DNA from: a virus
Lineage: Duplodnaviria > Caudoviricetes
Reading direction: 5' to 3' (one strand)
Virus record (IMG/VR): IMGVR_UViG_3300035498_000575
Location: 38,417-102,416 of that record
DNA length: 64,000 bases
In this document: piece by piece, positions 1 to 64,000 of the stretch
Layout: each line of letters starts with the position of its first letter
How positions within the stretch are numbered: position 1 is the first letter of the stretch
Program-made: the position numbers and the translations under genes
Notes under the pieces: generated by a model
What the model was told of the DNA's origin: nothing
Seen by the model: only the letters and a program-made list of their open reading frames with translations
Databases searched by the model: none

Positions 1-181
1 ATGTCCTAAATGTGGTGCATATCACAATAGAGATATCAACGCAGCTAGAAACATAGAGCAAGTTGGTGACATGTGCATAGATTACAAGTTGATTAACGGA
101 AGATACCCAACTAAAAACGTTCATGTGATTACAGGAAAATTAAGATACAAAAAACCAATGTCATACGAATGGTTAAATTAA
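1..181 (+). CDS. C-terminal fragment of a TnpB/Cas12f-family RuvC nuclease (5' end outside the window)
   Basis: The frame starting at nt 2 reads CPKCGAYHNRDINAARNI..., the Zn-ribbon plus RuvC-III signature. Stop TAA at 179-181. Not in the ORF track. Confidence 0.8.
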   Translation, partial: CPKCGAYHNRDINAARNIEQVGDMCIDYKLINGRYPTKNVHVITGKLRYKKPMSYEWLN

Positions 182-248
182 ACAACGATGGAATCTTTAA
201 GATTTCGGAAGGTACAAAGCCTAAATTCTTTGTAAAAACATATAAGTT

Positions 249-276
249 GTCCCAAGGTGTTGACGCACCTTGGGAC
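249..276. other. GC-rich hairpin downstream of the TnpB-like gene (terminator, or IS605-type end/omegaRNA element)
   Basis: GTCCCAAGGTG-ttgacg-CACCTTGGGAC, followed directly by TCAA. Confidence 0.55.
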
Positions 277-497
277 TCAATTAGCCTCGCCTATTTTCAT
301 AACAGTTACATCAAGGATTTTACATGCTATACTAAGGCAAAACTATACTAGTAACTGATATGTTAAATGTTTTCACATCGCTAATTCGAAAGATATAAAT
401 CTTTACTAAAATGTTATATGTATCTGCAAATTTTAATATCTTAATCTATCAAAAATGCGTACATTTAGCCGATTTTTATATTTATGTATAAGATAAA

Positions 498-509
498 AAC
501 AATCCTGTA
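498..509 (+). promoter_or_regulatory. AR9-type late promoter AACA-N6-TA
   Basis: AACA-ATCCTG-TA upstream of nrdD. Confidence 0.65.
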
Positions 510-547
510 ATAAGAAATAAATCTATAATATTTATGAGGTGATTAAA

Positions 548-3500
548 ATGGATTTAAGAATAATTAAAAAGAATGGGGAACTTCAAGATTTTGATATGAA
601 TAAAATCATAACAGCTGTCAATAAATCTGCAAATAGAGTGATGGTAGATTTCACAGATGATGATATAAGACAATTGAAAATGAACGTTAGATCTATGTGC
701 GCTGATTACTGTAATACACATGATGATCTAATTCCAATAGAGGTAATGCACAATATCGTTGAAGTTTCTCTCGATAAAGTAAATAAGGATGTAGCGACTT
801 CATACAGAGAATATAGAAATTACAAAACTAGTTTTGTAGAGATATTAAATAATGTCTACAAAAAGGTGCAGTCAATTATGTACATAGGAGACAAAGACAA
901 TGCAAACACTGACAGTGCCCTAGTTTCAACAAGAAGAAGTTTGATCTACAATCAATTGAATAAAGAACTTTATCAAAAGTTCAATATGAGACCTGATGAA
1001 GTCCAAGCATGTAAAGATGGATATATTTACATACATGATATGGTAGCAAGGAGAGATACAATAAATTGCTGCTTATATGATATGGAAAAAGTTTTAACTG
1101 GTGGATTTGAAATGGGTAACGTTTGGTATAACGAACCAAAAACCATAGATACAGCTTTTGATGTTATGGGAGATATCGTTCTATCAGCTGCAGCACAACA
1201 GTATGGAGGATTTACAATTCCTGAAGTTGATAAGATATTAGAGCCATATGCAATAAAAACGTATGAAATGTATCGCGACGAATTTGCAGAATGTAATGGT
1301 TATACTAGCTATGATAGGATGTTGTGCACAATAAAGAGTTTCTTTGGTTCTAGTGAACAGAATAGGATTCGTTCTAGATGTGAAGAATATGCGAAGAAGA
1401 AGTTAAATCGAGATATTGAACAAGGTTTCCAAGGTTGGGAATATAAATTCAATACAGTAGGTTCTTCACGTGGTGATTACCCATTTATATCTATCTCATT
1501 TGGATTATGTGATAGTGAATTTGGTAAGATGATAAACAAGGCATGTTTAAAGGTAAGAATGAATGGACAGGGAAAAAAGGGAAATAAGAAACCGGTTTTA
1601 TTTCCTAAACTTACTTTTTTATATGATCACAATATACATGGAGAAGGTTGTTCGTCAGAAGATGTTTTTGAAGCAGCCATTAATTGCTCACAAAAAGCCA
1701 TGTATCCTGACTACTTATCTTTAACAGGAGAAGGTTACATCCCATCTATGTACAAAAAGTATGGTAAGGTAGTAAGTTTAATGGGTTGCGTGCATGGCGA
1801 CTCTGAAGTAACTATTTCTTCGGCAGAAAATGGGCAAGAAGATATAAAAATTAGTGATTTATGGAATCGCTTAACAGATGATGGGTATAACGTATTAGAA
1901 CAGATTGAAGGTGAAGACAGATTTACATACATCGATTTTAGCGAAGGCGGTGCACAGATAGATATATATGACCAAATGACTGGATATGTACGCGTTAGAA
2001 AGATAATTAAAAATAAAACTAACGAATGGATTTTATTTAAATTCGGCAATGGTGAGCAATTACAATGCACACCAGATCATCCACTCCCAATATTCTATAA
2101 AGGAAGAATAAGGGCAGATGAAGTTTGTATTGGTGATGAGATCCATTGCTATGATGATGTTGAAGATGGTAATTCAACCAGAGTAGTAAGTATCCAGCAC
2201 ATACCTTGTCATATGGAAGATAGTTACGATGTGGAAACTGATACAGATCATTTCACAGTAAATAATATCTGGTCACACAATTGCAGGGCATCACTATCAC
2301 CTTGGTATGAAAGAGGTGGTATGGAACCAGCAGACGATGACGACTATCCAGTTTTTGTTGGTAGGTTCAACATGGGCGCTATCTCTTTAAATCTCCCGTT
2401 GATACTAGCCAAAGCTAGAAAAGAGAATAGAGATTTTTATGAAGTTCTTGAGTTTTATATGACAATGATTAGAAGGATACATTTGAGGACTTATGAATAT
2501 ATTGGTGAAATGAAAGCTAGCACCAACCCACTTGGATTCTGTGAAGGTGGATTCTACGGAGGTCATTTGCAACCAGATGAAAAGATAAAACCTCTTCTAA
2601 AACCTATGACTATGTCATTTGGTATTACTGCATTAAACGAATTACAAAGATTATATAACGGAAAATCACTACATGAAGATGGTGAATTTTCTCTTGAGGT
2701 CATGAAGTGGATTAATAATAAGATAAATGAATACAAACATGAAGATGGTATATTATATGCAGTATATGGATCACCAGCAGAGAGTTTATGCTTCTCAGGT
2801 GACACACTAGCGTGGACAGAAGACGGAAGAATTCCAATTAAAGATCTTAAAGAGGGAACAAGAGTTTTCTCATACGATGAAACTAGTGGAGACACAGTTC
2901 TCAAGCCAATAGTAAGTCAAAAGATGACATCTCCATCCGATAGGACTATGTATGTTCATTTTGAAAATGGAGACTGTATTTTATGTACGTTCTTCCACCC
3001 ATTTGCTGTATTAAACGGCGATGGTACCAGCATAAAGTATAAACCTGCATATCTTTTAACTGAAGGAGATAATGTTGTGACATCTAGTGGTACTGTCAGA
3101 TTTTCAAATTTCTCAAGCATGCTTGAGGATATTCCGGTATATAATATAGAAGTTGAAGACTTACATAATTACTTTGTATGCTCTACCAAGGAATCTGATG
3201 CCTACCTAGTACATAACTGCGGTCTACAAGCTGAGCAATTTAAGAAATTATATGGTGTAATAGAGAATGTCTCAGATAGAGGATATGTATCCAACAGTTT
3301 TCACGATCATGTTACCGAAGACATCACAGCTATAGAAAAACAGAATGACGAAGGTAGATTTTGGGATCTGTTTAATGGTGGTAAGATACAATACTGTCGC
3401 TATCCATTGAATTATAATGCAGAAGCGATGAGGATTATTGTACGTCGTGCTATGGATAAAGGTTTTTATGAGGGCGTTAATATGAGCTTAGCTTATTGTG

Positions 3501-3670
3501 ACGACTGTGGTCATAGTGAGTTGGAAATGGATGTGTGTCCTAAATGTGGTAGCAGGAATTTAACTAAAATAGATAGAATGAATGGATATCTAGCTTATTC
3601 AAGAGTTAAGGGTGATACAAGATTGAATAAAGCTAAGATGGAAGAAATAAAAGATAGAAAAAGCATGTAA
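548..3670 (+). CDS. nrdD: Anaerobic (class III) ribonucleoside-triphosphate reductase with ATP cone and two inteins
   Basis: N-terminal ATP cone (IIKKNG...FDMNKI), YIYIHD, QYGG, FPKL, MG/CR finger-loop Cys, CDDC...CPKC Zn site, RMNGYL glycyl-radical loop. ATG 548 follows GAGGTGA. Confidence 0.95.
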   Translation: MDLRIIKKNGELQDFDMNKIITAVNKSANRVMVDFTDDDIRQLKMNVRSMCADYCNTHDDLIPIEVMHNIVEVSLDKVNKDVATSYREYRNYKTSFVEILNNVYKKVQSIMYIGDKDNANTDSALVSTRRSLIYNQLNKELYQKFNMRPDEVQACKDGYIYIHDMVARRDTINCCLYDMEKVLTGGFEMGNVWYNEPKTIDTAFDVMGDIVLSAAAQQYGGFTIPEVDKILEPYAIKTYEMYRDEFAECNGYTSYDRMLCTIKSFFGSSEQNRIRSRCEEYAKKKLNRDIEQGFQGWEYKFNTVGSSRGDYPFISISFGLCDSEFGKMINKACLKVRMNGQGKKGNKKPVLFPKLTFLYDHNIHGEGCSSEDVFEAAINCSQKAMYPDYLSLTGEGYIPSMYKKYGKVVSLMGCVHGDSEVTISSAENGQEDIKISDLWNRLTDDGYNVLEQIEGEDRFTYIDFSEGGAQIDIYDQMTGYVRVRKIIKNKTNEWILFKFGNGEQLQCTPDHPLPIFYKGRIRADEVCIGDEIHCYDDVEDGNSTRVVSIQHIPCHMEDSYDVETDTDHFTVNNIWSHNCRASLSPWYERGGMEPADDDDYPVFVGRFNMGAISLNLPLILAKARKENRDFYEVLEFYMTMIRRIHLRTYEYIGEMKASTNPLGFCEGGFYGGHLQPDEKIKPLLKPMTMSFGITALNELQRLYNGKSLHEDGEFSLEVMKWINNKINEYKHEDGILYAVYGSPAESLCFSGDTLAWTEDGRIPIKDLKEGTRVFSYDETSGDTVLKPIVSQKMTSPSDRTMYVHFENGDCILCTFFHPFAVLNGDGTSIKYKPAYLLTEGDNVVTSSGTVRFSNFSSMLEDIPVYNIEVEDLHNYFVCSTKESDAYLVHNCGLQAEQFKKLYGVIENVSDRGYVSNSFHDHVTEDITAIEKQNDEGRFWDLFNGGKIQYCRYPLNYNAEAMRIIVRRAMDKGFYEGVNMSLAYCDDCGHSELEMDVCPKCGSRNLTKIDRMNGYLAYSRVKGDTRLNKAKMEEIKDRKSM
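1787..2281 (+). mobile_element. Mini-intein 1 in NrdD (165 aa)
   Basis: Starts CVHGDS, contains block B CTPDHP, ends YDVET...HFTVNNIWSHN/C. Too short to contain a homing endonuclease. Confidence 0.9.
2789..3217 (+). mobile_element. Mini-intein 2 in NrdD (143 aa)
   Basis: Starts CFSGDT, contains CTFFHPF, ends VYNIEVEDLHNYFV...LVHN/C. Confidence 0.9.
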
Positions 3671-3703
3671 TTAAGAAGAAGCCATTATGGCTTCTTCTTA
3701 ATT
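3669..3703. terminator. Bidirectional terminator-like palindrome
   Basis: AATTAAGAAGAAGCCAT-t-ATGGCTTCTTCTTAATT between convergent genes. Confidence 0.75.
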
Positions 3704-3738
3704 TTCTATGATTTGTATATTTCATCGATATATGATTT

Positions 3739-4995
3739 TTATTTTTCAGTATCTCCCGAATCACTTGATGATTTATCTGTAACTTTTGACTTTTTATTTG
3801 AAGGCTTTTCTGGGGTTTTGAATTTAAAGTCATCAACGGTTGGGTATGGAAGTTCTATATATTTTAATTTCAGATTGTACCTAGCGGCACAAATGCGTAT
3901 CGTCGAGTATGTTGTGTTGAATTCAAGCACTGCTTTACGCAATTCGGCAAATCCTCTATTATCCATTCTTTTATCATACGTCGTCTTATCAGTATACCCA
4001 TGGGTAAATACTCTATTAGCACTAGTATTAATTGATCTTTTACAGTCACCTGATAGCTTCGTTATTAGATCATTCATGTGGTGTACATCCACGTCACTAT
4101 ATTTACAATCATTAATTAATTTTTTGAGATCCTGACGATTAATTTGTTCGAGCATTTCATTCATAGGTCCTGAGATTTTTGCTTTAAATGCGTTTATTGT
4201 GTTACGAGATGTGTACGTTGCATATGAGTTCTTATCAAAGTTAGAGAGACCAGAAGCGACGCGATAATTATAATCATTCGATAGTCCTTTGTCGTAATTG
4301 TCATTCATGAGATGTGATGCTGTACTTCTCTCTATTCCATCTATAGCAGCAGGTACAATTGATTGTAAATAACTGAAGAATCTTAGTACAACATTATCAG
4401 CTCTTTTTAATCTTCTGAGATCTTTGGCGTCTAATCCTTCACCAGTTTCGATCCCTCCAAGAATTCTTTTTGTCTCGTCCATTCTTTTTGGAACGGTTGT
4501 CAAATATCGTACTAATCCTATGGCGACGTTGGCTCCTATCGTTCCAAAGTAGGCTGCGCGTATTATTTTATCTCTTTTTTCACGTTTCTCGCATGCGGCA
4601 ACTAAATCATCGAGATTATCCAGTGATGCTTTTTTCTCAGCATCACTCTTACCTTTAAAATGACTAAGCAGTTTTTTCTTAGCTGCTACAATCTTATTTG
4701 TAGATGCAAGAACATCCTCAACTTCTGCTTGGGTATTTTTTGCCGCCTGATTACCCTCAGGAGTTCCGGGTCCTAAGTTTTTAAGTTGTTCTTGTGTTGG
4801 CATATTATCTTTCTTTGTGAAGAATGATTTAATCTTCTCTATTATTTCTTTTATCTTATTTACAAACTTAGTAAATAAGCCTTCTGATTGTGGAGATGTG
4901 CCACCGTCCTCCATTACTGCTATATAGTAAGAATCTAAATACCATGCTGCTTCATGGCGATCTTTCATACTTTCTAGTATGTATTCATTAATCAT
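3739..4995 (-). CDS. Putative internal head/virion protein
   Basis: N-terminal ILES/VMED/QSEG sites followed by the amphipathic stretch LFTKFVNKIKEIIEKIKSFF, typical of phiKZ-type head proteins. ATG 4995 follows GAAAGGA. Confidence 0.55.
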   Translation of the reverse strand: MINEYILESMKDRHEAAWYLDSYYIAVMEDGGTSPQSEGLFTKFVNKIKEIIEKIKSFFTKKDNMPTQEQLKNLGPGTPEGNQAAKNTQAEVEDVLASTNKIVAAKKKLLSHFKGKSDAEKKASLDNLDDLVAACEKREKRDKIIRAAYFGTIGANVAIGLVRYLTTVPKRMDETKRILGGIETGEGLDAKDLRRLKRADNVVLRFFSYLQSIVPAAIDGIERSTASHLMNDNYDKGLSNDYNYRVASGLSNFDKNSYATYTSRNTINAFKAKISGPMNEMLEQINRQDLKKLINDCKYSDVDVHHMNDLITKLSGDCKRSINTSANRVFTHGYTDKTTYDKRMDNRGFAELRKAVLEFNTTYSTIRICAARYNLKLKYIELPYPTVDDFKFKTPEKPSNKKSKVTDKSSSDSGDTEK

Positions 4996-5051
4996 TAATA
5001 TCAATCCTTTCTTAATATATGTCTATGATTTATTTATATTAAGGTTTATTC

Positions 5052-5060
5052 GGGGGGGGG
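5052..5060. repeat. G9 homopolymer in a divergent promoter region
   Basis: Nine consecutive G in an AT-rich intergenic region. Confidence 0.85.
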
Positions 5061-5132
5061 TAATATTTTAACAATCAGTAGTTCTGTTGTATTTTTTACA
5101 ATTTATTAATATAAATAAAAGGAGATGATACT

Positions 5133-8100
5133 ATGCCAGAAAAAGTCAATAATGCTGATAACTTGTTAGCCGCAATGGGTAATAATACGTTCAGCTTACA
5201 ACAGACGCATGAGAGTGCTGTGAAAGCGATGCAGAACTCATATGTATATCTATCTAAGCTTCAACGAGCTATTGTGGATTACCATACGCCTACGGAGTAT
5301 AGTAGTTTTGACTCACTATCAATAGATGACAAATATGATGTGGTCATACATGTACCATACAATATTATTCATCCAGATGACAGAAGAAAGTACAGAATTA
5401 GTGAATTTTATGACAAAGATATAACGATGGATGATATAATCAATAATCCTGATATTTTCAGATATTTTCCTGTTGTTATTATTGATGAGCAAGTCGTCTG
5501 TATTAAAAAATATAGATTCACTTTAAATGAGACGTTTGATGTTGTATTAGATATTGACAAGTCCTATAGACTCGACGAGCATAGGGTAAAAGTATTCATA
5601 TTTGACAATTATTATATAAGTGATGATAGGGTTACTAGGAAAACATTCGTCAATAATGGATATAAGTTTAATTCTAGGAATATTCTTAGGAAGTGCCCAA
5701 GTGATTTTAATGGCACAATATTTTTATATTTTCATAATGGGTTTACAGTATTCGGTAGTAACTTATATGCGGTGGATCCTTCATATAAAACAACAGGAAT
5801 GATTGATATATCAGCTGGTATTACTGAAGAAACTCTACATCAAGTTCTTGAGGATTCTACTTTATTTTATGTATATGCTATATTTGTACCTGACTTATAT
5901 AAATCGGAAGTATTCGACTATAAGAATCCATACCTTGTTCTTCCTGATGACTATAGTATGCCTGTGCCTAAGGAGAATATAGTGGTAGTTAGTTACAAAC
6001 CTGAGACAGGTTCTATGATGGAAGTTATTAAACCTACTGAGCATATTTATCCTAATATTTACAAATTTGATTGTGAACCTGATAAATCATATCAAGCTTA
6101 TTATTTCTACAAGGATGACGAGGACAAAATTCTTAAGTTTAATAATAAATTTAAATTCTTCTTTGATTACCTTGAATATAAGTATAGTAGGAGCACGACT
6201 CAGATGCTTTTCAATAATATTATGAATGGAAGCATTGAACTTAGCGATAATATGAGTAATTATTTGGATAAAGTAATCAATTATGTGGATCCTTCGTATG
6301 ATTATACCAATAAGAACTTTGATGAATCAAATTTACTATCATTTGATTATAAAACTGGAAAGTTAAGAGAGTTTATAGATTATGATCCATGGATATTGAA
6401 AGACTACATAATAGATCAAAATAAAGTGGGATATAGAAGATATCTGTACGTGAAAGACATTGACCTAGCATCTAGATACAGGTTAAACACATTCGCGGAG
6501 TCAACCTGTGAAAAGGATAATTTGGTATTTGATGAGCCCAGATATGTTTTCATGTTTAAGAATGATTATCCTAATATACTTCATATAAGATTTTATGTAG
6601 ATGGTATTATATGTCCTATTCCACATTCTGTACTTGCACACGGAATTGAGTATTACTACGTCCCAGCATCTATGTTTAAAGATGACAGTGTTGTAGAGAT
6701 TGAAAGACTAGACCAATACAGATTTAGAGAAAAGTTGAATTGTCAATTAGATGTAGAAGGTAATTATTCTCAGATTATACAATTTCCACAATTCAATAAT
6801 GCAAACCCTACTGTGTTTGATATTTATTTCACTGACGCATATGATAGACGACTCACATATTCTGCATTTAAAGTTGAGTCATTGACTGATGGTGCTAAAT
6901 ATTCTATCAATATCAATGAGCAGTCAATTGATTTCAGTGACAAGAATATGCTTGAGAAAATATCGTTTTTTGATTCAAATGATAACCAATATTTTGTTAA
7001 GAATGGAAAATTAGTTGATAGTGAAGGTAATGTGTATAAGGGTTCTTATGATGTACGAGGAACTACAGAAATAGAGCATATAAAGATACAAAACGTAATC
7101 TTGACTAACACCAATGATCAAGGAATAGAGGGAGATATAACTTTATATGACACATCTGGAGCAGAAACTTCTTTTAATGATATCAAATTTAAGGTTGATG
7201 ACATAGGAGAAGTATTGGGATACAATAATAGTTTCCTATTTTTGAAGAGTGGTGTTAAGGTAACTCTTGTTGGTACTATGTATAAAGATAAAGACGTGTG
7301 GATAAACGTTAACAAGCATTCTAGAGGTTTTAATTTCTTTGTTGAATGTCCGTCTGTTCCTAATTTAGTAATACCGGAGGTTAATATACTTCACAGAAGA
7401 AGAAAAGAATATATGAGAGTATTCTTAAATGGTAAATTACTACATCCAGATAGTTGGATATTTAAGTATGTTAAGAAAAAAGGTTATATCCGAATTGCGT
7501 TGAAGAAAGCGTGTAAAAAGGGTGATGTTGTTAGTGTTGACATGAACGTAAACGCATATCGTATTGAGTATCACCTAACAGAAATACCAGAAGATTATAT
7601 AATTGATGTCAATCATTTCTTAGATAAACCTCTAGCATTAGAATATTATGATATATATGTAAATGGTAGGAAACTTAATGAATCGAATGTTACTATTCTT
7701 ACCCCAACTAAGATGATACTCAGTGGGGTACACTCAAGGAAGGATTTACAAATTATATCTAAGGATAGGGACCCAGAATACTACGGATTTGATGAAAATG
7801 GTTGTACTACTGAACTGGATGAATTCATTGACTCTGTATTACCAGAAGATGATAAAGGAGAATTCTATCAACATTTAGTTAACGAGATTAACCCAAACGC
7901 TGACGGTGACAATATTATTTCTGATGATAGTGAAGAATATTTATTAGAAGACGTAGTTTATAACGAAAGAGACTACAATAGGTGGGCTTTTTACTTCAAT
8001 GAGCTTTCGCCTATCGGTCATCTTAACCCTGATCTTGTGCAGTTCAACTATTTGCGTTTAAAGCAATATTACCCTTATATCAATGAGGATTATAAACGAG

Positions 8101-8210
8101 GAACTTCAAAAAGAACTAGGAAAGCAGTAACTACAGATCCAGACATAGTTTATAATGCTGGTGTACGATTACTTGTCGGCGGAATGGTAGATGTTAATGA
8201 TTTAGTATAA
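5133..8210 (+). CDS. Large putative virion structural (tail/baseplate) protein
   Basis: 1025 aa, beta-rich, with repeated (F/Y)(V/L)(N/D)G(K/R) motifs. AGGAG RBS and near-consensus late promoter TACA-ATTTAT-TA at 5097-5108. Confidence 0.55.
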   Translation: MPEKVNNADNLLAAMGNNTFSLQQTHESAVKAMQNSYVYLSKLQRAIVDYHTPTEYSSFDSLSIDDKYDVVIHVPYNIIHPDDRRKYRISEFYDKDITMDDIINNPDIFRYFPVVIIDEQVVCIKKYRFTLNETFDVVLDIDKSYRLDEHRVKVFIFDNYYISDDRVTRKTFVNNGYKFNSRNILRKCPSDFNGTIFLYFHNGFTVFGSNLYAVDPSYKTTGMIDISAGITEETLHQVLEDSTLFYVYAIFVPDLYKSEVFDYKNPYLVLPDDYSMPVPKENIVVVSYKPETGSMMEVIKPTEHIYPNIYKFDCEPDKSYQAYYFYKDDEDKILKFNNKFKFFFDYLEYKYSRSTTQMLFNNIMNGSIELSDNMSNYLDKVINYVDPSYDYTNKNFDESNLLSFDYKTGKLREFIDYDPWILKDYIIDQNKVGYRRYLYVKDIDLASRYRLNTFAESTCEKDNLVFDEPRYVFMFKNDYPNILHIRFYVDGIICPIPHSVLAHGIEYYYVPASMFKDDSVVEIERLDQYRFREKLNCQLDVEGNYSQIIQFPQFNNANPTVFDIYFTDAYDRRLTYSAFKVESLTDGAKYSININEQSIDFSDKNMLEKISFFDSNDNQYFVKNGKLVDSEGNVYKGSYDVRGTTEIEHIKIQNVILTNTNDQGIEGDITLYDTSGAETSFNDIKFKVDDIGEVLGYNNSFLFLKSGVKVTLVGTMYKDKDVWINVNKHSRGFNFFVECPSVPNLVIPEVNILHRRRKEYMRVFLNGKLLHPDSWIFKYVKKKGYIRIALKKACKKGDVVSVDMNVNAYRIEYHLTEIPEDYIIDVNHFLDKPLALEYYDIYVNGRKLNESNVTILTPTKMILSGVHSRKDLQIISKDRDPEYYGFDENGCTTELDEFIDSVLPEDDKGEFYQHLVNEINPNADGDNIISDDSEEYLLEDVVYNERDYNRWAFYFNELSPIGHLNPDLVQFNYLRLKQYYPYINEDYKRGTSKRTRKAVTTDPDIVYNAGVRLLVGGMVDVNDLV

Positions 8211-8222
8211 GGAGTGATAATT

Positions 8223-8906
8223 ATGAGGAGAAGATCCAACTATTCTATCTTAGAAGATACTATGGATCGTTTACTAGAAACTGAGAATATGGCAGCACAA
8301 TTGTTACCTCAGATTGGTAATACCGAGGGTCCTGACTGTATCTCTACTAAGGATATAATCGATATGGTGTCTTCAGCAGATGATGATTATGACGTAAAGT
8401 CATTTACTGATGTAGACAGAGTAGTCAACGAGATGTACAATAATTTATTTGAAGCATCGGTGGAAACGCCTGATGAGATGAAGAGAATTGTAGAACACCT
8501 TGAATCTAAGGGCTACAAGGTTAAGTATGCTAGCCCTGGTCATCTAAATACAAAGTTTAAGAATGACAGAAATGGCGATAGAATATCTAATTCCAAGATG
8601 GTATCTACAGCAAGAATAATATTCAAGAATCCAGAATTAAAGATTGAACCACCATACTTATGGGAACTAAAAATCATGGATGATTGTACTGGCTTATATG
8701 TAAAGCCGTATACATATAATGAAGCTTCCCAAGGTAGTAAGGATGAAGCGTTTATAAAATGGAAGGAAAATTACATGAAGTCCCTAGATGAATGGGCGCA
8801 TAAGAGTGACAACATCGACGGAACAACACAAAAGAAGAGAGATAAGTTATTCTTGACAAATGCAAAAGCTAAGCTTGTCTCTAAGAAGGAAAACGACAAG
8901 AAATAA
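8223..8906 (+). CDS. Hypothetical protein, probably virion
   Basis: AGGAGTGAT RBS, adjacent to the upstream gene, carries LLET/LFEA sites. Confidence 0.6.
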   Translation: MRRRSNYSILEDTMDRLLETENMAAQLLPQIGNTEGPDCISTKDIIDMVSSADDDYDVKSFTDVDRVVNEMYNNLFEASVETPDEMKRIVEHLESKGYKVKYASPGHLNTKFKNDRNGDRISNSKMVSTARIIFKNPELKIEPPYLWELKIMDDCTGLYVKPYTYNEASQGSKDEAFIKWKENYMKSLDEWAHKSDNIDGTTQKKRDKLFLTNAKAKLVSKKENDKK

Positions 8907-8909
8907 ACA

Positions 8910-8934
8910 AGAAGGAAGCGTAACGCTTCCTTCT
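8910..8934 (+). terminator. Hairpin terminator
   Basis: AGAAGGAAGCG-taa-CGCTTCCTTCT. Confidence 0.65.
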
Positions 8935-9079
8935 ATAAAATATGTTTTGTAAGTATATAAACCAAAAATATTTAGGCGAAATGTCTATATGAGAATATAT
9001 TACAATATTGTTTGACAATAGAATTTATTATTTGGACAATATGATAAATCAAAAATTGTTAATATGGAGGAAGAATTCT

Positions 9080-10201
9080 ATGAAAAAGAAAAAAAAGCAA
9101 CAAATATATAATATAAAGATTGATTCGGATAAAGTGATGACTGAACAGGAACTTCGTGAATATTTATATGGTGAAGCTCCTACTTCTCCACTTGAGGTAA
9201 TAGGTTATGAATTATCAGCAGGATACTTTTCTGCATGGTTAGTTGTGATTATATCGATAATCGCATTATTGATAGGCTTGTTTATAGGCGGCTTTGATTG
9301 CGCCCGTAGATTTTCATTGCCTGTTTCAGAAGTATTCTCTCTAAGTCTTTCTAAGTCGGATTATGCGTATAGTCCTATGACTGGACATATAGAATACGGA
9401 TATAATAATTCGACTACGACTGGCTATAATATAACTGATAATCATAATGACGATACCGTCACCGGTCTTGACAGTTTAATTCCCGAAGGAATCAACGTTG
9501 ACGGTGCGACAATTAATATTTATCAAGGAGATGTTTACATAGGAGACACCTATGACGATGCTGTTTATAATTATGAAAACCGAGATAATCAATATATAAG
9601 CGCAACAGATAATTCTGGTAATAGCTCAACACCATCCGTCCAAAATCCGGATAATGATGAAAGTTCGAGTGTTTCAGAATCATCTGACACGGAAAATTTG
9701 GATATCGTTGAAAATAAAAATGATACCGAGTTAGATTCAGATGTCGTTGATGATAGTCAGATTGACGATAACGACGGAATCGAAATTAATATTGAAAACC
9801 AAGATGTTTCTGACGACCAGTTAGACAAATCTGATAATTCTGATATTATTCAGGATAATAGTTATACCCATGCAAATGGGCCTATAGTTTTCAATATTAC
9901 TAAGTCATCAAGTGATGATGGCAACCCAAAAAAAGAAAAAGATGATACTAATATAGATATTCAGGATAGTAAAGATGATGATAATGAAATCGACGTTGAT
10001 TCTCCCGACCAGCCAATCGTGGAGGATACTGACGCTGATGACGTTATTACCATAGGTGATAGCCTAAGACTAGATGAATCTGGTTATACAAATTCATCTA
10101 GTGGAAGTCTATCCCAACTTTACTATGGCGTTATAATAAGCGCATTTTGGATGTTAATCACAATAGGTATAGTTGTATATCTCAAAAAACATAAGATGTA
10201 G
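9080..10201 (+). CDS. Membrane protein with two TM helices flanking an acidic D/S/N-rich domain
   Basis: GGAGG RBS at 9066. Hydrophobic segments AWLVVIISIIALLIGLFIGG and LYYGVIISAFWMLITIGIVVYL, then KKHKM. Confidence 0.75.
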   Translation: MKKKKKQQIYNIKIDSDKVMTEQELREYLYGEAPTSPLEVIGYELSAGYFSAWLVVIISIIALLIGLFIGGFDCARRFSLPVSEVFSLSLSKSDYAYSPMTGHIEYGYNNSTTTGYNITDNHNDDTVTGLDSLIPEGINVDGATINIYQGDVYIGDTYDDAVYNYENRDNQYISATDNSGNSSTPSVQNPDNDESSSVSESSDTENLDIVENKNDTELDSDVVDDSQIDDNDGIEINIENQDVSDDQLDKSDNSDIIQDNSYTHANGPIVFNITKSSSDDGNPKKEKDDTNIDIQDSKDDDNEIDVDSPDQPIVEDTDADDVITIGDSLRLDESGYTNSSSGSLSQLYYGVIISAFWMLITIGIVVYLKKHKM

Positions 10202-10280
10202 GCTAAAATCTTATGAATTTTGATTTGTACAAATATATCCATCCAACTTTATGAATGGAGTATTAGTTTTGAATATAAAA

Positions 10281-10310
10281 AAGAAGCAAGACTTTATGGT
10301 CTTGCTTCTT
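10281..10310. terminator. Terminator-like hairpin overlapping the 3' end of the TnpB-like gene
   Basis: AAGAAGCAAGAC-tttatg-GTCTTGCTTCTT. Confidence 0.6.
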
Positions 10311-11304
10311 CTTGTTTCAATATTAAATTTTCAATTCGACTATATCCTTCATTTGCTATCACTTTAGCGGCATTCACATCCCTGTCATGTATTTCACCAC
10401 ACACAGGACAAATGTATCTTCTTATTGTACACATGTCATGTATGTTGTAAGGCATATCCATTTTCATCTCATCGAGTACTGTAATCCAACCGTTATTGAT
10501 ATTCTTACGTCTCTTTTTAACCGTAGTTAATCTTAGCTTAGGAATTTTGAACTCTTCGTCAGCTAGCAGATTGTATTGGTCTATGACTATATTGCTTCTT
10601 TGAGTTGCTAAATCGTATGATTTAGCAGTATGTTTATTTTGTAGTGTACCTGTAATTGCAGAATTTACTGTATGTATACAGTTGTTGTATCTGGTCACGT
10701 TTCTTAAAAGAGTATGGTCTAAGTCAAGGAAGTTAGCACCATCAACCATTTGACTTTTTGTAAAAACTTCCATTGTATGGTTGCATCTATATGTACTAAT
10801 ATATCCATAATCTAGTTGTATGCAACCAATTTCTTTCTCTTTACAAATAGATATTATATAGTCTTGTAGCCAGTCAATCACCCTTCCAATTATTTGAGCA
10901 TCAACCCAGTATCTGTACTTTTCTCTTGAGTTAATGTCATCTCTGTCAATATTGTCCATTAGTTGTTTTTCTAAACATATAGCGTGTTCTATGACTAGAA
11001 CTTTAATTTCATTCTCCTCTAGAATATTTTCAAGCTCCTTTTTCAATTGATCTTTTCTTTGGTTAATCATATTGATTATATTTCTTTCGACATCACTTCT
11101 ACATTTTTCTGATGGGTACACAACGACTCCGTTTATTATATCGGCAGCGTTTTGTGTCCAAGTTACTGTATGCATGAAGTCTTGAGAAAACACCAGTTTT
11201 TGTGTCATCTTGCCATATAACGACAATGGCCTACTGAATGTTATAGGTGACGTCTTACCAACATCAATGCCTATTACATAATTAAATAGTTCATCAGTTT
11301 TCAT
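10294..11304 (-). CDS. TnpB-derived RuvC/Zn-ribbon protein lacking the N-terminal REC/WED lobe
   Basis: RuvC-I VIGIDVG at aa 10-16, RuvC-II VLVIEH, YISTYRCNH, and RRYICPVCGEIHDRDVNAAKVI. GGAGG RBS. Confidence 0.8.
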   Translation of the reverse strand: MKTDELFNYVIGIDVGKTSPITFSRPLSLYGKMTQKLVFSQDFMHTVTWTQNAADIINGVVVYPSEKCRSDVERNIINMINQRKDQLKKELENILEENEIKVLVIEHAICLEKQLMDNIDRDDINSREKYRYWVDAQIIGRVIDWLQDYIISICKEKEIGCIQLDYGYISTYRCNHTMEVFTKSQMVDGANFLDLDHTLLRNVTRYNNCIHTVNSAITGTLQNKHTAKSYDLATQRSNIVIDQYNLLADEEFKIPKLRLTTVKKRRKNINNGWITVLDEMKMDMPYNIHDMCTIRRYICPVCGEIHDRDVNAAKVIANEGYSRIENLILKQEEARP

Positions 11305-11336
11305 TTATTATTACCTCCAATATATTTTATTTAGTA

Positions 11337-11362
11337 GTCCTGTAGGATGTAGCCTACAGGAC
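11337..11362 (-). terminator. Hairpin upstream of the TnpB-like gene
   Basis: GTCCTGTAGG-atgtag-CCTACAGGAC. Confidence 0.55.
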
Positions 11363-11380
11363 GATTAAGTGATTTGACAA

Positions 11381-11737
11381 CTAATATGACGTTTTTATTA
11401 TATCGGTCGGAATAAGATTGTCAGCATCGTTAGTACAATACAGGAAATCTGATAAATAATCTGAATGGTGAATGCTTTTATACAATTCGTCCTCAGGGTT
11501 ATAGACAGCCGATATAAATGATTTGACTTCATCAGGTTTAAACTTATGTAATGCTGCTAAGATGGCAGCAACAATTTCAGCATCAGACTTTGATGTTAAT
11601 ATCATTGTGTTGACAACATTGTTGATGTAATCCATCTGTGAGATATCATCTAATTGTCCTATTAAACGGTAGCAATCATATGATACCCATTTTATAATAT
11701 TACGTTCATATCTCTTCTTAATCAATAATTCTATCAT
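11381..11737 (-). CDS. Hypothetical protein (early operon)
   Basis: 118-aa ORF with AGGAG RBS. Confidence 0.7.
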   Translation of the reverse strand: MIELLIKKRYERNIIKWVSYDCYRLIGQLDDISQMDYINNVVNTMILTSKSDAEIVAAILAALHKFKPDEVKSFISAVYNPEDELYKSIHHSDYLSDFLYCTNDADNLIPTDIIKTSY

Positions 11738-11766
11738 GTTTATCAGCTCCTTCTTTAGTTTAAGAG

Positions 11767-12153
11767 TTATAACATATCATTCGTTAAACCTCTAAGGTTC
11801 ACCACATCCTCTTTCTTAGATTCTAATAAATCCAATGTCATTAATACTGCTGTTCTCTCCGAATTGGTTAGGTTGTCTTTTAACAATGCACTTACGTGAG
11901 ATATAGCATTATTGATATCAACCTCAACTTCTTCAGCGAATTCAATAGCGTTTTTAATTTCGTCTGCGGTAACGAATAAAGAGTTTATAACACTTATTTG
12001 TTTGTTAGGGTAGTTATAAACTACCCTTTCTTTTTCTTTTACAACAGGTTTTACGTAACCGTAAACTCGGTTATACCATCCTATACAATCATCTTTGTCG
12101 TATGACCAAGCTTCTATTTCGTTATACCTGTCATAAATGACATATACCTTCAT
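11767..12153 (-). CDS. Hypothetical protein (early operon)
   Basis: 128-aa ORF with AGGAGG RBS. Confidence 0.7.
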   Translation of the reverse strand: MKVYVIYDRYNEIEAWSYDKDDCIGWYNRVYGYVKPVVKEKERVVYNYPNKQISVINSLFVTADEIKNAIEFAEEVEVDINNAISHVSALLKDNLTNSERTAVLMTLDLLESKKEDVVNLRGLTNDML

Positions 12154-12173
12154 ATATTTATACCCTCCTAAAG

Positions 12174-12590
12174 TTATTCGTTTAGTTGTAAAGATATAGT
12201 TTTTAAGATGATAGCATATACCTCAAGGTCGTAAGGTGGGATTATCCTACAAGCCATTTCACGTTCAAGTGATGTGAATATAGCATCTGCTACCATCATA
12301 CTTTCACCAGTAAACTTACCAAGCAATAATGCCAGTCTTTCACTAGTCTTTATCTTATTGTATGGTAAGTTTGTTATTTTATTATTTTTGAAGTTATTGA
12401 TTATCTCATCGTACTCCTTAATAATACCGGCTTTATACCTTTTTAATTCACGTCTTTTCATCCCATATGTGTCTTTGTCATTCCAAAACTGTCGTTCTAT
12501 ATTCTCAACATCAGATATGAATCTGTTCTTGATTTTAGAACTTTGGTCGTTTTTGTCTTGCTTATTTTTTGAATTAGAAAATAACACCAT
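12174..12590 (-). CDS. Hypothetical protein (early operon)
   Basis: ATG 12590 follows GGAGGT; early motif 46 nt upstream. Confidence 0.7.
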   Translation of the reverse strand: MVLFSNSKNKQDKNDQSSKIKNRFISDVENIERQFWNDKDTYGMKRRELKRYKAGIIKEYDEIINNFKNNKITNLPYNKIKTSERLALLLGKFTGESMMVADAIFTSLEREMACRIIPPYDLEVYAIILKTISLQLNE

Positions 12591-12635
12591 ATTATTTACC
12601 TCCATTTATGGTCTTAGTTTATACGCTTGCATAAA

Positions 12636-12649
12636 TATAATATATAATT
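12636..12649 (-). promoter_or_regulatory. Early-type promoter motif AATTATATATTATA
   Basis: Exact 14-mer upstream of a minus-strand operon. Confidence 0.7.
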
Positions 12650-12742
12650 AAATTTATTCTTTTTAAACTATGAGAAAAACGGTGTGAAATAAATGACATT
12701 ACATTTAAATAACCAAAAAAATATTGAAGGGATGATGCTAAA

Positions 12743-15700
12743 ATGGCACAAAGTATAGAGAAGTTACCGTTTAATACAGGTATGATAAGAAAATACACAC
12801 TCCCTATTTCTAGTTCACCTGACGTTACACGCGGTAGAGGTGTATTATTGTTTTTGACAGGAGATGATATTAATTCTAACATATCTACTATTAATGGTAA
12901 GTCCAATATCTATGATTATGGTAATACGTATAAAAGATACTATTTACCTGTAAGAATAAGAGGTAAGCTTGCTACTAAGACGATTAATTATTACGATCCA
13001 ACAACTCGTAAGAACACATACAAGTTAATTAAAAAGGCGTGTCCAAAAATAAAGGAAACACCGATAATGCCTCTTGAAAATACTAACCAGTTGATAAATT
13101 GTTATTTTGACATGTCGACTTATATAGGTATTTATAATCGTATATGTTTAAAGATGAATATAATGAGAAAGATCTCACTCTACTGGAGTTTTATGGATTT
13201 AGTATGGCATTCACCTCAGACCAATAAGTATCCAGTTAAGTACGTCCTAATAGATCTAAAGAATTTTGGTCCATGGACAGGAGACCCTAAAGTTGATATA
13301 TCTAACCCATCATATTTGATATACCATACACTATACAGATTTAAATCAGTGATACCCGATTCCTTGAAGGATTTGACATTCGTTTTATATTCTGATACAG
13401 CTGTGTTAAAAGTAAATATGGTAGACTTACGTGACATAGATAATGGTGCAATGATCTACAGAAGAGAGGTTAAGAAAGTACTAAGAACTTGCCCTCAGAA
13501 ATCTATTACAGTAGATGCAACTTCTGAAGAAGCTAATATCATATACGATGAGATTAAATCTCATTTGGCTCAACGATATAAGTTTATCGGTGATGCTGAA
13601 AACGATGATAATACTGAGTCAATCAAGGTGTCTAATGAATACGAATCTGAAGAAGATCCTATGGATGTTCAGTTAAATAAAATAGACAATAAAGTTGAAA
13701 AGATAACTGCTGAGATTCTATCTGAGGTAGACGATGAGAATATTGATGATAAAGTTGGATATGTTGATACTGTAATTGAAGATAGGATAAATGATGATAA
13801 GGAACTCATTCAAACTATGTATTCAGTTACGCAGAAACAAAAGTGCCCAACTAAGCCATTGTCATCTGCAAGAGATGCTGAACTACGTAAGAAACAGTCA
13901 GATATTAAAGTATCTGGTATGACGCTATCAGATCTTAACCAGATAAAGAGTAGTGATATAAAAATACCAGTTAATGATGTTAGTGCGAGCCTAAATACAT
14001 CAAATAAAAATTTCTCTGAGGTTAAATTCTCGAACTTTGAAAAAGAGTACAATAACAAAGTAATGAAGCATGATATAATGAATGCATTCGAATCTTTGAA
14101 TGACAAGTCGATACCTATGTATATCAGAGATATTAAGGTTGAGGATACATCAACGCCTATAGACTATAAGGAAACTTATACCATCATGTTTGAGGATGCA
14201 AATAGACAACGTCATACAGTTAAAGTGGATATACCCAAGTTTATTGACGATAAGTTCATGTGGTTAGGAAGTAATAAGAAGATCATTGAAAAGCAAGACT
14301 TTTTGTATCCAGTTGTTAAGGTAGACCCAATCACGGTACAAATAGTTACTAATTACAACAAGATGTTTGTAGGAAGATATGATAAGAAGAATAATGCATC
14401 TGTTGAAAGACTTCTATCGATTATTAAAAAGAATGAGTCTTATGCAAAGTATTTTACTGTAGGTAACACATATAATGCAAATACATCGTATGTTACTACA
14501 ATTGAATTAGACCAATTAGCTACATTATTTACAAACGTAAATATGGGAGACCTAATGCTTAATTTTAATCTACCCGAAGCAGCAGCTAAGGCTACAACCA
14601 AACCTGAAAGCGGCAAACTATATATAGGAACTGAAAAGGGGAAACCTGTAATAGTAGATAGCTCTACAGGTAGATGTGTTGACGGTAGAAGTATTGTGGA
14701 TACCATTGTGGATAATATGCCTGATGAAATGAGAAATGATTATTTAAAGACAAAATCACCAAAGAGGGTTACGTATACTACAGTAACTATAATGTCTCAA
14801 ACTATACCATTTATTGTCTTACTATCATATTGGGAAGGCTTAACGACAGTAATGAAGAAGGCAAAAATAAACTACGAAATAGTAGATAAACGTCCATCAT
14901 TAAGCGCTCGTCAAAACTACATCCAATTTAGTGATTGTTTTTTAGTGTATGACGATTCACTAGGCAGCGGATTATTGATGAATGGCTTAAAGATATTAGA
15001 TACAGAGAACTACCCAATAACTGAATTTGATGAAGCAGAACCTTACATTAATTATTTTATCAAGGTTTATGGAAAGAGTGCTATAACAGGTGCGTTAATA
15101 AACGCATATGAGTTTACTATAGATCCAATCACTAAAGAAGTATTACGTGACATTGGTCTACCAGAAGATCTTGTTGAATTGTGTATATATGCTAATAACT
15201 TACTAGCCGATAACGCTTACACGTTTGAGGGTGACCAGAGATTGTACCGTATAAGATCAAATGAAATTATAGCAGCTATTTTATATAAGGAAATAAGTAA
15301 TAAGTATGTCACCTACAGAAATAGTGGTGGTAAGAAGAGATTCTCTATTCCTCGAGACGCGGTTATTAAGACGTTGTTAGCACAAGAAAATGTTAAGGAT
15401 TACTCTACTCTAAATCCGGGAACAGAGTTGACTGAGAGCAGAGTTTTGACATGTAAAGGCTTTAAGGGATCTAACGTACAAGAAGCTTATAACCTAAAAA
15501 GACGTTCTTACCCTAATTCTATGCTAGGTGTATCAGCGATATCAACACCATCTGATGGTAATGTTGGTGTAACTAAACACATGGCTCTAGAACCTACTGT
15601 TACTAATGTCAGAGGTTACTGTGATCTAAAGTATCAAGATCCTGATAGTTTAAAGGACGTAAACTTACTATCGCCTGATGAGCTAATGTATCCTATAGCT

Positions 15701-16924
15701 GGTTCACATGATGACCCAACACGTATATGTATGGCTAGTAAGCAAACAAACCATATCGTTCCTACAACTAAAATGCAGTCAGCATTAATTTGTAATGGTA
15801 TGGAAGAAGCAGTTAGATTTAACCTATCAACCGATTATGTTGTTAATGCTAAAATGGATGGAAAAGTCATAGAGGTTGATGATAAGAATAAGATGATTGT
15901 AGTTGAGTATAAAGATGGCACACACCAAGTGCTTGATTTAAGTTCTAACATTGTAAAAAACGGTGGTGGCGGTTTCTTTATGAACAACAAGAAGATTTCT
16001 AACTTGAAGGTTGGAGATAAGTTTAAGAAAAACGATTTATTAGCTTGGCACGAGGGATTTTTCACTAACGATGAAATAAACGGACCTAGACTAAAAATCG
16101 GCTCTCTACAGAAAGTTGCTATTACCACCTCTTATGCAACATATGAAGATAGTACTTTCATTACCGATAAGCTGGCACACGACTGTGCTACATCAATGAC
16201 GTTTAGAAAAGACATAGTTATTGGTAAGAACTCCAACCTAGAATATATCATTAAGGTCGGTGATCATGTTGAAGTAGGAGATACACTTCTTCAATTTGAT
16301 ACATCCTATGAAGATAGTGAACTAAATAAACTCCTTAAAAATATTGGTGAAGACTTGCAGGAAGAAGTTCTTGAAAATAGTAAAAACAATGTCAAGAGTA
16401 AATATGCTGGAGAAGTTGTTGATATCAAAATATATTCACCGGTTCCATTGGAAGAGCTTAGTCCTAGTCTACAAAAATTAGTGGGTAACTATTATAAAGG
16501 TAATAAGTCAAAATATAATAAGATAAAATCATATGCAACTGATGAAGAAAAAAAATCAGTATATGCGTGCGGTGTTTTAATGACTGATCCTGTGGATAAA
16601 GTAGAACCTAATAGATTTGGGGTAATCCGTGGTGAGAAAGTTGGCACTGACAACATCAAGATAGAAGTTTATATTGAACACGGTGATGTAATGGGTGTAG
16701 GTGATAAACTTGCCTATTTTGCAGCACTTAAGGGAACTATTGGTGAAGTTATTCCAAAAGGATTGGAACCCTATACAACTACTCGTCCTGACGAACAAGT
16801 AAGTGCTACCATTGCATCAAATAGTATATTGAAGCGTATGGTTCCTAGTATTATACTTAACGTGTTAGGTAATAAAGTTTTAGTTGAGTTAAAGCGTAAG
16901 CTTAAGGAAATATACGAGTCATAA
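12743..16924 (+). CDS. Virion RNA polymerase beta-like subunit (phiKZ gp178-type)
   Basis: Beta motifs STPSDGNVG, DDPTRICMASKQ, YEDS, GDKLAYFAALKGTIG, KRM. Lacks the beta C-terminal RFGE region and has a long N-terminal extension. Near-consensus late promoter at 12700-12711. Confidence 0.88.
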   Translation: MAQSIEKLPFNTGMIRKYTLPISSSPDVTRGRGVLLFLTGDDINSNISTINGKSNIYDYGNTYKRYYLPVRIRGKLATKTINYYDPTTRKNTYKLIKKACPKIKETPIMPLENTNQLINCYFDMSTYIGIYNRICLKMNIMRKISLYWSFMDLVWHSPQTNKYPVKYVLIDLKNFGPWTGDPKVDISNPSYLIYHTLYRFKSVIPDSLKDLTFVLYSDTAVLKVNMVDLRDIDNGAMIYRREVKKVLRTCPQKSITVDATSEEANIIYDEIKSHLAQRYKFIGDAENDDNTESIKVSNEYESEEDPMDVQLNKIDNKVEKITAEILSEVDDENIDDKVGYVDTVIEDRINDDKELIQTMYSVTQKQKCPTKPLSSARDAELRKKQSDIKVSGMTLSDLNQIKSSDIKIPVNDVSASLNTSNKNFSEVKFSNFEKEYNNKVMKHDIMNAFESLNDKSIPMYIRDIKVEDTSTPIDYKETYTIMFEDANRQRHTVKVDIPKFIDDKFMWLGSNKKIIEKQDFLYPVVKVDPITVQIVTNYNKMFVGRYDKKNNASVERLLSIIKKNESYAKYFTVGNTYNANTSYVTTIELDQLATLFTNVNMGDLMLNFNLPEAAAKATTKPESGKLYIGTEKGKPVIVDSSTGRCVDGRSIVDTIVDNMPDEMRNDYLKTKSPKRVTYTTVTIMSQTIPFIVLLSYWEGLTTVMKKAKINYEIVDKRPSLSARQNYIQFSDCFLVYDDSLGSGLLMNGLKILDTENYPITEFDEAEPYINYFIKVYGKSAITGALINAYEFTIDPITKEVLRDIGLPEDLVELCIYANNLLADNAYTFEGDQRLYRIRSNEIIAAILYKEISNKYVTYRNSGGKKRFSIPRDAVIKTLLAQENVKDYSTLNPGTELTESRVLTCKGFKGSNVQEAYNLKRRSYPNSMLGVSAISTPSDGNVGVTKHMALEPTVTNVRGYCDLKYQDPDSLKDVNLLSPDELMYPIAGSHDDPTRICMASKQTNHIVPTTKMQSALICNGMEEAVRFNLSTDYVVNAKMDGKVIEVDDKNKMIVVEYKDGTHQVLDLSSNIVKNGGGGFFMNNKKISNLKVGDKFKKNDLLAWHEGFFTNDEINGPRLKIGSLQKVAITTSYATYEDSTFITDKLAHDCATSMTFRKDIVIGKNSNLEYIIKVGDHVEVGDTLLQFDTSYEDSELNKLLKNIGEDLQEEVLENSKNNVKSKYAGEVVDIKIYSPVPLEELSPSLQKLVGNYYKGNKSKYNKIKSYATDEEKKSVYACGVLMTDPVDKVEPNRFGVIRGEKVGTDNIKIEVYIEHGDVMGVGDKLAYFAALKGTIGEVIPKGLEPYTTTRPDEQVSATIASNSILKRMVPSIILNVLGNKVLVELKRKLKEIYES

Positions 16925-16930
16925 CAAAGA

Positions 16931-16962
16931 AAAAATGAAGTTCCAAACGGAACTTCATTTTT
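16931..16962. terminator. Bidirectional terminator
   Basis: AAAAATGAAGTTCC-aaac-GGAACTTCATTTTT between convergent genes. Confidence 0.8.
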
Positions 16963-16977
16963 ATATAGTTATTGTTT

Positions 16978-17448
16978 TTATTCTTCTTCATCATTGATAG
17001 GTTCAACTATCGGATTAATAGCGACATCCTCTGTACCATCTTCTATATCTGCATCATATTCGAATTCTGGAACCGCATCTGTGTTTGAATTGTCGTTATC
17101 TATAGACAATTCTACAGGTTGTTCGGGTTGCTCAAAAATTCTAACACAGAATTCATGCTCTACAATATTGACTAGCTTTTGACATAGAAACCTAGGCAAA
17201 ACCATATTTGTACTGTCGAATTCAAGCGCAGTGTATCGTTCTCCATCTTCCTTTTCAGTATTAAATTGCTCTATGCAATTATCAATGATTGCTGCACCGG
17301 ATATGTGATATATATCGTCTTCACTGTATGTATCGATGCCCTGTTCAGAAGTATCCTTTTTTATTAGCTCTGATAATTCATCGGCTGCACCTCTTAGCTG
17401 TCTTAGTGCTTCATTAGCCTCATCGATATTAGTAAACATAATCTTCAT
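16978..17448 (-). CDS. Acidic hypothetical protein
   Basis: ATG 17448 follows GGAGGT. Confidence 0.7.
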   Translation of the reverse strand: MKIMFTNIDEANEALRQLRGAADELSELIKKDTSEQGIDTYSEDDIYHISGAAIIDNCIEQFNTEKEDGERYTALEFDSTNMVLPRFLCQKLVNIVEHEFCVRIFEQPEQPVELSIDNDNSNTDAVPEFEYDADIEDGTEDVAINPIVEPINDEEE

Positions 17449-17482
17449 AGCAATTACCTCCAAAAAAAAATAAATTTATAAA

Positions 17483-17512
17483 TTACCAACCGCTAGTAAC
17501 AGCGGTTGGTAA
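17483..17512 (-). terminator. Hairpin terminator
   Basis: TTACCAACCGCT-agtaac-AGCGGTTGGTAA after the 17526-18017 gene. Confidence 0.65.
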
Positions 17513-17525
17513 AATATTATGTGTT

Positions 17526-18017
17526 TTATTGAATATCAATACGCTTCTTTAGATAAGATGGACAACCGCTAGATGCCTTTAGCTTCTTATGCTTGCCCAT
17601 TAGTGTGTGATATTCTGTTACATTACCATCCTTGTCCTTTAACTTGGATGTCTTCTCAACTTCTTCCTTTGTCTCGAGTTCGATACCGCCCTTGAAGTCA
17701 TATCTAGGGAGGAAGTTGAACTTGTTACCATCGTCCATGTACTCGTAAACAGCTGTAGCGATAAATTCGTATAGACCGTCTACGTTAGTAAATTGGAACT
17801 CAGGTTCCATGACCTTCTGAGCTTCAAACTTGTCAACACCAAACTTTTCAAGAAGCTTCTTACAGAATCCTCTAAAGCCTTCTGTTACAGCTACTTCCTT
17901 GATGGTGTAACCCTCAGCCTTCATCTTGGATGCTTCTGCAACCTCTACCTTGAATGCTGGGTCGTTGATAATCTTCTTAATGGTTTCGTTGAAACCTTCT
18001 CTTGAAAATCTACTCAT
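17526..18017 (-). CDS. Hypothetical protein, probably highly expressed early protein
   Basis: GGAGG RBS, AAG/TTC/AAC-biased codons, own promoter and terminator. Confidence 0.7.
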   Translation of the reverse strand: MSRFSREGFNETIKKIINDPAFKVEVAEASKMKAEGYTIKEVAVTEGFRGFCKKLLEKFGVDKFEAQKVMEPEFQFTNVDGLYEFIATAVYEYMDDGNKFNFLPRYDFKGGIELETKEEVEKTSKLKDKDGNVTEYHTLMGKHKKLKASSGCPSYLKKRIDIQ

Positions 18018-18135
18018 ATTTTTATACCTCCATAAAATCTGTGGATGAATAGTTTAGTAATATAAGTTATCCACGGAACTTAAATTACTTTATTGTTTAT
18101 GCGAATTAAAATTCTATTAAACCTTAATTCTCGTT

Positions 18136-18149
18136 TATAATATATAATT
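18136..18149 (-). promoter_or_regulatory. Early-type promoter motif
   Basis: Exact AATTATATATTATA. Confidence 0.65.
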
Positions 18150-18159
18150 GAATCACGTT

Positions 18160-18771
18160 TTAGAATTCTTCTTCGTCATCAAGAAGAATACGCAACTCGT
18201 TTAGAGCTTTGTATAACTTACTGGTATCTCTGTCGTTTTTATCTTCGTTAGAAAATCTGTCATTATTTGTTTGATTGTTTTTGTCTTTTATCATGTTAGT
18301 ATAATACTCGACAGCCAGCTTATCGCAACGTTCATTTTCTGGGTGTCCATCGTGACCTTTAATCCAGATGAACTTAGCTTTGTGTTGTTTTAGCAAACCT
18401 GATAGTTCCTTCCATAGATTCTCATTCTTTACAGGTTGGCCTGTCCATTTCTTCCAGTCATTCTTTTCCCAACTATATAACCATCTCTTGTTAATTGCGT
18501 TTGTTACGTATTGGGAATCGCTGAATACCTTTATGCTATCAAATGACAATCCTTCTTCTCTCATGAGTTTACCAACAAGTTTTAAACCTTTTATAACACC
18601 GGATAATTCCATTTGGTTATTAGTGGTGTTCATGAAACCGTTAACATAAACAATTTCTTTGTCTTTTATCTCGTTGTCTGTATCATCGATTATTTTTAGT
18701 ATAGTCGCGAATGCTCCCGGACCGGGATTTTTGCTGCAAGCACCGTCACTGTAGATTTCTACTCTCATCAT
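18160..18771 (-). CDS. rnhA: Ribonuclease HI
   Basis: IYSDGACSKNPGPG, TTNNQMEL, SDSQYV, WIKGH, NERCDKLA. Confidence 0.95.
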   Translation of the reverse strand: MMRVEIYSDGACSKNPGPGAFATILKIIDDTDNEIKDKEIVYVNGFMNTTNNQMELSGVIKGLKLVGKLMREEGLSFDSIKVFSDSQYVTNAINKRWLYSWEKNDWKKWTGQPVKNENLWKELSGLLKQHKAKFIWIKGHDGHPENERCDKLAVEYYTNMIKDKNNQTNNDRFSNEDKNDRDTSKLYKALNELRILLDDEEEF

Positions 18772-18782
18772 TATACCTCCTA

Positions 18783-18947
18783 TTATTTGGATAGACGTTT
18801 ATCTATCTTTTCTTGGTCTATACCTTTTTCTTTAAGTAATGTAACCACTATGGTATCTAACGCTTTATAATTACCGTCAGCAGTCATGTGGTTTTTGACC
18901 GTTTTGAACGCTCTGCGTCCTCTCTCAATGTCATCTTTCTTACTCAT
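18783..18947 (-). CDS. Small basic hypothetical protein (54 aa)
   Basis: ATG 18947 follows GGAGGT; coupled to rnhA. Confidence 0.65.
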   Translation of the reverse strand: MSKKDDIERGRRAFKTVKNHMTADGNYKALDTIVVTLLKEKGIDQEKIDKRLSK

Positions 18948-18991
18948 GATAATTACCTCCAATTGTATTTTAGTATTATTCATACCGCATT

Positions 18992-19005
18992 TATAATATA
19001 TAATT
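18992..19005 (-). promoter_or_regulatory. Early-type promoter motif
   Basis: Exact AATTATATATTATA, 45 nt from the ATG. Confidence 0.7.
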
Positions 19006-19047
19006 GTACCGATTTTTTGCAAAAATACAGCTGAAAGGTAAGGTGAA

Positions 19048-19059
19048 AACAATATATTA
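19048..19059 (+). promoter_or_regulatory. Late promoter AACA-N6-TA
   Basis: AACA-ATATAT-TA upstream of the tape measure gene. Confidence 0.7.
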
Positions 19060-19091
19060 AAAATCAGATTAAATTCGAAAGGAGAATTTAT

Positions 19092-22000
19092 ATGGCCAAT
19101 AATAAAAGAGCAAGTACGGAAGTACGACGCGTAGCCCCCAATGCAAATTGGGTCAATAATGCGTTGAAGTCTTTGGGACTAAGTGCGTTGAATGTAGCAG
19201 AAGAAATAATGCCTACAACTTATACGACAATGCATGATTCCATGGGCGAAGCTAATAAGTACATTCAAGAAATGCGTAAGGGAAAATCAAGTCAACAAAG
19301 AATTTCCGATACGCTAAAAAATAATGCGATCATTAAAGGCGCGGATGAGATTATAAAGAACGGTATCAAGGATTTAAAATCCGGTAATATTTATAATAAA
19401 ACTAGAGACAATATGACTAAAAATATGATGGGTGATATGGGTCTTGATGATTTGGAAGATGCCTTTAATGATTTCGATGATATAGATTTTGGTGATGACA
19501 TATTTACAGATGAAGATGACAGCACAGCTGATTCTAATACAAATGTAGTAGTTCAGAACGATAATAGAGTAAACGTCTCACCTGACAGTTATTCTCAAGC
19601 TGCTGCTTTGGAGCCAGTAACTAACGCAGTTACACAAGCTGCAGTTGTTCAAGCACAGGCTACACAGGCGAGCAATACTGTCCTAGTAGAGATGGCTTCA
19701 AGGAATCTATTCCAGAATAAACAGCTTGGAACAGATGTAATCAATAAGTTAAGTTCAATTGAATCGCATCTATCAGCAATGGTTCAGTATAATAATGAAT
19801 CAATGAGTAAATACATCGAAGCGTCAATAGCGTATTATGATAAGGCACTACCTAAGCAGAAAGAATCTGAGTATCAAAGTGCTAATAATGATAATGCACT
19901 ATTTGGTGAAAAGGGAGAACTTAACATAAAGAATTATCTTTCAGGAATGAAAGATAGTTTTATGAAATCAGTTGGAGATACCGATTTAGGATCCATTATA
20001 TCTTTCTTACCTATGATGAAAGATATGCTTGCTGATAATCCTATTGGACTTATTCTAAATGCAAGTATGAAGGGTATGATTCCCGGACTAGCGAAGAAGT
20101 CTCTCACAGATTTGGATAATGCGTTTAAATCTTTTACGCCAGCTTTACTAGAAAAGTTTTCGGACTACACTTATCAAGGCGATAATGATATGGTAGGTAC
20201 CGTAATGGAAACGTTGATACGTACATTGGGCCGAAAAGAGAAGAATAAAACAGGAATTGATGTAGGTGCTGTCACAAAAGAAAATGTTGCTTGGGATAGT
20301 ATTAGTAGACATACTTTAGTCGAAATTATTCCAAAGTATTTACGTGAGAGTACTGCTTATTTGAAAGCCATTACCGCTACAGTAACAGGTGATGACGATA
20401 CGAGTGCTATATTAGACAGTGCAGATATATTTAATTTCAAAAATGGAAATTATACAACACGAAAGAAACTACAACGTGACTACTTTGAAGAGATAGAAGA
20501 CTCAGCCGTTGATAGTTTTGATAGAAGTAGTTTTTCTAAGGCATTATCTACAGCTGGTGGTGTTTTAGATCGTGATGATAGAAGTTCATATGATGACTTA
20601 GTTAAGCAATTTAAATTTAAATTAGTGCAAGGAAACAAGCGAATTGATAGGGAGAATAACCCAGAATCGATACGTGCGTTGATAGATGGATTGACTGGAG
20701 ATGATAAATATAAAGAATTATTAATGTCCGCTATTATGAATATGAGTAACAGCGACTTTATGAGTGGAGACGCTGCTAGACGTGCAGGTGTAAGATCCTA
20801 CGCACAAAAACTAGAAGAGATTGAAAAGAATCCTGCGGACTATAGGCTTTATGATATATATGATAGTGCCAGTCTAAATAATAAAAATGTTAAGAATGAT
20901 GTCTATAAGTTTCAACAACAGCGTGCTAATAGAAATTTTGTCACTGATGCACCTGAGCCAGTTAATGAAGTCAGTGTAAGCATTAATAGACTACCGGGAT
21001 CATTAGGAAACGGTCCTGTAGCTATATTAGGTGATATCAGAGAAATATTATTGCGTGGAATTAATGTTCGTGTTGATAGAGCATCATCTAAATTATATGG
21101 TAGAAATATTCCAGACTATATCGAACATCTTGAACAACCCAACTTTGTCGGACCTGTTCCGCAAAGAACCAATAATAACCAAGATACCAACAGTTACACT
21201 ACTAACGAACCTACTGAAAGCCATACAGAAGATGTTGACAAGGCTGAGGTAGTTAGAGGTCAATATGATGAAGAAGTTATTAACGCTTTTGAAAGTGAAG
21301 AATGGTATGAAAATTACAAAGCCTCTAATGGTTCTGATAGTATTCTGGGGGATATAGCTCCAGCTTCGGTACGAGAAAAGAGAACTGAACTAGGAGAAAA
21401 GGCACAAAGACAAAGTGAAAAAGCTAAGAATATGATGTACAATATCATTTATGGTGGAGCAGACCAAGCGGTAAACGCGATGCTGACTAACCTAAGTGAG
21501 AAGGCTATTGATGCTGGTACCAAATTATTCGATAGCTTTGTAAAGCCTGTCGTTGGTTACGTGTTTGAAGATGATGAAGAGAATGGTAGAGTGTCCATTG
21601 CTACTAGAGTAGAAAACACGATATCTGATGCGGGTAAGGGTATACAATATTATTTATTTGGAAAGGGCTACACAAAATCTGACGGTACTGAAGTTGCTGG
21701 CATGAATGCAGACCAAATTAAGGAAGAATCATTTGCCGGTAGAATGAAGACGATGTTCGGTACCACTGTTAGTAGCATAAATGAATATTTATTTGGTAAA
21801 GAAGATACTGAAGAGGACTCCAATAAACCCAAGCTCTCATTAACTCAGAAAATGACTAATATAGCTGTCGATAGTATGATGGATTGGAGAGACGTGGTAT
21901 TCGGTGAAGAATCTGAAAGAACACCTGAGGCAAGAACTGAAGCTATTGAAAAAACTAAAAAGTTTGCTATGAAGGCTATACCAAACACGCTAGTTTCTAC

Positions 22001-24284
22001 TGCTGCTATTACAGGTATAGGTGCGTTATCAGGTGGATCTTTGTTAGGTGCCGCACTAGGAGGTCCTTTAGGATCAATAATTGGATTAGGTATCGGTATA
22101 GCTTCTAGTAGTGAAGACTTCAAGGAGAAAGTATTCGGTAAAGAAAATGAAAACGGTGAATACATTGAAGGGCTGATATCCAAGAAGACACAAGATTTCT
22201 TCAAAGAAAATAAATCTAATATTATCGGCGGTGCTGCTGTAGGTTTAACTAAAAATCTAATACTCGGTAGTAGCGGTGGTATACTCGGAACTCTTGTAGG
22301 TGGTCCGATTGCAGGTGCATTATTGGGAGCAGGCTTTGGTATGATAAAGAAGTCTGAATCTTTCCAGAATTTATTGTACGGTAAAGAAGAGATAGACGAG
22401 AATGGAGTCAAGAAACGTGTTGGCGGCATATTAACCAAAATGCACGGTCCTAGTAAGGATGCTATGATTAAAGCCGCACGTATGGGTGCTACTGGTGCTA
22501 TAGGTGGAGGTCTTATTGGAACTATGCTTGGTGGTCCTATTATGGGATCTCTTATCGGTCTATCCACAGGTATATTAGCAAGCGGAGATAAATTCCAAGA
22601 TTTATTGTTTGGACCAAAGGATAGCGACGGTAAGCGTGACCCTAATAAGGGTATATTGAGTAGATTCACTAATTTTGCTAAAATATCTATTTTCAAACCT
22701 CTCGAAAATGCATTCAGTAACAGTGCTGCTATGATAAAGCATCACTTAAAATACAGTATAACCGAGCCTATCAAAATTGCTTTTTCACCACTTGCTGCTA
22801 AGATTAAGTCAAAAATTAATGACCTTAATGATTTAGGAAATACGATAAAAAGTAGTATAAAAAACGGTATAAAAGGTTTCTTTAGTGGTATATGGAGAAA
22901 AATCGTAAATAGTAAGTTAGGCCAAGGTATTGGTAAAATCCTCGGTGGGGCTGTGAAGTTACCTACCAAAATTTTAGGAGGAGCAGCCGAGACATTCAGG
23001 CGAGCAATGTATACTATTGGTGCGACCAATCAGGTTGCTGGTGTCATAGGAACAGGTATTTCTAATACTATTGGTGGTAAGGGTCTACTTAACATTGATA
23101 GATTCAAGGAAAACTTGAAGGGAACATCAATTGGACATGGCGGTGTGACCGCACTATTGAAATCTGGTGTTCAAAATATTGCGCACGCTGGAAAAACACT
23201 CGTTAACTGGAAAGGTGATGGCGAGGAGAAAGGCACGTATGATAAAGCGCTTGAGGATGCTGGTTTACTAGACTCACATGTATTTGCGGGTATTAAAAAG
23301 AATGAACGTGAACGTAAAGCTGATTATGAAAGTATTAAGCGCCAAGCAAGGTATAATTCCGCAGTACAACAATATCAAAATGCTGTAATGGCAAGTACTG
23401 GATATAGTCTTCCAATGAATAAATACGGTTTAATTGATAATGATGCATTAAATGCAAGTATTAGTGAACGTGCTAAAAAAGAAATGGAAGAGTATAACTC
23501 TAAGGCTAGGTCATTCTTTGGTAAGAAAAATCAGGCATATTTTGAAGATAAAATACGTAAAGATTTTGACAAGCGAACCAAGTCTGCAAGAAAAAATCTT
23601 GGTATTGACAGTACTGACATTGCTGATATTAATGAAGCTATCTTGAATCACGTTGATAGAGATAGTGGAAAGAGTATTAGAGACTTAATGGAGGCTGATA
23701 AGCCAAAGACTGAGGAACAGCTAAGAGAAGAACAGAATGCAGTAGCTGAGGAGAAGTTCAGAACTGAAGTTATAGACACATTTAATAGTGTAGGATCTGA
23801 TGTTACTACTATCAGAGAAGAAATAATTAAGATTGAAGCTGCAAGACGAGCACAAGTAAACGGTACATCTATAGCACGAGCAGAGGAACAAACTCGAAAC
23901 GATGTCGATCAAGCACAACAAGTTTTTGATAAAACTAGTGGCAACAATGAAGCTAAAAAGAAGGCGGCGAATGCTAGATTAAAGACAGCTGCTAATTCTC
24001 ATAAGAATGAAAACCGTGAACCTGTTGATAATCCAATACTTGGTGATTTTAGTGGGTTAGATACGGAAATGGGTGCTGAAGGTTTTGCTGATGGTACTGA
24101 TAATGCTAAATCTGGTGTTAGAGTCGTTGGTGAACGTGGCCCTGAGCTTGTTAGATTTAGAGGTGGAGAATCAGTAACGGCTGCTAACAGGATACAGTCT
24201 GCGCTTGGAAGAGCATTCCGTAGTGATAGTGATTTGCATGTCAATAGAAGAACGTATGCTAAGTGTATTGATATCATTACGTAG
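19092..24284 (+). CDS. Tape measure protein, N-terminal part
   Basis: 1730 aa, helical, with Gly-zipper hydrophobic repeats and the tape-measure motif FADGT...VVGERGPELV.F.GGE.V near the end. Confidence 0.75.
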   Translation: MANNKRASTEVRRVAPNANWVNNALKSLGLSALNVAEEIMPTTYTTMHDSMGEANKYIQEMRKGKSSQQRISDTLKNNAIIKGADEIIKNGIKDLKSGNIYNKTRDNMTKNMMGDMGLDDLEDAFNDFDDIDFGDDIFTDEDDSTADSNTNVVVQNDNRVNVSPDSYSQAAALEPVTNAVTQAAVVQAQATQASNTVLVEMASRNLFQNKQLGTDVINKLSSIESHLSAMVQYNNESMSKYIEASIAYYDKALPKQKESEYQSANNDNALFGEKGELNIKNYLSGMKDSFMKSVGDTDLGSIISFLPMMKDMLADNPIGLILNASMKGMIPGLAKKSLTDLDNAFKSFTPALLEKFSDYTYQGDNDMVGTVMETLIRTLGRKEKNKTGIDVGAVTKENVAWDSISRHTLVEIIPKYLRESTAYLKAITATVTGDDDTSAILDSADIFNFKNGNYTTRKKLQRDYFEEIEDSAVDSFDRSSFSKALSTAGGVLDRDDRSSYDDLVKQFKFKLVQGNKRIDRENNPESIRALIDGLTGDDKYKELLMSAIMNMSNSDFMSGDAARRAGVRSYAQKLEEIEKNPADYRLYDIYDSASLNNKNVKNDVYKFQQQRANRNFVTDAPEPVNEVSVSINRLPGSLGNGPVAILGDIREILLRGINVRVDRASSKLYGRNIPDYIEHLEQPNFVGPVPQRTNNNQDTNSYTTNEPTESHTEDVDKAEVVRGQYDEEVINAFESEEWYENYKASNGSDSILGDIAPASVREKRTELGEKAQRQSEKAKNMMYNIIYGGADQAVNAMLTNLSEKAIDAGTKLFDSFVKPVVGYVFEDDEENGRVSIATRVENTISDAGKGIQYYLFGKGYTKSDGTEVAGMNADQIKEESFAGRMKTMFGTTVSSINEYLFGKEDTEEDSNKPKLSLTQKMTNIAVDSMMDWRDVVFGEESERTPEARTEAIEKTKKFAMKAIPNTLVSTAAITGIGALSGGSLLGAALGGPLGSIIGLGIGIASSSEDFKEKVFGKENENGEYIEGLISKKTQDFFKENKSNIIGGAAVGLTKNLILGSSGGILGTLVGGPIAGALLGAGFGMIKKSESFQNLLYGKEEIDENGVKKRVGGILTKMHGPSKDAMIKAARMGATGAIGGGLIGTMLGGPIMGSLIGLSTGILASGDKFQDLLFGPKDSDGKRDPNKGILSRFTNFAKISIFKPLENAFSNSAAMIKHHLKYSITEPIKIAFSPLAAKIKSKINDLNDLGNTIKSSIKNGIKGFFSGIWRKIVNSKLGQGIGKILGGAVKLPTKILGGAAETFRRAMYTIGATNQVAGVIGTGISNTIGGKGLLNIDRFKENLKGTSIGHGGVTALLKSGVQNIAHAGKTLVNWKGDGEEKGTYDKALEDAGLLDSHVFAGIKKNERERKADYESIKRQARYNSAVQQYQNAVMASTGYSLPMNKYGLIDNDALNASISERAKKEMEEYNSKARSFFGKKNQAYFEDKIRKDFDKRTKSARKNLGIDSTDIADINEAILNHVDRDSGKSIRDLMEADKPKTEEQLREEQNAVAEEKFRTEVIDTFNSVGSDVTTIREEIIKIEAARRAQVNGTSIARAEEQTRNDVDQAQQVFDKTSGNNEAKKKAANARLKTAANSHKNENREPVDNPILGDFSGLDTEMGAEGFADGTDNAKSGVRVVGERGPELVRFRGGESVTAANRIQSALGRAFRSDSDLHVNRRTYAKCIDIIT

Positions 24285-27200
24285 TATAATAACAGGTCAA
24301 TCACCTGACAAGCAGTTTACATTAAGCACATTAAATTCTTTATTGAAGAGTGGAGTTAATGGAGTTGCTGAGTTTGTAAAACATCCTATAAAGACAACTG
24401 GTAATATATCTAGAAAAGTTGCTGGGGTGGCTAAGGGTGCTGTTGGTAAGATTGGTAGTGTTGTTGGTTCAATGACATCATCAATGAGTTCATTATTTGG
24501 TAGCTCACCATCTGAAGAACCTGAAACAGATGATGAATACTATGATAGTTCTAGAACTGAAAAATCTGACACACACGAAGAGCTACAAATGGCTCAACTA
24601 GAAGCGTCTGGTATAAGTTCTGAAGAAGCTGATAAAATTCGTGATCAAATGGTAACTGAGCAAAGAGAAGCTGATGCAGAAGCAAGTTATAAGGATGTAT
24701 CTAGCAAGAGCTATCAGAATCATGAGAAGACCAAACGACAAGAAGATGCACAACTAGCTACTATAAATACATCTGAAAAGATGGAAGAGCTAACTACTAT
24801 TCAAAAAGATCATAGTGCTGTTTGGTCAAATATATTTGGTCCTAAGGGTAAGGTAGCGGCTTTACTACTTATTGCGGCTCCATTACTAATAACTATATTA
24901 AAGAAATTGAAGAATTTCAGCCTGGAGAATTTATTATCCAGCTTGTTTGGTGGTCTAGGATCGACGTTGAGTAGTTTGTTCGGTAACGTTGGTACACTGC
25001 TAAAAAATATTATATCAGCTATTCCTTCAGCGTTATCAACAGGACTCAGTACAGGTGTTAGTACATACGAGACACAAACAGAGAATGGTGCTACTGATGG
25101 AAATGGTAATGTTGTTAGTGCAAGTGAAAATGCAATTAATCAAGCAGGCAATATACTATCAAGTACAGGAGATGCTATATCAGATGCGGCTAGTCTTAAC
25201 ATTGCTGACGCAGCACTTGATTTACATACAGCCGCACACGGAGACACTGTAGGAAATAATGAAATAACAACAACTACAGAATCTGTCAATAAACTTGAAG
25301 CTAAAACTATTATTAAGGGGACTAGTAAAGGATATAAGGCAGTTAAGGCTGTAGGTAGTAGTGTTGACAATGCTGTCCAAGCTACACTAAGTGGTAATTC
25401 AACTCTAGGTCAGAGAATAACAACGAGTGTTGTTGTAGCATCCGATCAGGCAGCTCAAAAGGGCGTGCAGTACTTTGAGTCATTATTCACTAAACTTGTT
25501 AATAAGTTTGCCGAAACAAGTGTGGGTAAAAAGCTAGAACAATCAGTGTTTAAAGATATTGTCGATACAGTAATGACTAAGCTATCAAGCATGGGTGATA
25601 CTTTTTATGAGAAATTCGGTAAGACTATGTTTGAGGCTGTGAGTGAGGGAGCATCCAAAGCTGCTACTGCAGTAGCTACACTTGGTGCGTCAGAAGTTAC
25701 ATGGGTAGTATTAGGAGCATTGAATGGTACAACTGGAGCTGCTAAACTATTTGGAGTATCTAAAGCTAACGTTGACACTGTTATGACGCTTATATCTACA
25801 ACATGGGGCGCTATAGCTGGAACTGATGTTGGTTCTATCCTAGACCTTGCTTTTGCGCTAGCTGCTGAATTTGGATTTGATATTCTTCAAACGGCGGCGA
25901 GTATGTTATATGTCGCTATAATGGGTGCAACAGGAGAAGATGCCGATGCTGCAAGTGAGAAACTTCTAAACGCACAAGATACATGGCGTGGAATGTATGA
26001 AGATTATAAAGAAAATGAAATAGCTACACAAGCAGAGACTTATAATAAGATACACGGTACAAATTACACAGCTGATGAATACGAAGAAGCTGCTACAAAC
26101 AATACATCAGTAGATGGTCCTAAGCTATCATATATGTCATATGAAGAATATAATTCAGAAGAAAATGCAACATTTGCAGGGTATACATTCAATAATGTTA
26201 CTAGTGGTATTGTGAATGCTGTTAGTGACGATTTCACTGCAGACTACACTAATGAAGCCGGCGAGCATTTCACATATGTAAGAAATAACTCAGGTACATT
26301 TGATGTATACTCAGATGATGGTTCTAAAGTTGGTGTACAAGCTGCTTTACCTGATGGTGCTATGATGAATACCACACAACAGAGTAAGTATCAAACATCA
26401 GAAGTATTAGATTCAGAATACGGTAACACATCGTATTTCTCAGAGGATGGCTCAGAGTATGTCATATTTAACGGCAATTCATTCGATGTATACGATGCTA
26501 AAACCAACAAGCAAACGTCTAGTAAATACAGCATAGATAAATTCAATACTTTAATAGAGACTGGCACTTATTCTATAGGTGACAATGAATATCTTGAAGC
26601 TAACCAAGGTTGGTATGATAGATATGGTGCAGGTAAATTGTGGAAGCATAAAGCCAGTGGTGAATATTATGCACTATATATTGAAGATTACAAGAATTCC
26701 AATATGAAGACTTGGTTACATTGGGATAAAGACGGTAATTTCGTAGGTACGATAAACGATGACGGCTTTAGTCAAAACATACAGGATGCTATAGATGGTG
26801 GCTATATGGAGCGTGCCAATGAGGGAACATACGACTATAATGACAGCGATGATGTGTCTAGTGAAATTTCTAAGGGTATTGGCGATAGCGTTTCATTCTC
26901 ATTAAGTAGTTATCTATCTCTAATGGATTCTGCCAAGATAAGTGATACCGATGAAAGTAATGTATTGGGAACAAGACAGACTGTATCTTACTATGATGAT
27001 GGAGAATCTGAAGATGCTGCATTATCTAAATTAAGCACAAGCGATAACAAAAAGACATACACTAAATATGCTAATAAGATCTGGTATGATCAGACTGGTG
27101 CATATTATCAAGTCGATACACAACTATATAATACAAGTGGTAATCTCTCATTCTTAAAATACAGCTCAACTGGTGACTTTATAAAATCAATTAGCTCATC

Positions 27201-30200
27201 AAGTAGTGAATTTAGTAATATTTTAAACGGCATTGAAGATGGATCAATTACAAATAAAAATCCATTGGATTCAGAAACTGTTAAAAAGTCAAAAGATGCT
27301 GTAAGTGCTATTTCTGAGATGACTGATGAGCAAATCAATGATTATGTAGAACAATGTGTAACTGCAATTAATGACGCTGAATTAGATGAAGGTTATAGCG
27401 AAGGCTATAATGGTGTAATGATGGATAATATGGATAAAACTGTTGCTTGGTTCATACCTGCTACAGGCGCATATTATATTAGAACTTCAAAGGGATTCAT
27501 CGCGTATAACGCACAAGGTTGTATGATTGGTGAAATAACAAGTGCTACGGATGTAGCTACTATCTTTATGCAGATAGAAACTGGTATGCTAGAAAGAGGA
27601 ACTGCACTAGTTAATAACACCAAACAACAAACAACCTCAGGTGGTAGTACCATCGCGAGTGCGCTAAGTGTTACTACTCCATCTACTTCTACAACAGTTG
27701 TAAGTACATCGACACAATCATCTTCTGGCAGTGTATCTACATCATCGAAAAAGAGTACTTCTGATAACGCTTATGTATCTCAGCTAGAATCCAAGTTAAA
27801 ACTGACGACTACAAGTGATAGTGATAAAGCTAGTACGGCTAAGAGTTTGTATACATCTACTAATAAGATTTATGAATATAAGAATAAAGCAGGAGACGTG
27901 ATGGTTTATGACCCTCAGCAGAAAAAATGTGTCAAGAAGTCTGAGAGTGAATACGTTCAGAATCTAGAAGAATACGGTGATGGAGATGCTACACTAGATA
28001 CTAGCATTACAGGCGGTTCTGGCGGTTTCGGTCCATCTGAATCTGATACAACGACAATCAATACTATTGATGATAGTAGTAATAGTAAATCAAGTGATAC
28101 AAACGACGATGCTAATATAACTATTAAAACAACATCAGATAACAGCGATACTAAAAATAACTTCACATATTATTCTCAAAATGATAATAGATGGGGTAAC
28201 GAGCCATATTTACAAACTGAAGGTAAAGTTGCTGAAGGAGACGATGAAACCATATCTTCAAGAGGTTGTGGACCAGCAGCATTAGCTATGGTCGCAAAGG
28301 GACTAACGGGAGATAATACTACACCAGTAGATGTAGCGAACGCTAGTGAAAAGGCTGGATATAGTGATGAAACAGGTACTAACTGGAACTTTATGAATAC
28401 TATACCTAGTCAATTCGGTTTGACTGCAACTAGTATGTATAATCCATCTGTGTCATTTATAGACCAATCACTTCGTTCAGGAAACCCTGTAATAATCTCA
28501 GGTCAAGGAGATTCAACCACTACCCCTTATACAGAATCAGGACACTATTCTGTTATAGTTGGTAAAGAAAAAGGTAAGTACCTTGTAAATGACCCAAGAG
28601 GTGCAAATTATTCACATGCTTATTCTACCGATGAAGTATTAAACGGTTCACAAATTGCATCTTGGTCTATGGGTAAAAGTAATATGTCTAGGTCACAATC
28701 AATGAGCGACAGGTTCAAGGAAGTCCTTGATAAGAGGATGACAAATACCGCTGACGGAAATGATGGTGATACTCTAACGGAGGCATATTCAGGCGGTGGT
28801 AGAGGTGCTTATGATACACAGTTATCTAAATATGCACCTGTAGCACAAGAGGTATGGAAATCATGTGGTATACTACCATCAGTAACGCTTGGCCAATGTA
28901 TTACAGAAACAGGTTTTGGTAAATCTGGACATGGTGTTTCGTATAATAACTATCTAGGCCATGGATGGAGTTTTGGTGGTAATACCCCTTATTGTACATC
29001 ATATTACACTCATAGTTCAGGGTCATCAAATCCTAGTAAGTGGTGTAAATATAACTCAGTGGAAGACTGTATACGAAACCATGGATATGTTTTGTCTGGT
29101 CAAAGCGGTAATACTAGATATAAAGCTGCTGTCGGTGAGACAAACTATAAGAAAGCTATAAACGCTATAGCTGATGGTGGTTATTGTAGTGGAAATTATG
29201 CGAGCCAAGTTATAAAATATATTGAGCAATACAATTTAACGCAGTATGATACAGGCTCGTTTAATGGAACGGTTGCATCTCCCGGAAGTTCAAGTAGTGG
29301 TAGTAGTGGAAATTCTAATGCTATTAACTCTCCATATAGAGGTACGTTTACCATGTCACAGCAATTCAAGGGTAGTCTATATCCAGAGCAGGTGTCTGGT
29401 AATCACGACGGTTATGACCTATATGGTAATACCAGTAAAACACTTCATTCAACCGTACCGGGTACAGTAGTGCATGCTGGTTGGGAAAGTGACTCAGATC
29501 ACAGTAAAGGTTTCGGACAATATGTAAAAATACAAAAGAATGGTAACGAAGATGAGTATTATTTCTTCGGACACATGAGCGAAATTTATGTTAAGGTCGG
29601 AGATGTAGTAGAATATGGTACAGAATTAGGTGTTGAGGGTACAACCGGTAAATCTACAGGTAATCACGTACACTACTGTATCAGAAATGGCAACGGTAAG
29701 GCTTTAAACGTAACCACAATGTCTAATATCCCTAACGAATTAGGACAATACACAGATAACGGTGAGTATGGATCGGGATCTGGTAGTTCAAGCTCATCAA
29801 CTGATGATACAACTACTACTGTAGTTAAGGAACAGACCGTGTTTGAGAAGCTTATAACTGGTCTATCAAATCTTGCAGGAAGAGTTGTTAATGGTTTAGC
29901 AACGGGAGTATGGGATGATGACTGGTCGACTATACTAAACAATTCATCTACAGTTACCACTGTTGGTGATTCAAGTAGTTCTGGAACAGCAAGTTTGAAT
30001 GGCGATTACATCGGTAAATACGTTAAGCAATTTGAAAGTGGAAATTCTGGATCTTCTACGGTGTCAAGCGGTGCTAATGACCCTAATGGTGGCCCATCAT
30101 TCGGTAGTTATCAATTTCCATCTTATTGGAATTCTACTGCTAAAGCCGGTACATCGTTATATGATTTCTGGAACAAGTATTATGCAAGCACTAACTCAGA

Positions 30201-32997
30201 CGTAACTCCGGGTAACAACCAAGCATTCATTGCTAGGTGGAAACAACTAGCCGAAGCAGACCCAGATGGATTCTTTGCAAATGAATATCAATATTGTTAT
30301 GATAATTATTATAAAGCAGCGAAGAATAAGAGCAGTGTTGTAGGTACTGTAGATCCTGATAAACATAGATCGACTCAAGAATCATTCTGGTCAACTGTAA
30401 TTCAATTCGGTACCGGTACTGATTGTTGGGCTAAAGGACATAGTGGTATGACTGATAGTACTGATGAAACCACCATGATCAACACATTCCAAGAGTATAA
30501 GGCAAATAGACAACCGGGTTGTGCAACTAGACATAGAACATCAGAAAAGAATGTACTTCTTGGATTAGTGGGTCAATCACCATTAGGTGGAGCTGGCGGT
30601 GGATTTGGTATGATACCTGATAATATGCTTGATACTCCTAGAGCAGTAGCGTATAATAATGCGAAGAAGCTACCATCTGTTAAGGAATACTTTGATAAAA
30701 TAGGTATCACCGGTGAAACGAAGGTTGGTAGAGATGACATGGGTTATCACCCAACTGAAGGCGGCGGTATGGGAGACGGTATGACAGAGTCCAGTACTAT
30801 AAACGGTTATCCATACTACTCTCAGAATGATGCAAGATGGGCGGATTCATCGTATGAACAGACGGCTGGTATTCCAATAAATTCTGATAACGAGACCATG
30901 TCTAATAGAGGTTGCGGCCCTACAGCATTAGCTATGGCGGCCGAAGGATTAACTGGCGAAAAGGTATCTCCATTAGAGGCAGCATCTCTTGCTGAAAAGT
31001 ATGGGTATAGTGATGAGTCTGGTACTAACTGGGATTATATGAGCGACGCTCCTGAATACTTTGGCATAAAGTCTGAAGGCGTTCGCAACCCATCTGATGA
31101 TTTCATAGACATGTCATTATTAGCAGGTAGACCAGTAATATTGTCAGGTTATAGTAATAATACTAACACACCATATACTTCTGCTGGACACTACGTTGTA
31201 GCGGTTGGTAAGAAAGATGGAAAGTATTTAGTAAACGATCCACGTGGATCTAAATATTCAAAAGCATATTCAGCAGATGATTTGATAACTGATGCTTCAG
31301 CGGGTTGGTCAATGAGTAACAGTGATGCTACTATTAAGAAGAAACCAATAACTACTCAGACTAATACATATAAATCTAAGCAAGGTGGTAATGGCTATAG
31401 TACTGCTGACTTCGTTGCAGCATGCTCAATGGCATGTTCGGAACTAGGTAGGAATGACTGGGCTTACTCACAATCTGCTGCTAGAACCTATAATATGAAT
31501 GGTAAAGAGATTGTATCTAGATCTGACTGCTCAGGAATGGTCAGTGCAGCTTTGATATATCTGGGTATACTAAGCTCACCAATTACATCTGGTACATTTA
31601 CACAACAAAGTACTAAGGATAAAATATGCTCAGCTTTACCTATGGAATGTAAGAGCACATCAAGTCTAAGTGATAGCGACTGGGATAATCTACCTGGTGG
31701 ATGTATAGTTGCAGTCAATGGACACGTAGAAGTATTGATGGGATGGAATTCCAGTGGCGGATCCATAGTTTACTCGGGTGGTTCCAATCCGTCAAAGGTC
31801 GGTTTCCGAACAGCTTACAATTGGAAAGAGGGGGACACTACAGTAGCTCCATATTCTTCTAATTGGGGAGGAAGTAGTTATCGTAATTACTTCTCAGTAA
31901 TATATGTGCCTACAGATGGTGGTGCTCAATATAACGGTTCAAGCGTTACTGCGGGTAGTGGAACATCGTCTTCATCTTCTTCATCAGCTTTAAGTGCACT
32001 AAGTACTGCATTCGATACAATATCTACTGGTACTTCAACATTGGTAGGTCGTGTATGGCAAGGCTTAGCTACAGGAATATGGGATGATGACTGGTCAACA
32101 TTATTTGGTACAACAACCACTACGACAAGTGATGGAACGACCGTTAGCGACAGTAGTAGTGATGATACATCATCCACTGTATCTGATGAAGACGCTACAG
32201 TTTCTGGAACTTCTAGTACAGCTTCATCTTCATCAGGAAGTACAGCTAGTAGTTTAAAGAGTGCTAAAAACGACCCTGTAACTAATAATTTAGCTAGTAA
32301 GGGTATTTATGACAGTGAAACTCAGAGTAAGTTAACTCAAGCTCAGAAAATATTAGATAGTAAAGTAGCAAGTGATGCTGCCAAGAAAATCGCCGCTGAT
32401 ACTGTAGAGGAAATTACTGGTACAAGACCTGAATACTACGACAGTAACGGAAACTTAGTGAAAGCTACATCTTCTAGCAGTAAAACTAGTGTCCCTTCAG
32501 GTGCACTAAGCGGCGTCCCTTCTGACGCGTATAAGTATGTATTGGGTGGTAATGGTGACTACAGGTATAACGATGTGTCCATAAACGAACCAATTAATGC
32601 TAATCGTGATTTAAATTACTTGTCACTCAATAACAGTAAGAGTAATCGATTCAACGTCCAACAGATGCTATCTGAGGGATCACCTATAGGAGGACGTAGT
32701 GGAGACGACAGCACCGAAGCTATAAACAAGCTATCTAATACATTGACAAATTCATTAAGTGGTAATAAATCTAATTCAGATAAGTTGCTCACTGTAATTC
32801 AACAGATAGCTAGCCTATTGGAAGAAGTTGTAACCAATACAGATGAACAAGTTGATAAACTCGAGGAACTAAAACAAACGTCTGGATCGTCAAGTACAAA
32901 CAATGTTATTTCCTCCAGAGTAACCTCTGCAGGTTCATCAACTAACCAAACTACTAATAGATCTGAAGTTATAGCCAGAGCATTAGCTAGAGCATAA
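24238..32997 (+). CDS. Tape-measure C-terminal part / tail-associated multi-enzyme lysin (2x C39-like, GH73, M23, lysozyme-like, NlpC/P60-like)
   Basis: YYSQND..GCGP..GHY..NDP twice; PSVTLGQCITETG..NNYLG; HDGYD..HVHY; FESG..GGPSFGSYQF; SDCSGMV..GHVE. Start is uncertain because it overlaps the upstream ORF in the +1 frame. Confidence 0.85.
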   Translation: MSIEERMLSVLISLRSIITGQSPDKQFTLSTLNSLLKSGVNGVAEFVKHPIKTTGNISRKVAGVAKGAVGKIGSVVGSMTSSMSSLFGSSPSEEPETDDEYYDSSRTEKSDTHEELQMAQLEASGISSEEADKIRDQMVTEQREADAEASYKDVSSKSYQNHEKTKRQEDAQLATINTSEKMEELTTIQKDHSAVWSNIFGPKGKVAALLLIAAPLLITILKKLKNFSLENLLSSLFGGLGSTLSSLFGNVGTLLKNIISAIPSALSTGLSTGVSTYETQTENGATDGNGNVVSASENAINQAGNILSSTGDAISDAASLNIADAALDLHTAAHGDTVGNNEITTTTESVNKLEAKTIIKGTSKGYKAVKAVGSSVDNAVQATLSGNSTLGQRITTSVVVASDQAAQKGVQYFESLFTKLVNKFAETSVGKKLEQSVFKDIVDTVMTKLSSMGDTFYEKFGKTMFEAVSEGASKAATAVATLGASEVTWVVLGALNGTTGAAKLFGVSKANVDTVMTLISTTWGAIAGTDVGSILDLAFALAAEFGFDILQTAASMLYVAIMGATGEDADAASEKLLNAQDTWRGMYEDYKENEIATQAETYNKIHGTNYTADEYEEAATNNTSVDGPKLSYMSYEEYNSEENATFAGYTFNNVTSGIVNAVSDDFTADYTNEAGEHFTYVRNNSGTFDVYSDDGSKVGVQAALPDGAMMNTTQQSKYQTSEVLDSEYGNTSYFSEDGSEYVIFNGNSFDVYDAKTNKQTSSKYSIDKFNTLIETGTYSIGDNEYLEANQGWYDRYGAGKLWKHKASGEYYALYIEDYKNSNMKTWLHWDKDGNFVGTINDDGFSQNIQDAIDGGYMERANEGTYDYNDSDDVSSEISKGIGDSVSFSLSSYLSLMDSAKISDTDESNVLGTRQTVSYYDDGESEDAALSKLSTSDNKKTYTKYANKIWYDQTGAYYQVDTQLYNTSGNLSFLKYSSTGDFIKSISSSSSEFSNILNGIEDGSITNKNPLDSETVKKSKDAVSAISEMTDEQINDYVEQCVTAINDAELDEGYSEGYNGVMMDNMDKTVAWFIPATGAYYIRTSKGFIAYNAQGCMIGEITSATDVATIFMQIETGMLERGTALVNNTKQQTTSGGSTIASALSVTTPSTSTTVVSTSTQSSSGSVSTSSKKSTSDNAYVSQLESKLKLTTTSDSDKASTAKSLYTSTNKIYEYKNKAGDVMVYDPQQKKCVKKSESEYVQNLEEYGDGDATLDTSITGGSGGFGPSESDTTTINTIDDSSNSKSSDTNDDANITIKTTSDNSDTKNNFTYYSQNDNRWGNEPYLQTEGKVAEGDDETISSRGCGPAALAMVAKGLTGDNTTPVDVANASEKAGYSDETGTNWNFMNTIPSQFGLTATSMYNPSVSFIDQSLRSGNPVIISGQGDSTTTPYTESGHYSVIVGKEKGKYLVNDPRGANYSHAYSTDEVLNGSQIASWSMGKSNMSRSQSMSDRFKEVLDKRMTNTADGNDGDTLTEAYSGGGRGAYDTQLSKYAPVAQEVWKSCGILPSVTLGQCITETGFGKSGHGVSYNNYLGHGWSFGGNTPYCTSYYTHSSGSSNPSKWCKYNSVEDCIRNHGYVLSGQSGNTRYKAAVGETNYKKAINAIADGGYCSGNYASQVIKYIEQYNLTQYDTGSFNGTVASPGSSSSGSSGNSNAINSPYRGTFTMSQQFKGSLYPEQVSGNHDGYDLYGNTSKTLHSTVPGTVVHAGWESDSDHSKGFGQYVKIQKNGNEDEYYFFGHMSEIYVKVGDVVEYGTELGVEGTTGKSTGNHVHYCIRNGNGKALNVTTMSNIPNELGQYTDNGEYGSGSGSSSSSTDDTTTTVVKEQTVFEKLITGLSNLAGRVVNGLATGVWDDDWSTILNNSSTVTTVGDSSSSGTASLNGDYIGKYVKQFESGNSGSSTVSSGANDPNGGPSFGSYQFPSYWNSTAKAGTSLYDFWNKYYASTNSDVTPGNNQAFIARWKQLAEADPDGFFANEYQYCYDNYYKAAKNKSSVVGTVDPDKHRSTQESFWSTVIQFGTGTDCWAKGHSGMTDSTDETTMINTFQEYKANRQPGCATRHRTSEKNVLLGLVGQSPLGGAGGGFGMIPDNMLDTPRAVAYNNAKKLPSVKEYFDKIGITGETKVGRDDMGYHPTEGGGMGDGMTESSTINGYPYYSQNDARWADSSYEQTAGIPINSDNETMSNRGCGPTALAMAAEGLTGEKVSPLEAASLAEKYGYSDESGTNWDYMSDAPEYFGIKSEGVRNPSDDFIDMSLLAGRPVILSGYSNNTNTPYTSAGHYVVAVGKKDGKYLVNDPRGSKYSKAYSADDLITDASAGWSMSNSDATIKKKPITTQTNTYKSKQGGNGYSTADFVAACSMACSELGRNDWAYSQSAARTYNMNGKEIVSRSDCSGMVSAALIYLGILSSPITSGTFTQQSTKDKICSALPMECKSTSSLSDSDWDNLPGGCIVAVNGHVEVLMGWNSSGGSIVYSGGSNPSKVGFRTAYNWKEGDTTVAPYSSNWGGSSYRNYFSVIYVPTDGGAQYNGSSVTAGSGTSSSSSSSALSALSTAFDTISTGTSTLVGRVWQGLATGIWDDDWSTLFGTTTTTTSDGTTVSDSSSDDTSSTVSDEDATVSGTSSTASSSSGSTASSLKSAKNDPVTNNLASKGIYDSETQSKLTQAQKILDSKVASDAAKKIAADTVEEITGTRPEYYDSNGNLVKATSSSSKTSVPSGALSGVPSDAYKYVLGGNGDYRYNDVSINEPINANRDLNYLSLNNSKSNRFNVQQMLSEGSPIGGRSGDDSTEAINKLSNTLTNSLSGNKSNSDKLLTVIQQIASLLEEVVTNTDEQVDKLEELKQTSGSSSTNNVISSRVTSAGSSTNQTTNRSEVIARALARA

Positions 32998-33005
32998 GAT
33001 AAATT

Positions 33006-33032
33006 AATCAGAGATCCTTAGGATCTCTGATT
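33006..33032 (+). terminator. Hairpin terminator
   Basis: AATCAGAGATCCT-t-AGGATCTCTGATT followed by a T tract. Confidence 0.75.
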
Positions 33033-33043
33033 TTTATTATTTT

Positions 33044-33055
33044 AACAATGTATTA
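33044..33055 (+). promoter_or_regulatory. Late promoter AACA-N6-TA
   Basis: AACA-ATGTAT-TA. Confidence 0.7.
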
Positions 33056-33083
33056 AAGTATTAAAAAGAAAGGATGTGGTAAT

Positions 33084-34805
33084 ATGCCATCATTACTAGG
33101 CAGTTCAACCAATAGTAAATCGGAAGTTTCTGAATTACTCTCGTTATGGAATGAACTGGACGCTACATTAGACGATTATGTACCAAATGGTGCTCAGACG
33201 CTATCTAATATGACGGCTAAACTATTCGGTTTACCATACCAGTTTAATAAATATGTTGATCCTAGAGCGAGCAGTGTAAATAAAACATTTGGTCGTCATT
33301 TTATAACTACATTTGTCACAGATGCTCCTTTATTATCTGTAATACCGGGTAAGCCTAAATACTTAAAAAGTAATTCACTGGAAAAAGTAATGCTAGCGAA
33401 TTTGTCAGATGATGAATCCGGATCATCTGAATTGTCTTCATTAGTGAGTAGTAGTGACAGTAACAGTGAAAAAAGGTTTTATGATTTTCAACAAGCTTAT
33501 ACATCATTCTATAGTTATGTAAACGTATTATGTCGAAGCTGTGCAATATTTATGGAAATAGGTGATAAATATATGCCTGGAACGACTACTAAGTTAAGCA
33601 GGTATGATTGGAAAGACTATAGACTGGATGGTAGGACATATGCTGAGTTTCAGTCTGAGTCGTGGAATTCATTATCTTCGATTGCTACAGGCACTCTCGC
33701 CAATGCTTTTTCATCGGTAATAAGTGGTGGTGTGTCAGCATTCAATGCGGTAGAAGCGTATCTTGAACAAACTGGAAAAAGTGTTAAATCAATATTCGAT
33801 GCAGTCTCTAACAGTAGTAAAAATACTGACACTGTCGATGAGACTGGAAGCGATAGTACAGATAGTGGTTCAGGCGATGATACATCTGCGGATGCTGAAG
33901 AAGTCGAGGAACTAATGAGTTCCATGCGTTATGTACAGTTTTATATTGATCCTGCAGAGAGTGGAGTTAATGAAAATATTACTAATACGACTGGTGAAAG
34001 TAAGTTTGAGAGCGTACAATCATCAATATCCGATTTGGCCAAGGAAGTAGGATTCTTGATAAACAGTGGTGGTGCCAGTGATGCCGCTGCTATACAAGAA
34101 TACGTCGGAGAAGGTATAGCAGGAATTGGCGAACAACTAGCATCTGGAAGTGGGGGTACTCTTACAAATCTATTTAGTACCTTCTTAACAAATTTAGGTT
34201 CTTCTCTTACCGGTGAATCTGTAATATTTCCAAAGATATGGAAAAGTAGTTCATTTGAGAAAAGTTATACAATTAAAATGAAGTTTCGAGCAGTTTATGG
34301 AAATAGGCTGTCTTATTATTTAGATGTATTGGTTCCTGTACTACATTGTCTTGCTATGGCATTACCCAAGCAAACTACAGTAAATACTTTTGGTTCCCCA
34401 TTTATACACAGATTCTATTATCCCGGCGTTTTTTCTTGTAATATGGGAATAGTACAATCACTTCAAATTGATAAGCATTCAAGTGACACATCTTGGACAA
34501 TAGATGGATTTCCAAATGAAATAGATGTAACAATGCAGGTAGAAGATTTGTATAGCGATATGTCAATGACTAGTTCCGCTGATGCAGAATTATTTGTTGC
34601 AAATACTAGCTTAGTAAACTATTTAGGAACATTGTGTGGTATAAACTATATCACGCCGACTATCAATACAAAATTGGACCTACTAGTTAATGCATCAGCA
34701 AATGAAGGTTCAGGATTGGGAGCAAATGCTGAATTTTTACAACAAATTAAAAATATATATAGTGACCTTGCAGATAATCAACTACAAAAATTAAGTATTA
34801 TGTAA
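33084..34805 (+). CDS. Putative baseplate/tail-tube-associated structural protein
   Basis: Follows the tape measure locus, has a late promoter, and contains FPKIWKSSSFEKSY...SPF...GFPNEIDVTMQVEDLY, reminiscent of tube-initiator-type proteins. Confidence 0.55.
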   Translation: MPSLLGSSTNSKSEVSELLSLWNELDATLDDYVPNGAQTLSNMTAKLFGLPYQFNKYVDPRASSVNKTFGRHFITTFVTDAPLLSVIPGKPKYLKSNSLEKVMLANLSDDESGSSELSSLVSSSDSNSEKRFYDFQQAYTSFYSYVNVLCRSCAIFMEIGDKYMPGTTTKLSRYDWKDYRLDGRTYAEFQSESWNSLSSIATGTLANAFSSVISGGVSAFNAVEAYLEQTGKSVKSIFDAVSNSSKNTDTVDETGSDSTDSGSGDDTSADAEEVEELMSSMRYVQFYIDPAESGVNENITNTTGESKFESVQSSISDLAKEVGFLINSGGASDAAAIQEYVGEGIAGIGEQLASGSGGTLTNLFSTFLTNLGSSLTGESVIFPKIWKSSSFEKSYTIKMKFRAVYGNRLSYYLDVLVPVLHCLAMALPKQTTVNTFGSPFIHRFYYPGVFSCNMGIVQSLQIDKHSSDTSWTIDGFPNEIDVTMQVEDLYSDMSMTSSADAELFVANTSLVNYLGTLCGINYITPTINTKLDLLVNASANEGSGLGANAEFLQQIKNIYSDLADNQLQKLSIM

Positions 34806-34812
34806 ATAAAAA

Positions 34813-34842
34813 AAAAAGAAGGACAGCAATGTCCTTCTTTTT
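34813..34842. terminator. Bidirectional terminator
   Basis: AAAAAGAAGGACA-gcaa-TGTCCTTCTTTTT. Confidence 0.8.
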
Positions 34843-34847
34843 ATCGT

Positions 34848-37190
34848 TTAGTCATTATCTATGACAGAATCACGTAATGTATCAATGATATCATCAGCGT
34901 CATCCATATTAAAGTCAGTACCAAACATTCCTTGCATGTATTCCATTAGCATTATTTTTAAGTCATTTGTAGGAATATCTGGCTCATCTTCTAATACGGA
35001 TTGAATGAACTCTTCTTTCAGTTTTTGCTTATGAGCATCCCATTCAGTTGCTATATAACTACTAGTGATACCATCATATTCTTTAAGATTATAACTGTCG
35101 TATAAGGATACCATTTTATCTGTATCTAACGATTTAAATTGAAATCCTAAAGTTTTAGCGTATACGTTTAGAATCTCCGCGGCCCTGTTTGTATATTTTT
35201 CATTAACTTCTATTTTACCATCAGGTTTTAGTATCTCCTTAACAAGGTCTTTTCTACCCTCTATTGAAGTTCTGTATCTCTGATGGAACATAGCAAAGTC
35301 TTCTGTAGGAATGCCTATTTCGAACGTCAAAGACTCATATTCACCAAATCTGATAGCTGTTGAACTATACATCTCTTGATGAACTTTGTTCTTATATGAA
35401 CGCTCTGGTAGGCCTTTTCTGTTTATAGCACCAGTACCTCTTGCTGAGAATCCTTTCTTAGATGTTTGCTTTAGCTTCATAACATGCATATATCCCGCGT
35501 ACGCAGGGTTTATGCATTTTATTACACGACCAAACTTCCTGATGTACATATCATAAGGTTTCAGCCATTCATACTTATTCTCCAAGTCATGGATGATAAA
35601 GAATGGAGTCTTGTGAGGTTTTAACGTACTATGTCGTACATGGATTCCTTCTTTGAAAATGTCGGTGAAGAATTTATCTCTATCAGACTCAGTTGGTAAG
35701 TTAATATATATATCATGAAGATATGCTGATTGGTCAGGGTTTAGTTCATCCATAACTTCGAAGAATAGTTTTTCTCTAGCTTCATTAGTTTCTAGAAGTT
35801 TTAACTGTTCAATCAATCTGTCGCATATGAATGTTATAGATATCTCGTGTATAGGTAGTGCAGTCGTTCTATTAATAACACCTAAAGCGTTAAATAATAA
35901 ATCGACTCGTTTCCCAGTATCAGTGAACGGCATATCTTCATCAGCCCTTACGACAGCAGTAACAGATTTATTACCTGCACGTCCTGTCATTTTTTGACCT
36001 ACTGTTATGCCAACCTTCTTACGCACTAGGACGTTTATTTTTACACCACCAAAAGGTTTATTAGTAGAATCCTCTTTCCACTTCATGTCTTCATCAATCA
36101 TGAAACGAGCACGTTTTAACTCATACTTAAGGTTGGCGCTCATTTTTCCGTCAATTGCTATAATCTTTTCACATTCACATATGAATCTTGTAAAGAATGC
36201 TTTTTGTGAGTTGTAATAGTCGACTAATTGATTGTTGAATGTATTACGTTTTGCGAAGTAATCTGGATTGTTACAATAGATGTTTATGTCTAAGACTTCA
36301 CCATCTAAATAGAATCTTCTATCAGATTGTTGCATGTGTGTTAAATTGTTTAGTTTAAAATCCGTTAGGACTTGACTATTGTATAATGTACGAACAGCTG
36401 CGACGACTCCGTTTGTGCTCTCCCCTATATCGGGTAGTACTTTATATCCGTTGTCATCACTTCTTAATAGTAACGGATAATCATTGTCGTTTATACTTAT
36501 CATGACATCATCAATCTCTATAGATTGTAGTTCTTTAGCTAGACTCTCTGACACAACACAAGCATCTTCATAAGTTGCTGGGTCGGTTACATACATAGAA
36601 TAGATATTCTTACCAAAACAGTAGTTTCCATATTCATCATATGATGTTGTTTGAATAACCCTCTCATTAGCAGGTATTACATCACCTGTATTGTATGAAT
36701 CTATTACATGATTATCATACTCATAACCGAACATCTCAGTTAAGTTTTCTGCGGGTTTTCTTACTATAATATCATATTCTTCAGTCACTAAATCTTGGAC
36801 GATAATATATTGTAATAATGAATCTTTCTTAGTTATTCTACTCATATCATCGAACTTAGTTAGTTTAGCTACTATTCTAGTATCGTGTGCAACTTCTTTG
36901 AACGCATTATTGTTTTCACCAACAATGTTTTCAGGTCCCATATAATAGAAGGGGAAGTCAGGTTCTAGTAGACAAACATATTGCTTTGTGTGTGATGTAA
37001 ACATACACATACGCATGGCGTTGTTGTGCATAGGGTCTGTCAATGATGAAATTCCTAATATAGATGGGTCACCTGTAAGTTTTTCATCTGCTAGTTCAAG
37101 CTGTTTAACAACATTTTGGTCGTTTCTACTAAACGTGTTATGCTCATTAAACCTTATCGCTTGTTTCTTATTCTTTTTACTTCTAGCCAT
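34848..37190 (-). CDS. Non-virion RNA polymerase beta subunit, C-terminal half
   Basis: NNAMRMCMFTSHTKQ, YEDA, GQKMTGRAGNKSV, NALGVINR, MKLKQTSKKGFSAR, IRFGEYE. Confidence 0.9.
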   Translation of the reverse strand: MARSKKNKKQAIRFNEHNTFSRNDQNVVKQLELADEKLTGDPSILGISSLTDPMHNNAMRMCMFTSHTKQYVCLLEPDFPFYYMGPENIVGENNNAFKEVAHDTRIVAKLTKFDDMSRITKKDSLLQYIIVQDLVTEEYDIIVRKPAENLTEMFGYEYDNHVIDSYNTGDVIPANERVIQTTSYDEYGNYCFGKNIYSMYVTDPATYEDACVVSESLAKELQSIEIDDVMISINDNDYPLLLRSDDNGYKVLPDIGESTNGVVAAVRTLYNSQVLTDFKLNNLTHMQQSDRRFYLDGEVLDINIYCNNPDYFAKRNTFNNQLVDYYNSQKAFFTRFICECEKIIAIDGKMSANLKYELKRARFMIDEDMKWKEDSTNKPFGGVKINVLVRKKVGITVGQKMTGRAGNKSVTAVVRADEDMPFTDTGKRVDLLFNALGVINRTTALPIHEISITFICDRLIEQLKLLETNEAREKLFFEVMDELNPDQSAYLHDIYINLPTESDRDKFFTDIFKEGIHVRHSTLKPHKTPFFIIHDLENKYEWLKPYDMYIRKFGRVIKCINPAYAGYMHVMKLKQTSKKGFSARGTGAINRKGLPERSYKNKVHQEMYSSTAIRFGEYESLTFEIGIPTEDFAMFHQRYRTSIEGRKDLVKEILKPDGKIEVNEKYTNRAAEILNVYAKTLGFQFKSLDTDKMVSLYDSYNLKEYDGITSSYIATEWDAHKQKLKEEFIQSVLEDEPDIPTNDLKIMLMEYMQGMFGTDFNMDDADDIIDTLRDSVIDND

Positions 37191-37231
37191 TTTAATTTAC
37201 CTCCAAAATATTTATGGTTTATAAGATTACA

Positions 37232-37654
37232 TTAATAGTATGAACTTTCAGTGAAAACGTAGTTATATGTAATCGCTCTACCGTTTTCGCTCTTAGTTAT
37301 TCCTATCGTAAGAACGTTTTTCTTTGATACAGTTATGACAGGTATCAAGAATAATAGGTATCTTTGACTATCTTGTGTTACCCATCTGATATCAAAAGAT
37401 TCATCTCTAACGGAATCGTAGAAAGCAGAGCATTGATTTACCAGCTTGGTCTTTAAACCATTCAAACTAATTTCATCTGTAAAGTTATATAACAAATCTT
37501 GTATATTCATCCCAAGTGTAGGCATGGTCGGATAGAATCCGGGCTTACCAAACAAGATTGTGAGAATATTATTTGCTATAGTTTCAGATTGATTTAAGTA
37601 TTTCGGTTCATTGAAATCGTTCTTATCGAACGTTGGGTCAACTCCGTAATTCAT
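37232..37654 (-). CDS. Baseplate wedge protein, gp25-like
   Basis: IANNILTILFGKPGFYPTMPTLGMNIQDLLY matches the gp25 pattern; late promoter upstream. Confidence 0.65.
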   Translation of the reverse strand: MNYGVDPTFDKNDFNEPKYLNQSETIANNILTILFGKPGFYPTMPTLGMNIQDLLYNFTDEISLNGLKTKLVNQCSAFYDSVRDESFDIRWVTQDSQRYLLFLIPVITVSKKNVLTIGITKSENGRAITYNYVFTESSYY

Positions 37655-37685
37655 TTAAAATCACTCCTTCAAATTCTCTTAGTGT

Positions 37686-37697
37686 TAACCAATTGTT
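37686..37697 (-). promoter_or_regulatory. Late promoter AACA-N6-TA
   Basis: AACA-ATTGGT-TA on the minus strand. Confidence 0.65.
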
Positions 37698-37721
37698 TAA
37701 GGTCTAATAAAAATATAAAAA

Positions 37722-37747
37722 ACAGAGAGCGATGTTTCGCTCTCTGT
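37722..37747 (-). terminator. Hairpin terminator
   Basis: ACAGAGAGCGA-tgtt-TCGCTCTCTGT, with a T tract on the minus strand. Confidence 0.75.
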
Positions 37748-37758
37748 CATTATGTTTA

Positions 37759-38511
37759 TTAGATTTCTGGAGCTTCATAGAAGCGAGCCATCCCACCCAT
37801 AGTGCTATCTCTATCAGTGTACTTAGCTACTGTTCTCTTTAGCTCCTTCATGTTGCTCTTTTCACTGTTGTCGTTCTTAATCTTCTCAACATGGAATTGG
37901 TAGATTACCTTCTTGCCTCCACCATTTTTGCCATTGTTTCCACCCTTAATCTTTACCTTGTCAATTACTAGCTTAACAGTACCGGGTGTAACCAAAGGGT
38001 TATCCTCAAACCACATCTTCGCTAGTATTACGTGAGGGTTAACGAATACAGTAATACTGTTGTTATCTTCACGTATTGGTCTTGAGTGTTCGATAAGCCA
38101 GTTAATATCTTTCTCGGTCATATTTAAATCACTGACACCTTTTTCTGAGATGTAAGATAATACGTTGTCAGTAAAGAAGATACTTTCGAATAATGAGTTC
38201 TCCTTAAGGATTACAGCATCATTCATAGTATCTGTTGTGCCGTTAGAGATATAGATGTTTGACCTCTTTTGCTCTTCGACATTGAACATGGATAAAACAA
38301 TGGGCTTTAGTAGCGCACCGGGAATGTTCCATACATCTATCACACAGATAGCACCGGGAATCTTAGATATAACATTCTTGATTATCCAGTTATACATATT
38401 CTGTGATGTGTATAGATATTGCTTTGGTCCACTAATAATCTGACCGCCATTAACAGTCTGGGTTTCTTCGAATCTACCATTACCTTTTCTTTTGTTGTCA
38501 TGTTTACTCAT
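37759..38511 (-). CDS. Hypothetical early protein
   Basis: AGGAGG RBS; early motif upstream. Confidence 0.7.
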   Translation of the reverse strand: MSKHDNKRKGNGRFEETQTVNGGQIISGPKQYLYTSQNMYNWIIKNVISKIPGAICVIDVWNIPGALLKPIVLSMFNVEEQKRSNIYISNGTTDTMNDAVILKENSLFESIFFTDNVLSYISEKGVSDLNMTEKDINWLIEHSRPIREDNNSITVFVNPHVILAKMWFEDNPLVTPGTVKLVIDKVKIKGGNNGKNGGGKKVIYQFHVEKIKNDNSEKSNMKELKRTVAKYTDRDSTMGGMARFYEAPEI

Positions 38512-38576
38512 AACAAATCCTCCTAAATAATAAAATTAGTTTAAGTCAATAAACGCGTATTCGTTTACGACACAAA

Positions 38577-38590
38577 TATAATATATAATT
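38577..38590 (-). promoter_or_regulatory. Early-type promoter motif
   Basis: Exact AATTATATATTATA. Confidence 0.7.
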
Positions 38591-38616
38591 GTTTATCGGT
38601 TTACAAAATAACTAAT

Positions 38617-39789
38617 TTATGCGTTTTGTAAAATTAAATCGTCATATTGATACTTATAATTACTTCGTTCGCCGAATTCTATTTTAATATAATTGTTTGC
38701 ACCCTCTGAATTTTCTAATGTTAAGCCATATAGAACAGAGTTTGAGTTAGAGTCGCCGATTGCTAGATAATCCTTACCACCGTACTCAAAAATCAATCGA
38801 TTTGTCAATCCATCGTTAGAATAGATTTTATTAAATTGAATATCTCTCATTAACGCCTTACCCAATACAGATTCATTTATCTCAAATGAAGGATCTATAT
38901 GGCACGCTTCTGCTAAAGAGTCAAGTCCTATAGAATTAGCTGTGAATACATTTCTGCTAGTTGGTTCATCGACATGTATGAATGAACTTATTGATGGCAC
39001 TAATTTAGTATCAGGAACATCGTCAGTATTATAGTCAGAGATATCACTCACATCAGGTAAAGTAATAGATTTAACATTCTTTTCAGGAATACTTCTTATC
39101 TCACGCATTATTAGCGGGCATGTTTTACTGTAGTCAAATGATTTATCATCATTATTATTTAGAATTGCATCCACACCATCTCTATATAATCTAGACCCTA
39201 GTTCTGAGTTATGTTCTTCAGAATCAATATTCATACATAATATTACTGCCGCATAAAAATCTATTATAGCTTCTGTAGCCTCTTTACGTAATGGATCAGA
39301 ATATAATGGAGTGTCACAGTCATATTGTATTAAATGTGTCCTTTTTAGTAATGATATAGTTAGAGAACACAATGTACTTATATTATCAGGCTCTAATACC
39401 TTTTCATAAAGTCCTAGATTAATTATCTTAGTCATAGCGTCATGTATAAGCATTGCGGTAACAGGAGCGTCTGTATAATCCATCAATCTATACATAAAGC
39501 TATTAGCTGTTTGGATATCCTTATATAGTCCTTTGAAATTGCTCATACCTATAGTTTTAATTCTTTCATTAGAATTAGATAATTGCTCAGAATAAGAATT
39601 AAATCTAGCTTTGAATTGCTCAGCTATATACTTAAACATAAGGATTGGATGTGTGTGATGAAAAGTTCGTTCTATTAATATCCTAAATTGTTCTCTACCG
39701 TGTGTCATAAAAGAGAATTGTTTTTTCATAAAGCAATCCTTGAATGAACCCACAAATTCGTCACGCTTTTTATTAGATATGGTAAGCAT
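38617..39789 (-). CDS. Hypothetical protein
   Basis: 390-aa ORF with GGGGGT RBS, co-transcribed with the upstream gene. Confidence 0.7.
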   Translation of the reverse strand: MLTISNKKRDEFVGSFKDCFMKKQFSFMTHGREQFRILIERTFHHTHPILMFKYIAEQFKARFNSYSEQLSNSNERIKTIGMSNFKGLYKDIQTANSFMYRLMDYTDAPVTAMLIHDAMTKIINLGLYEKVLEPDNISTLCSLTISLLKRTHLIQYDCDTPLYSDPLRKEATEAIIDFYAAVILCMNIDSEEHNSELGSRLYRDGVDAILNNNDDKSFDYSKTCPLIMREIRSIPEKNVKSITLPDVSDISDYNTDDVPDTKLVPSISSFIHVDEPTSRNVFTANSIGLDSLAEACHIDPSFEINESVLGKALMRDIQFNKIYSNDGLTNRLIFEYGGKDYLAIGDSNSNSVLYGLTLENSEGANNYIKIEFGERSNYKYQYDDLILQNA

Positions 39790-39803
39790 AAACTATTACC
39801 CCC

Positions 39804-40574
39804 TTATATCATAATAGTAGGAGTGCTATCACCCCTGTTGAATTTTTCTTTAACAACGATGAGATAGTTCAAGAACATCTGATTATTTTTATTAACTATT
39901 TTTAGATAGTTGAAATTACTTTTGTTGCTTTTCATAACCTCATCCTTAAGCTTTTCTTTCACTTTGTCGACATCTTGTATTTTATGATGCATGTTAGGAT
40001 TATCCCCACCATCTTTTATCTCTATTTCTAGATTTAATGATGGTATAAAAAAGTCAGGGATATAGAAATGCTTTTTATTTTCGTATTCATAAAAATAAGT
40101 GTGAGGGCTAGGGCACATGACATCACTACTATCATAATTCATCATCAAATCCAAAAATTTCAAAAATGATAATTCATATGATCCTGTATATGTCTTTATG
40201 GATCCATCCGACCACTTATACGTACCACTTATTGACCTATTTGCAAGCATTTTCTTTTGCTGGTCAGGATCATCGAGAAGACAAACCTTACCATACTTTC
40301 CTATCATTCGATTTTTAAACATCTCTCTATATTTCTCTTTACATTTAGGATTATCACAGAATCTATGATATTTTAGTGTCTTTGCATTCCATTTAGTGGG
40401 CTTTTTGCATATAACACAAGAACCACATTTCTTTTTAGTTTTTAAATAATAGTAGAACTGACCTGCACACATATCATTAGGTATCTGATCCGCATGCTGT
40501 CTTTCTATATGATCTATGAGATTATCAGTTGACTTGAATGATTTGTCACATAATTTACATTTGCACTCACTCAT
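39804..40574 (-). CDS. C2H2 Zn-finger plus TnsA-like PD-(D/E)xK nuclease (possibly T4 gp4-like head completion)
   Basis: CKLC..HIERQH, CVIC..FCDNPKC, GSYE..F, YIPDFF...IEIK. Confidence 0.65.
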   Translation of the reverse strand: MSECKCKLCDKSFKSTDNLIDHIERQHADQIPNDMCAGQFYYYLKTKKKCGSCVICKKPTKWNAKTLKYHRFCDNPKCKEKYREMFKNRMIGKYGKVCLLDDPDQQKKMLANRSISGTYKWSDGSIKTYTGSYELSFLKFLDLMMNYDSSDVMCPSPHTYFYEYENKKHFYIPDFFIPSLNLEIEIKDGGDNPNMHHKIQDVDKVKEKLKDEVMKSNKSNFNYLKIVNKNNQMFLNYLIVVKEKFNRGDSTPTIMI

Positions 40575-40605
40575 AGCTATTATCTCCTTTCATCTTAATT
40601 CTATT

Positions 40606-40617
40606 TAAAAAAATGTT
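40606..40617 (-). promoter_or_regulatory. Late promoter AACA-N6-TA
   Basis: AACA-TTTTTT-TA on the minus strand. Confidence 0.6.
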
Positions 40618-40627
40618 TTTTATAATA

Positions 40628-40659
40628 AAAAAAGAAGGGTAGATCTACCCTTCTTTTTT
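40628..40659. terminator. Perfect 32-bp palindrome, terminator
   Basis: AAAAAAGAAGGGTAGA|TCTACCCTTCTTTTTT. Confidence 0.75.
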
Positions 40660-40662
40660 AAA

Positions 40663-41388
40663 TTAATCTTTTGTTTTATCACTGTGTGATATGCTATATG
40701 CAAGACTGCATAGGTTTTCATGTGCAGCAGCCGCGTAGAACTTCATGAACTTCTTGGCATCAACAGTCATCGCGTTCACTAGCAGGCTTTCCGTTGCACT
40801 TATTAACGAATTATGTTCATTGGTATAAGCCTCAATATCAGGCTTTAACTTATTCTTGAGTACATCAAGTACGTACTTGATGTCCTCGTATATTTCTTTT
40901 TTCTTTTCATAAGTATAAACAACACCGAGTATACTGGCTAAGGTCATCACCGATTGTGATAGGTCACGACGTGATGCTTCTGATTCTTTGTCTGATATTA
41001 GCTTACTACAACGTTTGCATTCTCTATCGGTTACCATAGTCCTAATAAGCTTTAATAGCTCACTAGCCGTGCGTGTGTGGTTCAGGATATCATCTTTATA
41101 TTTCTCTTGAATACCTCTGTACATTATGCTTATGGTTGAGTCGATAAGTACAGCGATAGGTTCTTCGAGGAACGAAGACTCACCTTTATCCATCTCTATG
41201 TCACGGCTCAAGCTTTCTAGCTCTTCTTTTATATATGAGTTAGATATCTTGGTGCGGTTTTCGATTAGCCAGTCTAAACTGTCAATTACGAATGTTAGTT
41301 GTGATGTGTCGACAAACATGTTCATACCCATATAGTTGTCAGTTCTCATCATGTTCTCATCCTGCGCGTTTACATTCATGTTATTCAT
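40663..41388 (-). CDS. Hypothetical early protein (helical)
   Basis: GGAGGT RBS; early motif upstream. Confidence 0.7.
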   Translation of the reverse strand: MNNMNVNAQDENMMRTDNYMGMNMFVDTSQLTFVIDSLDWLIENRTKISNSYIKEELESLSRDIEMDKGESSFLEEPIAVLIDSTISIMYRGIQEKYKDDILNHTRTASELLKLIRTMVTDRECKRCSKLISDKESEASRRDLSQSVMTLASILGVVYTYEKKKEIYEDIKYVLDVLKNKLKPDIEAYTNEHNSLISATESLLVNAMTVDAKKFMKFYAAAAHENLCSLAYSISHSDKTKD

Positions 41389-41432
41389 AAATTTACCTCC
41401 ATTTTGGTTATAGGTTTATTTTCTACCACAAC

Positions 41433-41446
41433 TATAATATATAACT
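41433..41446 (-). promoter_or_regulatory. Early-type promoter motif (1 mismatch)
   Basis: AGTTATATATTATA, 45 nt from the ATG. Confidence 0.65.
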
Positions 41447-41490
41447 GTTTTTTCTTTTGTAAAAATAATAAAGAAGGATAACATCCTTCT

Positions 41491-41937
41491 TTATTGCATA
41501 GTTCTTTGCTTTAACTTATATAGTAACTCTTTTCTCCAATATCTGACGAACTCGTCTATAGTTGATTGCATGCTCTCATCATCAATACATCTTCTGAGAT
41601 TAAGCAATACTTTTATGTATCTATTCGTTATTGATACCATTGCAACGTATGCATCCTCACTATAATATTCTTCCTCTGTCTCAAACTTCCAGCCAATTAT
41701 TGAAGCTGCAGTTGAAAAATTCTTAATCGGTCCATTGTGTTCTAGAGCAAACTCTGCCAAAGTATCTGCTTGTTCAGAAGCCGCACTATAGTATTCTTCA
41801 GCTATACTGTGTATTCTGTCGAATTGATCTCCACAAGCGTGAAGATGGATATACTTCATATCATTTGCTACAGCTATTGCTGCATACGCGGCATACGCAC
41901 TTTTTAATCCAGTTCTGTCAATTATAGTTTCATCCAT
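41491..41937 (-). CDS. Dps/ferritin-like protein
   Basis: HLHACGDQFDRIH..AEEYY......DTLAE fits the Dps pattern HWNxxGxxFxxxH...E..Y...D.xAE; 148 aa. Confidence 0.75.
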   Translation of the reverse strand: MDETIIDRTGLKSAYAAYAAIAVANDMKYIHLHACGDQFDRIHSIAEEYYSAASEQADTLAEFALEHNGPIKNFSTAASIIGWKFETEEEYYSEDAYVAMVSITNRYIKVLLNLRRCIDDESMQSTIDEFVRYWRKELLYKLKQRTMQ

Positions 41938-41962
41938 TTTTATATCACTCCATTCGAATTAT

Positions 41963-41974
41963 TATAAAAGTGTT
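41963..41974 (-). promoter_or_regulatory. Late promoter AACA-N6-TA
   Basis: AACA-CTTTTA-TA on the minus strand. Confidence 0.65.
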
Positions 41975-41997
41975 GGCACATATTTGATGGTGATGAA

Positions 41998-42009
41998 AAC
42001 AATTTTATA
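41998..42009 (+). promoter_or_regulatory. Late promoter AACA-N6-TA
   Basis: AACA-ATTTTA-TA. Confidence 0.65.
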
Positions 42010-42036
42010 ATTAAAAATTAATCATGGAGGTAAAGT

Positions 42037-43098
42037 ATGAAATATACGGATTTATCGGTAGACGAATATGCTGATTTCGAGAAAATATTCATTATACCGT
42101 TAATTAAATACGAAGAACTTATTTCGATAATAACCGAAAGGACAGATATAGAGCGAGGCGATACAGTAGATGTATATATAAATTTAGATTCCGTATTTTC
42201 TAATATAGCACAGTCGACACAATATAATCAAGATTATGCAAATAATAAATCCTTCGAGAGATATTGTGTTAGTGGGATATTAAATATAATCTCTCATTAT
42301 AGAAGATTCTTCATTAATTCTGATGTGTATGCGAGAATTTCTCTTTATGCAAGTAAAACGATACAGTCTGATTCAAAATTATTGGATGCTATATACACAC
42401 GAGTATTACCTATAGTATCCGATATATGTAGATATTTAGCAGATATAAATATATATGTCTCGGATGTTGATGTTATGCTGATGCCATATATAATAAATAA
42501 CTACGTATACAATAAATCTGATAATTTCAAATTGATAATTAGCAACGATCCATTAGATGACGTGTACTATCTAGCATCGAAAACGATAAAGTTGAAATAT
42601 AAGAAACGAAATAATAGAAGAGTCATATATTCAGACATAGATTCTATACTGATTGATGAATACAAAATAAAGGACGAATTTCATTATATATATCATAATA
42701 GTTTTTACTTATCGCTTTTAATTGGTGTAAAAGGAGCATTAACAATAAATAGACGTTATGAAAAAATATTCGGTTACGGATCCGCATCATTGACAAAACA
42801 ATTAAAACGCGGGCTAGATGATCGTATGATTACGATGAATACTAAATCGATAGCAGTTTTAAAACAGATTTTCCCTGATGACAAAAAGGATGCTATATCT
42901 GAAATTGCAAAGAACTGTGATTTGAAATATAAACTTATGCGTTTGACACCCAGTGATATAAATAATATTATACACCAGAATATAAACTTATTTGATACAG
43001 AGGGTCTTAAAGAATTAGATAGTAGGGTATTCAAAGACTATCCAATTTCATTAGATGATTTGACAAGACTTCCTCGTTTTAAACATGCAATGAAATAG
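42037..43098 (+). CDS. Hypothetical protein, possibly a degenerate PIN/5'-3' exonuclease fold
   Basis: VYINLDSVF, LIISNDPLD, KIFGYG are weakly FEN-like; GGAGG RBS. Confidence 0.5.
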   Translation: MKYTDLSVDEYADFEKIFIIPLIKYEELISIITERTDIERGDTVDVYINLDSVFSNIAQSTQYNQDYANNKSFERYCVSGILNIISHYRRFFINSDVYARISLYASKTIQSDSKLLDAIYTRVLPIVSDICRYLADINIYVSDVDVMLMPYIINNYVYNKSDNFKLIISNDPLDDVYYLASKTIKLKYKKRNNRRVIYSDIDSILIDEYKIKDEFHYIYHNSFYLSLLIGVKGALTINRRYEKIFGYGSASLTKQLKRGLDDRMITMNTKSIAVLKQIFPDDKKDAISEIAKNCDLKYKLMRLTPSDINNIIHQNINLFDTEGLKELDSRVFKDYPISLDDLTRLPRFKHAMK

Positions 43099-43119
43099 AG
43101 ACTTAGTCTCTATTTCATT
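43089..43119 (+). terminator. Hairpin terminator
   Basis: AATGAAATAGAGACT-t-AGTCTCTATTTCATT followed by a T tract. Confidence 0.7.
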
Positions 43120-43134
43120 TTTTAACGCTTATCT

Positions 43135-43146
43135 AACAATATAATA
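43135..43146 (+). promoter_or_regulatory. Late promoter AACA-N6-TA
   Basis: AACA-ATATAA-TA. Confidence 0.65.
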
Positions 43147-43170
43147 ATAATTTATTGGAGGTATTTTAAA

Positions 43171-44394
43171 ATGGAAAGCAATTTAATTAAAAACTTAAGA
43201 AGCAACCCTGACAATGATGATTTATTTGACTGTAACGCTACAGTAATATCATACAAGACAGGTATTCCTGTATTAGATTATTATATAGGATATTATGTCA
43301 ATGTGTATGATGAGAATGACAACCTCGTTGACCAATATCCAAGTCTAGGTATTGCGGCTGGTTCTAATAACACGTTTGTTGGAAAACCATCTACTGGTAA
43401 GACAACAGCGGCTATCGGAATAGCAGCGAATATAGTTAGACCTTTTAATAACGGATTAGTTATACATTATGATTTGGAACAAGCAACAAGTTATACGCGT
43501 GTAGCAAACGTTACGAAATTTAATCGTACAGAATTATACAATAAGTATATTCTAAGACAAGAGAAGACATCATTGGAGGAGATCAAACTTTCAATTATGC
43601 ATCTATATAAAGAAAAGATGGATAATATTAAAGATTACTTATACGATACTGGTAAGAGGAACGAATTTAATGAACCTATTATCATTCCTGAACCTACAGT
43701 TGTAATTATTGACTCATTAGCTACATTAAGCAATTATATCAATTATGATACAAAAGACGGTTCAAAGAGGGCTGATACTATAGGTACACAGACTGAGGTT
43801 ATGAGATTCGCTGGAGAACTTGGTAGATTCTACAAAGAATTATTACCATGCTTAAGAACGGCTAATATAATCATAATTGCGATAAACCAATTAAGAGACG
43901 CACCTCAATTAGCTATTCCAAAGCCTGCTGAAATTTTAGGTATGAAGCAAGATGAAGCTACCCCCGGTGGTAAAGCTCCTAAATTTTATGCACATACATT
44001 CTTAAAATTTGAATCTATAGGTAAGGACAAGTTCACAAAAGATGTAGACGGTTTCTCAGGATTTGCTACAAATGTAACTATCATTAAGGCTAGAACAAAC
44101 TCTGCGTTAAGACAATTTAAATTAATATACGATACAGAAAAAGGTATGGACTCAGTTAGATCATCAGTCGAATATGCAAAAGATAATGGTCTTTTAGGTG
44201 GTAATAAAAACGGTTATTATTTCTTGGATCACAAGGACCAGAAGTTCACAAGAGAAAACATGCTCAAAGACTTTAGAGAAAACAGAGAACTATACAAAAT
44301 CATGTATAGTACAATTACACCATTACTTGAGGAAGTTCTATCAAAAGTAGAGGAAGAAGATAAAGTAGTTTGTCCAGAGGAAATGGATTATTAA
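43171..44394 (+). CDS. RecA/UvsX-like recombinase
   Basis: Walker A GKPSTGKTT, YDLE, Walker B VVIIDSL, INQLR, PGGKAPKFYA. Confidence 0.9.
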   Translation: MESNLIKNLRSNPDNDDLFDCNATVISYKTGIPVLDYYIGYYVNVYDENDNLVDQYPSLGIAAGSNNTFVGKPSTGKTTAAIGIAANIVRPFNNGLVIHYDLEQATSYTRVANVTKFNRTELYNKYILRQEKTSLEEIKLSIMHLYKEKMDNIKDYLYDTGKRNEFNEPIIIPEPTVVIIDSLATLSNYINYDTKDGSKRADTIGTQTEVMRFAGELGRFYKELLPCLRTANIIIIAINQLRDAPQLAIPKPAEILGMKQDEATPGGKAPKFYAHTFLKFESIGKDKFTKDVDGFSGFATNVTIIKARTNSALRQFKLIYDTEKGMDSVRSSVEYAKDNGLLGGNKNGYYFLDHKDQKFTRENMLKDFRENRELYKIMYSTITPLLEEVLSKVEEEDKVVCPEEMDY

Positions 44395-44396
44395 AT

Positions 44397-44436
44397 AATA
44401 TAAGAAGAACATGGATATCCATGTTCTTCTTATATT
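44397..44436. terminator. Perfect 40-bp palindrome between convergent genes
   Basis: AATATAAGAAGAACATGGAT|ATCCATGTTCTTCTTATATT. Confidence 0.8.
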
Positions 44437-45939
44437 TTAGTCATCTATTTGTTCTTCACCTGTAATGAAATCATCCTCACTTGAAGTATTATCAGTTTCG
44501 GTGTTCTCCTCAGGTAAACTTGTATCTAATTCGTCGTTCTCATCGGTGGTGTCAGTTACGGATGAATCTACATTGTTATCAGTATTATCATCAGTATCAC
44601 CATTATCGGATGGTACATCATCTTTATCAACATACAAACATCCATCACTTACAACACAATCATCAAATAAGCTATGTGGCTTCTTAGGTTTAAAAGGCTT
44701 TGGTGGTTGTGGATGTGTAGGTTTATGTGCTGCGCAGTTTGAGTCACAACTACATTCCTTACTAGGCTCAATTGAAGTAGATGGTCGGTTGTCGTTTAAT
44801 ATCTCTAGTATCTCTCTATCGTCTGCTACTTGTATGAAATCGTCAAGTATAATTGTAATTTCAAGAGACACCTTGTCGACATGTTGACTGAATGTTGAGT
44901 TGTAGTTAAGCTCAGAACCATCCTGTTCAAAGATTACTACACGACCGCAATCATACTCACCAACTCTTCTATACCTGTATTCATTTTGCTTTGGTCTTGG
45001 TCGTTTGTACCTACTTACCATATCTGGTTCTGGATCAAAACGTTCATCAAATCTTAATTCTGGTTTTGGATACTTCTTACCAGCTGGAATATTCTTAGGA
45101 TGCATAGGATGGTTTGGATCTGGTTCAGGCATATATCTATCAACCATAGGTAGAGGTCCGGGGATATAATCCATTCTTGGGTCATAATCTTGGATGTATT
45201 TAGTCCTTCCCATCTCGGGGAACATTGGTGGTTCCATATATGCTTCTGGAGAATATTCATTAGCCATAGAAGGTAGTGGTTCACATTGATGAGGATATCT
45301 GTCGTAATAATATCTAGGATCAGTGATGAGATCACTATGTCGTATGGCCGGTCTACGCTTTGTAGCATGACACTTATTTATTTCAGAATCAATAAAATGA
45401 TCATATGTATTACCAAGAACTTGGATGCTTAAAATCTTGAACTCAAGAGGATACTGATTTGAAATCTTCTTTATACCATATGCACCCTTTTCAGTAATAG
45501 GAATAGTCACGTTACCCTTAAGCATCTTACCAAAAGTATATGTCAATTCATTATCTTTATCAGTTATAGTCTTTGTCATTTTTGTATTAAATACGTCTGC
45601 ATCGACTCTTAGTTCACCAGAACTTACAATCTTACCACTAGCATCATAAACAGCATATTTAACAGCTAATTCGAGATCCGGATTAATTGTTTCAAGTTCA
45701 GTAATATTCATAGCTTTTAAATAATCTTTGAAATCTTGATATCTCTCATCATTATATGAACTTTCAAAAACTTCATTATTTAAAAGAATTTCAAATGAAC
45801 CAATCTTATCAGCATTATAATACGTTGCTATAACTCCAGTCTTTTTCTTTACGATATCATAATCAATAAGCTTTACTGGTTGGTTATAAGATTTGAAAGC
45901 ATAGTATGAATCGTTTGCAAATCCGAATAATTGTTTCAT
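44437..45939 (-). CDS. Hypothetical late protein with a Pro-rich insert and acidic tail
   Basis: 500-aa ORF coupled to the upstream gene. Confidence 0.7.
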   Translation of the reverse strand: MKQLFGFANDSYYAFKSYNQPVKLIDYDIVKKKTGVIATYYNADKIGSFEILLNNEVFESSYNDERYQDFKDYLKAMNITELETINPDLELAVKYAVYDASGKIVSSGELRVDADVFNTKMTKTITDKDNELTYTFGKMLKGNVTIPITEKGAYGIKKISNQYPLEFKILSIQVLGNTYDHFIDSEINKCHATKRRPAIRHSDLITDPRYYYDRYPHQCEPLPSMANEYSPEAYMEPPMFPEMGRTKYIQDYDPRMDYIPGPLPMVDRYMPEPDPNHPMHPKNIPAGKKYPKPELRFDERFDPEPDMVSRYKRPRPKQNEYRYRRVGEYDCGRVVIFEQDGSELNYNSTFSQHVDKVSLEITIILDDFIQVADDREILEILNDNRPSTSIEPSKECSCDSNCAAHKPTHPQPPKPFKPKKPHSLFDDCVVSDGCLYVDKDDVPSDNGDTDDNTDNNVDSSVTDTTDENDELDTSLPEENTETDNTSSEDDFITGEEQIDD

Positions 45940-45941
45940 AC

Positions 45942-46469
45942 TTACTCATCTCCTTCATTTTCTTTTTCTTTATTTTTGTCATTCCCATACACCAACTTAT
46001 ACAATTCAACTACTTCTAATAGTTTCTGAAGTATCTCCTTGTTATATTCGTTGGCTTCTTCCGTGTTGTTCATTGTACGTTCTCCTTGGCTGTATACTTT
46101 ATTTAATAAAGCATAAATTTCTTCTAAGTCTTTTCTGGTCTCCGCTAAAGATACTCTTTCAACTATCATACTTTCATTCATTGACACTAATGATGTGTTA
46201 ATGTTATTTAGTTGCTCTACCTGTTTAGTCTGTACTTCAGTAACTAGAGTATACATTTGCTTATTACGTTCCATCTCCTGTGTTTTCTCCTGTTTGAGTA
46301 GATCAAGTTCAACCTTTGCACGGTCTGCTCTGATCTTATTCTCTTTCTTATCATTCTCAAATTTTACACTGATGATATACTTGTAAACTAACCATATCAC
46401 TACAGCCGATATCACTACACCAAGTCCTAAATTAGCCAATGTTGTACCAATATCTTGAATATTATCCAT
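45942..46469 (-). CDS. Single-TM coiled-coil protein, possibly BhlA/UviB-like holin
   Basis: N-terminal TM LANLGLGVVISAVVIWLVY followed by a coiled coil. Confidence 0.5.
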   Translation of the reverse strand: MDNIQDIGTTLANLGLGVVISAVVIWLVYKYIISVKFENDKKENKIRADRAKVELDLLKQEKTQEMERNKQMYTLVTEVQTKQVEQLNNINTSLVSMNESMIVERVSLAETRKDLEEIYALLNKVYSQGERTMNNTEEANEYNKEILQKLLEVVELYKLVYGNDKNKEKENEGDE

Positions 46470-46490
46470 AATATCACCCCTTTATATTTT

Positions 46491-47576
46491 TTATAAACGT
46501 GATAACTCTACATAATAAGAATTACAACCTTTAGTGTTTTTAATCATATCACCTAAAGCTGTTTGATTGACTAGAAAACTTCCTGTTAGTGTAGCGGATA
46601 TTACATAAAACATCATGGGGAGATAATCTAATGCTAAAACCGTACTAGGGTTATAAGTATTCATAAATCTCTCCATAAAGAATCTTGTTGATAGTTTAGC
46701 TAAACGTGGTGATTGGGTAGAAAGAAATTCTATTAATTGTGGAAATTCCTTTATGCTCTTAGAATTATACTCTGCAACTAAGTTATCAATTCCGGCTAAT
46801 CCGATATTATATGATTGGCCTACTTTTTCTTGCGTAATATTGTATGCATATGATACAGCCATTTCCTTATCGATTCCCCATATGTTTACAAGGAAGAAAT
46901 AAGCAACAGTAAACACTGCTCTTGCATAAATATCACGCATTAATGAAATTGAATAATCTTTATTTATTGCTCTCACTATCATTTCTGTATACACAGATGC
47001 CACAAACTTCATCAAATTTGAGTTACGTGAAAGTTTTAAACCATCAGTAGAAAGTTTGAGAGCCACATATGCAGATTCCATTAGAGCATATAAATTCTTA
47101 ATGGGAATAGATAAATTATCACCTGTTTGATTCAAGTTTCCGAATGTAGAAACGAATACGGTTGCAACTATTCTACTTCCGTTTCGCCTAATGATAAATG
47201 GAAATACTACAGATGCTGGGATTTCTTTAGAATATGCAAGTTCTATTAATCCATTATCATATGCTTCCATTACGATTTTGTTTAATGGTGATGAAGCCAT
47301 TCTCTTTAATTGAATATATTGCTCAGGTATGTTATCCTGCTTTAAGAATATTGCTGTACCTAACAGCTTGGTAAACATAGTAATGACATCATGATTATTA
47401 CTATTCATTACCTTATAAACATAAGAAGATTCCATAGAAGAGGCCTCCAGCATATACGAGCTTGTATTTTTATATTCGTAGTGCTTGCCTAAATATGATA
47501 TAGCGAAGTTACCATCTTCATGTAGATCAGCAGCTTCCGTAATCAGAGCTTCTATTTTAAATCTATCCATTGCCAT
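46491..47576 (-). CDS. Putative virion protein
   Basis: 361 aa with ITEA/MLEA/SMES sites; late promoter upstream. Confidence 0.55.
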   Translation of the reverse strand: MAMDRFKIEALITEAADLHEDGNFAISYLGKHYEYKNTSSYMLEASSMESSYVYKVMNSNNHDVITMFTKLLGTAIFLKQDNIPEQYIQLKRMASSPLNKIVMEAYDNGLIELAYSKEIPASVVFPFIIRRNGSRIVATVFVSTFGNLNQTGDNLSIPIKNLYALMESAYVALKLSTDGLKLSRNSNLMKFVASVYTEMIVRAINKDYSISLMRDIYARAVFTVAYFFLVNIWGIDKEMAVSYAYNITQEKVGQSYNIGLAGIDNLVAEYNSKSIKEFPQLIEFLSTQSPRLAKLSTRFFMERFMNTYNPSTVLALDYLPMMFYVISATLTGSFLVNQTALGDMIKNTKGCNSYYVELSRL

Positions 47577-47609
47577 TTATTCATCATCCTTTCTATTTTG
47601 TATTCAATT

Positions 47610-47621
47610 TAATTAATTGTT
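47610..47621 (-). promoter_or_regulatory. Late promoter AACA-N6-TA
   Basis: AACA-ATTAAT-TA on the minus strand. Confidence 0.65.
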
Positions 47622-47646
47622 TGTATGGAGCTGTTTTGGAACCCAG

Positions 47647-47658
47647 AACATACCAGTA
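47647..47658 (+). promoter_or_regulatory. Late promoter AACA-N6-TA
   Basis: AACA-TACCAG-TA. Confidence 0.65.
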
Positions 47659-47690
47659 ATAATATAAATTAACTGAAAGGAGTTATAAAG

Positions 47691-49175
47691 ATGATAATGA
47701 AAAAAATTGATACATATTTAAACGACTGTCGAATAAGTGATAGCGTTTTTGGAGAAGTGAATTATTGGAAGGCTTGTTATGAAGCTTACAGTGACTATAG
47801 TATTAGCCCAAATGAATATGAATATCTCTTAGAGAACACAGATGCACAGACACAATCTGTTGCTAAAAAATTGTTAGGAATAGTGTCTCCAGCCGCAATA
47901 GCTGAGCGTATTAAGTCTTATAAAAAGAAAGTTAAACCTAAGAAAGTGAATGATGAATTCAAGATAAAAGAATATATGAAAGATGGTGAAAAGTATAAAA
48001 CTATGACCGTAGAAGGTCAGACTGTCCAAATTTATGAATTACCCGCAGAATCTGGAATAACAGGTGCAGCAGCATGTGTAGCTGATTTTAGTGATGGGTC
48101 AAAAAGATCATGTGTCATTGTCAGTGAGGATTTTTTTAATCTACCTCAGAATGATCAAAAATTTATATTGTATCATGAATTTGCTCATCTTAGATTGCAC
48201 ACACCTGATTCTGATATTCTCATGACAGATACTGATATAAAAACTATGAAATCTATTATTCGTGATAATATTAACCAGAACACTGATATTTTTGCACGTC
48301 AATACGATAAAAAGACTGATAGTTACGTGGATAAAGAATTGGATAATCTATATAAACAATACACCAAGATATACGAGAATAAACTAAAAAAGAGCAAAGT
48401 TCCTATAAGCAAGTTAAGAACTGAAATATATAATGACTGTAAGCAACGTATAAACAATGACAAAAGAGCAAAGAAAATAAAAGCTAAATTTGAAGCTTTG
48501 TTAGAGGACACAAAGCATATTGAAAACGAATTGAAGGTGCTGGAAAGGGATTATAATAATGCAACCTCAGATAAACAACGTGATCAAATTGCTGCGAAAT
48601 ATAATAAGCTTTCTATTAAATATACATTACTATACAATAAACTCATGATGCACCCAGGTATAGTGTTAGACTCACATTTAACTGCTATGGAAGTCGATGC
48701 TGATAGATACGCGGCCTCTAAAACGGGGAACGAGATTGCTTCAAAAACACTTAAAAGTATTAATAAAAATCTTATAAAAGATCAAACAAAAAAGGTATAC
48801 AACGATACACTAAAAGAGTACAAAAAGATGTTTAAAGATCAGGGTTTATCAGGTAAAATTGAATATTTAGCCATTAAATCTAAGTTGAAACGAAATATAC
48901 GCAAAGTAGATAAAATCAATGGAATTGAACCCGGAATAAGAGCAGATATAGTTAATCAGAGAGCAAAAGAAGAAGTTATGATGAAGAAACGAAAAGAAGA
49001 AGAGGCTAAAAAACAAAATCGAGATAGATCAAAGCTAGAAAAGATCAAGGTTTCAGAATCAGCATGTAGTAATATCATTGACTATTGCGTCTCACTATAC
49101 GAGGCGGATTATATATCAGAAAACTGCTTCGACAATTGTCTCGATTATTTATACGAGAACGTTTACTATGATTAA
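47691..49175 (+). CDS. Zincin (M48-like) metallopeptidase domain protein, probably virion-associated
   Basis: FILYHEFAH and a distal EVDADRYA; acidic termini with xxE sites. Confidence 0.7.
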   Translation: MIMKKIDTYLNDCRISDSVFGEVNYWKACYEAYSDYSISPNEYEYLLENTDAQTQSVAKKLLGIVSPAAIAERIKSYKKKVKPKKVNDEFKIKEYMKDGEKYKTMTVEGQTVQIYELPAESGITGAAACVADFSDGSKRSCVIVSEDFFNLPQNDQKFILYHEFAHLRLHTPDSDILMTDTDIKTMKSIIRDNINQNTDIFARQYDKKTDSYVDKELDNLYKQYTKIYENKLKKSKVPISKLRTEIYNDCKQRINNDKRAKKIKAKFEALLEDTKHIENELKVLERDYNNATSDKQRDQIAAKYNKLSIKYTLLYNKLMMHPGIVLDSHLTAMEVDADRYAASKTGNEIASKTLKSINKNLIKDQTKKVYNDTLKEYKKMFKDQGLSGKIEYLAIKSKLKRNIRKVDKINGIEPGIRADIVNQRAKEEVMMKKRKEEEAKKQNRDRSKLEKIKVSESACSNIIDYCVSLYEADYISENCFDNCLDYLYENVYYD

Positions 49176-49197
49176 CAACAAAAATCACTATCCAAGG

Positions 49198-49209
49198 AAC
49201 AATTTCCTA
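49198..49209 (+). promoter_or_regulatory. Late promoter AACA-N6-TA
   Basis: AACA-ATTTCC-TA. Confidence 0.6.
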
Positions 49210-49226
49210 AGGAGAGTGATAGTTTA

Positions 49227-50399
49227 ATGACTTATACAGGATTATTAATAGCTGATCAGCATTTTGGAGCAGGTGATACTGATCATTTAGTATTAGAACA
49301 CATTTCATCATTATTAGAGTATATGGACAGTCTCAAAAAAATAGATTACATGATAATACTAGGTGATTATTTTGATCATAAGATGTACTTGAATGATTCT
49401 GATGCTTGGGCGGCTTTTAAAATTATGGAGGAAATAATTTCACGAATTAAAAAGAATGAAGCTAAATTACGAATAGTATATGGAACAGCTTCACATGAGA
49501 ATAACCAGTATAACATATTTAACACGTTATTCAGGGACACAACATTAGATGTACGTGTAATCAAAACGGTAGAGGAAGAACAACTATTTGAGGGTCTGAA
49601 AGTTTTATATCTTCCTGAAGAATATATATACAATAAGAACGAATATTATAATGATTATTTTACTAAATTAGGAGAATATGATTATGTATTTGGACACGGT
49701 ATTATACAAGAAGTTATGACAGACGCTTGTCGACACACTTCCAAAGAAACCAAACGTGCAAAAGTTCCAGTATTCTCTTCAGCTGAATTGAAGCGACTTG
49801 TAAAGGGCGAAGTATACTTTGGTCATTATCATATTAACTCAACAGTAGATGATATAATACATTATGTTGGTTCGTTCTCTAGATGGAAGTTTGGGGAAAC
49901 GGACGATAAGGGTTTTTATATAGTTTCAAAAGATGACGATGGTTTCCATAATAAATTTATAATTAATAGTTATGCTGAGAAGTATGATGATATATATTTT
50001 TACGAGAATGATCCCATATATTCCAATGAGGATGAGCTTGTAAAAAGGTTAAGCAATATATCTGACCAAATAGGCACAGGTATATATGATAACGTCAAAT
50101 TAAGGTTTCAAATACCTGAAAATTATGATGGTACACAATTTCTTATTACGTTTTTAAAAAGTAAGTATGAATATAATAGTAAAGTTAAGATAGAAGTCAC
50201 TCAATTGAAAGAGACTAAAAAAAGAAAACAAGAAAAAGAAACGCTTGAAGAAAATAGTAAATACAATATCATTTTTGACAAATCAATTCCAATAGAAGAA
50301 AAAATAAAATCATATATAGAAATGGAATTTGATAAAAAAATCGAGACAGCAGATATCTGTGAATGCCTCGATATAACAAATGTATCTAGAGAGTGCTAG
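49227..50399 (+). CDS. SbcD/Mre11-like metallophosphoesterase nuclease
   Basis: IADQHFG, LGDYFD, GTASHE, FGHG, FGHYH, YVGSF. Confidence 0.88.
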   Translation: MTYTGLLIADQHFGAGDTDHLVLEHISSLLEYMDSLKKIDYMIILGDYFDHKMYLNDSDAWAAFKIMEEIISRIKKNEAKLRIVYGTASHENNQYNIFNTLFRDTTLDVRVIKTVEEEQLFEGLKVLYLPEEYIYNKNEYYNDYFTKLGEYDYVFGHGIIQEVMTDACRHTSKETKRAKVPVFSSAELKRLVKGEVYFGHYHINSTVDDIIHYVGSFSRWKFGETDDKGFYIVSKDDDGFHNKFIINSYAEKYDDIYFYENDPIYSNEDELVKRLSNISDQIGTGIYDNVKLRFQIPENYDGTQFLITFLKSKYEYNSKVKIEVTQLKETKKRKQEKETLEENSKYNIIFDKSIPIEEKIKSYIEMEFDKKIETADICECLDITNVSREC

Positions 50400-50409
50400 C
50401 ACTCTCTAG
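50386..50409. repeat. Perfect 24-bp palindrome containing the stop codons of both convergent genes
   Basis: CTAGAGAGTGCT|AGCACTCTCTAG; both proteins end in REC*. Confidence 0.85.
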
Positions 50410-50737
50410 GTTTTTTAATTTTTCCCACTAGTTTATTCACATTTGTCATGGATAAAGTTTGGGAATCTATCTTAAACTTATATTTCCTTTTACTGTGGAT
50501 AAGTTCAAGTCTTTTTACTTTATGTCTTTTCTTACTATTGTATTGTGCTTCCATTATTGCAGCATATAGTGCTTTGTTTAAGTCATCATTATTTTTGAAA
50601 TTCTTTTTCAGCTGTATAGTTAAACAGCCATCGTCTTCATACGCACATGGATATATGCCAATGGCATTTGTCATCTTATCAAGTATTGCATCAATTTTTT
50701 TACTTTCCTTTGTGTCTATTATCTGCTTCTTTCCCAT
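50396..50737 (-). CDS. Basic hypothetical protein
   Basis: 113 aa; AAGGAG RBS. Confidence 0.65.
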   Translation of the reverse strand: MGKKQIIDTKESKKIDAILDKMTNAIGIYPCAYEDDGCLTIQLKKNFKNNDDLNKALYAAIMEAQYNSKKRHKVKRLELIHSKRKYKFKIDSQTLSMTNVNKLVGKIKKPREC

Positions 50738-50757
50738 AATAATCTAACTCCTTTATT

Positions 50758-51417
50758 TTAGTTTATATTTGGCATCTCCAATTCAATATTGGCATCATAT
50801 ACTATAGCATACTCACCACAATCAGCTTCTGACATGTATAACACGTTATCGATAATACTTATTCTGAATGAGCTTCCACTGTATATAAATGTGTCATCAT
50901 TTGTATATCCAGTTCGTGGGTCTACATCAGGTTTTAAGCAATCATTGATTGTTGAGGTCATTAATTCAATTGGAGACACGCTATCAAATATGTTACAGAG
51001 TTCTGTATTTTCTGATGCTTCCTTATATGTTAAAGCTTGTGTTTCGCCGTTATAATCCAGAACAACCGTTTTGCCATCAGTATATAATGTAGCATTATCG
51101 TCCTCTGTTTTGTAGTAGCAAACTTGTACATTGTTATCTGCATCATTATATAATGTCACTGATTGGGTGCCATCGAATAGCTCTATAGATGATACATAAT
51201 CTGTATTATTAGCTTGTGTCGCAAAATCATTAAGAATGTAGAAAGCATCATCCTGTGATAACTCTCTATCCATATGTCCTGTTAGCACGGGCGACAAATT
51301 GTCATGTGGTATTGTAAACTCTCCACATACTATAGTTTCTTTGTCGTTCTTGCTGTTACAGCCGCTCATTGTACATACCATAGATGATACTACTAGTAAT
51401 AAGAATAATTTTTTCAT
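50758..51417 (-). CDS. Putative lipoprotein
   Basis: Signal peptide MKKLFLLLVVSSMVCTMSG-C with a lipobox; AGGAGG RBS. Confidence 0.75.
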   Translation of the reverse strand: MKKLFLLLVVSSMVCTMSGCNSKNDKETIVCGEFTIPHDNLSPVLTGHMDRELSQDDAFYILNDFATQANNTDYVSSIELFDGTQSVTLYNDADNNVQVCYYKTEDDNATLYTDGKTVVLDYNGETQALTYKEASENTELCNIFDSVSPIELMTSTINDCLKPDVDPRTGYTNDDTFIYSGSSFRISIIDNVLYMSEADCGEYAIVYDANIELEMPNIN

Positions 51418-51449
51418 AAAAAATACCTCCTAAAATATGAATAAAAAGA

Positions 51450-51477
51450 ATTCCCAAGCACGATCGTGCTTGGGAAT
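51450..51477 (-). terminator. Perfect 28-bp palindrome, terminator
   Basis: ATTCCCAAGCACGA|TCGTGCTTGGGAAT. Confidence 0.75.
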
Positions 51478-51493
51478 ATAACGAATTAATTGA

Positions 51494-51757
51494 TTAAAGT
51501 ATTCCACGACCTCTTCCACGACTTTGCTGTACGTAGGAAGGAGCCTTAGCCATAGATTTAGATGTTAGTGCTTTTACGAGCACTGCTACCTGAATATCTT
51601 CTGGTAATGCTTTAATCATGTTGTAAAGGTCTGTCTCAGTAACGTTTGCGCCTGACGCTAGGTACTCAGAAATAGCCTTTGCGATATTTGCGATACTCTG
51701 TTGCTGTTGTACTTGGTATTGCTTTACCATGCTTGCGATTTCGTTGTAACTTGCCAT
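51494..51757 (-). CDS. Small early protein with an RGRGRG tail
   Basis: GGAGGT RBS; own promoter and terminator. Confidence 0.7.
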   Translation of the reverse strand: MASYNEIASMVKQYQVQQQQSIANIAKAISEYLASGANVTETDLYNMIKALPEDIQVAVLVKALTSKSMAKAPSYVQQSRGRGRGIL

Positions 51758-51804
51758 AATTATTTACCTCCATTTTTGGTCGTAAGTTTATTTTCTTCCA
51801 CAAT

Positions 51805-51818
51805 TATAATATATAATT
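51805..51818 (-). promoter_or_regulatory. Early-type promoter motif
   Basis: Exact AATTATATATTATA, 48 nt from the ATG. Confidence 0.7.
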
Positions 51819-51837
51819 GTTTTTAAGCTTTGTAATA

Positions 51838-52215
51838 TCACGAATAGTCATCAATTATTTCTTTGCACAAATTGTTTAGTAGTTCAAGTGCAAAGTCTTC
51901 AGTCACCGTGTCAGGTTTAAAAGGTATAACTTGATGGGGATGGCCTGCATTCGAAATATCGATTGTGTTGTTTCGGTTATTAACAAATATAAACGCTCGA
52001 TGTGCATTTTTCTTTTTACCCACTTTAACCTCATATCCATTTATCGCTGATAATATGGTAAAATGGGCTCCTCCTATATGAGTTATTTTTATGGGCTGTC
52101 GATCAGTATTGTAACCTAATGTATAACTCATTCCTATTATTATGTCGTTATATCTATCAAACCACAACTCCTTATTAGGAGTTGTGTGTATTAATAAAGG
52201 TTGTACAATAGACAT
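51838..52215 (-). CDS. Hypothetical protein
   Basis: AGGAGG RBS; operonic. Confidence 0.7.
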   Translation of the reverse strand: MSIVQPLLIHTTPNKELWFDRYNDIIIGMSYTLGYNTDRQPIKITHIGGAHFTILSAINGYEVKVGKKKNAHRAFIFVNNRNNTIDISNAGHPHQVIPFKPDTVTEDFALELLNNLCKEIIDDYS

Positions 52216-52216
52216 A

Positions 52217-52870
52217 TTATTTTCCTCCTTTTTCGCTTATCTTACTAACTGTATTATTGCTTGAAGTATATATCAGTTTATCTCCACCTAATAATGGTCT
52301 TTCATTTGGGTCATCCTCCAATATTATTGAGAAGTTCAACCCTAAGTATTTACACCATTTAAGGAAGGTTTTATGTGATACATCACCACGTTTTAGTGAT
52401 GACTTTAAGTTATTCATATTAGTAGTTTCGCCAATCTCACTACCTAACGCATTTAAGTCTACATGAGTTTCTACTAATAGATGTTTAATGAGTAGTGTTA
52501 ACATAGTATCAGTATCGTTAAACTTTATGTCATCGCCATTCTCATAATCTATAGGAATCGGCTGTTTTTCATATTCCTTTACAGCCAAATCTATATTTGC
52601 TATTATGTCATTTACATCCAGATTAACGCACGCACGACGTTTGAATATACTGTTATGCTTCACAGTTCTTCTAGAGTAGACTATCTTGTCATCTTCAATA
52701 GTAAAATATGGGCAATCTACTGACATTGCACCATCTGGACTGAAAATCCAAATGTCATTATTAGCATCAATATATCCCTTGTTTGATATATAGTCTCTGT
52801 TATCATCAGTTACATAACCGATTACATCATATGCTGCGCTTCCGTCTGGTAATGTTAATTTCAAATTCAT
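52217..52870 (-). CDS. Hypothetical protein with a possible C-terminal HTH
   Basis: LNALGSEIG...NLKSSLKRGDVSHKTFLKWCKYLGL resembles an XRE-type HTH. Confidence 0.55.
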   Translation of the reverse strand: MNLKLTLPDGSAAYDVIGYVTDDNRDYISNKGYIDANNDIWIFSPDGAMSVDCPYFTIEDDKIVYSRRTVKHNSIFKRRACVNLDVNDIIANIDLAVKEYEKQPIPIDYENGDDIKFNDTDTMLTLLIKHLLVETHVDLNALGSEIGETTNMNNLKSSLKRGDVSHKTFLKWCKYLGLNFSIILEDDPNERPLLGGDKLIYTSSNNTVSKISEKGGK

Positions 52871-52889
52871 AATATATTCTCCTTTTCGT

Positions 52890-53639
52890 CTACCTAAAGT
52901 TTGGTATCATTGGTGCCGCTGCTTTAGGTGTAATATATGGTTTATCCTGAGGGTATTCCTCAGGTCGTTGTACTGTGTATCTCTGCGTACTCGGCGGGCT
53001 ATTAAGCATTGTTACTTTACCAGATAACTCAGCCAAATATACAGTCTGCATGATACTATTTAAAATCTTGTTTAGATTTATTGATTTTATAATATTTATA
53101 AAATACTCGAATTCATCTATACTCATAATCATAGCAGATGACCTATGGTTGAAACTCATCAATATACCGCAGTAAGGTGTAGAGTTATTATCAATGTCCG
53201 TAGCTGGTGAAATTTCAATATTCTTTCCAGATGCAAACGTGATTGACTCGTAGATAGTATTTGTGCGTACTGTGTACTCATTAACTACGAATTGCTCTAT
53301 ACCATCGATTATATTCTTACGATACACATCAGCTGAGTGGGAACGTAGATTATTATAAAATCTTGCTAGTCTGTCGATAAACAGTTTTTGTTCAAAACTA
53401 TTAAGAAATATAGTTTTAGATAATGAGTACTCAGAACGTTTCCTAGAATCTACGTTCATATCTAGTTCTATATTCTTTCTACAGTTTTCTCCTATAGTAC
53501 AAAAGGAATTCCCCTGAGAGGAAATTCCTTTTGTTATATAACCGTTTATATTTGTAAACTTTACTGATATTTTTAGCTTACCATAAAACTCATAGATATG
53601 GTATATTAATGAACCGTTATTATTGTTAACCGAATTCAT
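52890..53639 (-). CDS. Hypothetical protein
   Basis: 249 aa, coupled to the RNAP gene. Confidence 0.7.
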   Translation of the reverse strand: MNSVNNNNGSLIYHIYEFYGKLKISVKFTNINGYITKGISSQGNSFCTIGENCRKNIELDMNVDSRKRSEYSLSKTIFLNSFEQKLFIDRLARFYNNLRSHSADVYRKNIIDGIEQFVVNEYTVRTNTIYESITFASGKNIEISPATDIDNNSTPYCGILMSFNHRSSAMIMSIDEFEYFINIIKSINLNKILNSIMQTVYLAELSGKVTMLNSPPSTQRYTVQRPEEYPQDKPYITPKAAAPMIPNFR

Positions 53640-53641
53640 AA

Positions 53642-55363
53642 TTATCCCTCTTCTTTAGTACTCTGGTCATCATCAAGTTCACATCCATTGTTTTTGATAA
53701 GAATTTCATCCTTACTCGTAACATAGACGTTACATGTGTCAAATAGGTCATTTATTTTTCCCATTATGTTGTAGTATTCAGTCTTGTCTTTTGCGTTTAT
53801 TTTAATAGTAGCCTCATTATCTTTATCAAGGATATTATTAATTAAACCTACCAAGTCATACATAGTATCATTTGGTTCTTGTTCTTCATTAAAGTAAAGC
53901 GACTTCATATTTGAGAATGGTGATAATACTCCTGAACGGCCTGGGTCAGATGAACTGCATACATCCAAATCTATGAATCCGATAGCAGATGGGTGGAGAC
54001 TTCTTTTCTCTAATGGAATGTCAGAGTTTAGAGTTCCGCCTTGTGCACCTTTACCACCGATTGAATGTGGACCTTTAGCAGTGTATCTAAATTTACACCA
54101 GAATTGTGACATATCATTTATGGACTCATCAAATCTTAAGATACCTGATGAATGGAACTTCTGAATCAATATATATGGGCTGAACCTAAAGAAGTCCAAA
54201 AGGTCACCCTTCGTAACCTTAGAACCCTTCTTCATGATTCTGTTTAGTCTGCTACTAAATTCCATTGTTAATAATGACGCAATATACTCATTTACTCTAA
54301 GTCTTTGATTGTAGAACGAATTTGAGTCTTTGGCACGCAATTGGTTAAAGTTCATCATTATCCAACGCATTAGAGCATAGACGTCACATTTATTGATTTC
54401 GTCAGTTAGTAATATCTTTTTAGTTCCATGGTCAAGGAACCTATTGAAAGAGACCAACGCTTCTTGTCCTTTTGTTATATCAGTTCCTGATGGTGATAGC
54501 TTCTTAATGAATATAGTTTCGTCGTATAACATCGAAGTGTCAAATCTATTCGTAACTGCGTCGGATATCATCGCTGTAATAGCTCTAACATACAAGCAAT
54601 TGTTGAACGCTTCACGATTAACCTCAATGAAACAAGTCTTTGATATGATGAAATATATATTCTTTTCATTATCTACAATATCATCAACTACGTGTATGAC
54701 ATTGTGTACCATTAGATATTCTAAAGCATGTGTAAGTCCACCCGGTTGTGCCGCATAATATAGAAGTAGGTTTATATACTTTTTGAAAACGTGTATCTTG
54801 TATATAGGTAAATTATAAACCAAACCATCTACAGCCTCAGTCACTTCTTTATTTGAACGACTGATTCTTACGGGCATTAAAGACTTCAACACAACAGAGT
54901 CTTTATTATCATACGTACTCTTATCTACTAACTGATATATTAGATAATACTTCTTACCTTTTAAGTAGATATAACCGTCTTTATCTATTATAGGTAACAT
55001 CAAGACTTTCTTTACCTCAGTCTTTTCAGTTACATGTTGTCCAGTAGATGGGTCTACAGTGTTAGCCGTAAGTTCTATCCTTACTTTCAACACTCCTAAT
55101 CTGTCATCTTTGATAGATTTACATGATTTACCTTTTGTCAATTTAGCTGTCGCTTTACGCTTACGTTGGTATTTATCATTGTCAATATCATGTTCTTCTT
55201 CAGAATACTCCCAATCAAGGATTTTAATGTTGTCTACTATTTCTAATGATTTCCACGCATCCATTACATGTTCAACGAGTGGTCTATCAAATGAATGGTT
55301 CATTAAGTCCACATTTAGACGGTCGTCAAACTCGGTCTTAAAACCTTTTATATACTGTAACAT
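53642..55363 (-). CDS. Non-virion RNA polymerase beta subunit, N-terminal half
   Basis: LPIIDKDGYIYLKGKKYYLIYQL, RLRVNE, RSLHPSAIGFIDL..SSSDPGRSGVLSPF. Confidence 0.88.
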   Translation of the reverse strand: MLQYIKGFKTEFDDRLNVDLMNHSFDRPLVEHVMDAWKSLEIVDNIKILDWEYSEEEHDIDNDKYQRKRKATAKLTKGKSCKSIKDDRLGVLKVRIELTANTVDPSTGQHVTEKTEVKKVLMLPIIDKDGYIYLKGKKYYLIYQLVDKSTYDNKDSVVLKSLMPVRISRSNKEVTEAVDGLVYNLPIYKIHVFKKYINLLLYYAAQPGGLTHALEYLMVHNVIHVVDDIVDNEKNIYFIISKTCFIEVNREAFNNCLYVRAITAMISDAVTNRFDTSMLYDETIFIKKLSPSGTDITKGQEALVSFNRFLDHGTKKILLTDEINKCDVYALMRWIMMNFNQLRAKDSNSFYNQRLRVNEYIASLLTMEFSSRLNRIMKKGSKVTKGDLLDFFRFSPYILIQKFHSSGILRFDESINDMSQFWCKFRYTAKGPHSIGGKGAQGGTLNSDIPLEKRSLHPSAIGFIDLDVCSSSDPGRSGVLSPFSNMKSLYFNEEQEPNDTMYDLVGLINNILDKDNEATIKINAKDKTEYYNIMGKINDLFDTCNVYVTSKDEILIKNNGCELDDDQSTKEEG

Positions 55364-55438
55364 AATAAATTCAACCTCCTAGGTTCATATAAAAAATAAT
55401 AGGCAGGGTTTATTACTTCCTGCCTATATAAACGTGAA

Positions 55439-56305
55439 TTAATCTTCGTCTTCATCTTCGTCATCGATATCATCTATATCGTCATAATCCTTCTCAGGTT
55501 CAACGGTATACTGATTACGCATAGCTTTGTTAAATTCAGCATACGCACGTTCGTCTGACTTGACAGTCAACTTCATTCCACGTTCAGGTTCATGGGAAAT
55601 AGTGAAGCCGTTATCGCCTGTTGTAGTAACGGTTGTGGTAAAGACACCTTGGAAGTTCAATTTGTAATAACCGCCATCATCTTCAAGTGCACGTTCCTTA
55701 CAATACTGGATTAAAGCATCATAAGTAACTACCCATAAAGCTATTGCTAGATGAGCATATGGAAGATGTAGATGATAGAACCTCTCAAGTTTTCTCAATA
55801 ACCTAGCTTCAACGAGACACATCAATTCTGGATTTGGTATAGCTTCAGTTAGTGTCGCTACTTTGTCAGCAGAGTTTGCATTAGGGTTTGCTTCTAAAAG
55901 CTGTTTTTCATCATCCTTATTGCAAACCTGAGCTTCATCCGTATCCAAGTCTGGGGTTAATAATGAAACCATTATTGGTGTTATATTACCAATAGTCTCA
56001 GCATCATACTCTTTAACAGATAGAGAGTTGTTTCTTGCAAACATTGCAACTCTTCCTGCTAGAGTTATCATTGGAATATCATGTGATTCGGAAACAAGAA
56101 TCATCGCTTCATTCATAAGCTCTACGAACACAACAGCTAATGTGTCAGGGTCAATAACTACTTGGTAGTCTCTTTCAAGATTTCCCTTAGCTATATCTAG
56201 TACAGTATTTACCGCTGCACGTTCTTCCACATTGTCATATGCATTGTATCTGTAGTTATTCATATTCTTGCATATTTCCAATCCATTACAAACAATTCCA
56301 CTCAT
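55439..56305 (-). CDS. Hypothetical early protein with an acidic tail
   Basis: AGGAGG RBS; early motif upstream. Confidence 0.7.
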   Translation of the reverse strand: MSGIVCNGLEICKNMNNYRYNAYDNVEERAAVNTVLDIAKGNLERDYQVVIDPDTLAVVFVELMNEAMILVSESHDIPMITLAGRVAMFARNNSLSVKEYDAETIGNITPIMVSLLTPDLDTDEAQVCNKDDEKQLLEANPNANSADKVATLTEAIPNPELMCLVEARLLRKLERFYHLHLPYAHLAIALWVVTYDALIQYCKERALEDDGGYYKLNFQGVFTTTVTTTGDNGFTISHEPERGMKLTVKSDERAYAEFNKAMRNQYTVEPEKDYDDIDDIDDEDEDED

Positions 56306-56354
56306 ATTATAATTTCCTCCTAAAATGTTATAATTGTTTATTTACTTACGCATC

Positions 56355-56368
56355 TATAATATATAATT
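56355..56368 (-). promoter_or_regulatory. Early-type promoter motif
   Basis: Exact AATTATATATTATA, 50 nt from the ATG. Confidence 0.7.
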
Positions 56369-56383
56369 ATAAATACATTTAGA

Positions 56384-56421
56384 ATATGTGACTATGAACA
56401 GTTAAGCTCATAGTCACATAT
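56384..56421 (-). terminator. Hairpin terminator
   Basis: ATATGTGACTATGA...TCATAGTCACATAT. Confidence 0.65.
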
Positions 56422-56427
56422 ATATGA

Positions 56428-56898
56428 TTAATTATTCTCACTTTGCTTTTCTTCTTGAGTCTCGACCTTATCAGAAACACTGTCATCTCTTCTTGATATC
56501 TTCTTAGTAGACTGTGAGCGCTTCTTATCGATAAATAAATTCTTTATGCCACGCTTAACAATTGATTCTATATATGGTTCAGACTTTGCCTGTGTATTAT
56601 CACTGCAATTAAAGAATAGTAGTTGGAAGTTATATGCGGATGAATCTACAATATGAATTGCATTGTTACCACCGCAATTTGTTAGGTATATTGAATATAC
56701 CTGCTTCTTTCTAGGCATGTCTTCTCTTGTTAGCTTGATATTCCAAGTTAGTGCTCCAGTAGACTTCTTCTTATCGTCGAAGTACACCTTAGAGTTAACT
56801 GTGCCCTGAGCATCTTCAGATGCATTGTATGTATCAACCACCTTATTAACAATTTCCTTAATTGTTTCGTTGTAATTGTACTTTTCAGTTTTCATCAT
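56428..56898 (-). CDS. Hypothetical protein
   Basis: ATG follows GGAGGT. Confidence 0.7.
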   Translation of the reverse strand: MMKTEKYNYNETIKEIVNKVVDTYNASEDAQGTVNSKVYFDDKKKSTGALTWNIKLTREDMPRKKQVYSIYLTNCGGNNAIHIVDSSAYNFQLLFFNCSDNTQAKSEPYIESIVKRGIKNLFIDKKRSQSTKKISRRDDSVSDKVETQEEKQSENN

Positions 56899-57015
56899 AT
56901 AGATTACCTCCAATATAAATTTAAAAATACTAAAGGATATTATTTTTAGAGAGATTTAACACCAAGTGCTTAAGTAATAATATCCTTTAAGGCGTATATA
57001 AATGATTAATCATTC

Positions 57016-57027
57016 TAAATAATTGTT
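57016..57027 (-). promoter_or_regulatory. Late promoter AACA-N6-TA
   Basis: AACA-ATTATT-TA on the minus strand. Confidence 0.55.
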
Positions 57028-57042
57028 TATCTAAAATAATTT

Positions 57043-59178
57043 TTACATATTCATTAGTATCTCCTTGAATTCATCCAGAGTTACAATTCGAACGCCATGC
57101 TTTCTAGCTTTAGTTATTTTGCTACTATGCACAGCTTCACTTGGAACAACGAGATACGTTGTGTCTTTATTCACATTGTCAACAACTAAACCTTCTTTAG
57201 CTTCGATAGTTTTCTCTGTGTCATTGTCTCTGATTCTACTGAAGCATACAGTGAACTTAGGTTCATAACTTTGAACTTGGACGTCTACGATTCTAAATTC
57301 TCCTAGAGATACCAATGATTCAAAATGTTCTATTAAATCTAGGTTTTCTTTCAATCCATGGATGATATTCTCTGCCATTATAGAACCAATGCCCTCAATA
57401 CAAATTAGCATATTGTATAAAGCTGTTGTATTACCATCAACCATATTGTCTATTATTGTATAATAAGGTATCACACTGAGTATCTTCCTTGCAGTCTTTC
57501 TACTTAAACCCTCAATACCTAAAGAACCTAGGAATTCGTCAGAATACATCTCTCTACTCTCATCGATAGATTTGAGTATATTTGACCAACGTTTTTTCCC
57601 AAATCCTGCAGTATGACAGAACTTCTTATTTTTGTATAGAGTATACAAATCGGATATGTCATGTATGAGGTCCATGTTTATGAAAGTTCTCAATGTGGCG
57701 TATGATAAACCCTTTATTCTATTCTTAGACGCAAAGTTTACCAATTTTCCTAATATTTTACTTTCACAAGATGGGTTACTACATTGTAGTTCGTCAGAAC
57801 CTTTTTTGTTACACAAGGGCTTACCGCATGTTGGACATAAATTAGGTATAGCAAACGGGATATCATCAGATTTAGTACACTTGTCGTTTACTGTTAGATA
57901 AGGTATTATGTCGTATTTTATTATCACTTCTGAATTGGGTGATAAATTTAATGATTTCATTCTGCCTATGCTTCCTAGAGACACCCTAGATATTGTATTG
58001 CCTTTTAGTTTAACGGGTTCCACGATTGCTACAGGAGCAATGTTTCCGAAATCGCCCATCTGGAATATAACATTAGTTATCCTCGTCTTTGCTTCAACTT
58101 CTGTAAATTTATAAGCTACTTCGTATTTGTTCTTATCATCTTTACGACCTAAAACATTACGAATCTCCGCATCAACGATGTATATTACAGCACCGTCACA
58201 CCTGTACTCAGACATCAAAGATTCTAGACTATCAGCAAACCTTTTAATCCCTATTCTGTCATCCATCGTTGTAGATAAATAAGGGTACTCACTAAAGACT
58301 TCATCACAAAGAATCTGTTGTTCTTCTGAACCCACTCTTAGAGGAACCGGATGTAACAACTTTGATTTCTCCTTGTCGTATTCATTTGAGTTTAATATAG
58401 CTGAAGCAATAGACCTTGTATTCTTATAATTAGTTCCATATTTCTCATTAAAAGAATCTAAATCTGAGTTCTTAACCATAATCTCTGTCTTTACAGCGTA
58501 CTCATCACCAAAATCGACAACAGGAATATATTTGTATTTCTTAAATGTATTTAATACATTCTGTGCTGTGTTGTCTTTCGTGTATCCTCTAGTTAAAGCA
58601 CGACTAGCTTCATAACTGTCACTACGCATTTCAAATATACAGGAAACACCGTCGAACTTTGGGAACACATATATCTCAACTTTTGATAAATCGATTCTTG
58701 CCCCGCAATTATCATAGTATAAGTTTTCTGCACTGGATATCCACTGGTCTAAACTTCTCCTAGAATTATTAACTGATTCTTCACCAACTCCTAAGCTGTA
58801 AACCTTATCCAGTGTACCCCTGAATGATGGAAACTTATGATGACATGTCTCAACAATAGTTGATGGTGATACTGAGATTATATCATCTCCTCCTCCATTC
58901 ACCATTATCTCATATAACTTATCATAATCACTATCAGAGATTCCTGTGTCAGAACCTGAATAGTTGTATATGAATTGAGCTATTTTGATAATCTCAGAGA
59001 TTATCTGAATATCATATTCTGTTATAGGTCTGTTAATGTACTCAGAATTGACATACCTATTAATGGTTTTTATAACCTCTTTTGATTGTAAAAACTCTAC
59101 AGCTTCTCTTATGGATACATTATTATCTGTAAGATTGCTCATGAGTTCTTCACATTTAGATATAAGATCGTAAGTCAT
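57043..59178 (-). CDS. ligA: NAD-dependent DNA ligase
   Basis: ISDSDYDKL, KFDG, LTRG, DGAV, AYKF, CPTC..C..C Zn finger, HhH motifs, C-terminal BRCT. Confidence 0.95.
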   Translation of the reverse strand: MTYDLISKCEELMSNLTDNNVSIREAVEFLQSKEVIKTINRYVNSEYINRPITEYDIQIISEIIKIAQFIYNYSGSDTGISDSDYDKLYEIMVNGGGDDIISVSPSTIVETCHHKFPSFRGTLDKVYSLGVGEESVNNSRRSLDQWISSAENLYYDNCGARIDLSKVEIYVFPKFDGVSCIFEMRSDSYEASRALTRGYTKDNTAQNVLNTFKKYKYIPVVDFGDEYAVKTEIMVKNSDLDSFNEKYGTNYKNTRSIASAILNSNEYDKEKSKLLHPVPLRVGSEEQQILCDEVFSEYPYLSTTMDDRIGIKRFADSLESLMSEYRCDGAVIYIVDAEIRNVLGRKDDKNKYEVAYKFTEVEAKTRITNVIFQMGDFGNIAPVAIVEPVKLKGNTISRVSLGSIGRMKSLNLSPNSEVIIKYDIIPYLTVNDKCTKSDDIPFAIPNLCPTCGKPLCNKKGSDELQCSNPSCESKILGKLVNFASKNRIKGLSYATLRTFINMDLIHDISDLYTLYKNKKFCHTAGFGKKRWSNILKSIDESREMYSDEFLGSLGIEGLSRKTARKILSVIPYYTIIDNMVDGNTTALYNMLICIEGIGSIMAENIIHGLKENLDLIEHFESLVSLGEFRIVDVQVQSYEPKFTVCFSRIRDNDTEKTIEAKEGLVVDNVNKDTTYLVVPSEAVHSSKITKARKHGVRIVTLDEFKEILMNM

Positions 59179-59225
59179 AAAATTTACCTCCAAAAATTAT
59201 ATTTTTGATATGTTAATATCGATTA

Positions 59226-59239
59226 TATAATATATAATT
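59226..59239 (-). promoter_or_regulatory. Early-type promoter motif
   Basis: Exact AATTATATATTATA, 48 nt from the ATG. Confidence 0.7.
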
Positions 59240-59243
59240 AATT

Positions 59244-59639
59244 TTACAATATACCTTCCATTATCATTATCTCGTTTATCATGTCAACGAATAACGAAGG
59301 ATGGTATAAACGTAGACTACTGATGTCCTTGAACTCAGTTACTGAGCACATATAGTTTAACTCCAAAATCATAAACCATAATTCGGCCGAACCGTATATA
59401 TTCTTGGCTATTAGTCTTGGTTTATACTTATAATACAAAACCTCATCGTCTGTCAAATTAGCAGTCACAACTGATCCAGCTAGGTAATCCTTATACTTAT
59501 TAATTAACGAACCGTATGGAACACGAATAGTATCACCATTAGAATCCGTGATTATAGCTTTCTCATGTAAGTTTTTGTACGTCTTTTCTTGTTTTCTATA
59601 AGCATCAATTAAATCTTGTATAGTAACTGGCAATGCCAT
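59244..59639 (-). CDS. Baseplate wedge protein, LysM-like (T4 gp53-type)
   Basis: KPRLIAKNIYGSAELWFMILELN. Confidence 0.7.
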   Translation of the reverse strand: MALPVTIQDLIDAYRKQEKTYKNLHEKAIITDSNGDTIRVPYGSLINKYKDYLAGSVVTANLTDDEVLYYKYKPRLIAKNIYGSAELWFMILELNYMCSVTEFKDISSLRLYHPSLFVDMINEIMIMEGIL

Positions 59640-59669
59640 ATTAATCATCCTTTCTCATATTTAATTAGT

Positions 59670-59681
59670 TATAGGTCTGTT
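59670..59681 (-). promoter_or_regulatory. Late promoter AACA-N6-TA
   Basis: AACA-GACCTA-TA on the minus strand. Confidence 0.65.
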
Positions 59682-59701
59682 CTTCAGTCATGAAAATACA
59701 A

Positions 59702-59733
59702 AACTTAGAGAGATGAATTCATCTCTCTAAGTT
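59702..59733 (-). terminator. Perfect 32-bp palindrome, terminator
   Basis: AACTTAGAGAGATGAA|TTCATCTCTCTAAGTT. Confidence 0.75.
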
Positions 59734-60043
59734 AACTTATATTTATTCTTGTATAGTCATTAATTCTCTTTGTATCAGTACTATAATTATTTTTGTGCAG
59801 ATTTTCTGATATAGTATCAATACATTCATTGTCCGCTTGTATAACAGCAACAAGCTTATCATCTTCAACCTCAAATTTAACTGTCGCTTTGCCCTCATCT
59901 ACTGATTTTGATACAGCACGATAACTATTAACAAATTCACTATAATGATTATTAAGGACATGCGATAGATCTTGCGGCTGCATTTCTCTGCAATAGTCAA
60001 CCATACCTTTATGATCGACTTCGTTATGATTTCTTCGTCCCAT
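59732..60043 (-). CDS. Hypothetical protein
   Basis: ATG 60043 follows AAGGA; alternative start at 60061. Confidence 0.65.
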   Translation of the reverse strand: MGRRNHNEVDHKGMVDYCREMQPQDLSHVLNNHYSEFVNSYRAVSKSVDEGKATVKFEVEDDKLVAVIQADNECIDTISENLHKNNYSTDTKRINDYTRINIS

Positions 60044-60068
60044 CTCTATCCTTCTTTTCATTTAAATT

Positions 60069-60103
60069 TACTAAGGTGTTTTGTTTAGTAAAACACCTTA
60101 GTA
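60069..60103 (-). terminator. Hairpin terminator with an embedded late promoter (60069-60080)
   Basis: TACTAAGGTGTTTT-gtttagt-AAAACACCTTAGTA; each arm reads AACA-CCTTAG-TA. Confidence 0.65.
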
Positions 60104-60110
60104 TGTATTA

Positions 60111-60317
60111 TCAAGCTTTAGCTATCGCCTCTTGTTCTTGTAATAATTGCTCAACTCTAGCAGCTCTAATTTCACTCAATATTTTAAACGGAATCTCATT
60201 CATTATCTCATTATAAGATAACTGTCCTTTAAATATAGCCAGTGTTTCGTTTATAAACTGAGCGTATTTTCGATGTTGATTTCGGAAATCACTAAGAGTT
60301 GATATGCTGTAAAAACC
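60111..60317 (-). CDS. Unannotated -1 frame extension (GT-like) of the upstream tail chaperone
   Basis: Frame is open from 60329 to 60111 with no RBS-linked start; G_GTT_TTT at 60317-60311; encodes ...FKGQLSYNEIMNEIPFKILSEIRAARVEQLL... Confidence 0.6.
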   Translation of the reverse strand, partial: GFYSISTLSDFRNQHRKYAQFINETLAIFKGQLSYNEIMNEIPFKILSEIRAARVEQLLQEQEAIAKA

Positions 60318-61924
60318 AATGTGTTGATATCAACAGGCACACGCTTTGTAACTCTTCCGCAGTGTGGGCAGACTACATCCTTAAATGCAAAGCTGGATGC
60401 GTATTTTTCTGTGGTATCATTAAGGATAGAACCTAGAATCTTGATCTCTCTTGGCTTTATCTCATAAAGCGCATTTACTATGTTAGTACCATCTGTATAC
60501 TTAGCATATTCACCATTTTCATTAGGTATAGATACACTTCTTACAATAGATAGAAGTGATAGAGATAACTTCTTGGTATGATTAACATCATCCTCAAATA
60601 CCTCCTTGCCTTCATCGCTTAGCAACACATCTAGTATCTGATATAAATAATCGTATGCGGATGCGATACCTACCTCAACAATGAATCCACTATCAGGTAG
60701 CTTAATAGCCTTGTATGTTTGTACTGAGCTACTTTCAAATAGTTCTTGATACTCAGATGGCTTACAATCGGCTATCTTCTCAGTGTAGTCTAGGAAACTT
60801 TGTCCGCATCTGTCAAATTCAATTAAAGAACGTGGTGAATACTTGTGATCAAATGATGCCTTAATTAGCTCACCATTAGCGTCTCTACTAGCCTTTGGAC
60901 AATTAGGATTACCACAAGATAATTCTATTGTATCTTCTTCAGGGAACGTAGAAACTATGAGTCCATATACAGCCATATCCATATCAATATATGCAAACTT
61001 CTTTAGGAAGTCATCGAAACTCTCAAACTTACCAATATTAGCATTTGATAGCTTATTATAAATAACTGAAAGCTTCTTTCTAACTTGGTCGAAAGTTATA
61101 TTATCAGGATCTAGTGCAAGATCACCGAGTTCTCCATATGATAGACCATTCATCTTAGCTCTAAATCTAGATGCTGGGAAGCAAATAGGTGTCGATGCTG
61201 AAGATAGATGATATGACTCTATTTGATTGATGAACGTGTTTGAAGGTGATGGCTTAATATATCTTGTTGTCTGAAGTTCCTTCGTATCAACCTCAGTAAT
61301 CTTAATAGCCTTAGCCTTTGTGATTCTTTCTCTTTCTTCATCCGTGAATTCTATGGACTTACCAAGACCAGTCTTATCAATTAGGATATTAACAAGTTCT
61401 TCAGTACTTCTTTCTGTACTACCGTTATCACTTTCTTCACTCGCCTGTTCCTTCTTAATATTTTCTTGGAAAGCCTTCTCATCAAAATTTTCATCCTTTA
61501 TGATAATCTTATCTGCAATAGGATTATGCGTTTGAACAGTACCAGTTTCGGCAATCTCTTCAATAGCAGTCATTAATTGCATATTTTCAATATCGTTATT
61601 TACCTTAGGTGCGATTATCTTGCTTGCTATATCAGTCATCTTATCTAGACTTTCTGAATACTTAGCAACATCCTCACGCCTTTGGTCAGTATCAGTCATG
61701 CTTCTTAATGGCTCAGGTTCATTCTTTAGATCCTTATTATCAACTATGAGACCTTTTTGCTGTGTTTCCTTATCCATAGCTGCCTTATCTAAAGCAGATA
61801 ATTGAATATTACTTGACTCCTCGTCATTATTATTCTCTGGCTTTTGATTTAGTAGTGACATTAGATCAATACTTTCATCCTTCTTAATTTCTCCTCCATT
61901 AGGATTTGTATTCGTATTTGACAT
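60251..61924 (-). CDS. Tail/baseplate-hub assembly chaperone (T4 gp26-like) with acidic N-terminal extension
   Basis: IELSCGNPNC and VVCPHCG Zn motifs, LPDSGF, KKFAYIDMD; lies among baseplate genes. Confidence 0.55.
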   Translation of the reverse strand: MSNTNTNPNGGEIKKDESIDLMSLLNQKPENNNDEESSNIQLSALDKAAMDKETQQKGLIVDNKDLKNEPEPLRSMTDTDQRREDVAKYSESLDKMTDIASKIIAPKVNNDIENMQLMTAIEEIAETGTVQTHNPIADKIIIKDENFDEKAFQENIKKEQASEESDNGSTERSTEELVNILIDKTGLGKSIEFTDEERERITKAKAIKITEVDTKELQTTRYIKPSPSNTFINQIESYHLSSASTPICFPASRFRAKMNGLSYGELGDLALDPDNITFDQVRKKLSVIYNKLSNANIGKFESFDDFLKKFAYIDMDMAVYGLIVSTFPEEDTIELSCGNPNCPKASRDANGELIKASFDHKYSPRSLIEFDRCGQSFLDYTEKIADCKPSEYQELFESSSVQTYKAIKLPDSGFIVEVGIASAYDYLYQILDVLLSDEGKEVFEDDVNHTKKLSLSLLSIVRSVSIPNENGEYAKYTDGTNIVNALYEIKPREIKILGSILNDTTEKYASSFAFKDVVCPHCGRVTKRVPVDINTLVFTAYQLLVISEINIENTLSL

Positions 61925-62206
61925 AAAATAATCAATCCTTTCTTTTTAATAATAAATACTAATTACTATAAATGTTTGGTGATAATTTTTAATCCCATTA
62001 CATCGTTTTAGCTATATTAAAAACTTTTTTGTATACTATTATCGTATTATAGCTATAACTCTCATCCGGCTTGCCCGAAGGGCTTACCCCTGCCGTCAGG
62101 CTTACCTTTCCTCCTACTTACCTACTGTATATATAATATTATAAATATGTAAAAACAAAAATAAAAATTGATATTGATATTTCAAAATATAGCAAATCCC
62201 TATATC

Positions 62207-62218
62207 AACAATATAGTA
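62207..62218 (+). promoter_or_regulatory. Late promoter AACA-N6-TA
   Basis: AACA-ATATAG-TA; supports ATG 62234 as the true start. Confidence 0.65.
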
Positions 62219-62233
62219 AAAGGGTGTGATGAT

Positions 62234-62623
62234 ATGATATCCAGTACCACGATTCCCAACTATATGATTGAAAGTGAAGAATATGCTTACTCTCTTGAAG
62301 ATTTAACTGAATTTTATGGTGGGATGAAAATGAAAATATATGTACCTAAATTAATGCCCGATGTAGACATTAAGAAGATGAATAAGATAGAAACTAAAAG
62401 GATATATTGTAACTCCATGTATATCAATACCAAAAAAGAAAGTCGCCCATCTTGTGGAAGTGATATATCTTTTCAATATTATATAACTGGTATAGTTAAT
62501 TATAATTCTAACTATAAACATCTTTTAAATGAAAATGGTGTTATACCTAAGGGGACAAGATTTAAGTGTACGTTTATGAACGGTGATATAAATAAGTGCT
62601 TCATAGATACAGATATTAATTAA
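62234..62623 (+). CDS. Putative baseplate spike-associated OB-fold protein
   Basis: KIYVPKLMP...IPKGTRFKCTFMNGDINK resembles the gp5/gpV OB-fold motif. Confidence 0.45.
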   Translation: MISSTTIPNYMIESEEYAYSLEDLTEFYGGMKMKIYVPKLMPDVDIKKMNKIETKRIYCNSMYINTKKESRPSCGSDISFQYYITGIVNYNSNYKHLLNENGVIPKGTRFKCTFMNGDINKCFIDTDIN

Positions 62624-62626
62624 TGA

Positions 62627-62638
62627 AACAGTTATTTA
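62627..62638 (+). promoter_or_regulatory. Late promoter AACA-N6-TA
   Basis: AACA-GTTATT-TA. Confidence 0.65.
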
Positions 62639-62671
62639 AAATTTAATTGAATAGAAAGGAGCTTGTGTATT

Positions 62672-63448
62672 ATGAGCAAGTTTGATGATGTTTTAGGCAG
62701 ACAGCTACCTTCAAAGATAGCAAGAGCTAAGTATTTATATGAATTTGATGATGAAGAATTTGAGTCTAGTGACGATTTCGATTATGACTATGATGATAGT
62801 GATGAAAGAGAATGTTGTACTGAAGATGAAAAGGATTCTTGGGGAGTAGAGTCTGAGTGCGGAACTGGCTGCGAAGATGCAGAAGATGATTGGTGTGACG
62901 ACTGTGACGATGATGAAGACGACTATAGTTCTGACGCAGATTTTGGTTATGATGACCGTTCTTATCCAGAAGATTTAGATGTTGATGGAGTTGACAATAC
63001 TGCTGATGAACCAAGAGAGATTAAGGATATCGGTCCTGATGGAGAACAGCGTATCGATGACACTATGGACACAGTTGGTACTAGTATTTTACTTTCTGAT
63101 GAACTAAGTCCTGAAGAAGTAGATGAATTCACTGAGTCTGTGGATGCTGATATTCTAGTAGCAGAAGGTTATCTAACCGAAAAGACAATTGTTAAGATGG
63201 ATAAGAAGGCTAAGAGAGCTCAGCTATATGAAGTAGCGTTATATAAGGTTGCTAGAGAGCACAATGATAAGAATTATTGGAAGTTACAAACTGTGTACAA
63301 GATGGAAAGACAACTAAAGGCTAAGCTTCGTGCTAGATATCATAGCGAAGCAAATAGAAAGGTTAAGGAATATCTAGCTCGTGCACAAAAGTCAAAGTCC
63401 GGCATTCTATCTAAAATAGCTACAAAGCTAAAGAAGAAGACCAAGTAA
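62672..63448 (+). CDS. Putative virion protein with acidic propeptide and basic C-terminal domain
   Basis: Very D/E-rich N-terminus, FTES/LTEK sites, K/R-rich helical C-terminus; AAGGAG RBS. Confidence 0.65.
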   Translation: MSKFDDVLGRQLPSKIARAKYLYEFDDEEFESSDDFDYDYDDSDERECCTEDEKDSWGVESECGTGCEDAEDDWCDDCDDDEDDYSSDADFGYDDRSYPEDLDVDGVDNTADEPREIKDIGPDGEQRIDDTMDTVGTSILLSDELSPEEVDEFTESVDADILVAEGYLTEKTIVKMDKKAKRAQLYEVALYKVAREHNDKNYWKLQTVYKMERQLKAKLRARYHSEANRKVKEYLARAQKSKSGILSKIATKLKKKTK

Positions 63449-63461
63449 TAATATATATTAG

Positions 63462-63491
63462 GTATATATGTGGTATATACCACATATATAC
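63462..63491 (+). terminator. Perfect 30-bp palindrome
   Basis: GTATATATGTGGTAT|ATACCACATATATAC followed by ATTTTTT. Confidence 0.7.
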
Positions 63492-63547
63492 ATTTTTTAC
63501 ATTAATATAACCAATATAATATATATAAAGAAAGGATATGATGTATA

Positions 63548-64000
63548 ATGGATAATATTATATTAGAGAATATGTATTTTAGTCATAATATATCTTCATT
63601 AACAGATAAATATATTATAGAATGTTATGAAGATAGTTATATGTGTGAGTCAGTATTAGATAGTATTAAAACATTCTTTAGTAATTTAAAAGAAAAGATA
63701 AAAGATATATTTAATAAGATAATTAACGCAATAACTGGTAAAAGTAAAGATAATACAAATAAACTAAATGAAATAGAAGATAAGATTAAAGATAATCCAG
63801 AATTAGGTAAACAGAAAGTACAAATAGCTGATCCTGATAAAGTAGAGAATGAGATAGATAAACAAAAGAAAGAATATCTTAATAATAAGAATAAAGAAAA
63901 AGGTAAGTTTAAAGTAGATAAGAAGAAAGTTATAACAGTAGCTACAGTAACAGTATCATTGGCTGCAGCTGTAGTATTACTAAAGAAAGGTATAATTAAA
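63548..64000 (+). CDS. Putative internal head protein, 3' end outside the window
   Basis: Open frame MDNIILEN...MCESVLDSIKTFFSNLKEKIKDIF..., same architecture as 3739-4995; GAAAGGA RBS. Not in the ORF track. Confidence 0.7.
   Translation, partial: MDNIILENMYFSHNISSLTDKYIIECYEDSYMCESVLDSIKTFFSNLKEKIKDIFNKIINAITGKSKDNTNKLNEIEDKIKDNPELGKQKVQIADPDKVENEIDKQKKEYLNNKNKEKGKFKVDKKKVITVATVTVSLAAAVVLLKKGIIK

Follow-up and report, generated by a model that had tools for sequence, protein, structure and literature searches.

The final 64 kb of a 102-kb fragment from an uncultured jumbo phage (this whole 64-kb stretch is here termed the window) carries the motif AACA-N6-TA ahead of its genes, which raises the question of whether the motif is a late promoter of the type used by Bacillus phage AR9 and whether it marks DNA with uracil in place of thymine. 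The published AR9 late consensus is 5'-A(-11)ACA-N6-T-A/G(+1) (PMC9209446, PMC7598289). Its template-strand, uracil-dependent recognition has been described as a way to avoid transcribing host DNA, and recognition of this type has been discussed only for deoxyuridine (dU) phages (PMC9209446, PMC7598289, PMC13282480). The fragment is about 42% complete, with 58% of the genome missing, and the phage is one of gut anaerobes, its host probably belonging to the Lachnospiraceae or other Clostridia.

The original prediction listed 16 exact AACA-N6-TA sites just upstream of genes, and every one was recovered at the position and on the strand claimed for it. Measured from the A of TA, these sites lie 16-39 nt before a start codon with a Shine-Dalgarno site, the exception being 57016, at 118 nt. 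Five additional sites, all on the minus strand, were found at 18086, 38582, 41438, 47624 and 51810. The one-mismatch copies that had been named were also present, namely TACA at 5097, 12700 and 63498, GACA at 9035 and AACC at 5035 (minus strand), and the TACA variants are apparently tolerated in this phage. The predicted sites are listed below, except for those fused to an early-type motif, which are given further on.

498-509, plus strand: late-type promoter AACAATCCTGTA before NrdD (548-3670), TA to ATG 39 nt
5097-5108, plus strand: TACA-N6-TA variant before 5133-8210
12700-12711, plus strand: TACA-N6-TA variant before the virion RNAP beta gene
18086-18097, minus strand: late-type promoter 69 nt before 17526-18017, absent from the earlier list
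19048-19059, plus strand: late-type promoter before the tape-measure-like giant gene 19092-24284 (AR9 g204 homologue)
33044-33055, plus strand: late-type promoter before the virion protein gene 33084-34805 (AR9 g205 homologue)
37686-37697, minus strand: late-type promoter before 37232-37654, with the non-virion RNAP betaC gene next in the same direction
40606-40617, minus strand: late-type promoter before 39804-40574 (AR9 g233-like endonuclease)
41963-41974, minus strand: late-type promoter before 41491-41937, divergent pair with 41998
41998-42009, plus strand: late-type promoter before 42037-43098
43135-43146, plus strand: late-type promoter before the UvsX-like recombinase gene 43171-44394
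47610-47635, minus strand: two late-type sites in tandem (47610 and 47624) before 46491-47576
47647-47658, plus strand: late-type promoter before 47691-49175
49198-49209, plus strand: late-type promoter before the SbcD/Mre11-like gene 49227-50399
57016-57027, minus strand: late-type site 118 nt before the ORF 56428-56898
59670-59681, minus strand: late-type promoter before 59244-59639
60069-60080, minus strand: motif match before 59732-60043, an ambiguous case, as it forms the 3' arm of a perfect 14-bp hairpin (60069-60103)
62207-62218, plus strand: late-type promoter before 62234-62623
62627-62638, plus strand: late-type promoter before 62672-63448
63498-63509, plus strand: TACA-N6-TA variant before 63548-64000

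Comparison with shuffled upstream regions disclosed a clear enrichment of the motif over background. Across the whole window AACA-N6-TA is not enriched (73 occurrences against 82±9 in shuffles), and the enrichment is therefore positional. Over the whole 102-kb contig, the 100-nt regions preceding its 82 genes contain 35 sense copies; 2000 dinucleotide shuffles of these regions gave 7.3±2.6 and never more than 17 (z = 10.7). The window alone has 20 sense upstream sites against 3.9±1.9. Per kb, there are 5.9 copies in non-coding DNA and 0.74 in coding DNA. In the contig upstream regions the spacing is specific (35 copies with N6 against four with N5, two with N7 and five with N8), 12 copies lie on the antisense strand, and the dinucleotide after AACA-N6 is TA in 35 cases against TT in one, TG in three and TC in two. 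In a scan of about 29,000 patterns built from a 4-mer, a gap and a 2-mer, AACA-N6-TA ranked fourth (P about 1e-19), behind three ribosome-binding-site patterns. The same test applied to AR9 as a positive control gave 78 copies against 16 expected. The AACA, the 6-nt spacer, the TA and the position relative to genes are those of the late promoters of AR9/PBS1, the consensus in this phage being slightly longer, with A at -12, A-T-T at -7 to -5 and A at +2.

A sense position 16-70 nt before start codons would also fit a processing or translation element in the 5' leader of the RNA, and recognition by a host sigma factor could likewise be imagined. Both are highly improbable, given that core and spacing are identical to those of a promoter that, in a homologous polymerase system, was located by dRNA-seq and has a solved structure, that the motif is conserved across relatives whose proteins are only 30-40% identical, and that divergent pairs occur in short intergenic regions (41963 and 41998); a host sigma factor is further disfavoured because the motif looks nothing like a -35/-10 sigma-70 promoter.

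The original prediction is right in its match to the AR9 late promoter, which AR9-type RNA polymerase genes in the window support. The reference is the non-virion RNAP (nvRNAP) holoenzyme of Bacillus phage AR9/PBS1, composed of gp270, gp154, gp105 and gp089 together with gp226 (PDB 7S01, 7UM0, 7UM1), to which the betaN and betaC subunits of this phage are homologous at about 30% identity.

12743-16924, plus strand: virion RNAP beta subunit, 1393 aa, AR9 g189 homologue
34848-37190, minus strand: non-virion RNAP beta C-terminal subunit (betaC), 780 aa, AR9 gp089 homologue, 30% identity
53642-55363, minus strand: non-virion RNAP beta N-terminal subunit (betaN), 573 aa, AR9 gp105 homologue, 30% identity

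Unlike in AR9, gp226 and beta' are not on the fragment at hand. Neither of the beta' pieces was found in the 102 kb, both being present in the complete relative G001, and no gp226-like gene was detected in the fragment by BLAST, HMM or clade A queries (clade A, the group to which the phage belongs, is described below). A gp226-family gene occurs in 20/20 relatives that are at least 90% complete.

A second motif, TATATATTAT, has 18 exact copies in the contig and 10 in the window, where 2.0±1.4 are expected. Most copies precede a gene by 35-90 nt, among them those before the betaN operon and before an operon that leads to betaC. In AR9 the early consensus is AAATATATATTAT, and the annotated AR9 early promoters share the core TATATATTAT; the same core 10-mer stands here before operons with nvRNAP subunits, ligase and RNase H, with an upstream flank of (c/a)A(a/g)T instead of the AAA of AR9. 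Five copies of TATATATTAT fuse with AACA to give a composite early and late site. The predicted early-type and composite sites are:

12637-12646, minus strand: early-type TATATATTAT before the operon 12174-12590 and following genes
18137-18146, minus strand: early-type TATATATTAT 129 nt before 17526-18017
18993-19002, minus strand: early-type promoter before 18783-18947 and the RNase H gene 18160-18771
38578-38593, minus strand: composite AACAATTATATATTAT, in which early-type TATATATTAT overlaps AACA-N6-TA, before 37759-38511
41434-41449, minus strand: composite early and late site before 40663-41388
51806-51821, minus strand: composite early and late site before 51494-51757
56356-56365, minus strand: early-type promoter before the operon 55439-56305 and then nvRNAP betaN
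59227-59236, minus strand: early-type promoter before the NAD-dependent ligase gene 57043-59178

Genes with both early and late promoters recall the 'continuous' class of AR9. As homologues of the AR9 RNAPs occur together with the early promoter TATATATTAT before the operons of nvRNAP genes, the phage is, on sequence evidence, one that runs an AR9-type two-polymerase transcription programme.

In order to place the phage, RNAP trees were examined. On the RNAP phylogeny it does not fall inside the clade of uracil-DNA jumbo phages (PBS1/AR9, BpSp, S6, LPJP1, phiR1-37): in betaC trees it belongs to clade A (SH-like support 98), in a subclade shared with G001, G003 and G006 (support 100%), and clade A is the sister of the dU clade. 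The phage (G000) and G001 group at 100/100 as sister to AR9, S6, LPJP1 and phiR1-37, and the phage is nested in clade A in a 40-taxon tree; Serratia and Ralstonia phages, as outgroups, lie outside both clades. Polymerase subunits of the phage and its clade A relatives are 31-44% identical. ThyA or ThyX is encoded by 13 of 14 large clade-A-type genomes (ThyX in eight members) and dUTPase by the fourteenth, whereas none of 11 AR9-type genomes has a thymidylate synthase. AACA-N6-TA is enriched in all four clade A thymidylate-synthase genomes tested, with 64 copies against 10.8 expected in G004, 48 against 11.5 in G002, 35 against 10.8 in G006 and 22 against 6.8 in G001. Since the nearest relatives of the phage without exception synthesise thymidylate or break down dUTP, it most likely reads this AR9-type late-gene promoter on ordinary thymine DNA.

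The original prediction had offered two alternatives, namely that U replaces T in this phage, which was its leading idea, or that its polymerase reads the same motif without uracil. Several observations would suit the first, in which the nvRNAP reads AACA-N6-TA in a uracil-dependent manner as in AR9: the core motif is identical to that of AR9, the cultured phages most similar to it in RNAP are without exception dU phages, and the 102 kb hold no ThyA, ThyX or dUTPase gene. Even the slots in which relatives carry such genes are empty of them, since the dUTPase position of G001 between ligase and betaN is taken by an ORFan, and the ThyA interval of G002/G004 by a holin, a guanylate-kinase-like gene and unknowns. 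Absences from a fragment with about 42% of the genome carry little weight, however, because the essential beta' genes are absent too, and the search for genes of uracil metabolism was equally negative, with no homologue of AR9 g221, g104 or g151 (dCMP deaminase, Ugi, dNMP nucleotidase) and no PF00383 match in the fragment. The phage lies in the sister clade and not in the dU clade, and every large clade A genome examined has ThyA, ThyX or dUTPase, with the motif shared by those tested. Uracil in place of thymine is thus unlikely and this alternative was not supported. The second alternative, recognition without uracil, is favoured by the sister-clade position, by thymidylate synthase or dUTPase being universal in the large genomes examined, by the common motif and by the loss of the valine signature described below. 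Given that the fragment lacks gp226, beta', ThyA, ThyX, dUTPase, dCMP deaminase and Ugi, the argument for thymine is drawn from the relatives only.

Phage ThyA-family enzymes can be dUMP hydroxymethylases, and a promoter read on a C5-modified thymidine derivative, for example one made from 5-hmdU, has also to be considered, the more so as the sigma-like subunits of the clade are hypervariable at residue 206. This is rather less probable still than uracil. Eight clade members have ThyX, an enzyme known solely as a thymidylate synthase; clade A ThyA proteins score above the TIGR03284 cut-off as equivalog thymidylate synthases, and that of G004 passes NF002495; the window showed no modification genes.

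The nature of the recognition pocket was approached through the gp226 homologues of the relatives, which are full-length and appear to be of the same fold as AR9 gp226. The clade A gp226 profile matched PDB 7S01_A with E 5.5e-55, and a predicted model of one relative's homologue (pLDDT 88) had 7S01_A as its best match and also matched gp68 (8QUE_B, E 6e-6). The uracil-selecting signature of helix 2.1bis, T-x-Y-S-D-x-V-I-W with an invariant Val206 in dU phages, is N-x-x-[IM]-[WFY]-x-Q-R-E in clade A, such that the Val206 signature is not conserved, and position 206 is A, T, Q, L, P, I, M, K or V. Group G025 of clade A keeps Val206 despite having ThyA, and residue 206 alone is therefore no predictor of base chemistry. 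Of the betaN pocket residues of the phage itself, Arg363 is conserved and Lys375, unlike in AR9, is not.

The explanation of the whole that is considered probable draws on what was observed of motif statistics, polymerase genes and phylogeny, of the genes that relatives carry and of their use of the motif: AACA-N6-TA serves late transcription through the nvRNAP and TATATATTAT early transcription through the virion RNAP, on thymine DNA. For this phage we infer where transcription starts, that a gp226 is present and which bases make up the DNA, as follows. AACA-N6-TA would form the late and 'continuous'-class promoters, read by the phage's own AR9-type multisubunit nvRNAP, and the first transcribed base would be the A of TA, which lies 10 nt downstream of AACA. 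TATATATTAT would be the early promoter for the injected virion polymerase and would drive the operons encoding the non-virion one. A sigma-like gp226 homologue, its gene presumed to lie outside the fragment, most likely reads the motif with thymine (or at least a C5-substituted base) in the DNA, and would do so by a remodelled helix 2.1bis pocket rather than the uracil-only pocket of AR9.

For the group at large it is, on balance, plausible that uracil dependence of AACA-N6-TA is a derived speciality of the AR9 clade and that a large, mostly uncultured sister clade from gut and environment reads the promoter on thymine. Under that reading, clade A sigma-like subunits with their remodelled -10 pocket would be naturally occurring equivalents of the engineered gp226 V206G, and natural variants for asking how this pocket tells U from T. 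The same promoter and both polymerases in a sister clade with thymidylate synthase would separate promoter from base chemistry, and specificity against host DNA must then have a source other than uracil. In practice, AACA-N6-TA alone is no basis for calling a metagenomic phage a uracil-DNA phage. The gain from this window is modest, as it adds one more member to the clade.

Last, phiKZ resembles the system proposed here in its split beta/beta' polymerase, its sigma-like fifth subunit gp68 and its thymine DNA, but has a late promoter with TATG at the start site, and its betaC is only about 20% identical.

The 16 AACA-N6-TA sites listed in the original prediction are all present upstream of gene or operon starts of the window. 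Over the window as a whole the motif is no more frequent than chance would give (73 copies, with 82±9 expected), so the signal is positional. In the 100 nt upstream of the start codons of 82 genes, defined by a simple gene call over the whole contig, 35 sense copies were found, against 7.3±2.6 (maximum 17 in 2000) in dinucleotide-preserving shuffles of these regions, and the window genes alone gave 20 against 3.9±1.9. Sense copies with other spacings were few in the upstream regions (4 for N5, 2 for N7 and 5 for N8), and many of the 12 antisense copies there lie in intergenic regions shared by divergent genes. Motif density is 8 times greater in non-coding than in coding DNA. When all patterns composed of a 4-mer, a gap of 0–12 and a 2-mer were enumerated without bias (~29,000 patterns), AACA-N6-TA ranked right behind three Shine-Dalgarno patterns (P ~1e-19). 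The predicted enrichment was thus borne out, and chance or AT-richness as its source is rejected on the controls for spacing, strand and shuffling. The same upstream test recovers a known regulon, as AR9 gave 78 copies against 16 expected (rank 4).

Start codons cluster 16–57 nt downstream of the A of TA, and the extended consensus is A-AACA-A-T-T-N3-TA-A. Three more genes, that of virion RNAP beta among them, have TACA variants at the correct distance. The match at 60069 is a doubtful promoter, since it makes up an arm of a 14-bp perfect inverted repeat (60069-60103, TACTAAGGTGTTTT ... AAAACACCTTAGTA) with an AACA-N6-TA match on each strand; this element is probably a terminator-like hairpin following the gene at 60251-61924, instead of or besides a promoter.

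The contig is linear (102,416 bp, the window being bases 38417-102416) with a GC content of 32–40%, and its CheckV completeness of 42% implies a whole genome of roughly 240 kb. At the DNA level, a 25-kb megablast query revealed no relatives in the phage collection. Compared by local TBLASTN with the complete AR9 genome, three beta-like proteins proved 30–40% identical to AR9 g189, gp089 and gp105, and the search also showed homologues of the AR9 tape measure, UvsX, SbcD, NAD ligase, RNase H and gyrase A/B.

Principal genes of the window
548-3670, NrdD, anaerobic ribonucleotide reductase, intein-bearing
12743-16924, RNAP beta-like protein of 1393 aa, matching AR9 g189 (virion RNAP beta)
34848-37190, minus strand, beta-like protein matching AR9 gp089 (C-terminal piece of non-virion RNAP beta, betaC)
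53642-55363, minus strand, beta-like protein matching AR9 gp105 (N-terminal piece of non-virion RNAP beta, betaN)

In the databases, both beta proteins are most similar to those of AR9/PBS1, the Staphylococcus S6 group, Listeria LPJP1 and Yersinia phiR1-37, whereas phiKZ-like phages are far behind. NrdD carries a Hint/intein insertion at about residues 746–941, and its nearest cellular counterparts (57–62% identical) are those of gut Lachnospiraceae and other Clostridia, in keeping with an anaerobic Firmicute as host. Judged by match length, some of these cellular matches also appear to bear inteins. Two long MAG contigs with 60–62% identical NrdD were considered as closer jumbo-phage relatives and rejected, being bacterial with only cellular rpoB-like matches. 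A tape-measure-like ORF (19092-24284, 1730 aa) overlaps by 80 nt (24205-24284) the start of a 2930-aa ORF (24205-32997); as no convincing ribosome-binding site or start codon was seen, the two ORFs may be translationally coupled or fused by a frameshift. At L008:14246-14929 (contig 33246-33929) lies the gene of a guanylate-kinase-like P-loop protein (PF00625, 33.7 bits), and AR9 likewise encodes such a protein (g238).

The late promoter of AR9 is 5'-A(-11)ACA-N6-T-A/G(+1)-3', read by its five-subunit non-virion holoenzyme on the template strand as 3'-UUGU-N6-AU (PMC9209446, PMC7598289). A second motif, TATATATTAT, has 18 copies in the contig; 10 of them are in the window, where 2.0±1.4 are expected, and every window copy is on the minus strand. 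It forms the core of AAATATATATTAT, as which the AR9 early promoters are annotated.

Eight copies of the early-type motif TATATATTAT in the window
12637-12646, minus strand
18137-18146, minus strand
18993-19002, minus strand
38578-38587, minus strand, heading the gene run that leads to betaC, with late sites 38582 and 37686 in the run
41434-41443, minus strand
51806-51815, minus strand
56356-56365, minus strand, leading to betaN
59227-59236, minus strand

As in AR9, the early motif stands before operons holding non-virion RNAP genes, and here it also precedes the ligase and RNase H genes. The tape-measure and virion-protein genes are preceded by AACA-N6-TA, and the virion RNAP gene by its TACA variant. 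Several sites are composite, AACA(A/G)TTATATATTAT, recalling the continuously expressed class of AR9 genes that has both promoter types. This second promoter class supports the same AR9-type programme, and together with the match to the AR9 late promoter it makes it very probable that the AACA-N6-TA regulon consists of promoters of an AR9-type non-virion polymerase. A composite early and late promoter with a leader of ~70 nt is repeated at 87% identity before unrelated small genes (41380-41450 and 51750-51822, both minus strand), with a weaker copy at 12590-12650 (minus strand); the common sequence is AACA(A/G)TTATATATTATA(A/G)TTGTGG.AGAAAATAAAC...TGGAGGTAAAT.

In AR9 the uracil requirement resides in a pocket formed by helix 2.1bis (Val206, Ile207) of gp226, the sigma-like specificity subunit, and by Arg363 and Lys375 of betaN. 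The V206G form of gp226 accepts thymine, and Val206 is invariant among homologues from phages with deoxyuridine DNA, as confirmed here in seven sequences of that clade. The betaN of this phage keeps the stacking Arg363, not Lys375, and in the pocket segment it is closer to that of the related genome G001 than to AR9. No gp226 was found in the contig by BLASTP/TBLASTN with the AR9 protein, by a 7-sequence HMM on six-frame ORFs or by TBLASTN with clade-A gp226 (clade A being the betaC clade of this phage, described below); a gp226-alignment search of the genomes also gave no contig match, and is unreliable, having missed the real G001 homologue found by TBLASTN. The Ugi, dCMP deaminase, dNMP nucleotidase, P-loop kinase, Nudix and glycosylase proteins of AR9 had no credible match in the contig, and beta' pieces, dUTPase, ThyA and ThyX were all absent from the 102-kb fragment. 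As the essential beta' genes are among those missing, these absences show no more than that the contig does not reach the relevant genome part.

A betaC alignment scan of IMG/VR yielded 48 loci, and maximum-likelihood and FastTree trees both resolved two sister clades. Besides several uncultured genomes, clade B comprises AR9, S6, LPJP1 and phiR1-37. In clade A this phage falls with G001, G003 and G006 into a subclade of 100% support, and G002, G004, G005, G007, G008, G023 and G025 are further members; G009, G010, G011 and G020, whose betaC is split, are outside the tree and were assigned to the clade-A type by identity and gp226 signature. Gene content was established from whole-record searches.

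Nucleotide-metabolism genes in relatives of the two types
Clade-A type (n=14): ThyA or ThyX 13/14; dUTPase 5/14; dCMP deaminase 4/14
AR9 type (n=11): ThyA or ThyX 0/11; dUTPase 2/11; dCMP deaminase 7/11

The sole clade-A-type genome lacking a thymidylate synthase, G003, has a dUTPase. G002, G004 and G006 have ThyA proteins that score above the TIGR03284 equivalog cut-off, and the ThyX of G001 passes TIGR02170. These four genomes were fetched whole for the motif test, and in all of them the enrichment was specific for N6.

AACA-N6-TA in four clade-A genomes encoding thymidylate synthase
G004: 64 observed, 10.8 expected, rank 3 of 9411 patterns
G002: 48 observed, 11.5 expected
G006: 35 observed, 10.8 expected
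G001: 22 observed, 6.8 expected

The motif is thus used by phages predicted from their genes to make dTMP and hydrolyse dUTP, and AACA-N6-TA alone cannot indicate uracil-DNA.

A gp226-family gene is present in 20/20 near-complete relatives, and the family amounts to 335 clusters at 50% identity in a library of 1.84 billion proteins. When viral contigs were scanned with a single gp226 protein, G001 itself was the only match, and a word-indexed homologue search with a mixed gp226 alignment returned mainly AR9-like proteins. The clade-A profile matches AR9 gp226 (7S01_A) over nearly its full length (E 5.5e-55), and the AlphaFold model of the G001 protein (pLDDT 87.7) has 7S01_A as top structural match, followed by phiKZ gp68. 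Where AR9 helix 2.1bis has the conserved T-x-Y-S-D-x-V-I-W, the clade-A helix reads N-x-x-[IM]-[WFY]-x-Q-R-E, with A, T, Q, L, P, I, M, K or V at position 206. Outside the motif core, clade-A sites carry 2.0–5.0 bits of information against 1.5 for AR9, notably an A at +2 and an A-run before AACA, to which G001 adds an upstream ACC element; this extra information could compensate, as a small effect, for a lost uracil specificity cue. The group of L100 (G025) and the near-identical L043 and L051 keeps Val at the position of AR9 Val206 (HYSNNSVIW); G025 encodes ThyA despite this residue, and no other clade-A group has a betaC closer to that of this phage (40% identity).

The original prediction left two readings, uracil in place of thymine or the same motif read without uracil, and the clade-A placement and the ThyA, ThyX and dUTPase genes of the relatives favour the latter. 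By phylogenetic bracketing, thymine DNA is most likely for this phage, and fairly probable in its own right, another C5-substituted pyrimidine being included in this reading. Uracil-DNA is improbable, although the branch is long (polymerase subunits only 31–44% identical to any relative), an ORFan occupies the place of the G001 dUTPase, and the interval that corresponds by synteny to the ThyA region in G002 and G004 has no ThyA. In the closer relatives G001 and G006, however, thymidylate synthase is located elsewhere, beside genes that are off this fragment or at its 5' end, so that the empty slots are weak evidence. The ORFan (56428-56898, minus strand, 156 aa) lies between the ligase and the betaN operon, exactly in the dUTPase slot of G001, with its own AACA-N6-TA site at 57016; it matched no Pfam family, nor was a homologue found in G001, G002, G004, G006 or AR9.

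In the literature searched, AR9-type promoter recognition was discussed for uracil phages only. The window adds one more, incompletely assembled member with AR9-type promoters and probable thymine DNA, while the panel of relatives adds the two-clade picture, the split in gene content and the helix 2.1bis signatures.

Over the whole of this contig, AACA-N6-TA is not depleted (113 against 101–130 at other spacings), nor clearly so in AR9 (274 against 234–372). In the complete G001 genome (IMGVR_UViG_3300011980_000002) it is rarer (139) than other spacings (170–297), yet enriched upstream of genes, a hint that spurious promoters within genes may be selected against.

Follow-up and report, generated by a model that had tools for sequence, protein, structure and literature searches.

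All Cas12 effectors descend from TnpB, and the RuvC site of TnpB and Cas12 proteins is normally activated through R-loop formation. To our knowledge, the RNA-binding lobe has been kept in all of the known exaptations of TnpB (Cas12, Fanzor, TldR and Cas12k/CAST). This is the WED/REC lobe, through which TnpB recognizes the TAM as well as binding its omega RNA and the guide-target duplex. The TldR proteins are TnpB-like, nuclease-dead repressors encoded by phages and hosts (10.1101/2023.11.30.569447). They are relevant here as a case of TnpB exapted outside transposons and sometimes phage-borne; however, TldRs have kept the guide-binding lobe and lost the RuvC site, whereas the protein family described below has the reverse pattern. 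In the literature we found no description of any such headless TnpB-type nuclease, and no precedent for the RuvC lobe of TnpB acting without WED/REC.

The gene lies in a stretch of 64,000 nucleotides (the window; positions 38,417 to 102,416 of IMG/VR virus record IMGVR_UViG_3300035498_000575) from an uncultured PBS1/AR9-like jumbo phage whose record spans 102 kb and is 42% complete. Its product, P0001, begins at an ATG only 13 residues before the RuvC-I Asp and preceded by a GGAGG ribosome binding site, as the initial annotation had reported. The features of the locus are collected in Table 1.

Table 1. Features of the headless TnpB-type locus, in window coordinates unless a record position is given.
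Feature	Position	Strand	Basis
Headless TnpB-type gene (P0001), predicted nuclease	10294..11304	(-)	ORF, 336 aa
Start codon ATG of the P0001 gene	11302-11304	(-)	sequence
Shine-Dalgarno GGAGG of the P0001 gene	11314..11318	(-)	9 nt before ATG; direct sequence reading
D14 codon, RuvC-I catalytic Asp (VIGIDVG)	11263..11265	(-)	invariant in family and across A4
E106 codon, RuvC-II catalytic Glu (VIEH)	10987..10989	(-)	family alignment, hhalign, A4
First Zn half-site, single Cys C174 (RCNH)	codon 10783-10785	(-)	invariant in family
Family-specific insert within Zn ribbon/TNB, residues 178-291	10432..10773	(-)	A4, A2, AF2
Second Zn half-site C299-x-x-C302 (CPVC) and C292	10399..10431	(-)	invariant in family
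D309 codon, RuvC-III catalytic Asp (HDRDVNAA, 'DRDXN' type)	10378..10380	(-)	invariant
Bidirectional intrinsic terminator, common to the P0001 gene and convergent gene 9008-10201	10281..10310	(.)	folding
10-bp hairpin between upstream ORF 11381-11737 and the P0001 gene	11337..11362	(-)	folding
Candidate sigma-70-like promoter, CTGACA-16-TATAAT, 11/12	11397..11424	(-)	pattern match only
Full-length TnpB-like paralog, 472 aa	G000:C1:37179-38597, ends at window 181		ORF

Profile comparison aligned residues 12-185 of P0001 with TnpB (hhalign probability 98.5%, E 2e-15), and the TNB/RuvC-III part likewise matched TnpB in profile comparisons. An AF2 model was computed from alignment A4, which has 34 rows including 25 TnpBs, and reached a pLDDT of 87.5; a single-sequence model (pLDDT 31) was unused and only the A4-based model was taken. 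The best structural match of this model was the RuvC+TNB lobe of ISDra2 TnpB (8h1j_A, Z 13.3), a likeness not fully independent of homology because TnpB sequences were in the input alignment. Model residues 8-326 superposed on TnpB residues 185-378 with an rmsd of 2.9 A over 170 residues. Further matches were to TnpB (Z 12.9), CasLambda (12.3) and Fanzor2 (11.9), then Cas12m/f, and Foldseek searches against the PDB and against BFVD returned the same families. The NCBIfam TnpB models NF038281 and NF040570 gave 34.3 bits (cut-off 425) and 22.2 bits (cut-off 100), respectively, the match being restricted to the last ~28 model residues, and PADLOC Cas12f matches covered the RuvC-III/TNB tail only. 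The PF07282 match was confined to residues 294-316 (25.6 bits, cut-off 26.3; 28.9 bits in another search), and the PF12323/OrfB N-terminal domain had no match in P0001. The ~180-aa WED+REC lobe of TnpB is entirely absent from the protein. These data bear out the proposal of the initial annotation that P0001 is TnpB-derived with only the RuvC/Zn-ribbon lobe kept, and the fold, which it had allowed might prove not to be RuvC, was of the TnpB RuvC type both by hhalign and by structure matching.

As in TnpB, the omega-RNA-guided endonuclease of IS200/IS605/IS607 elements (e.g., ISDra2 TnpB, PDB 8h1j/8exa), P0001 combines a RuvC fold, a D-E-D triad and a RuvC-III motif of the 'DRDXN' type, as in the typical TnpB clade, with a putative Zn-ribbon/TNB located between RuvC-II and RuvC-III. 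The catalytic residues, already described as intact, fell in the invariant D/E/D columns of the 25 TnpBs in A4, with D309 aligned to D361 of ISDra2 TnpB. In the headless family (alignment A2) H107, the neighbour of E106, was likewise invariant. P0001 differs from TnpB in its first CxxC, which is down to one Cys, the second being absent in every headless family member in A2 and A4, and in a new Cys at residue 292. Judging from the alignments, C292 may serve as a fourth Zn ligand in place of the lost Cys.

The remaining difference within the protein is a helical insert of ~115 aa in the TNB. There are 124 residues between C174 and C299 in P0001, as opposed to ~15 in typical TnpBs, so that the net insert in the Zn ribbon is about 110-115 aa; more than 100 aa between the CNH and CPVC motifs had been noted previously. 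AF2 modelled the insert as four helices (residues 183-194, 197-222, 230-247 and 259-265). It was missing from all of the TnpBs in A4 and could be aligned across the four headless lineages with no large gaps, at a mean identity of 28% and nine invariant residues (N191, N207, H211, N214, A233, N238, I241, N245 and G272). Fold searches with the insert returned weak leads only, to the Cas12a NUC/RuvC_1 families (language-model search, 0.87) and to generic helical bundles. P0001 shares enlargement at the Nuc/TSL position with the larger Cas12 proteins, and the same RuvC/TNB core is found in Cas12f, CasLambda/Cas12l, Cas12m, Fanzor2 and CasX (Z 9.5-12.3). However, unlike Cas12-type proteins, P0001 has no CRISPR array and no REC/WED, and is half their size or less.

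Among 1.84 billion representative proteins and 5.8 billion clusters, the scan identified only three lineages besides that of P0001. All four are headless, at 327-353 aa, and although only 27-32% identical they have in common the insert, the triad and four invariant Cys. The initial annotation had considered that P0001 might be a recent truncation with full-length close homologues; instead, none of the lineages was full-length, no fused or longer forms were seen among the homologues found, and the start was conserved, with RuvC-I reached 13-33 residues after it in every case (13 in P0001). Residues D14, E106, H107, C174, H211, C292, C299, C302, H306 and D309 were invariant in the family, and such a set across four divergent lineages indicates purifying selection on the active site. 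P0001 is the product of a real gene, with the fold and triad of TnpB in a headless-plus-insert architecture that is conserved. The family was monophyletic (99/95) in an unrooted three-group tree with long branches; as grouping in such a tree is uninformative about descent from the phage's own TnpB paralog, we do not claim that origin. Among cultured phages, tblastn with P0001 or its homologue P0014 found no match in 50,697 phage records. Scans of IMG/VR (queries: the family alignment, P0014, P0071 and P0076) and of JGI metagenomes and GTDB genomes returned ordinary TnpB C-termini and nothing else.

The setting of the gene was examined for signs of a transposon or of an RNA-guided system. In agreement with the earlier report of no tnpA and no obvious IS end, neither Y1 TnpA (PF01797) nor a serine recombinase (PF00239) was present in the 102-kb record, and flanking repeats of IS type around the gene did not exceed chance length. 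No Rfam RNA matched above threshold at the locus, and no CRISPR array-like tandem repeats were found in window positions 1-20000. In contrast to TnpB loci, that of P0001 comes without TnpA, IS ends or a locus for an omega RNA. The gap between the P0001 stop and the convergent gene measures only 92 nt and is taken up by the terminator, leaving no room for an omega RNA. That terminator has a 12-13-bp stem with the P0001 stop codon inside its loop (minus strand, z -8.4, with a U-run; plus strand, z -5.6; folding energies -21.9 and -24.9 kcal/mol). The second hairpin starts 33 nt above the ATG (z -2.6) and is probably the terminator of ORF 11381-11737 or a 5'-UTR stem. Both hairpins had been pointed out in the initial annotation and are real at those places, but perfect intergenic hairpins separate most genes in this phage genome. 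As the two do not set the P0001 gene apart, we rejected them as parts of a system and regard them as generic terminators. No AR9-type late-promoter motif was found upstream of the gene.

Searches of three complete genomes (PBS1, MarsHill and LPJP1) and of the IMG/VR relative G001 detected no P0001 homologue. G001 has only two genes in common with this record, and the relatives were too distant for an empty-site comparison at the locus. The GC content of the gene equals the genome average (genome 34% GC), and it is therefore not a fresh acquisition. The three co-oriented ORFs upstream of it are orphans, and a scan with the 1025-aa neighbour protein gave no match. In relatives, HNH/homing endonucleases and introns cluster at the RNAP beta gene, which is a neighbour of the locus; the P0001 gene itself showed no sign of mobility, no target site and no second copy. 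Judged by gene content, P0001 is probably encoded by a lineage-specific accessory gene, a patchiness that rests on few, distant relatives.

Based on these observations, a domesticated derivative of TnpB, as first proposed, stays the best reading of P0001, and we lean, tentatively, towards its being a guide-independent accessory DNA endonuclease. From an ancestor that would have lost the WED/REC lobe, the catalytic lobe (RuvC RNase-H fold plus Zn-ribbon/TNB) would have become a stand-alone nuclease, gaining the four-helix domain of ~115 aa in its Zn ribbon as the first CxxC was reduced to C174 and the new, invariant C292 arose. D14, E106 and D309 would then cleave DNA by a two-metal-ion mechanism, independently of any RNA guide. 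Binding of the substrate, and delivery of one strand to the active site, may fall to the Zn ribbon and the expanded TNB, the latter being analogous to the Nuc or target-strand-loading domains seen in larger Cas12 proteins. We infer catalytic activity, guide independence, substrate and biological role for P0001, which most probably serves as a free-standing DNA endonuclease of the conflict or homing type and not as the core junction resolvase of the phage. A more specific version, which we find rather doubtful, is that TnpB shed its guide lobe and grew a helical DNA-recognition domain, giving a new protein-only, site- or structure-specific phage endonuclease, maybe a homing one; the family would then mirror TldR as a nuclease-only form, and no natural TnpB-type RuvC enzyme would be smaller. 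The headless protein could also be inactive alone, or depend on a partner, whose gene may lie outside the 42% of the genome that the record covers.

Several other explanations were weighed against a guide-independent accessory endonuclease. We think it unlikely that P0001 is the phage's Holliday-junction or branched-DNA resolvase, debranching concatemers before packaging as a non-orthologous replacement of RusA. Guide-free RuvC-fold enzymes are typically resolvases, and several were among the structure matches, namely T. thermophilus RuvC (4ld0_A, Z 8.9), P. aeruginosa RuvC (7.8), Ydc2 (6.8), phage bIL67 RuvC (6.5) and the poxvirus resolvase (6.2). P0001 has in common with such enzymes (bacterial RuvC, bIL67 RuvC, Cce1/Ydc2 and poxvirus A22) a stand-alone RNase-H fold that is predicted to act with no guide, and Ydc2 also has extra helical elements. 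However, the Zn ribbon and DRDXN motif of P0001 are TnpB traits, and no evidence points to a dimer. TnpB-type RuvC domains are monomers acting on a single strand, and we know of no dimer interface in them. The RuvC profile PF02075 found nothing at E<=1 in the 102-kb record, P0001 included. In jumbo phages, resolvase families replace one another in complementary fashion (PMC7824862), which would fit the finding of RusA in all three complete relatives (PBS1, MarsHill and LPJP1) and of no RusA, RuvC or endonuclease VII in the 102-kb record; yet at 42% completeness RusA may sit in the missing part, and its absence means little. The family is also extremely rare and was not detected in cultured relatives, which would be odd for a core function, and the gene is located in an orphan accessory block. 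The initial annotation had proposed a guide-independent nuclease or resolvase; the presence of RusA in the relatives weakens the resolvase half, while a guide-independent nuclease is still the best reading.

It had also suggested half of a split effector or a decoy, and both have lost ground. That P0001 is the catalytic subunit of an RNA-guided split effector, recruited either by a separate protein that binds the guide or by the 472-aa paralog's ribonucleoprotein, appears to us improbable. Cas12f does act as an asymmetric dimer, and the full-length TnpB-like gene noticed at the window start is only 10 kb away and shares with the headless family an E-H dipeptide and a post-RuvC-I motif (LCTLSKPVTINGK in the paralog, LCTFSHPVTIDDK in family member P0004 and PITFSRPLSLYGK in P0001). 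But the paralog has its own intact D/E/D and would need no extra nuclease, the three upstream ORFs have no TnpB-like signal (hhalign <1%), and no RNA candidate adjoins the gene. A second copy of the paralog N-terminus was not found in six frames of the 102-kb record, nor was an extra N-lobe by HMM, the latter a weak test as the same HMM missed the paralog's own N-terminus. We give very little weight to a non-catalytic decoy or regulator, for example one sequestering the target DNA or guide RNAs that TnpB/Cas12 systems of the host use. In TnpB, omega-RNA scaffold binding does involve the RuvC lobe (PMC10097598), and phages carry many anti-defence proteins, but the triad and putative Zn ligands are invariant despite ~70% sequence divergence, which a pure binder would not need, and inactivated TnpB derivatives such as TldR show the opposite pattern, losing the active site and keeping the N-lobe. 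A decaying, 5'-truncated tnpB pseudogene is effectively refuted. Truncated TnpB fragments are frequent in databases (e.g., P0031, P0040 and P0068), and the ESM Atlas holds clusters of short, TNB-only 'TnpB family' proteins of 203-269 aa, either genuine headless genes or fragments, which have no detectable kinship to the headless family beyond the TNB; against this, start position, length, insert and triad were kept in four divergent lineages, and the ORF has stayed open at a genomic GC content of 34%, with a strong RBS and its own terminator.

A conserved derivative consisting of the catalytic lobe only would show that the RuvC/TNB module of TnpB can work, or be selected, alone, and the headless family would set the minimum for a TnpB-type nuclease. 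The family would further illustrate the grafting of a new substrate-binding domain at the Nuc/TSL position, where the Cas12 proteins diversified, and would enlarge the accessory arsenal of PBS1/AR9-like jumbo phages by one class of nuclease. If the protein-guided reading is true, DNA recognition would have reversed from RNA-guided to protein-guided. If P0001 is instead inactive or partner-dependent, it would offer a natural test case for the gating of the TnpB/Cas12 RuvC site by the missing lobe.

The searches also brought up short phage 'transposases', from Streptococcus and Lactobacillus phages, that matched the paralog and proved to be ordinary TnpBs of 370-411 aa. Two of these three adjoin a second, small 'transposase' ORF, which is probably TnpA.

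The query (P0001), the headless TnpB-type protein, was found to carry its RuvC motifs as VIGID(14)VG, VIE(106)H and HDRD(309)VNAA, with all three catalytic codons confirmed on the DNA. Its final 27 residues matched PDB chains of TnpB, Cas12m and TranC, and comparison with the PDB chains aligned D309 with D361 of ISDra2 TnpB. The Pfam match covered the end of the TNB domain only (25.6 bits in one search and 28.9 bits, above the cut-off, in another). When the family (the query and its homologs) was aligned jointly with 25 TnpBs and the full-length TnpB-like paralog that the phage also encodes, the invariant columns were G12, D14, G16, E106, S170, C174, R295, C299, C302, H306, R308, D309 and N311. 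The second Cys of the first Zn half-site is missing in the query, and C174 and C299 are spaced by 124 residues, versus approximately 15 between the two CxxC half-sites of typical TnpBs. The GC content of the gene equals the genome average. Perfect hairpins lie between most genes of this genome, and the one at the stop codon is a bidirectional terminator common to the headless gene and its convergent neighbor. The GGAGG ribosome binding site, D/E/D triad, Zn-ribbon insertion and two adjacent hairpins reported in the initial annotation were all borne out.

Features of the phage record and of LPJP1 (positions refer to the window unless another sequence is named; G000:C1 is the contig of the 102-kb record, and L003 and L102 are sequence stretches)
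Feature	Position	Strand	Remarks
Full-length TnpB-like paralog	1-181 (whole gene G000:C1:37179-38597; L003:883-2301)	+	472 aa; intact D/E/D; CxxC...CxxC Zn ribbon
Anaerobic ribonucleotide reductase NrdD	539-3670		PF13597, E 5e-101; Hint/intein domains (PF07591, PF14890) within ORF
Headless TnpB-type gene	10294-11304	-	336 aa; ATG preceded by GGAGG 9 nt away
Three small ORFs	11381-12605	-	118, 128 and 143 aa; co-oriented, 5' of headless gene
RNA polymerase beta-like	12743-16924		split multisubunit type
RNA polymerase beta-like	34848-37190		split multisubunit type
AACA-N6-T(A/T) motif, examples	33044-33055; 42001-42012; 43135-43146		20-60 nt 5' of genes
Perfect palindrome GTATATATGTGGTATATACCACATATATAC	63462-63491; G000:C1:4803-4834; G000:C1:7368-7397		30-32 nt; three intergenic copies
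LPJP1 TnpB-like frame	LPJP1 record 221021-221233 (L102)	-	TNB 62 bits; 366-aa open frame with one in-frame TGA; near genome end

Alignment of the family to a 22-sequence TnpB alignment with hhalign gave a probability of 98.5% (E 2e-15) and matched query residues 12-185 to TnpB columns 184-332, from RuvC-I through the first Zn half-site. An AF2 model built from the joint alignment (pLDDT 87.5, pTM 0.69) was compared with 48,161 PDB representatives; the run was made without templates, but its alignment contained TnpBs, so that the structural match cannot count as evidence separate from sequence homology. The best matches were ISDra2 TnpB (8h1j_A, residues 185-378; Z 13.3, rmsd 2.9 A, 170 aligned), ISFba1 TnpB (8iaz_A, Z 12.9), CasLambda (8dc2_A, Z 12.3), Fanzor2 (9b0l_P, Z 11.9), Cas12m2 (8hhl_A, Z 11.6), Cas12f (8dzj_A, Z 11.2) and Thermus thermophilus RuvC (4ld0_A, Z 8.9), and Foldseek searches of the PDB and BFVD returned the same families. 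The insert (residues 178-291) was modeled as four helices, at the position where larger Cas12 proteins have the Nuc/target-strand-loading (TSL) domain. A language-model search with the insert alone gave a weak lead to Cas12a NUC/RuvC_1 families (score 0.87). Invariant Asn, His and Arg are abundant on the two helix faces of the insert, N207-(N/R)208-H211-N214 and A233-N238-I241-N245.

An exhaustive phmmer scan of 1.84 billion representative proteins, without a length limit, yielded only three full-length relatives beyond the query's own fragment; the homologs P0014/P0070 and the complete form of P0006 were gained by profile search and cluster look-ups. Four lineages were distinguished, comprising the query (336 aa), P0004 with P0071-74 (327 aa), P0005 (350 aa) with P0014 and P0070 (353 aa; the P0014 contig is 236 kb), and P0076 (343 aa). 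The homologs share 27-32% identity with the query, all start 13-33 residues ahead of RuvC-I and all have the insert; D14, E106, H107, C174, H211, C292, C299, C302, H306 and D309 are invariant across the lineages. Identity between lineages is 28% in the insert, versus 35-37% in the RuvC core, and the insert can be aligned without large gaps. Neither the 1.84-billion-protein scan nor a further search revealed longer or fused forms. Based on the start, insert and triad shared by four divergent lineages and the lack of any longer form, the headless-plus-insert architecture is concluded to be old and under selection. The recent truncation of a full-length TnpB, which the initial annotation had named as a finding that would count against domestication, is ruled out by these lineages, as the homologs are all headless. 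That the gene is a pseudogene is scarcely credible.

The second TnpB-like gene noted at the window start does exist, as the paralog. Its N-terminus retains the TKIRLYPN hallmark, but TnpB HMMs match the protein only from RuvC onwards, and an AR9-type late-promoter motif, AACATTTAGTTA, lies at -59. The E-H dipeptide is common to the paralog and the headless family, as is a motif that follows RuvC-I (LCTLSKPVTINGK in the paralog and LCTFSHPVTIDDK in P0004; the query has PITFSRPLSLYGK at this place). The headless family was monophyletic (99/95) in a tree that does not decide whether it stems from the paralog lineage.

The WED/REC lobe is absent from the headless protein. No Y1 TnpA or serine recombinase was found in the 102-kb record, and searches for IS-like repeats flanking the gene, a CRISPR-like array within positions 1-20000 and Rfam RNAs above threshold found none; the stop codon and the following gene lie only 92 nt apart, a gap that the terminator fills. 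The small ORFs upstream, suggested initially as a possible source of a split-effector partner, show no relation to the TnpB N-lobe. None belongs to a Pfam, PHROG or NCBIfam family, and tblastn against 50,697 phage records returned nothing for any of them; orphans relative to cultured phages, they make up a lineage-specific block beside the RNAP beta gene. Six-frame searches of the record for a second N-lobe, using an N-lobe HMM and the paralog N-terminus, found nothing; the HMM also missed the paralog's own N-terminus, which makes that test a weak one. That the headless protein is part of a split RNA-guided effector is improbable in our view, and a decoy function more so.

That the triad and the Zn ligands are conserved speaks for a functional nuclease. 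The guide/TAM-binding lobe, lost in its entirety, and the absence of an RNA locus speak against continued use of a guide. With the conserved helical domain gained at the Nuc/TSL position, the protein itself may have taken over substrate binding. Because the PBS1/AR9-like clade already has RusA, the family is rare with no homolog detected in cultured relatives, and the neighbors of the gene are orphans, we tentatively favor an accessory endonuclease of conflict or homing type, with activity, substrate and role all inferred, over the phage's junction resolvase, which seems unlikely. RusA (PF05866, E 1e-18 to 4e-13) was identified in each of the complete PBS1 (L099), LPJP1 (L100) and MarsHill (L101) genomes, which lack RuvC and endonuclease VII; the 102-kb fragment yielded none of the three resolvases, but at 42% completeness this absence is uninformative. 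The family profile detected no homolog in these three genomes, nor any in G001, a relative from IMG/VR. HNH/homing-endonuclease genes or an intron interrupt or flank the RNAP beta gene of PBS1 and MarsHill, and the corresponding gene of the window adjoins the block of the headless gene.

In its predicted working, the protein is closest to the catalytic lobe of TnpB or Cas12f. As the protein falls short of TnpB in three defining features (WED/REC lobe, omega RNA with transposon setting, and scores with the curated models), the family would best be filed as TnpB-derived rather than as TnpB. The initial interpretation as a domesticated headless derivative is upheld in part, with no support for the partner suggested for it. 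The opposite pattern, a mirror image, is seen in TldR, which kept the guide lobe and lost the active site. No description of the headless family was found in the literature, and neither a TnpB census (PMC10691335) nor a jumbo-phage survey (PMC7824862) mentions such a family. Headlessness as such may not be unique, because the ESM Atlas has clusters of short, TNB-only "TnpB family" proteins; what is new is that an intact triad is conserved in combination with a helical insert and a remodelled Zn site, in jumbo-phage contigs.

The window comprises bases 38417-102416 of the 102,416-bp IMG/VR record (CheckV completeness 42%, GC 34%) and also encodes RNase H. By RNAP beta, the nearest cultured phages (approximately 30-35% identity) are Bacillus PBS1 and Goe21, the Staphylococcus jumbo phages S6, MarsHill and PALS_2, and Listeria LPJP1. 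The record is therefore part of the genome of an uncultured PBS1/AR9-like jumbo phage, whose host is probably a member of the Bacillota. The AACA-N6-T(A/T) motif occurs 5' of many genes throughout the record, and was not found 5' of the minus-strand block 10294-12605 or of the RNAP beta gene. This motif (AACA-N6-TA in its narrower form) is the late-promoter consensus of the non-virion RNAP of Bacillus phage AR9; it points to a transcription programme like that of AR9/PBS1 and, possibly, to DNA that contains dU. The TnpB-like frame in LPJP1 indicates that TnpB-like genes recur in this jumbo-phage group.
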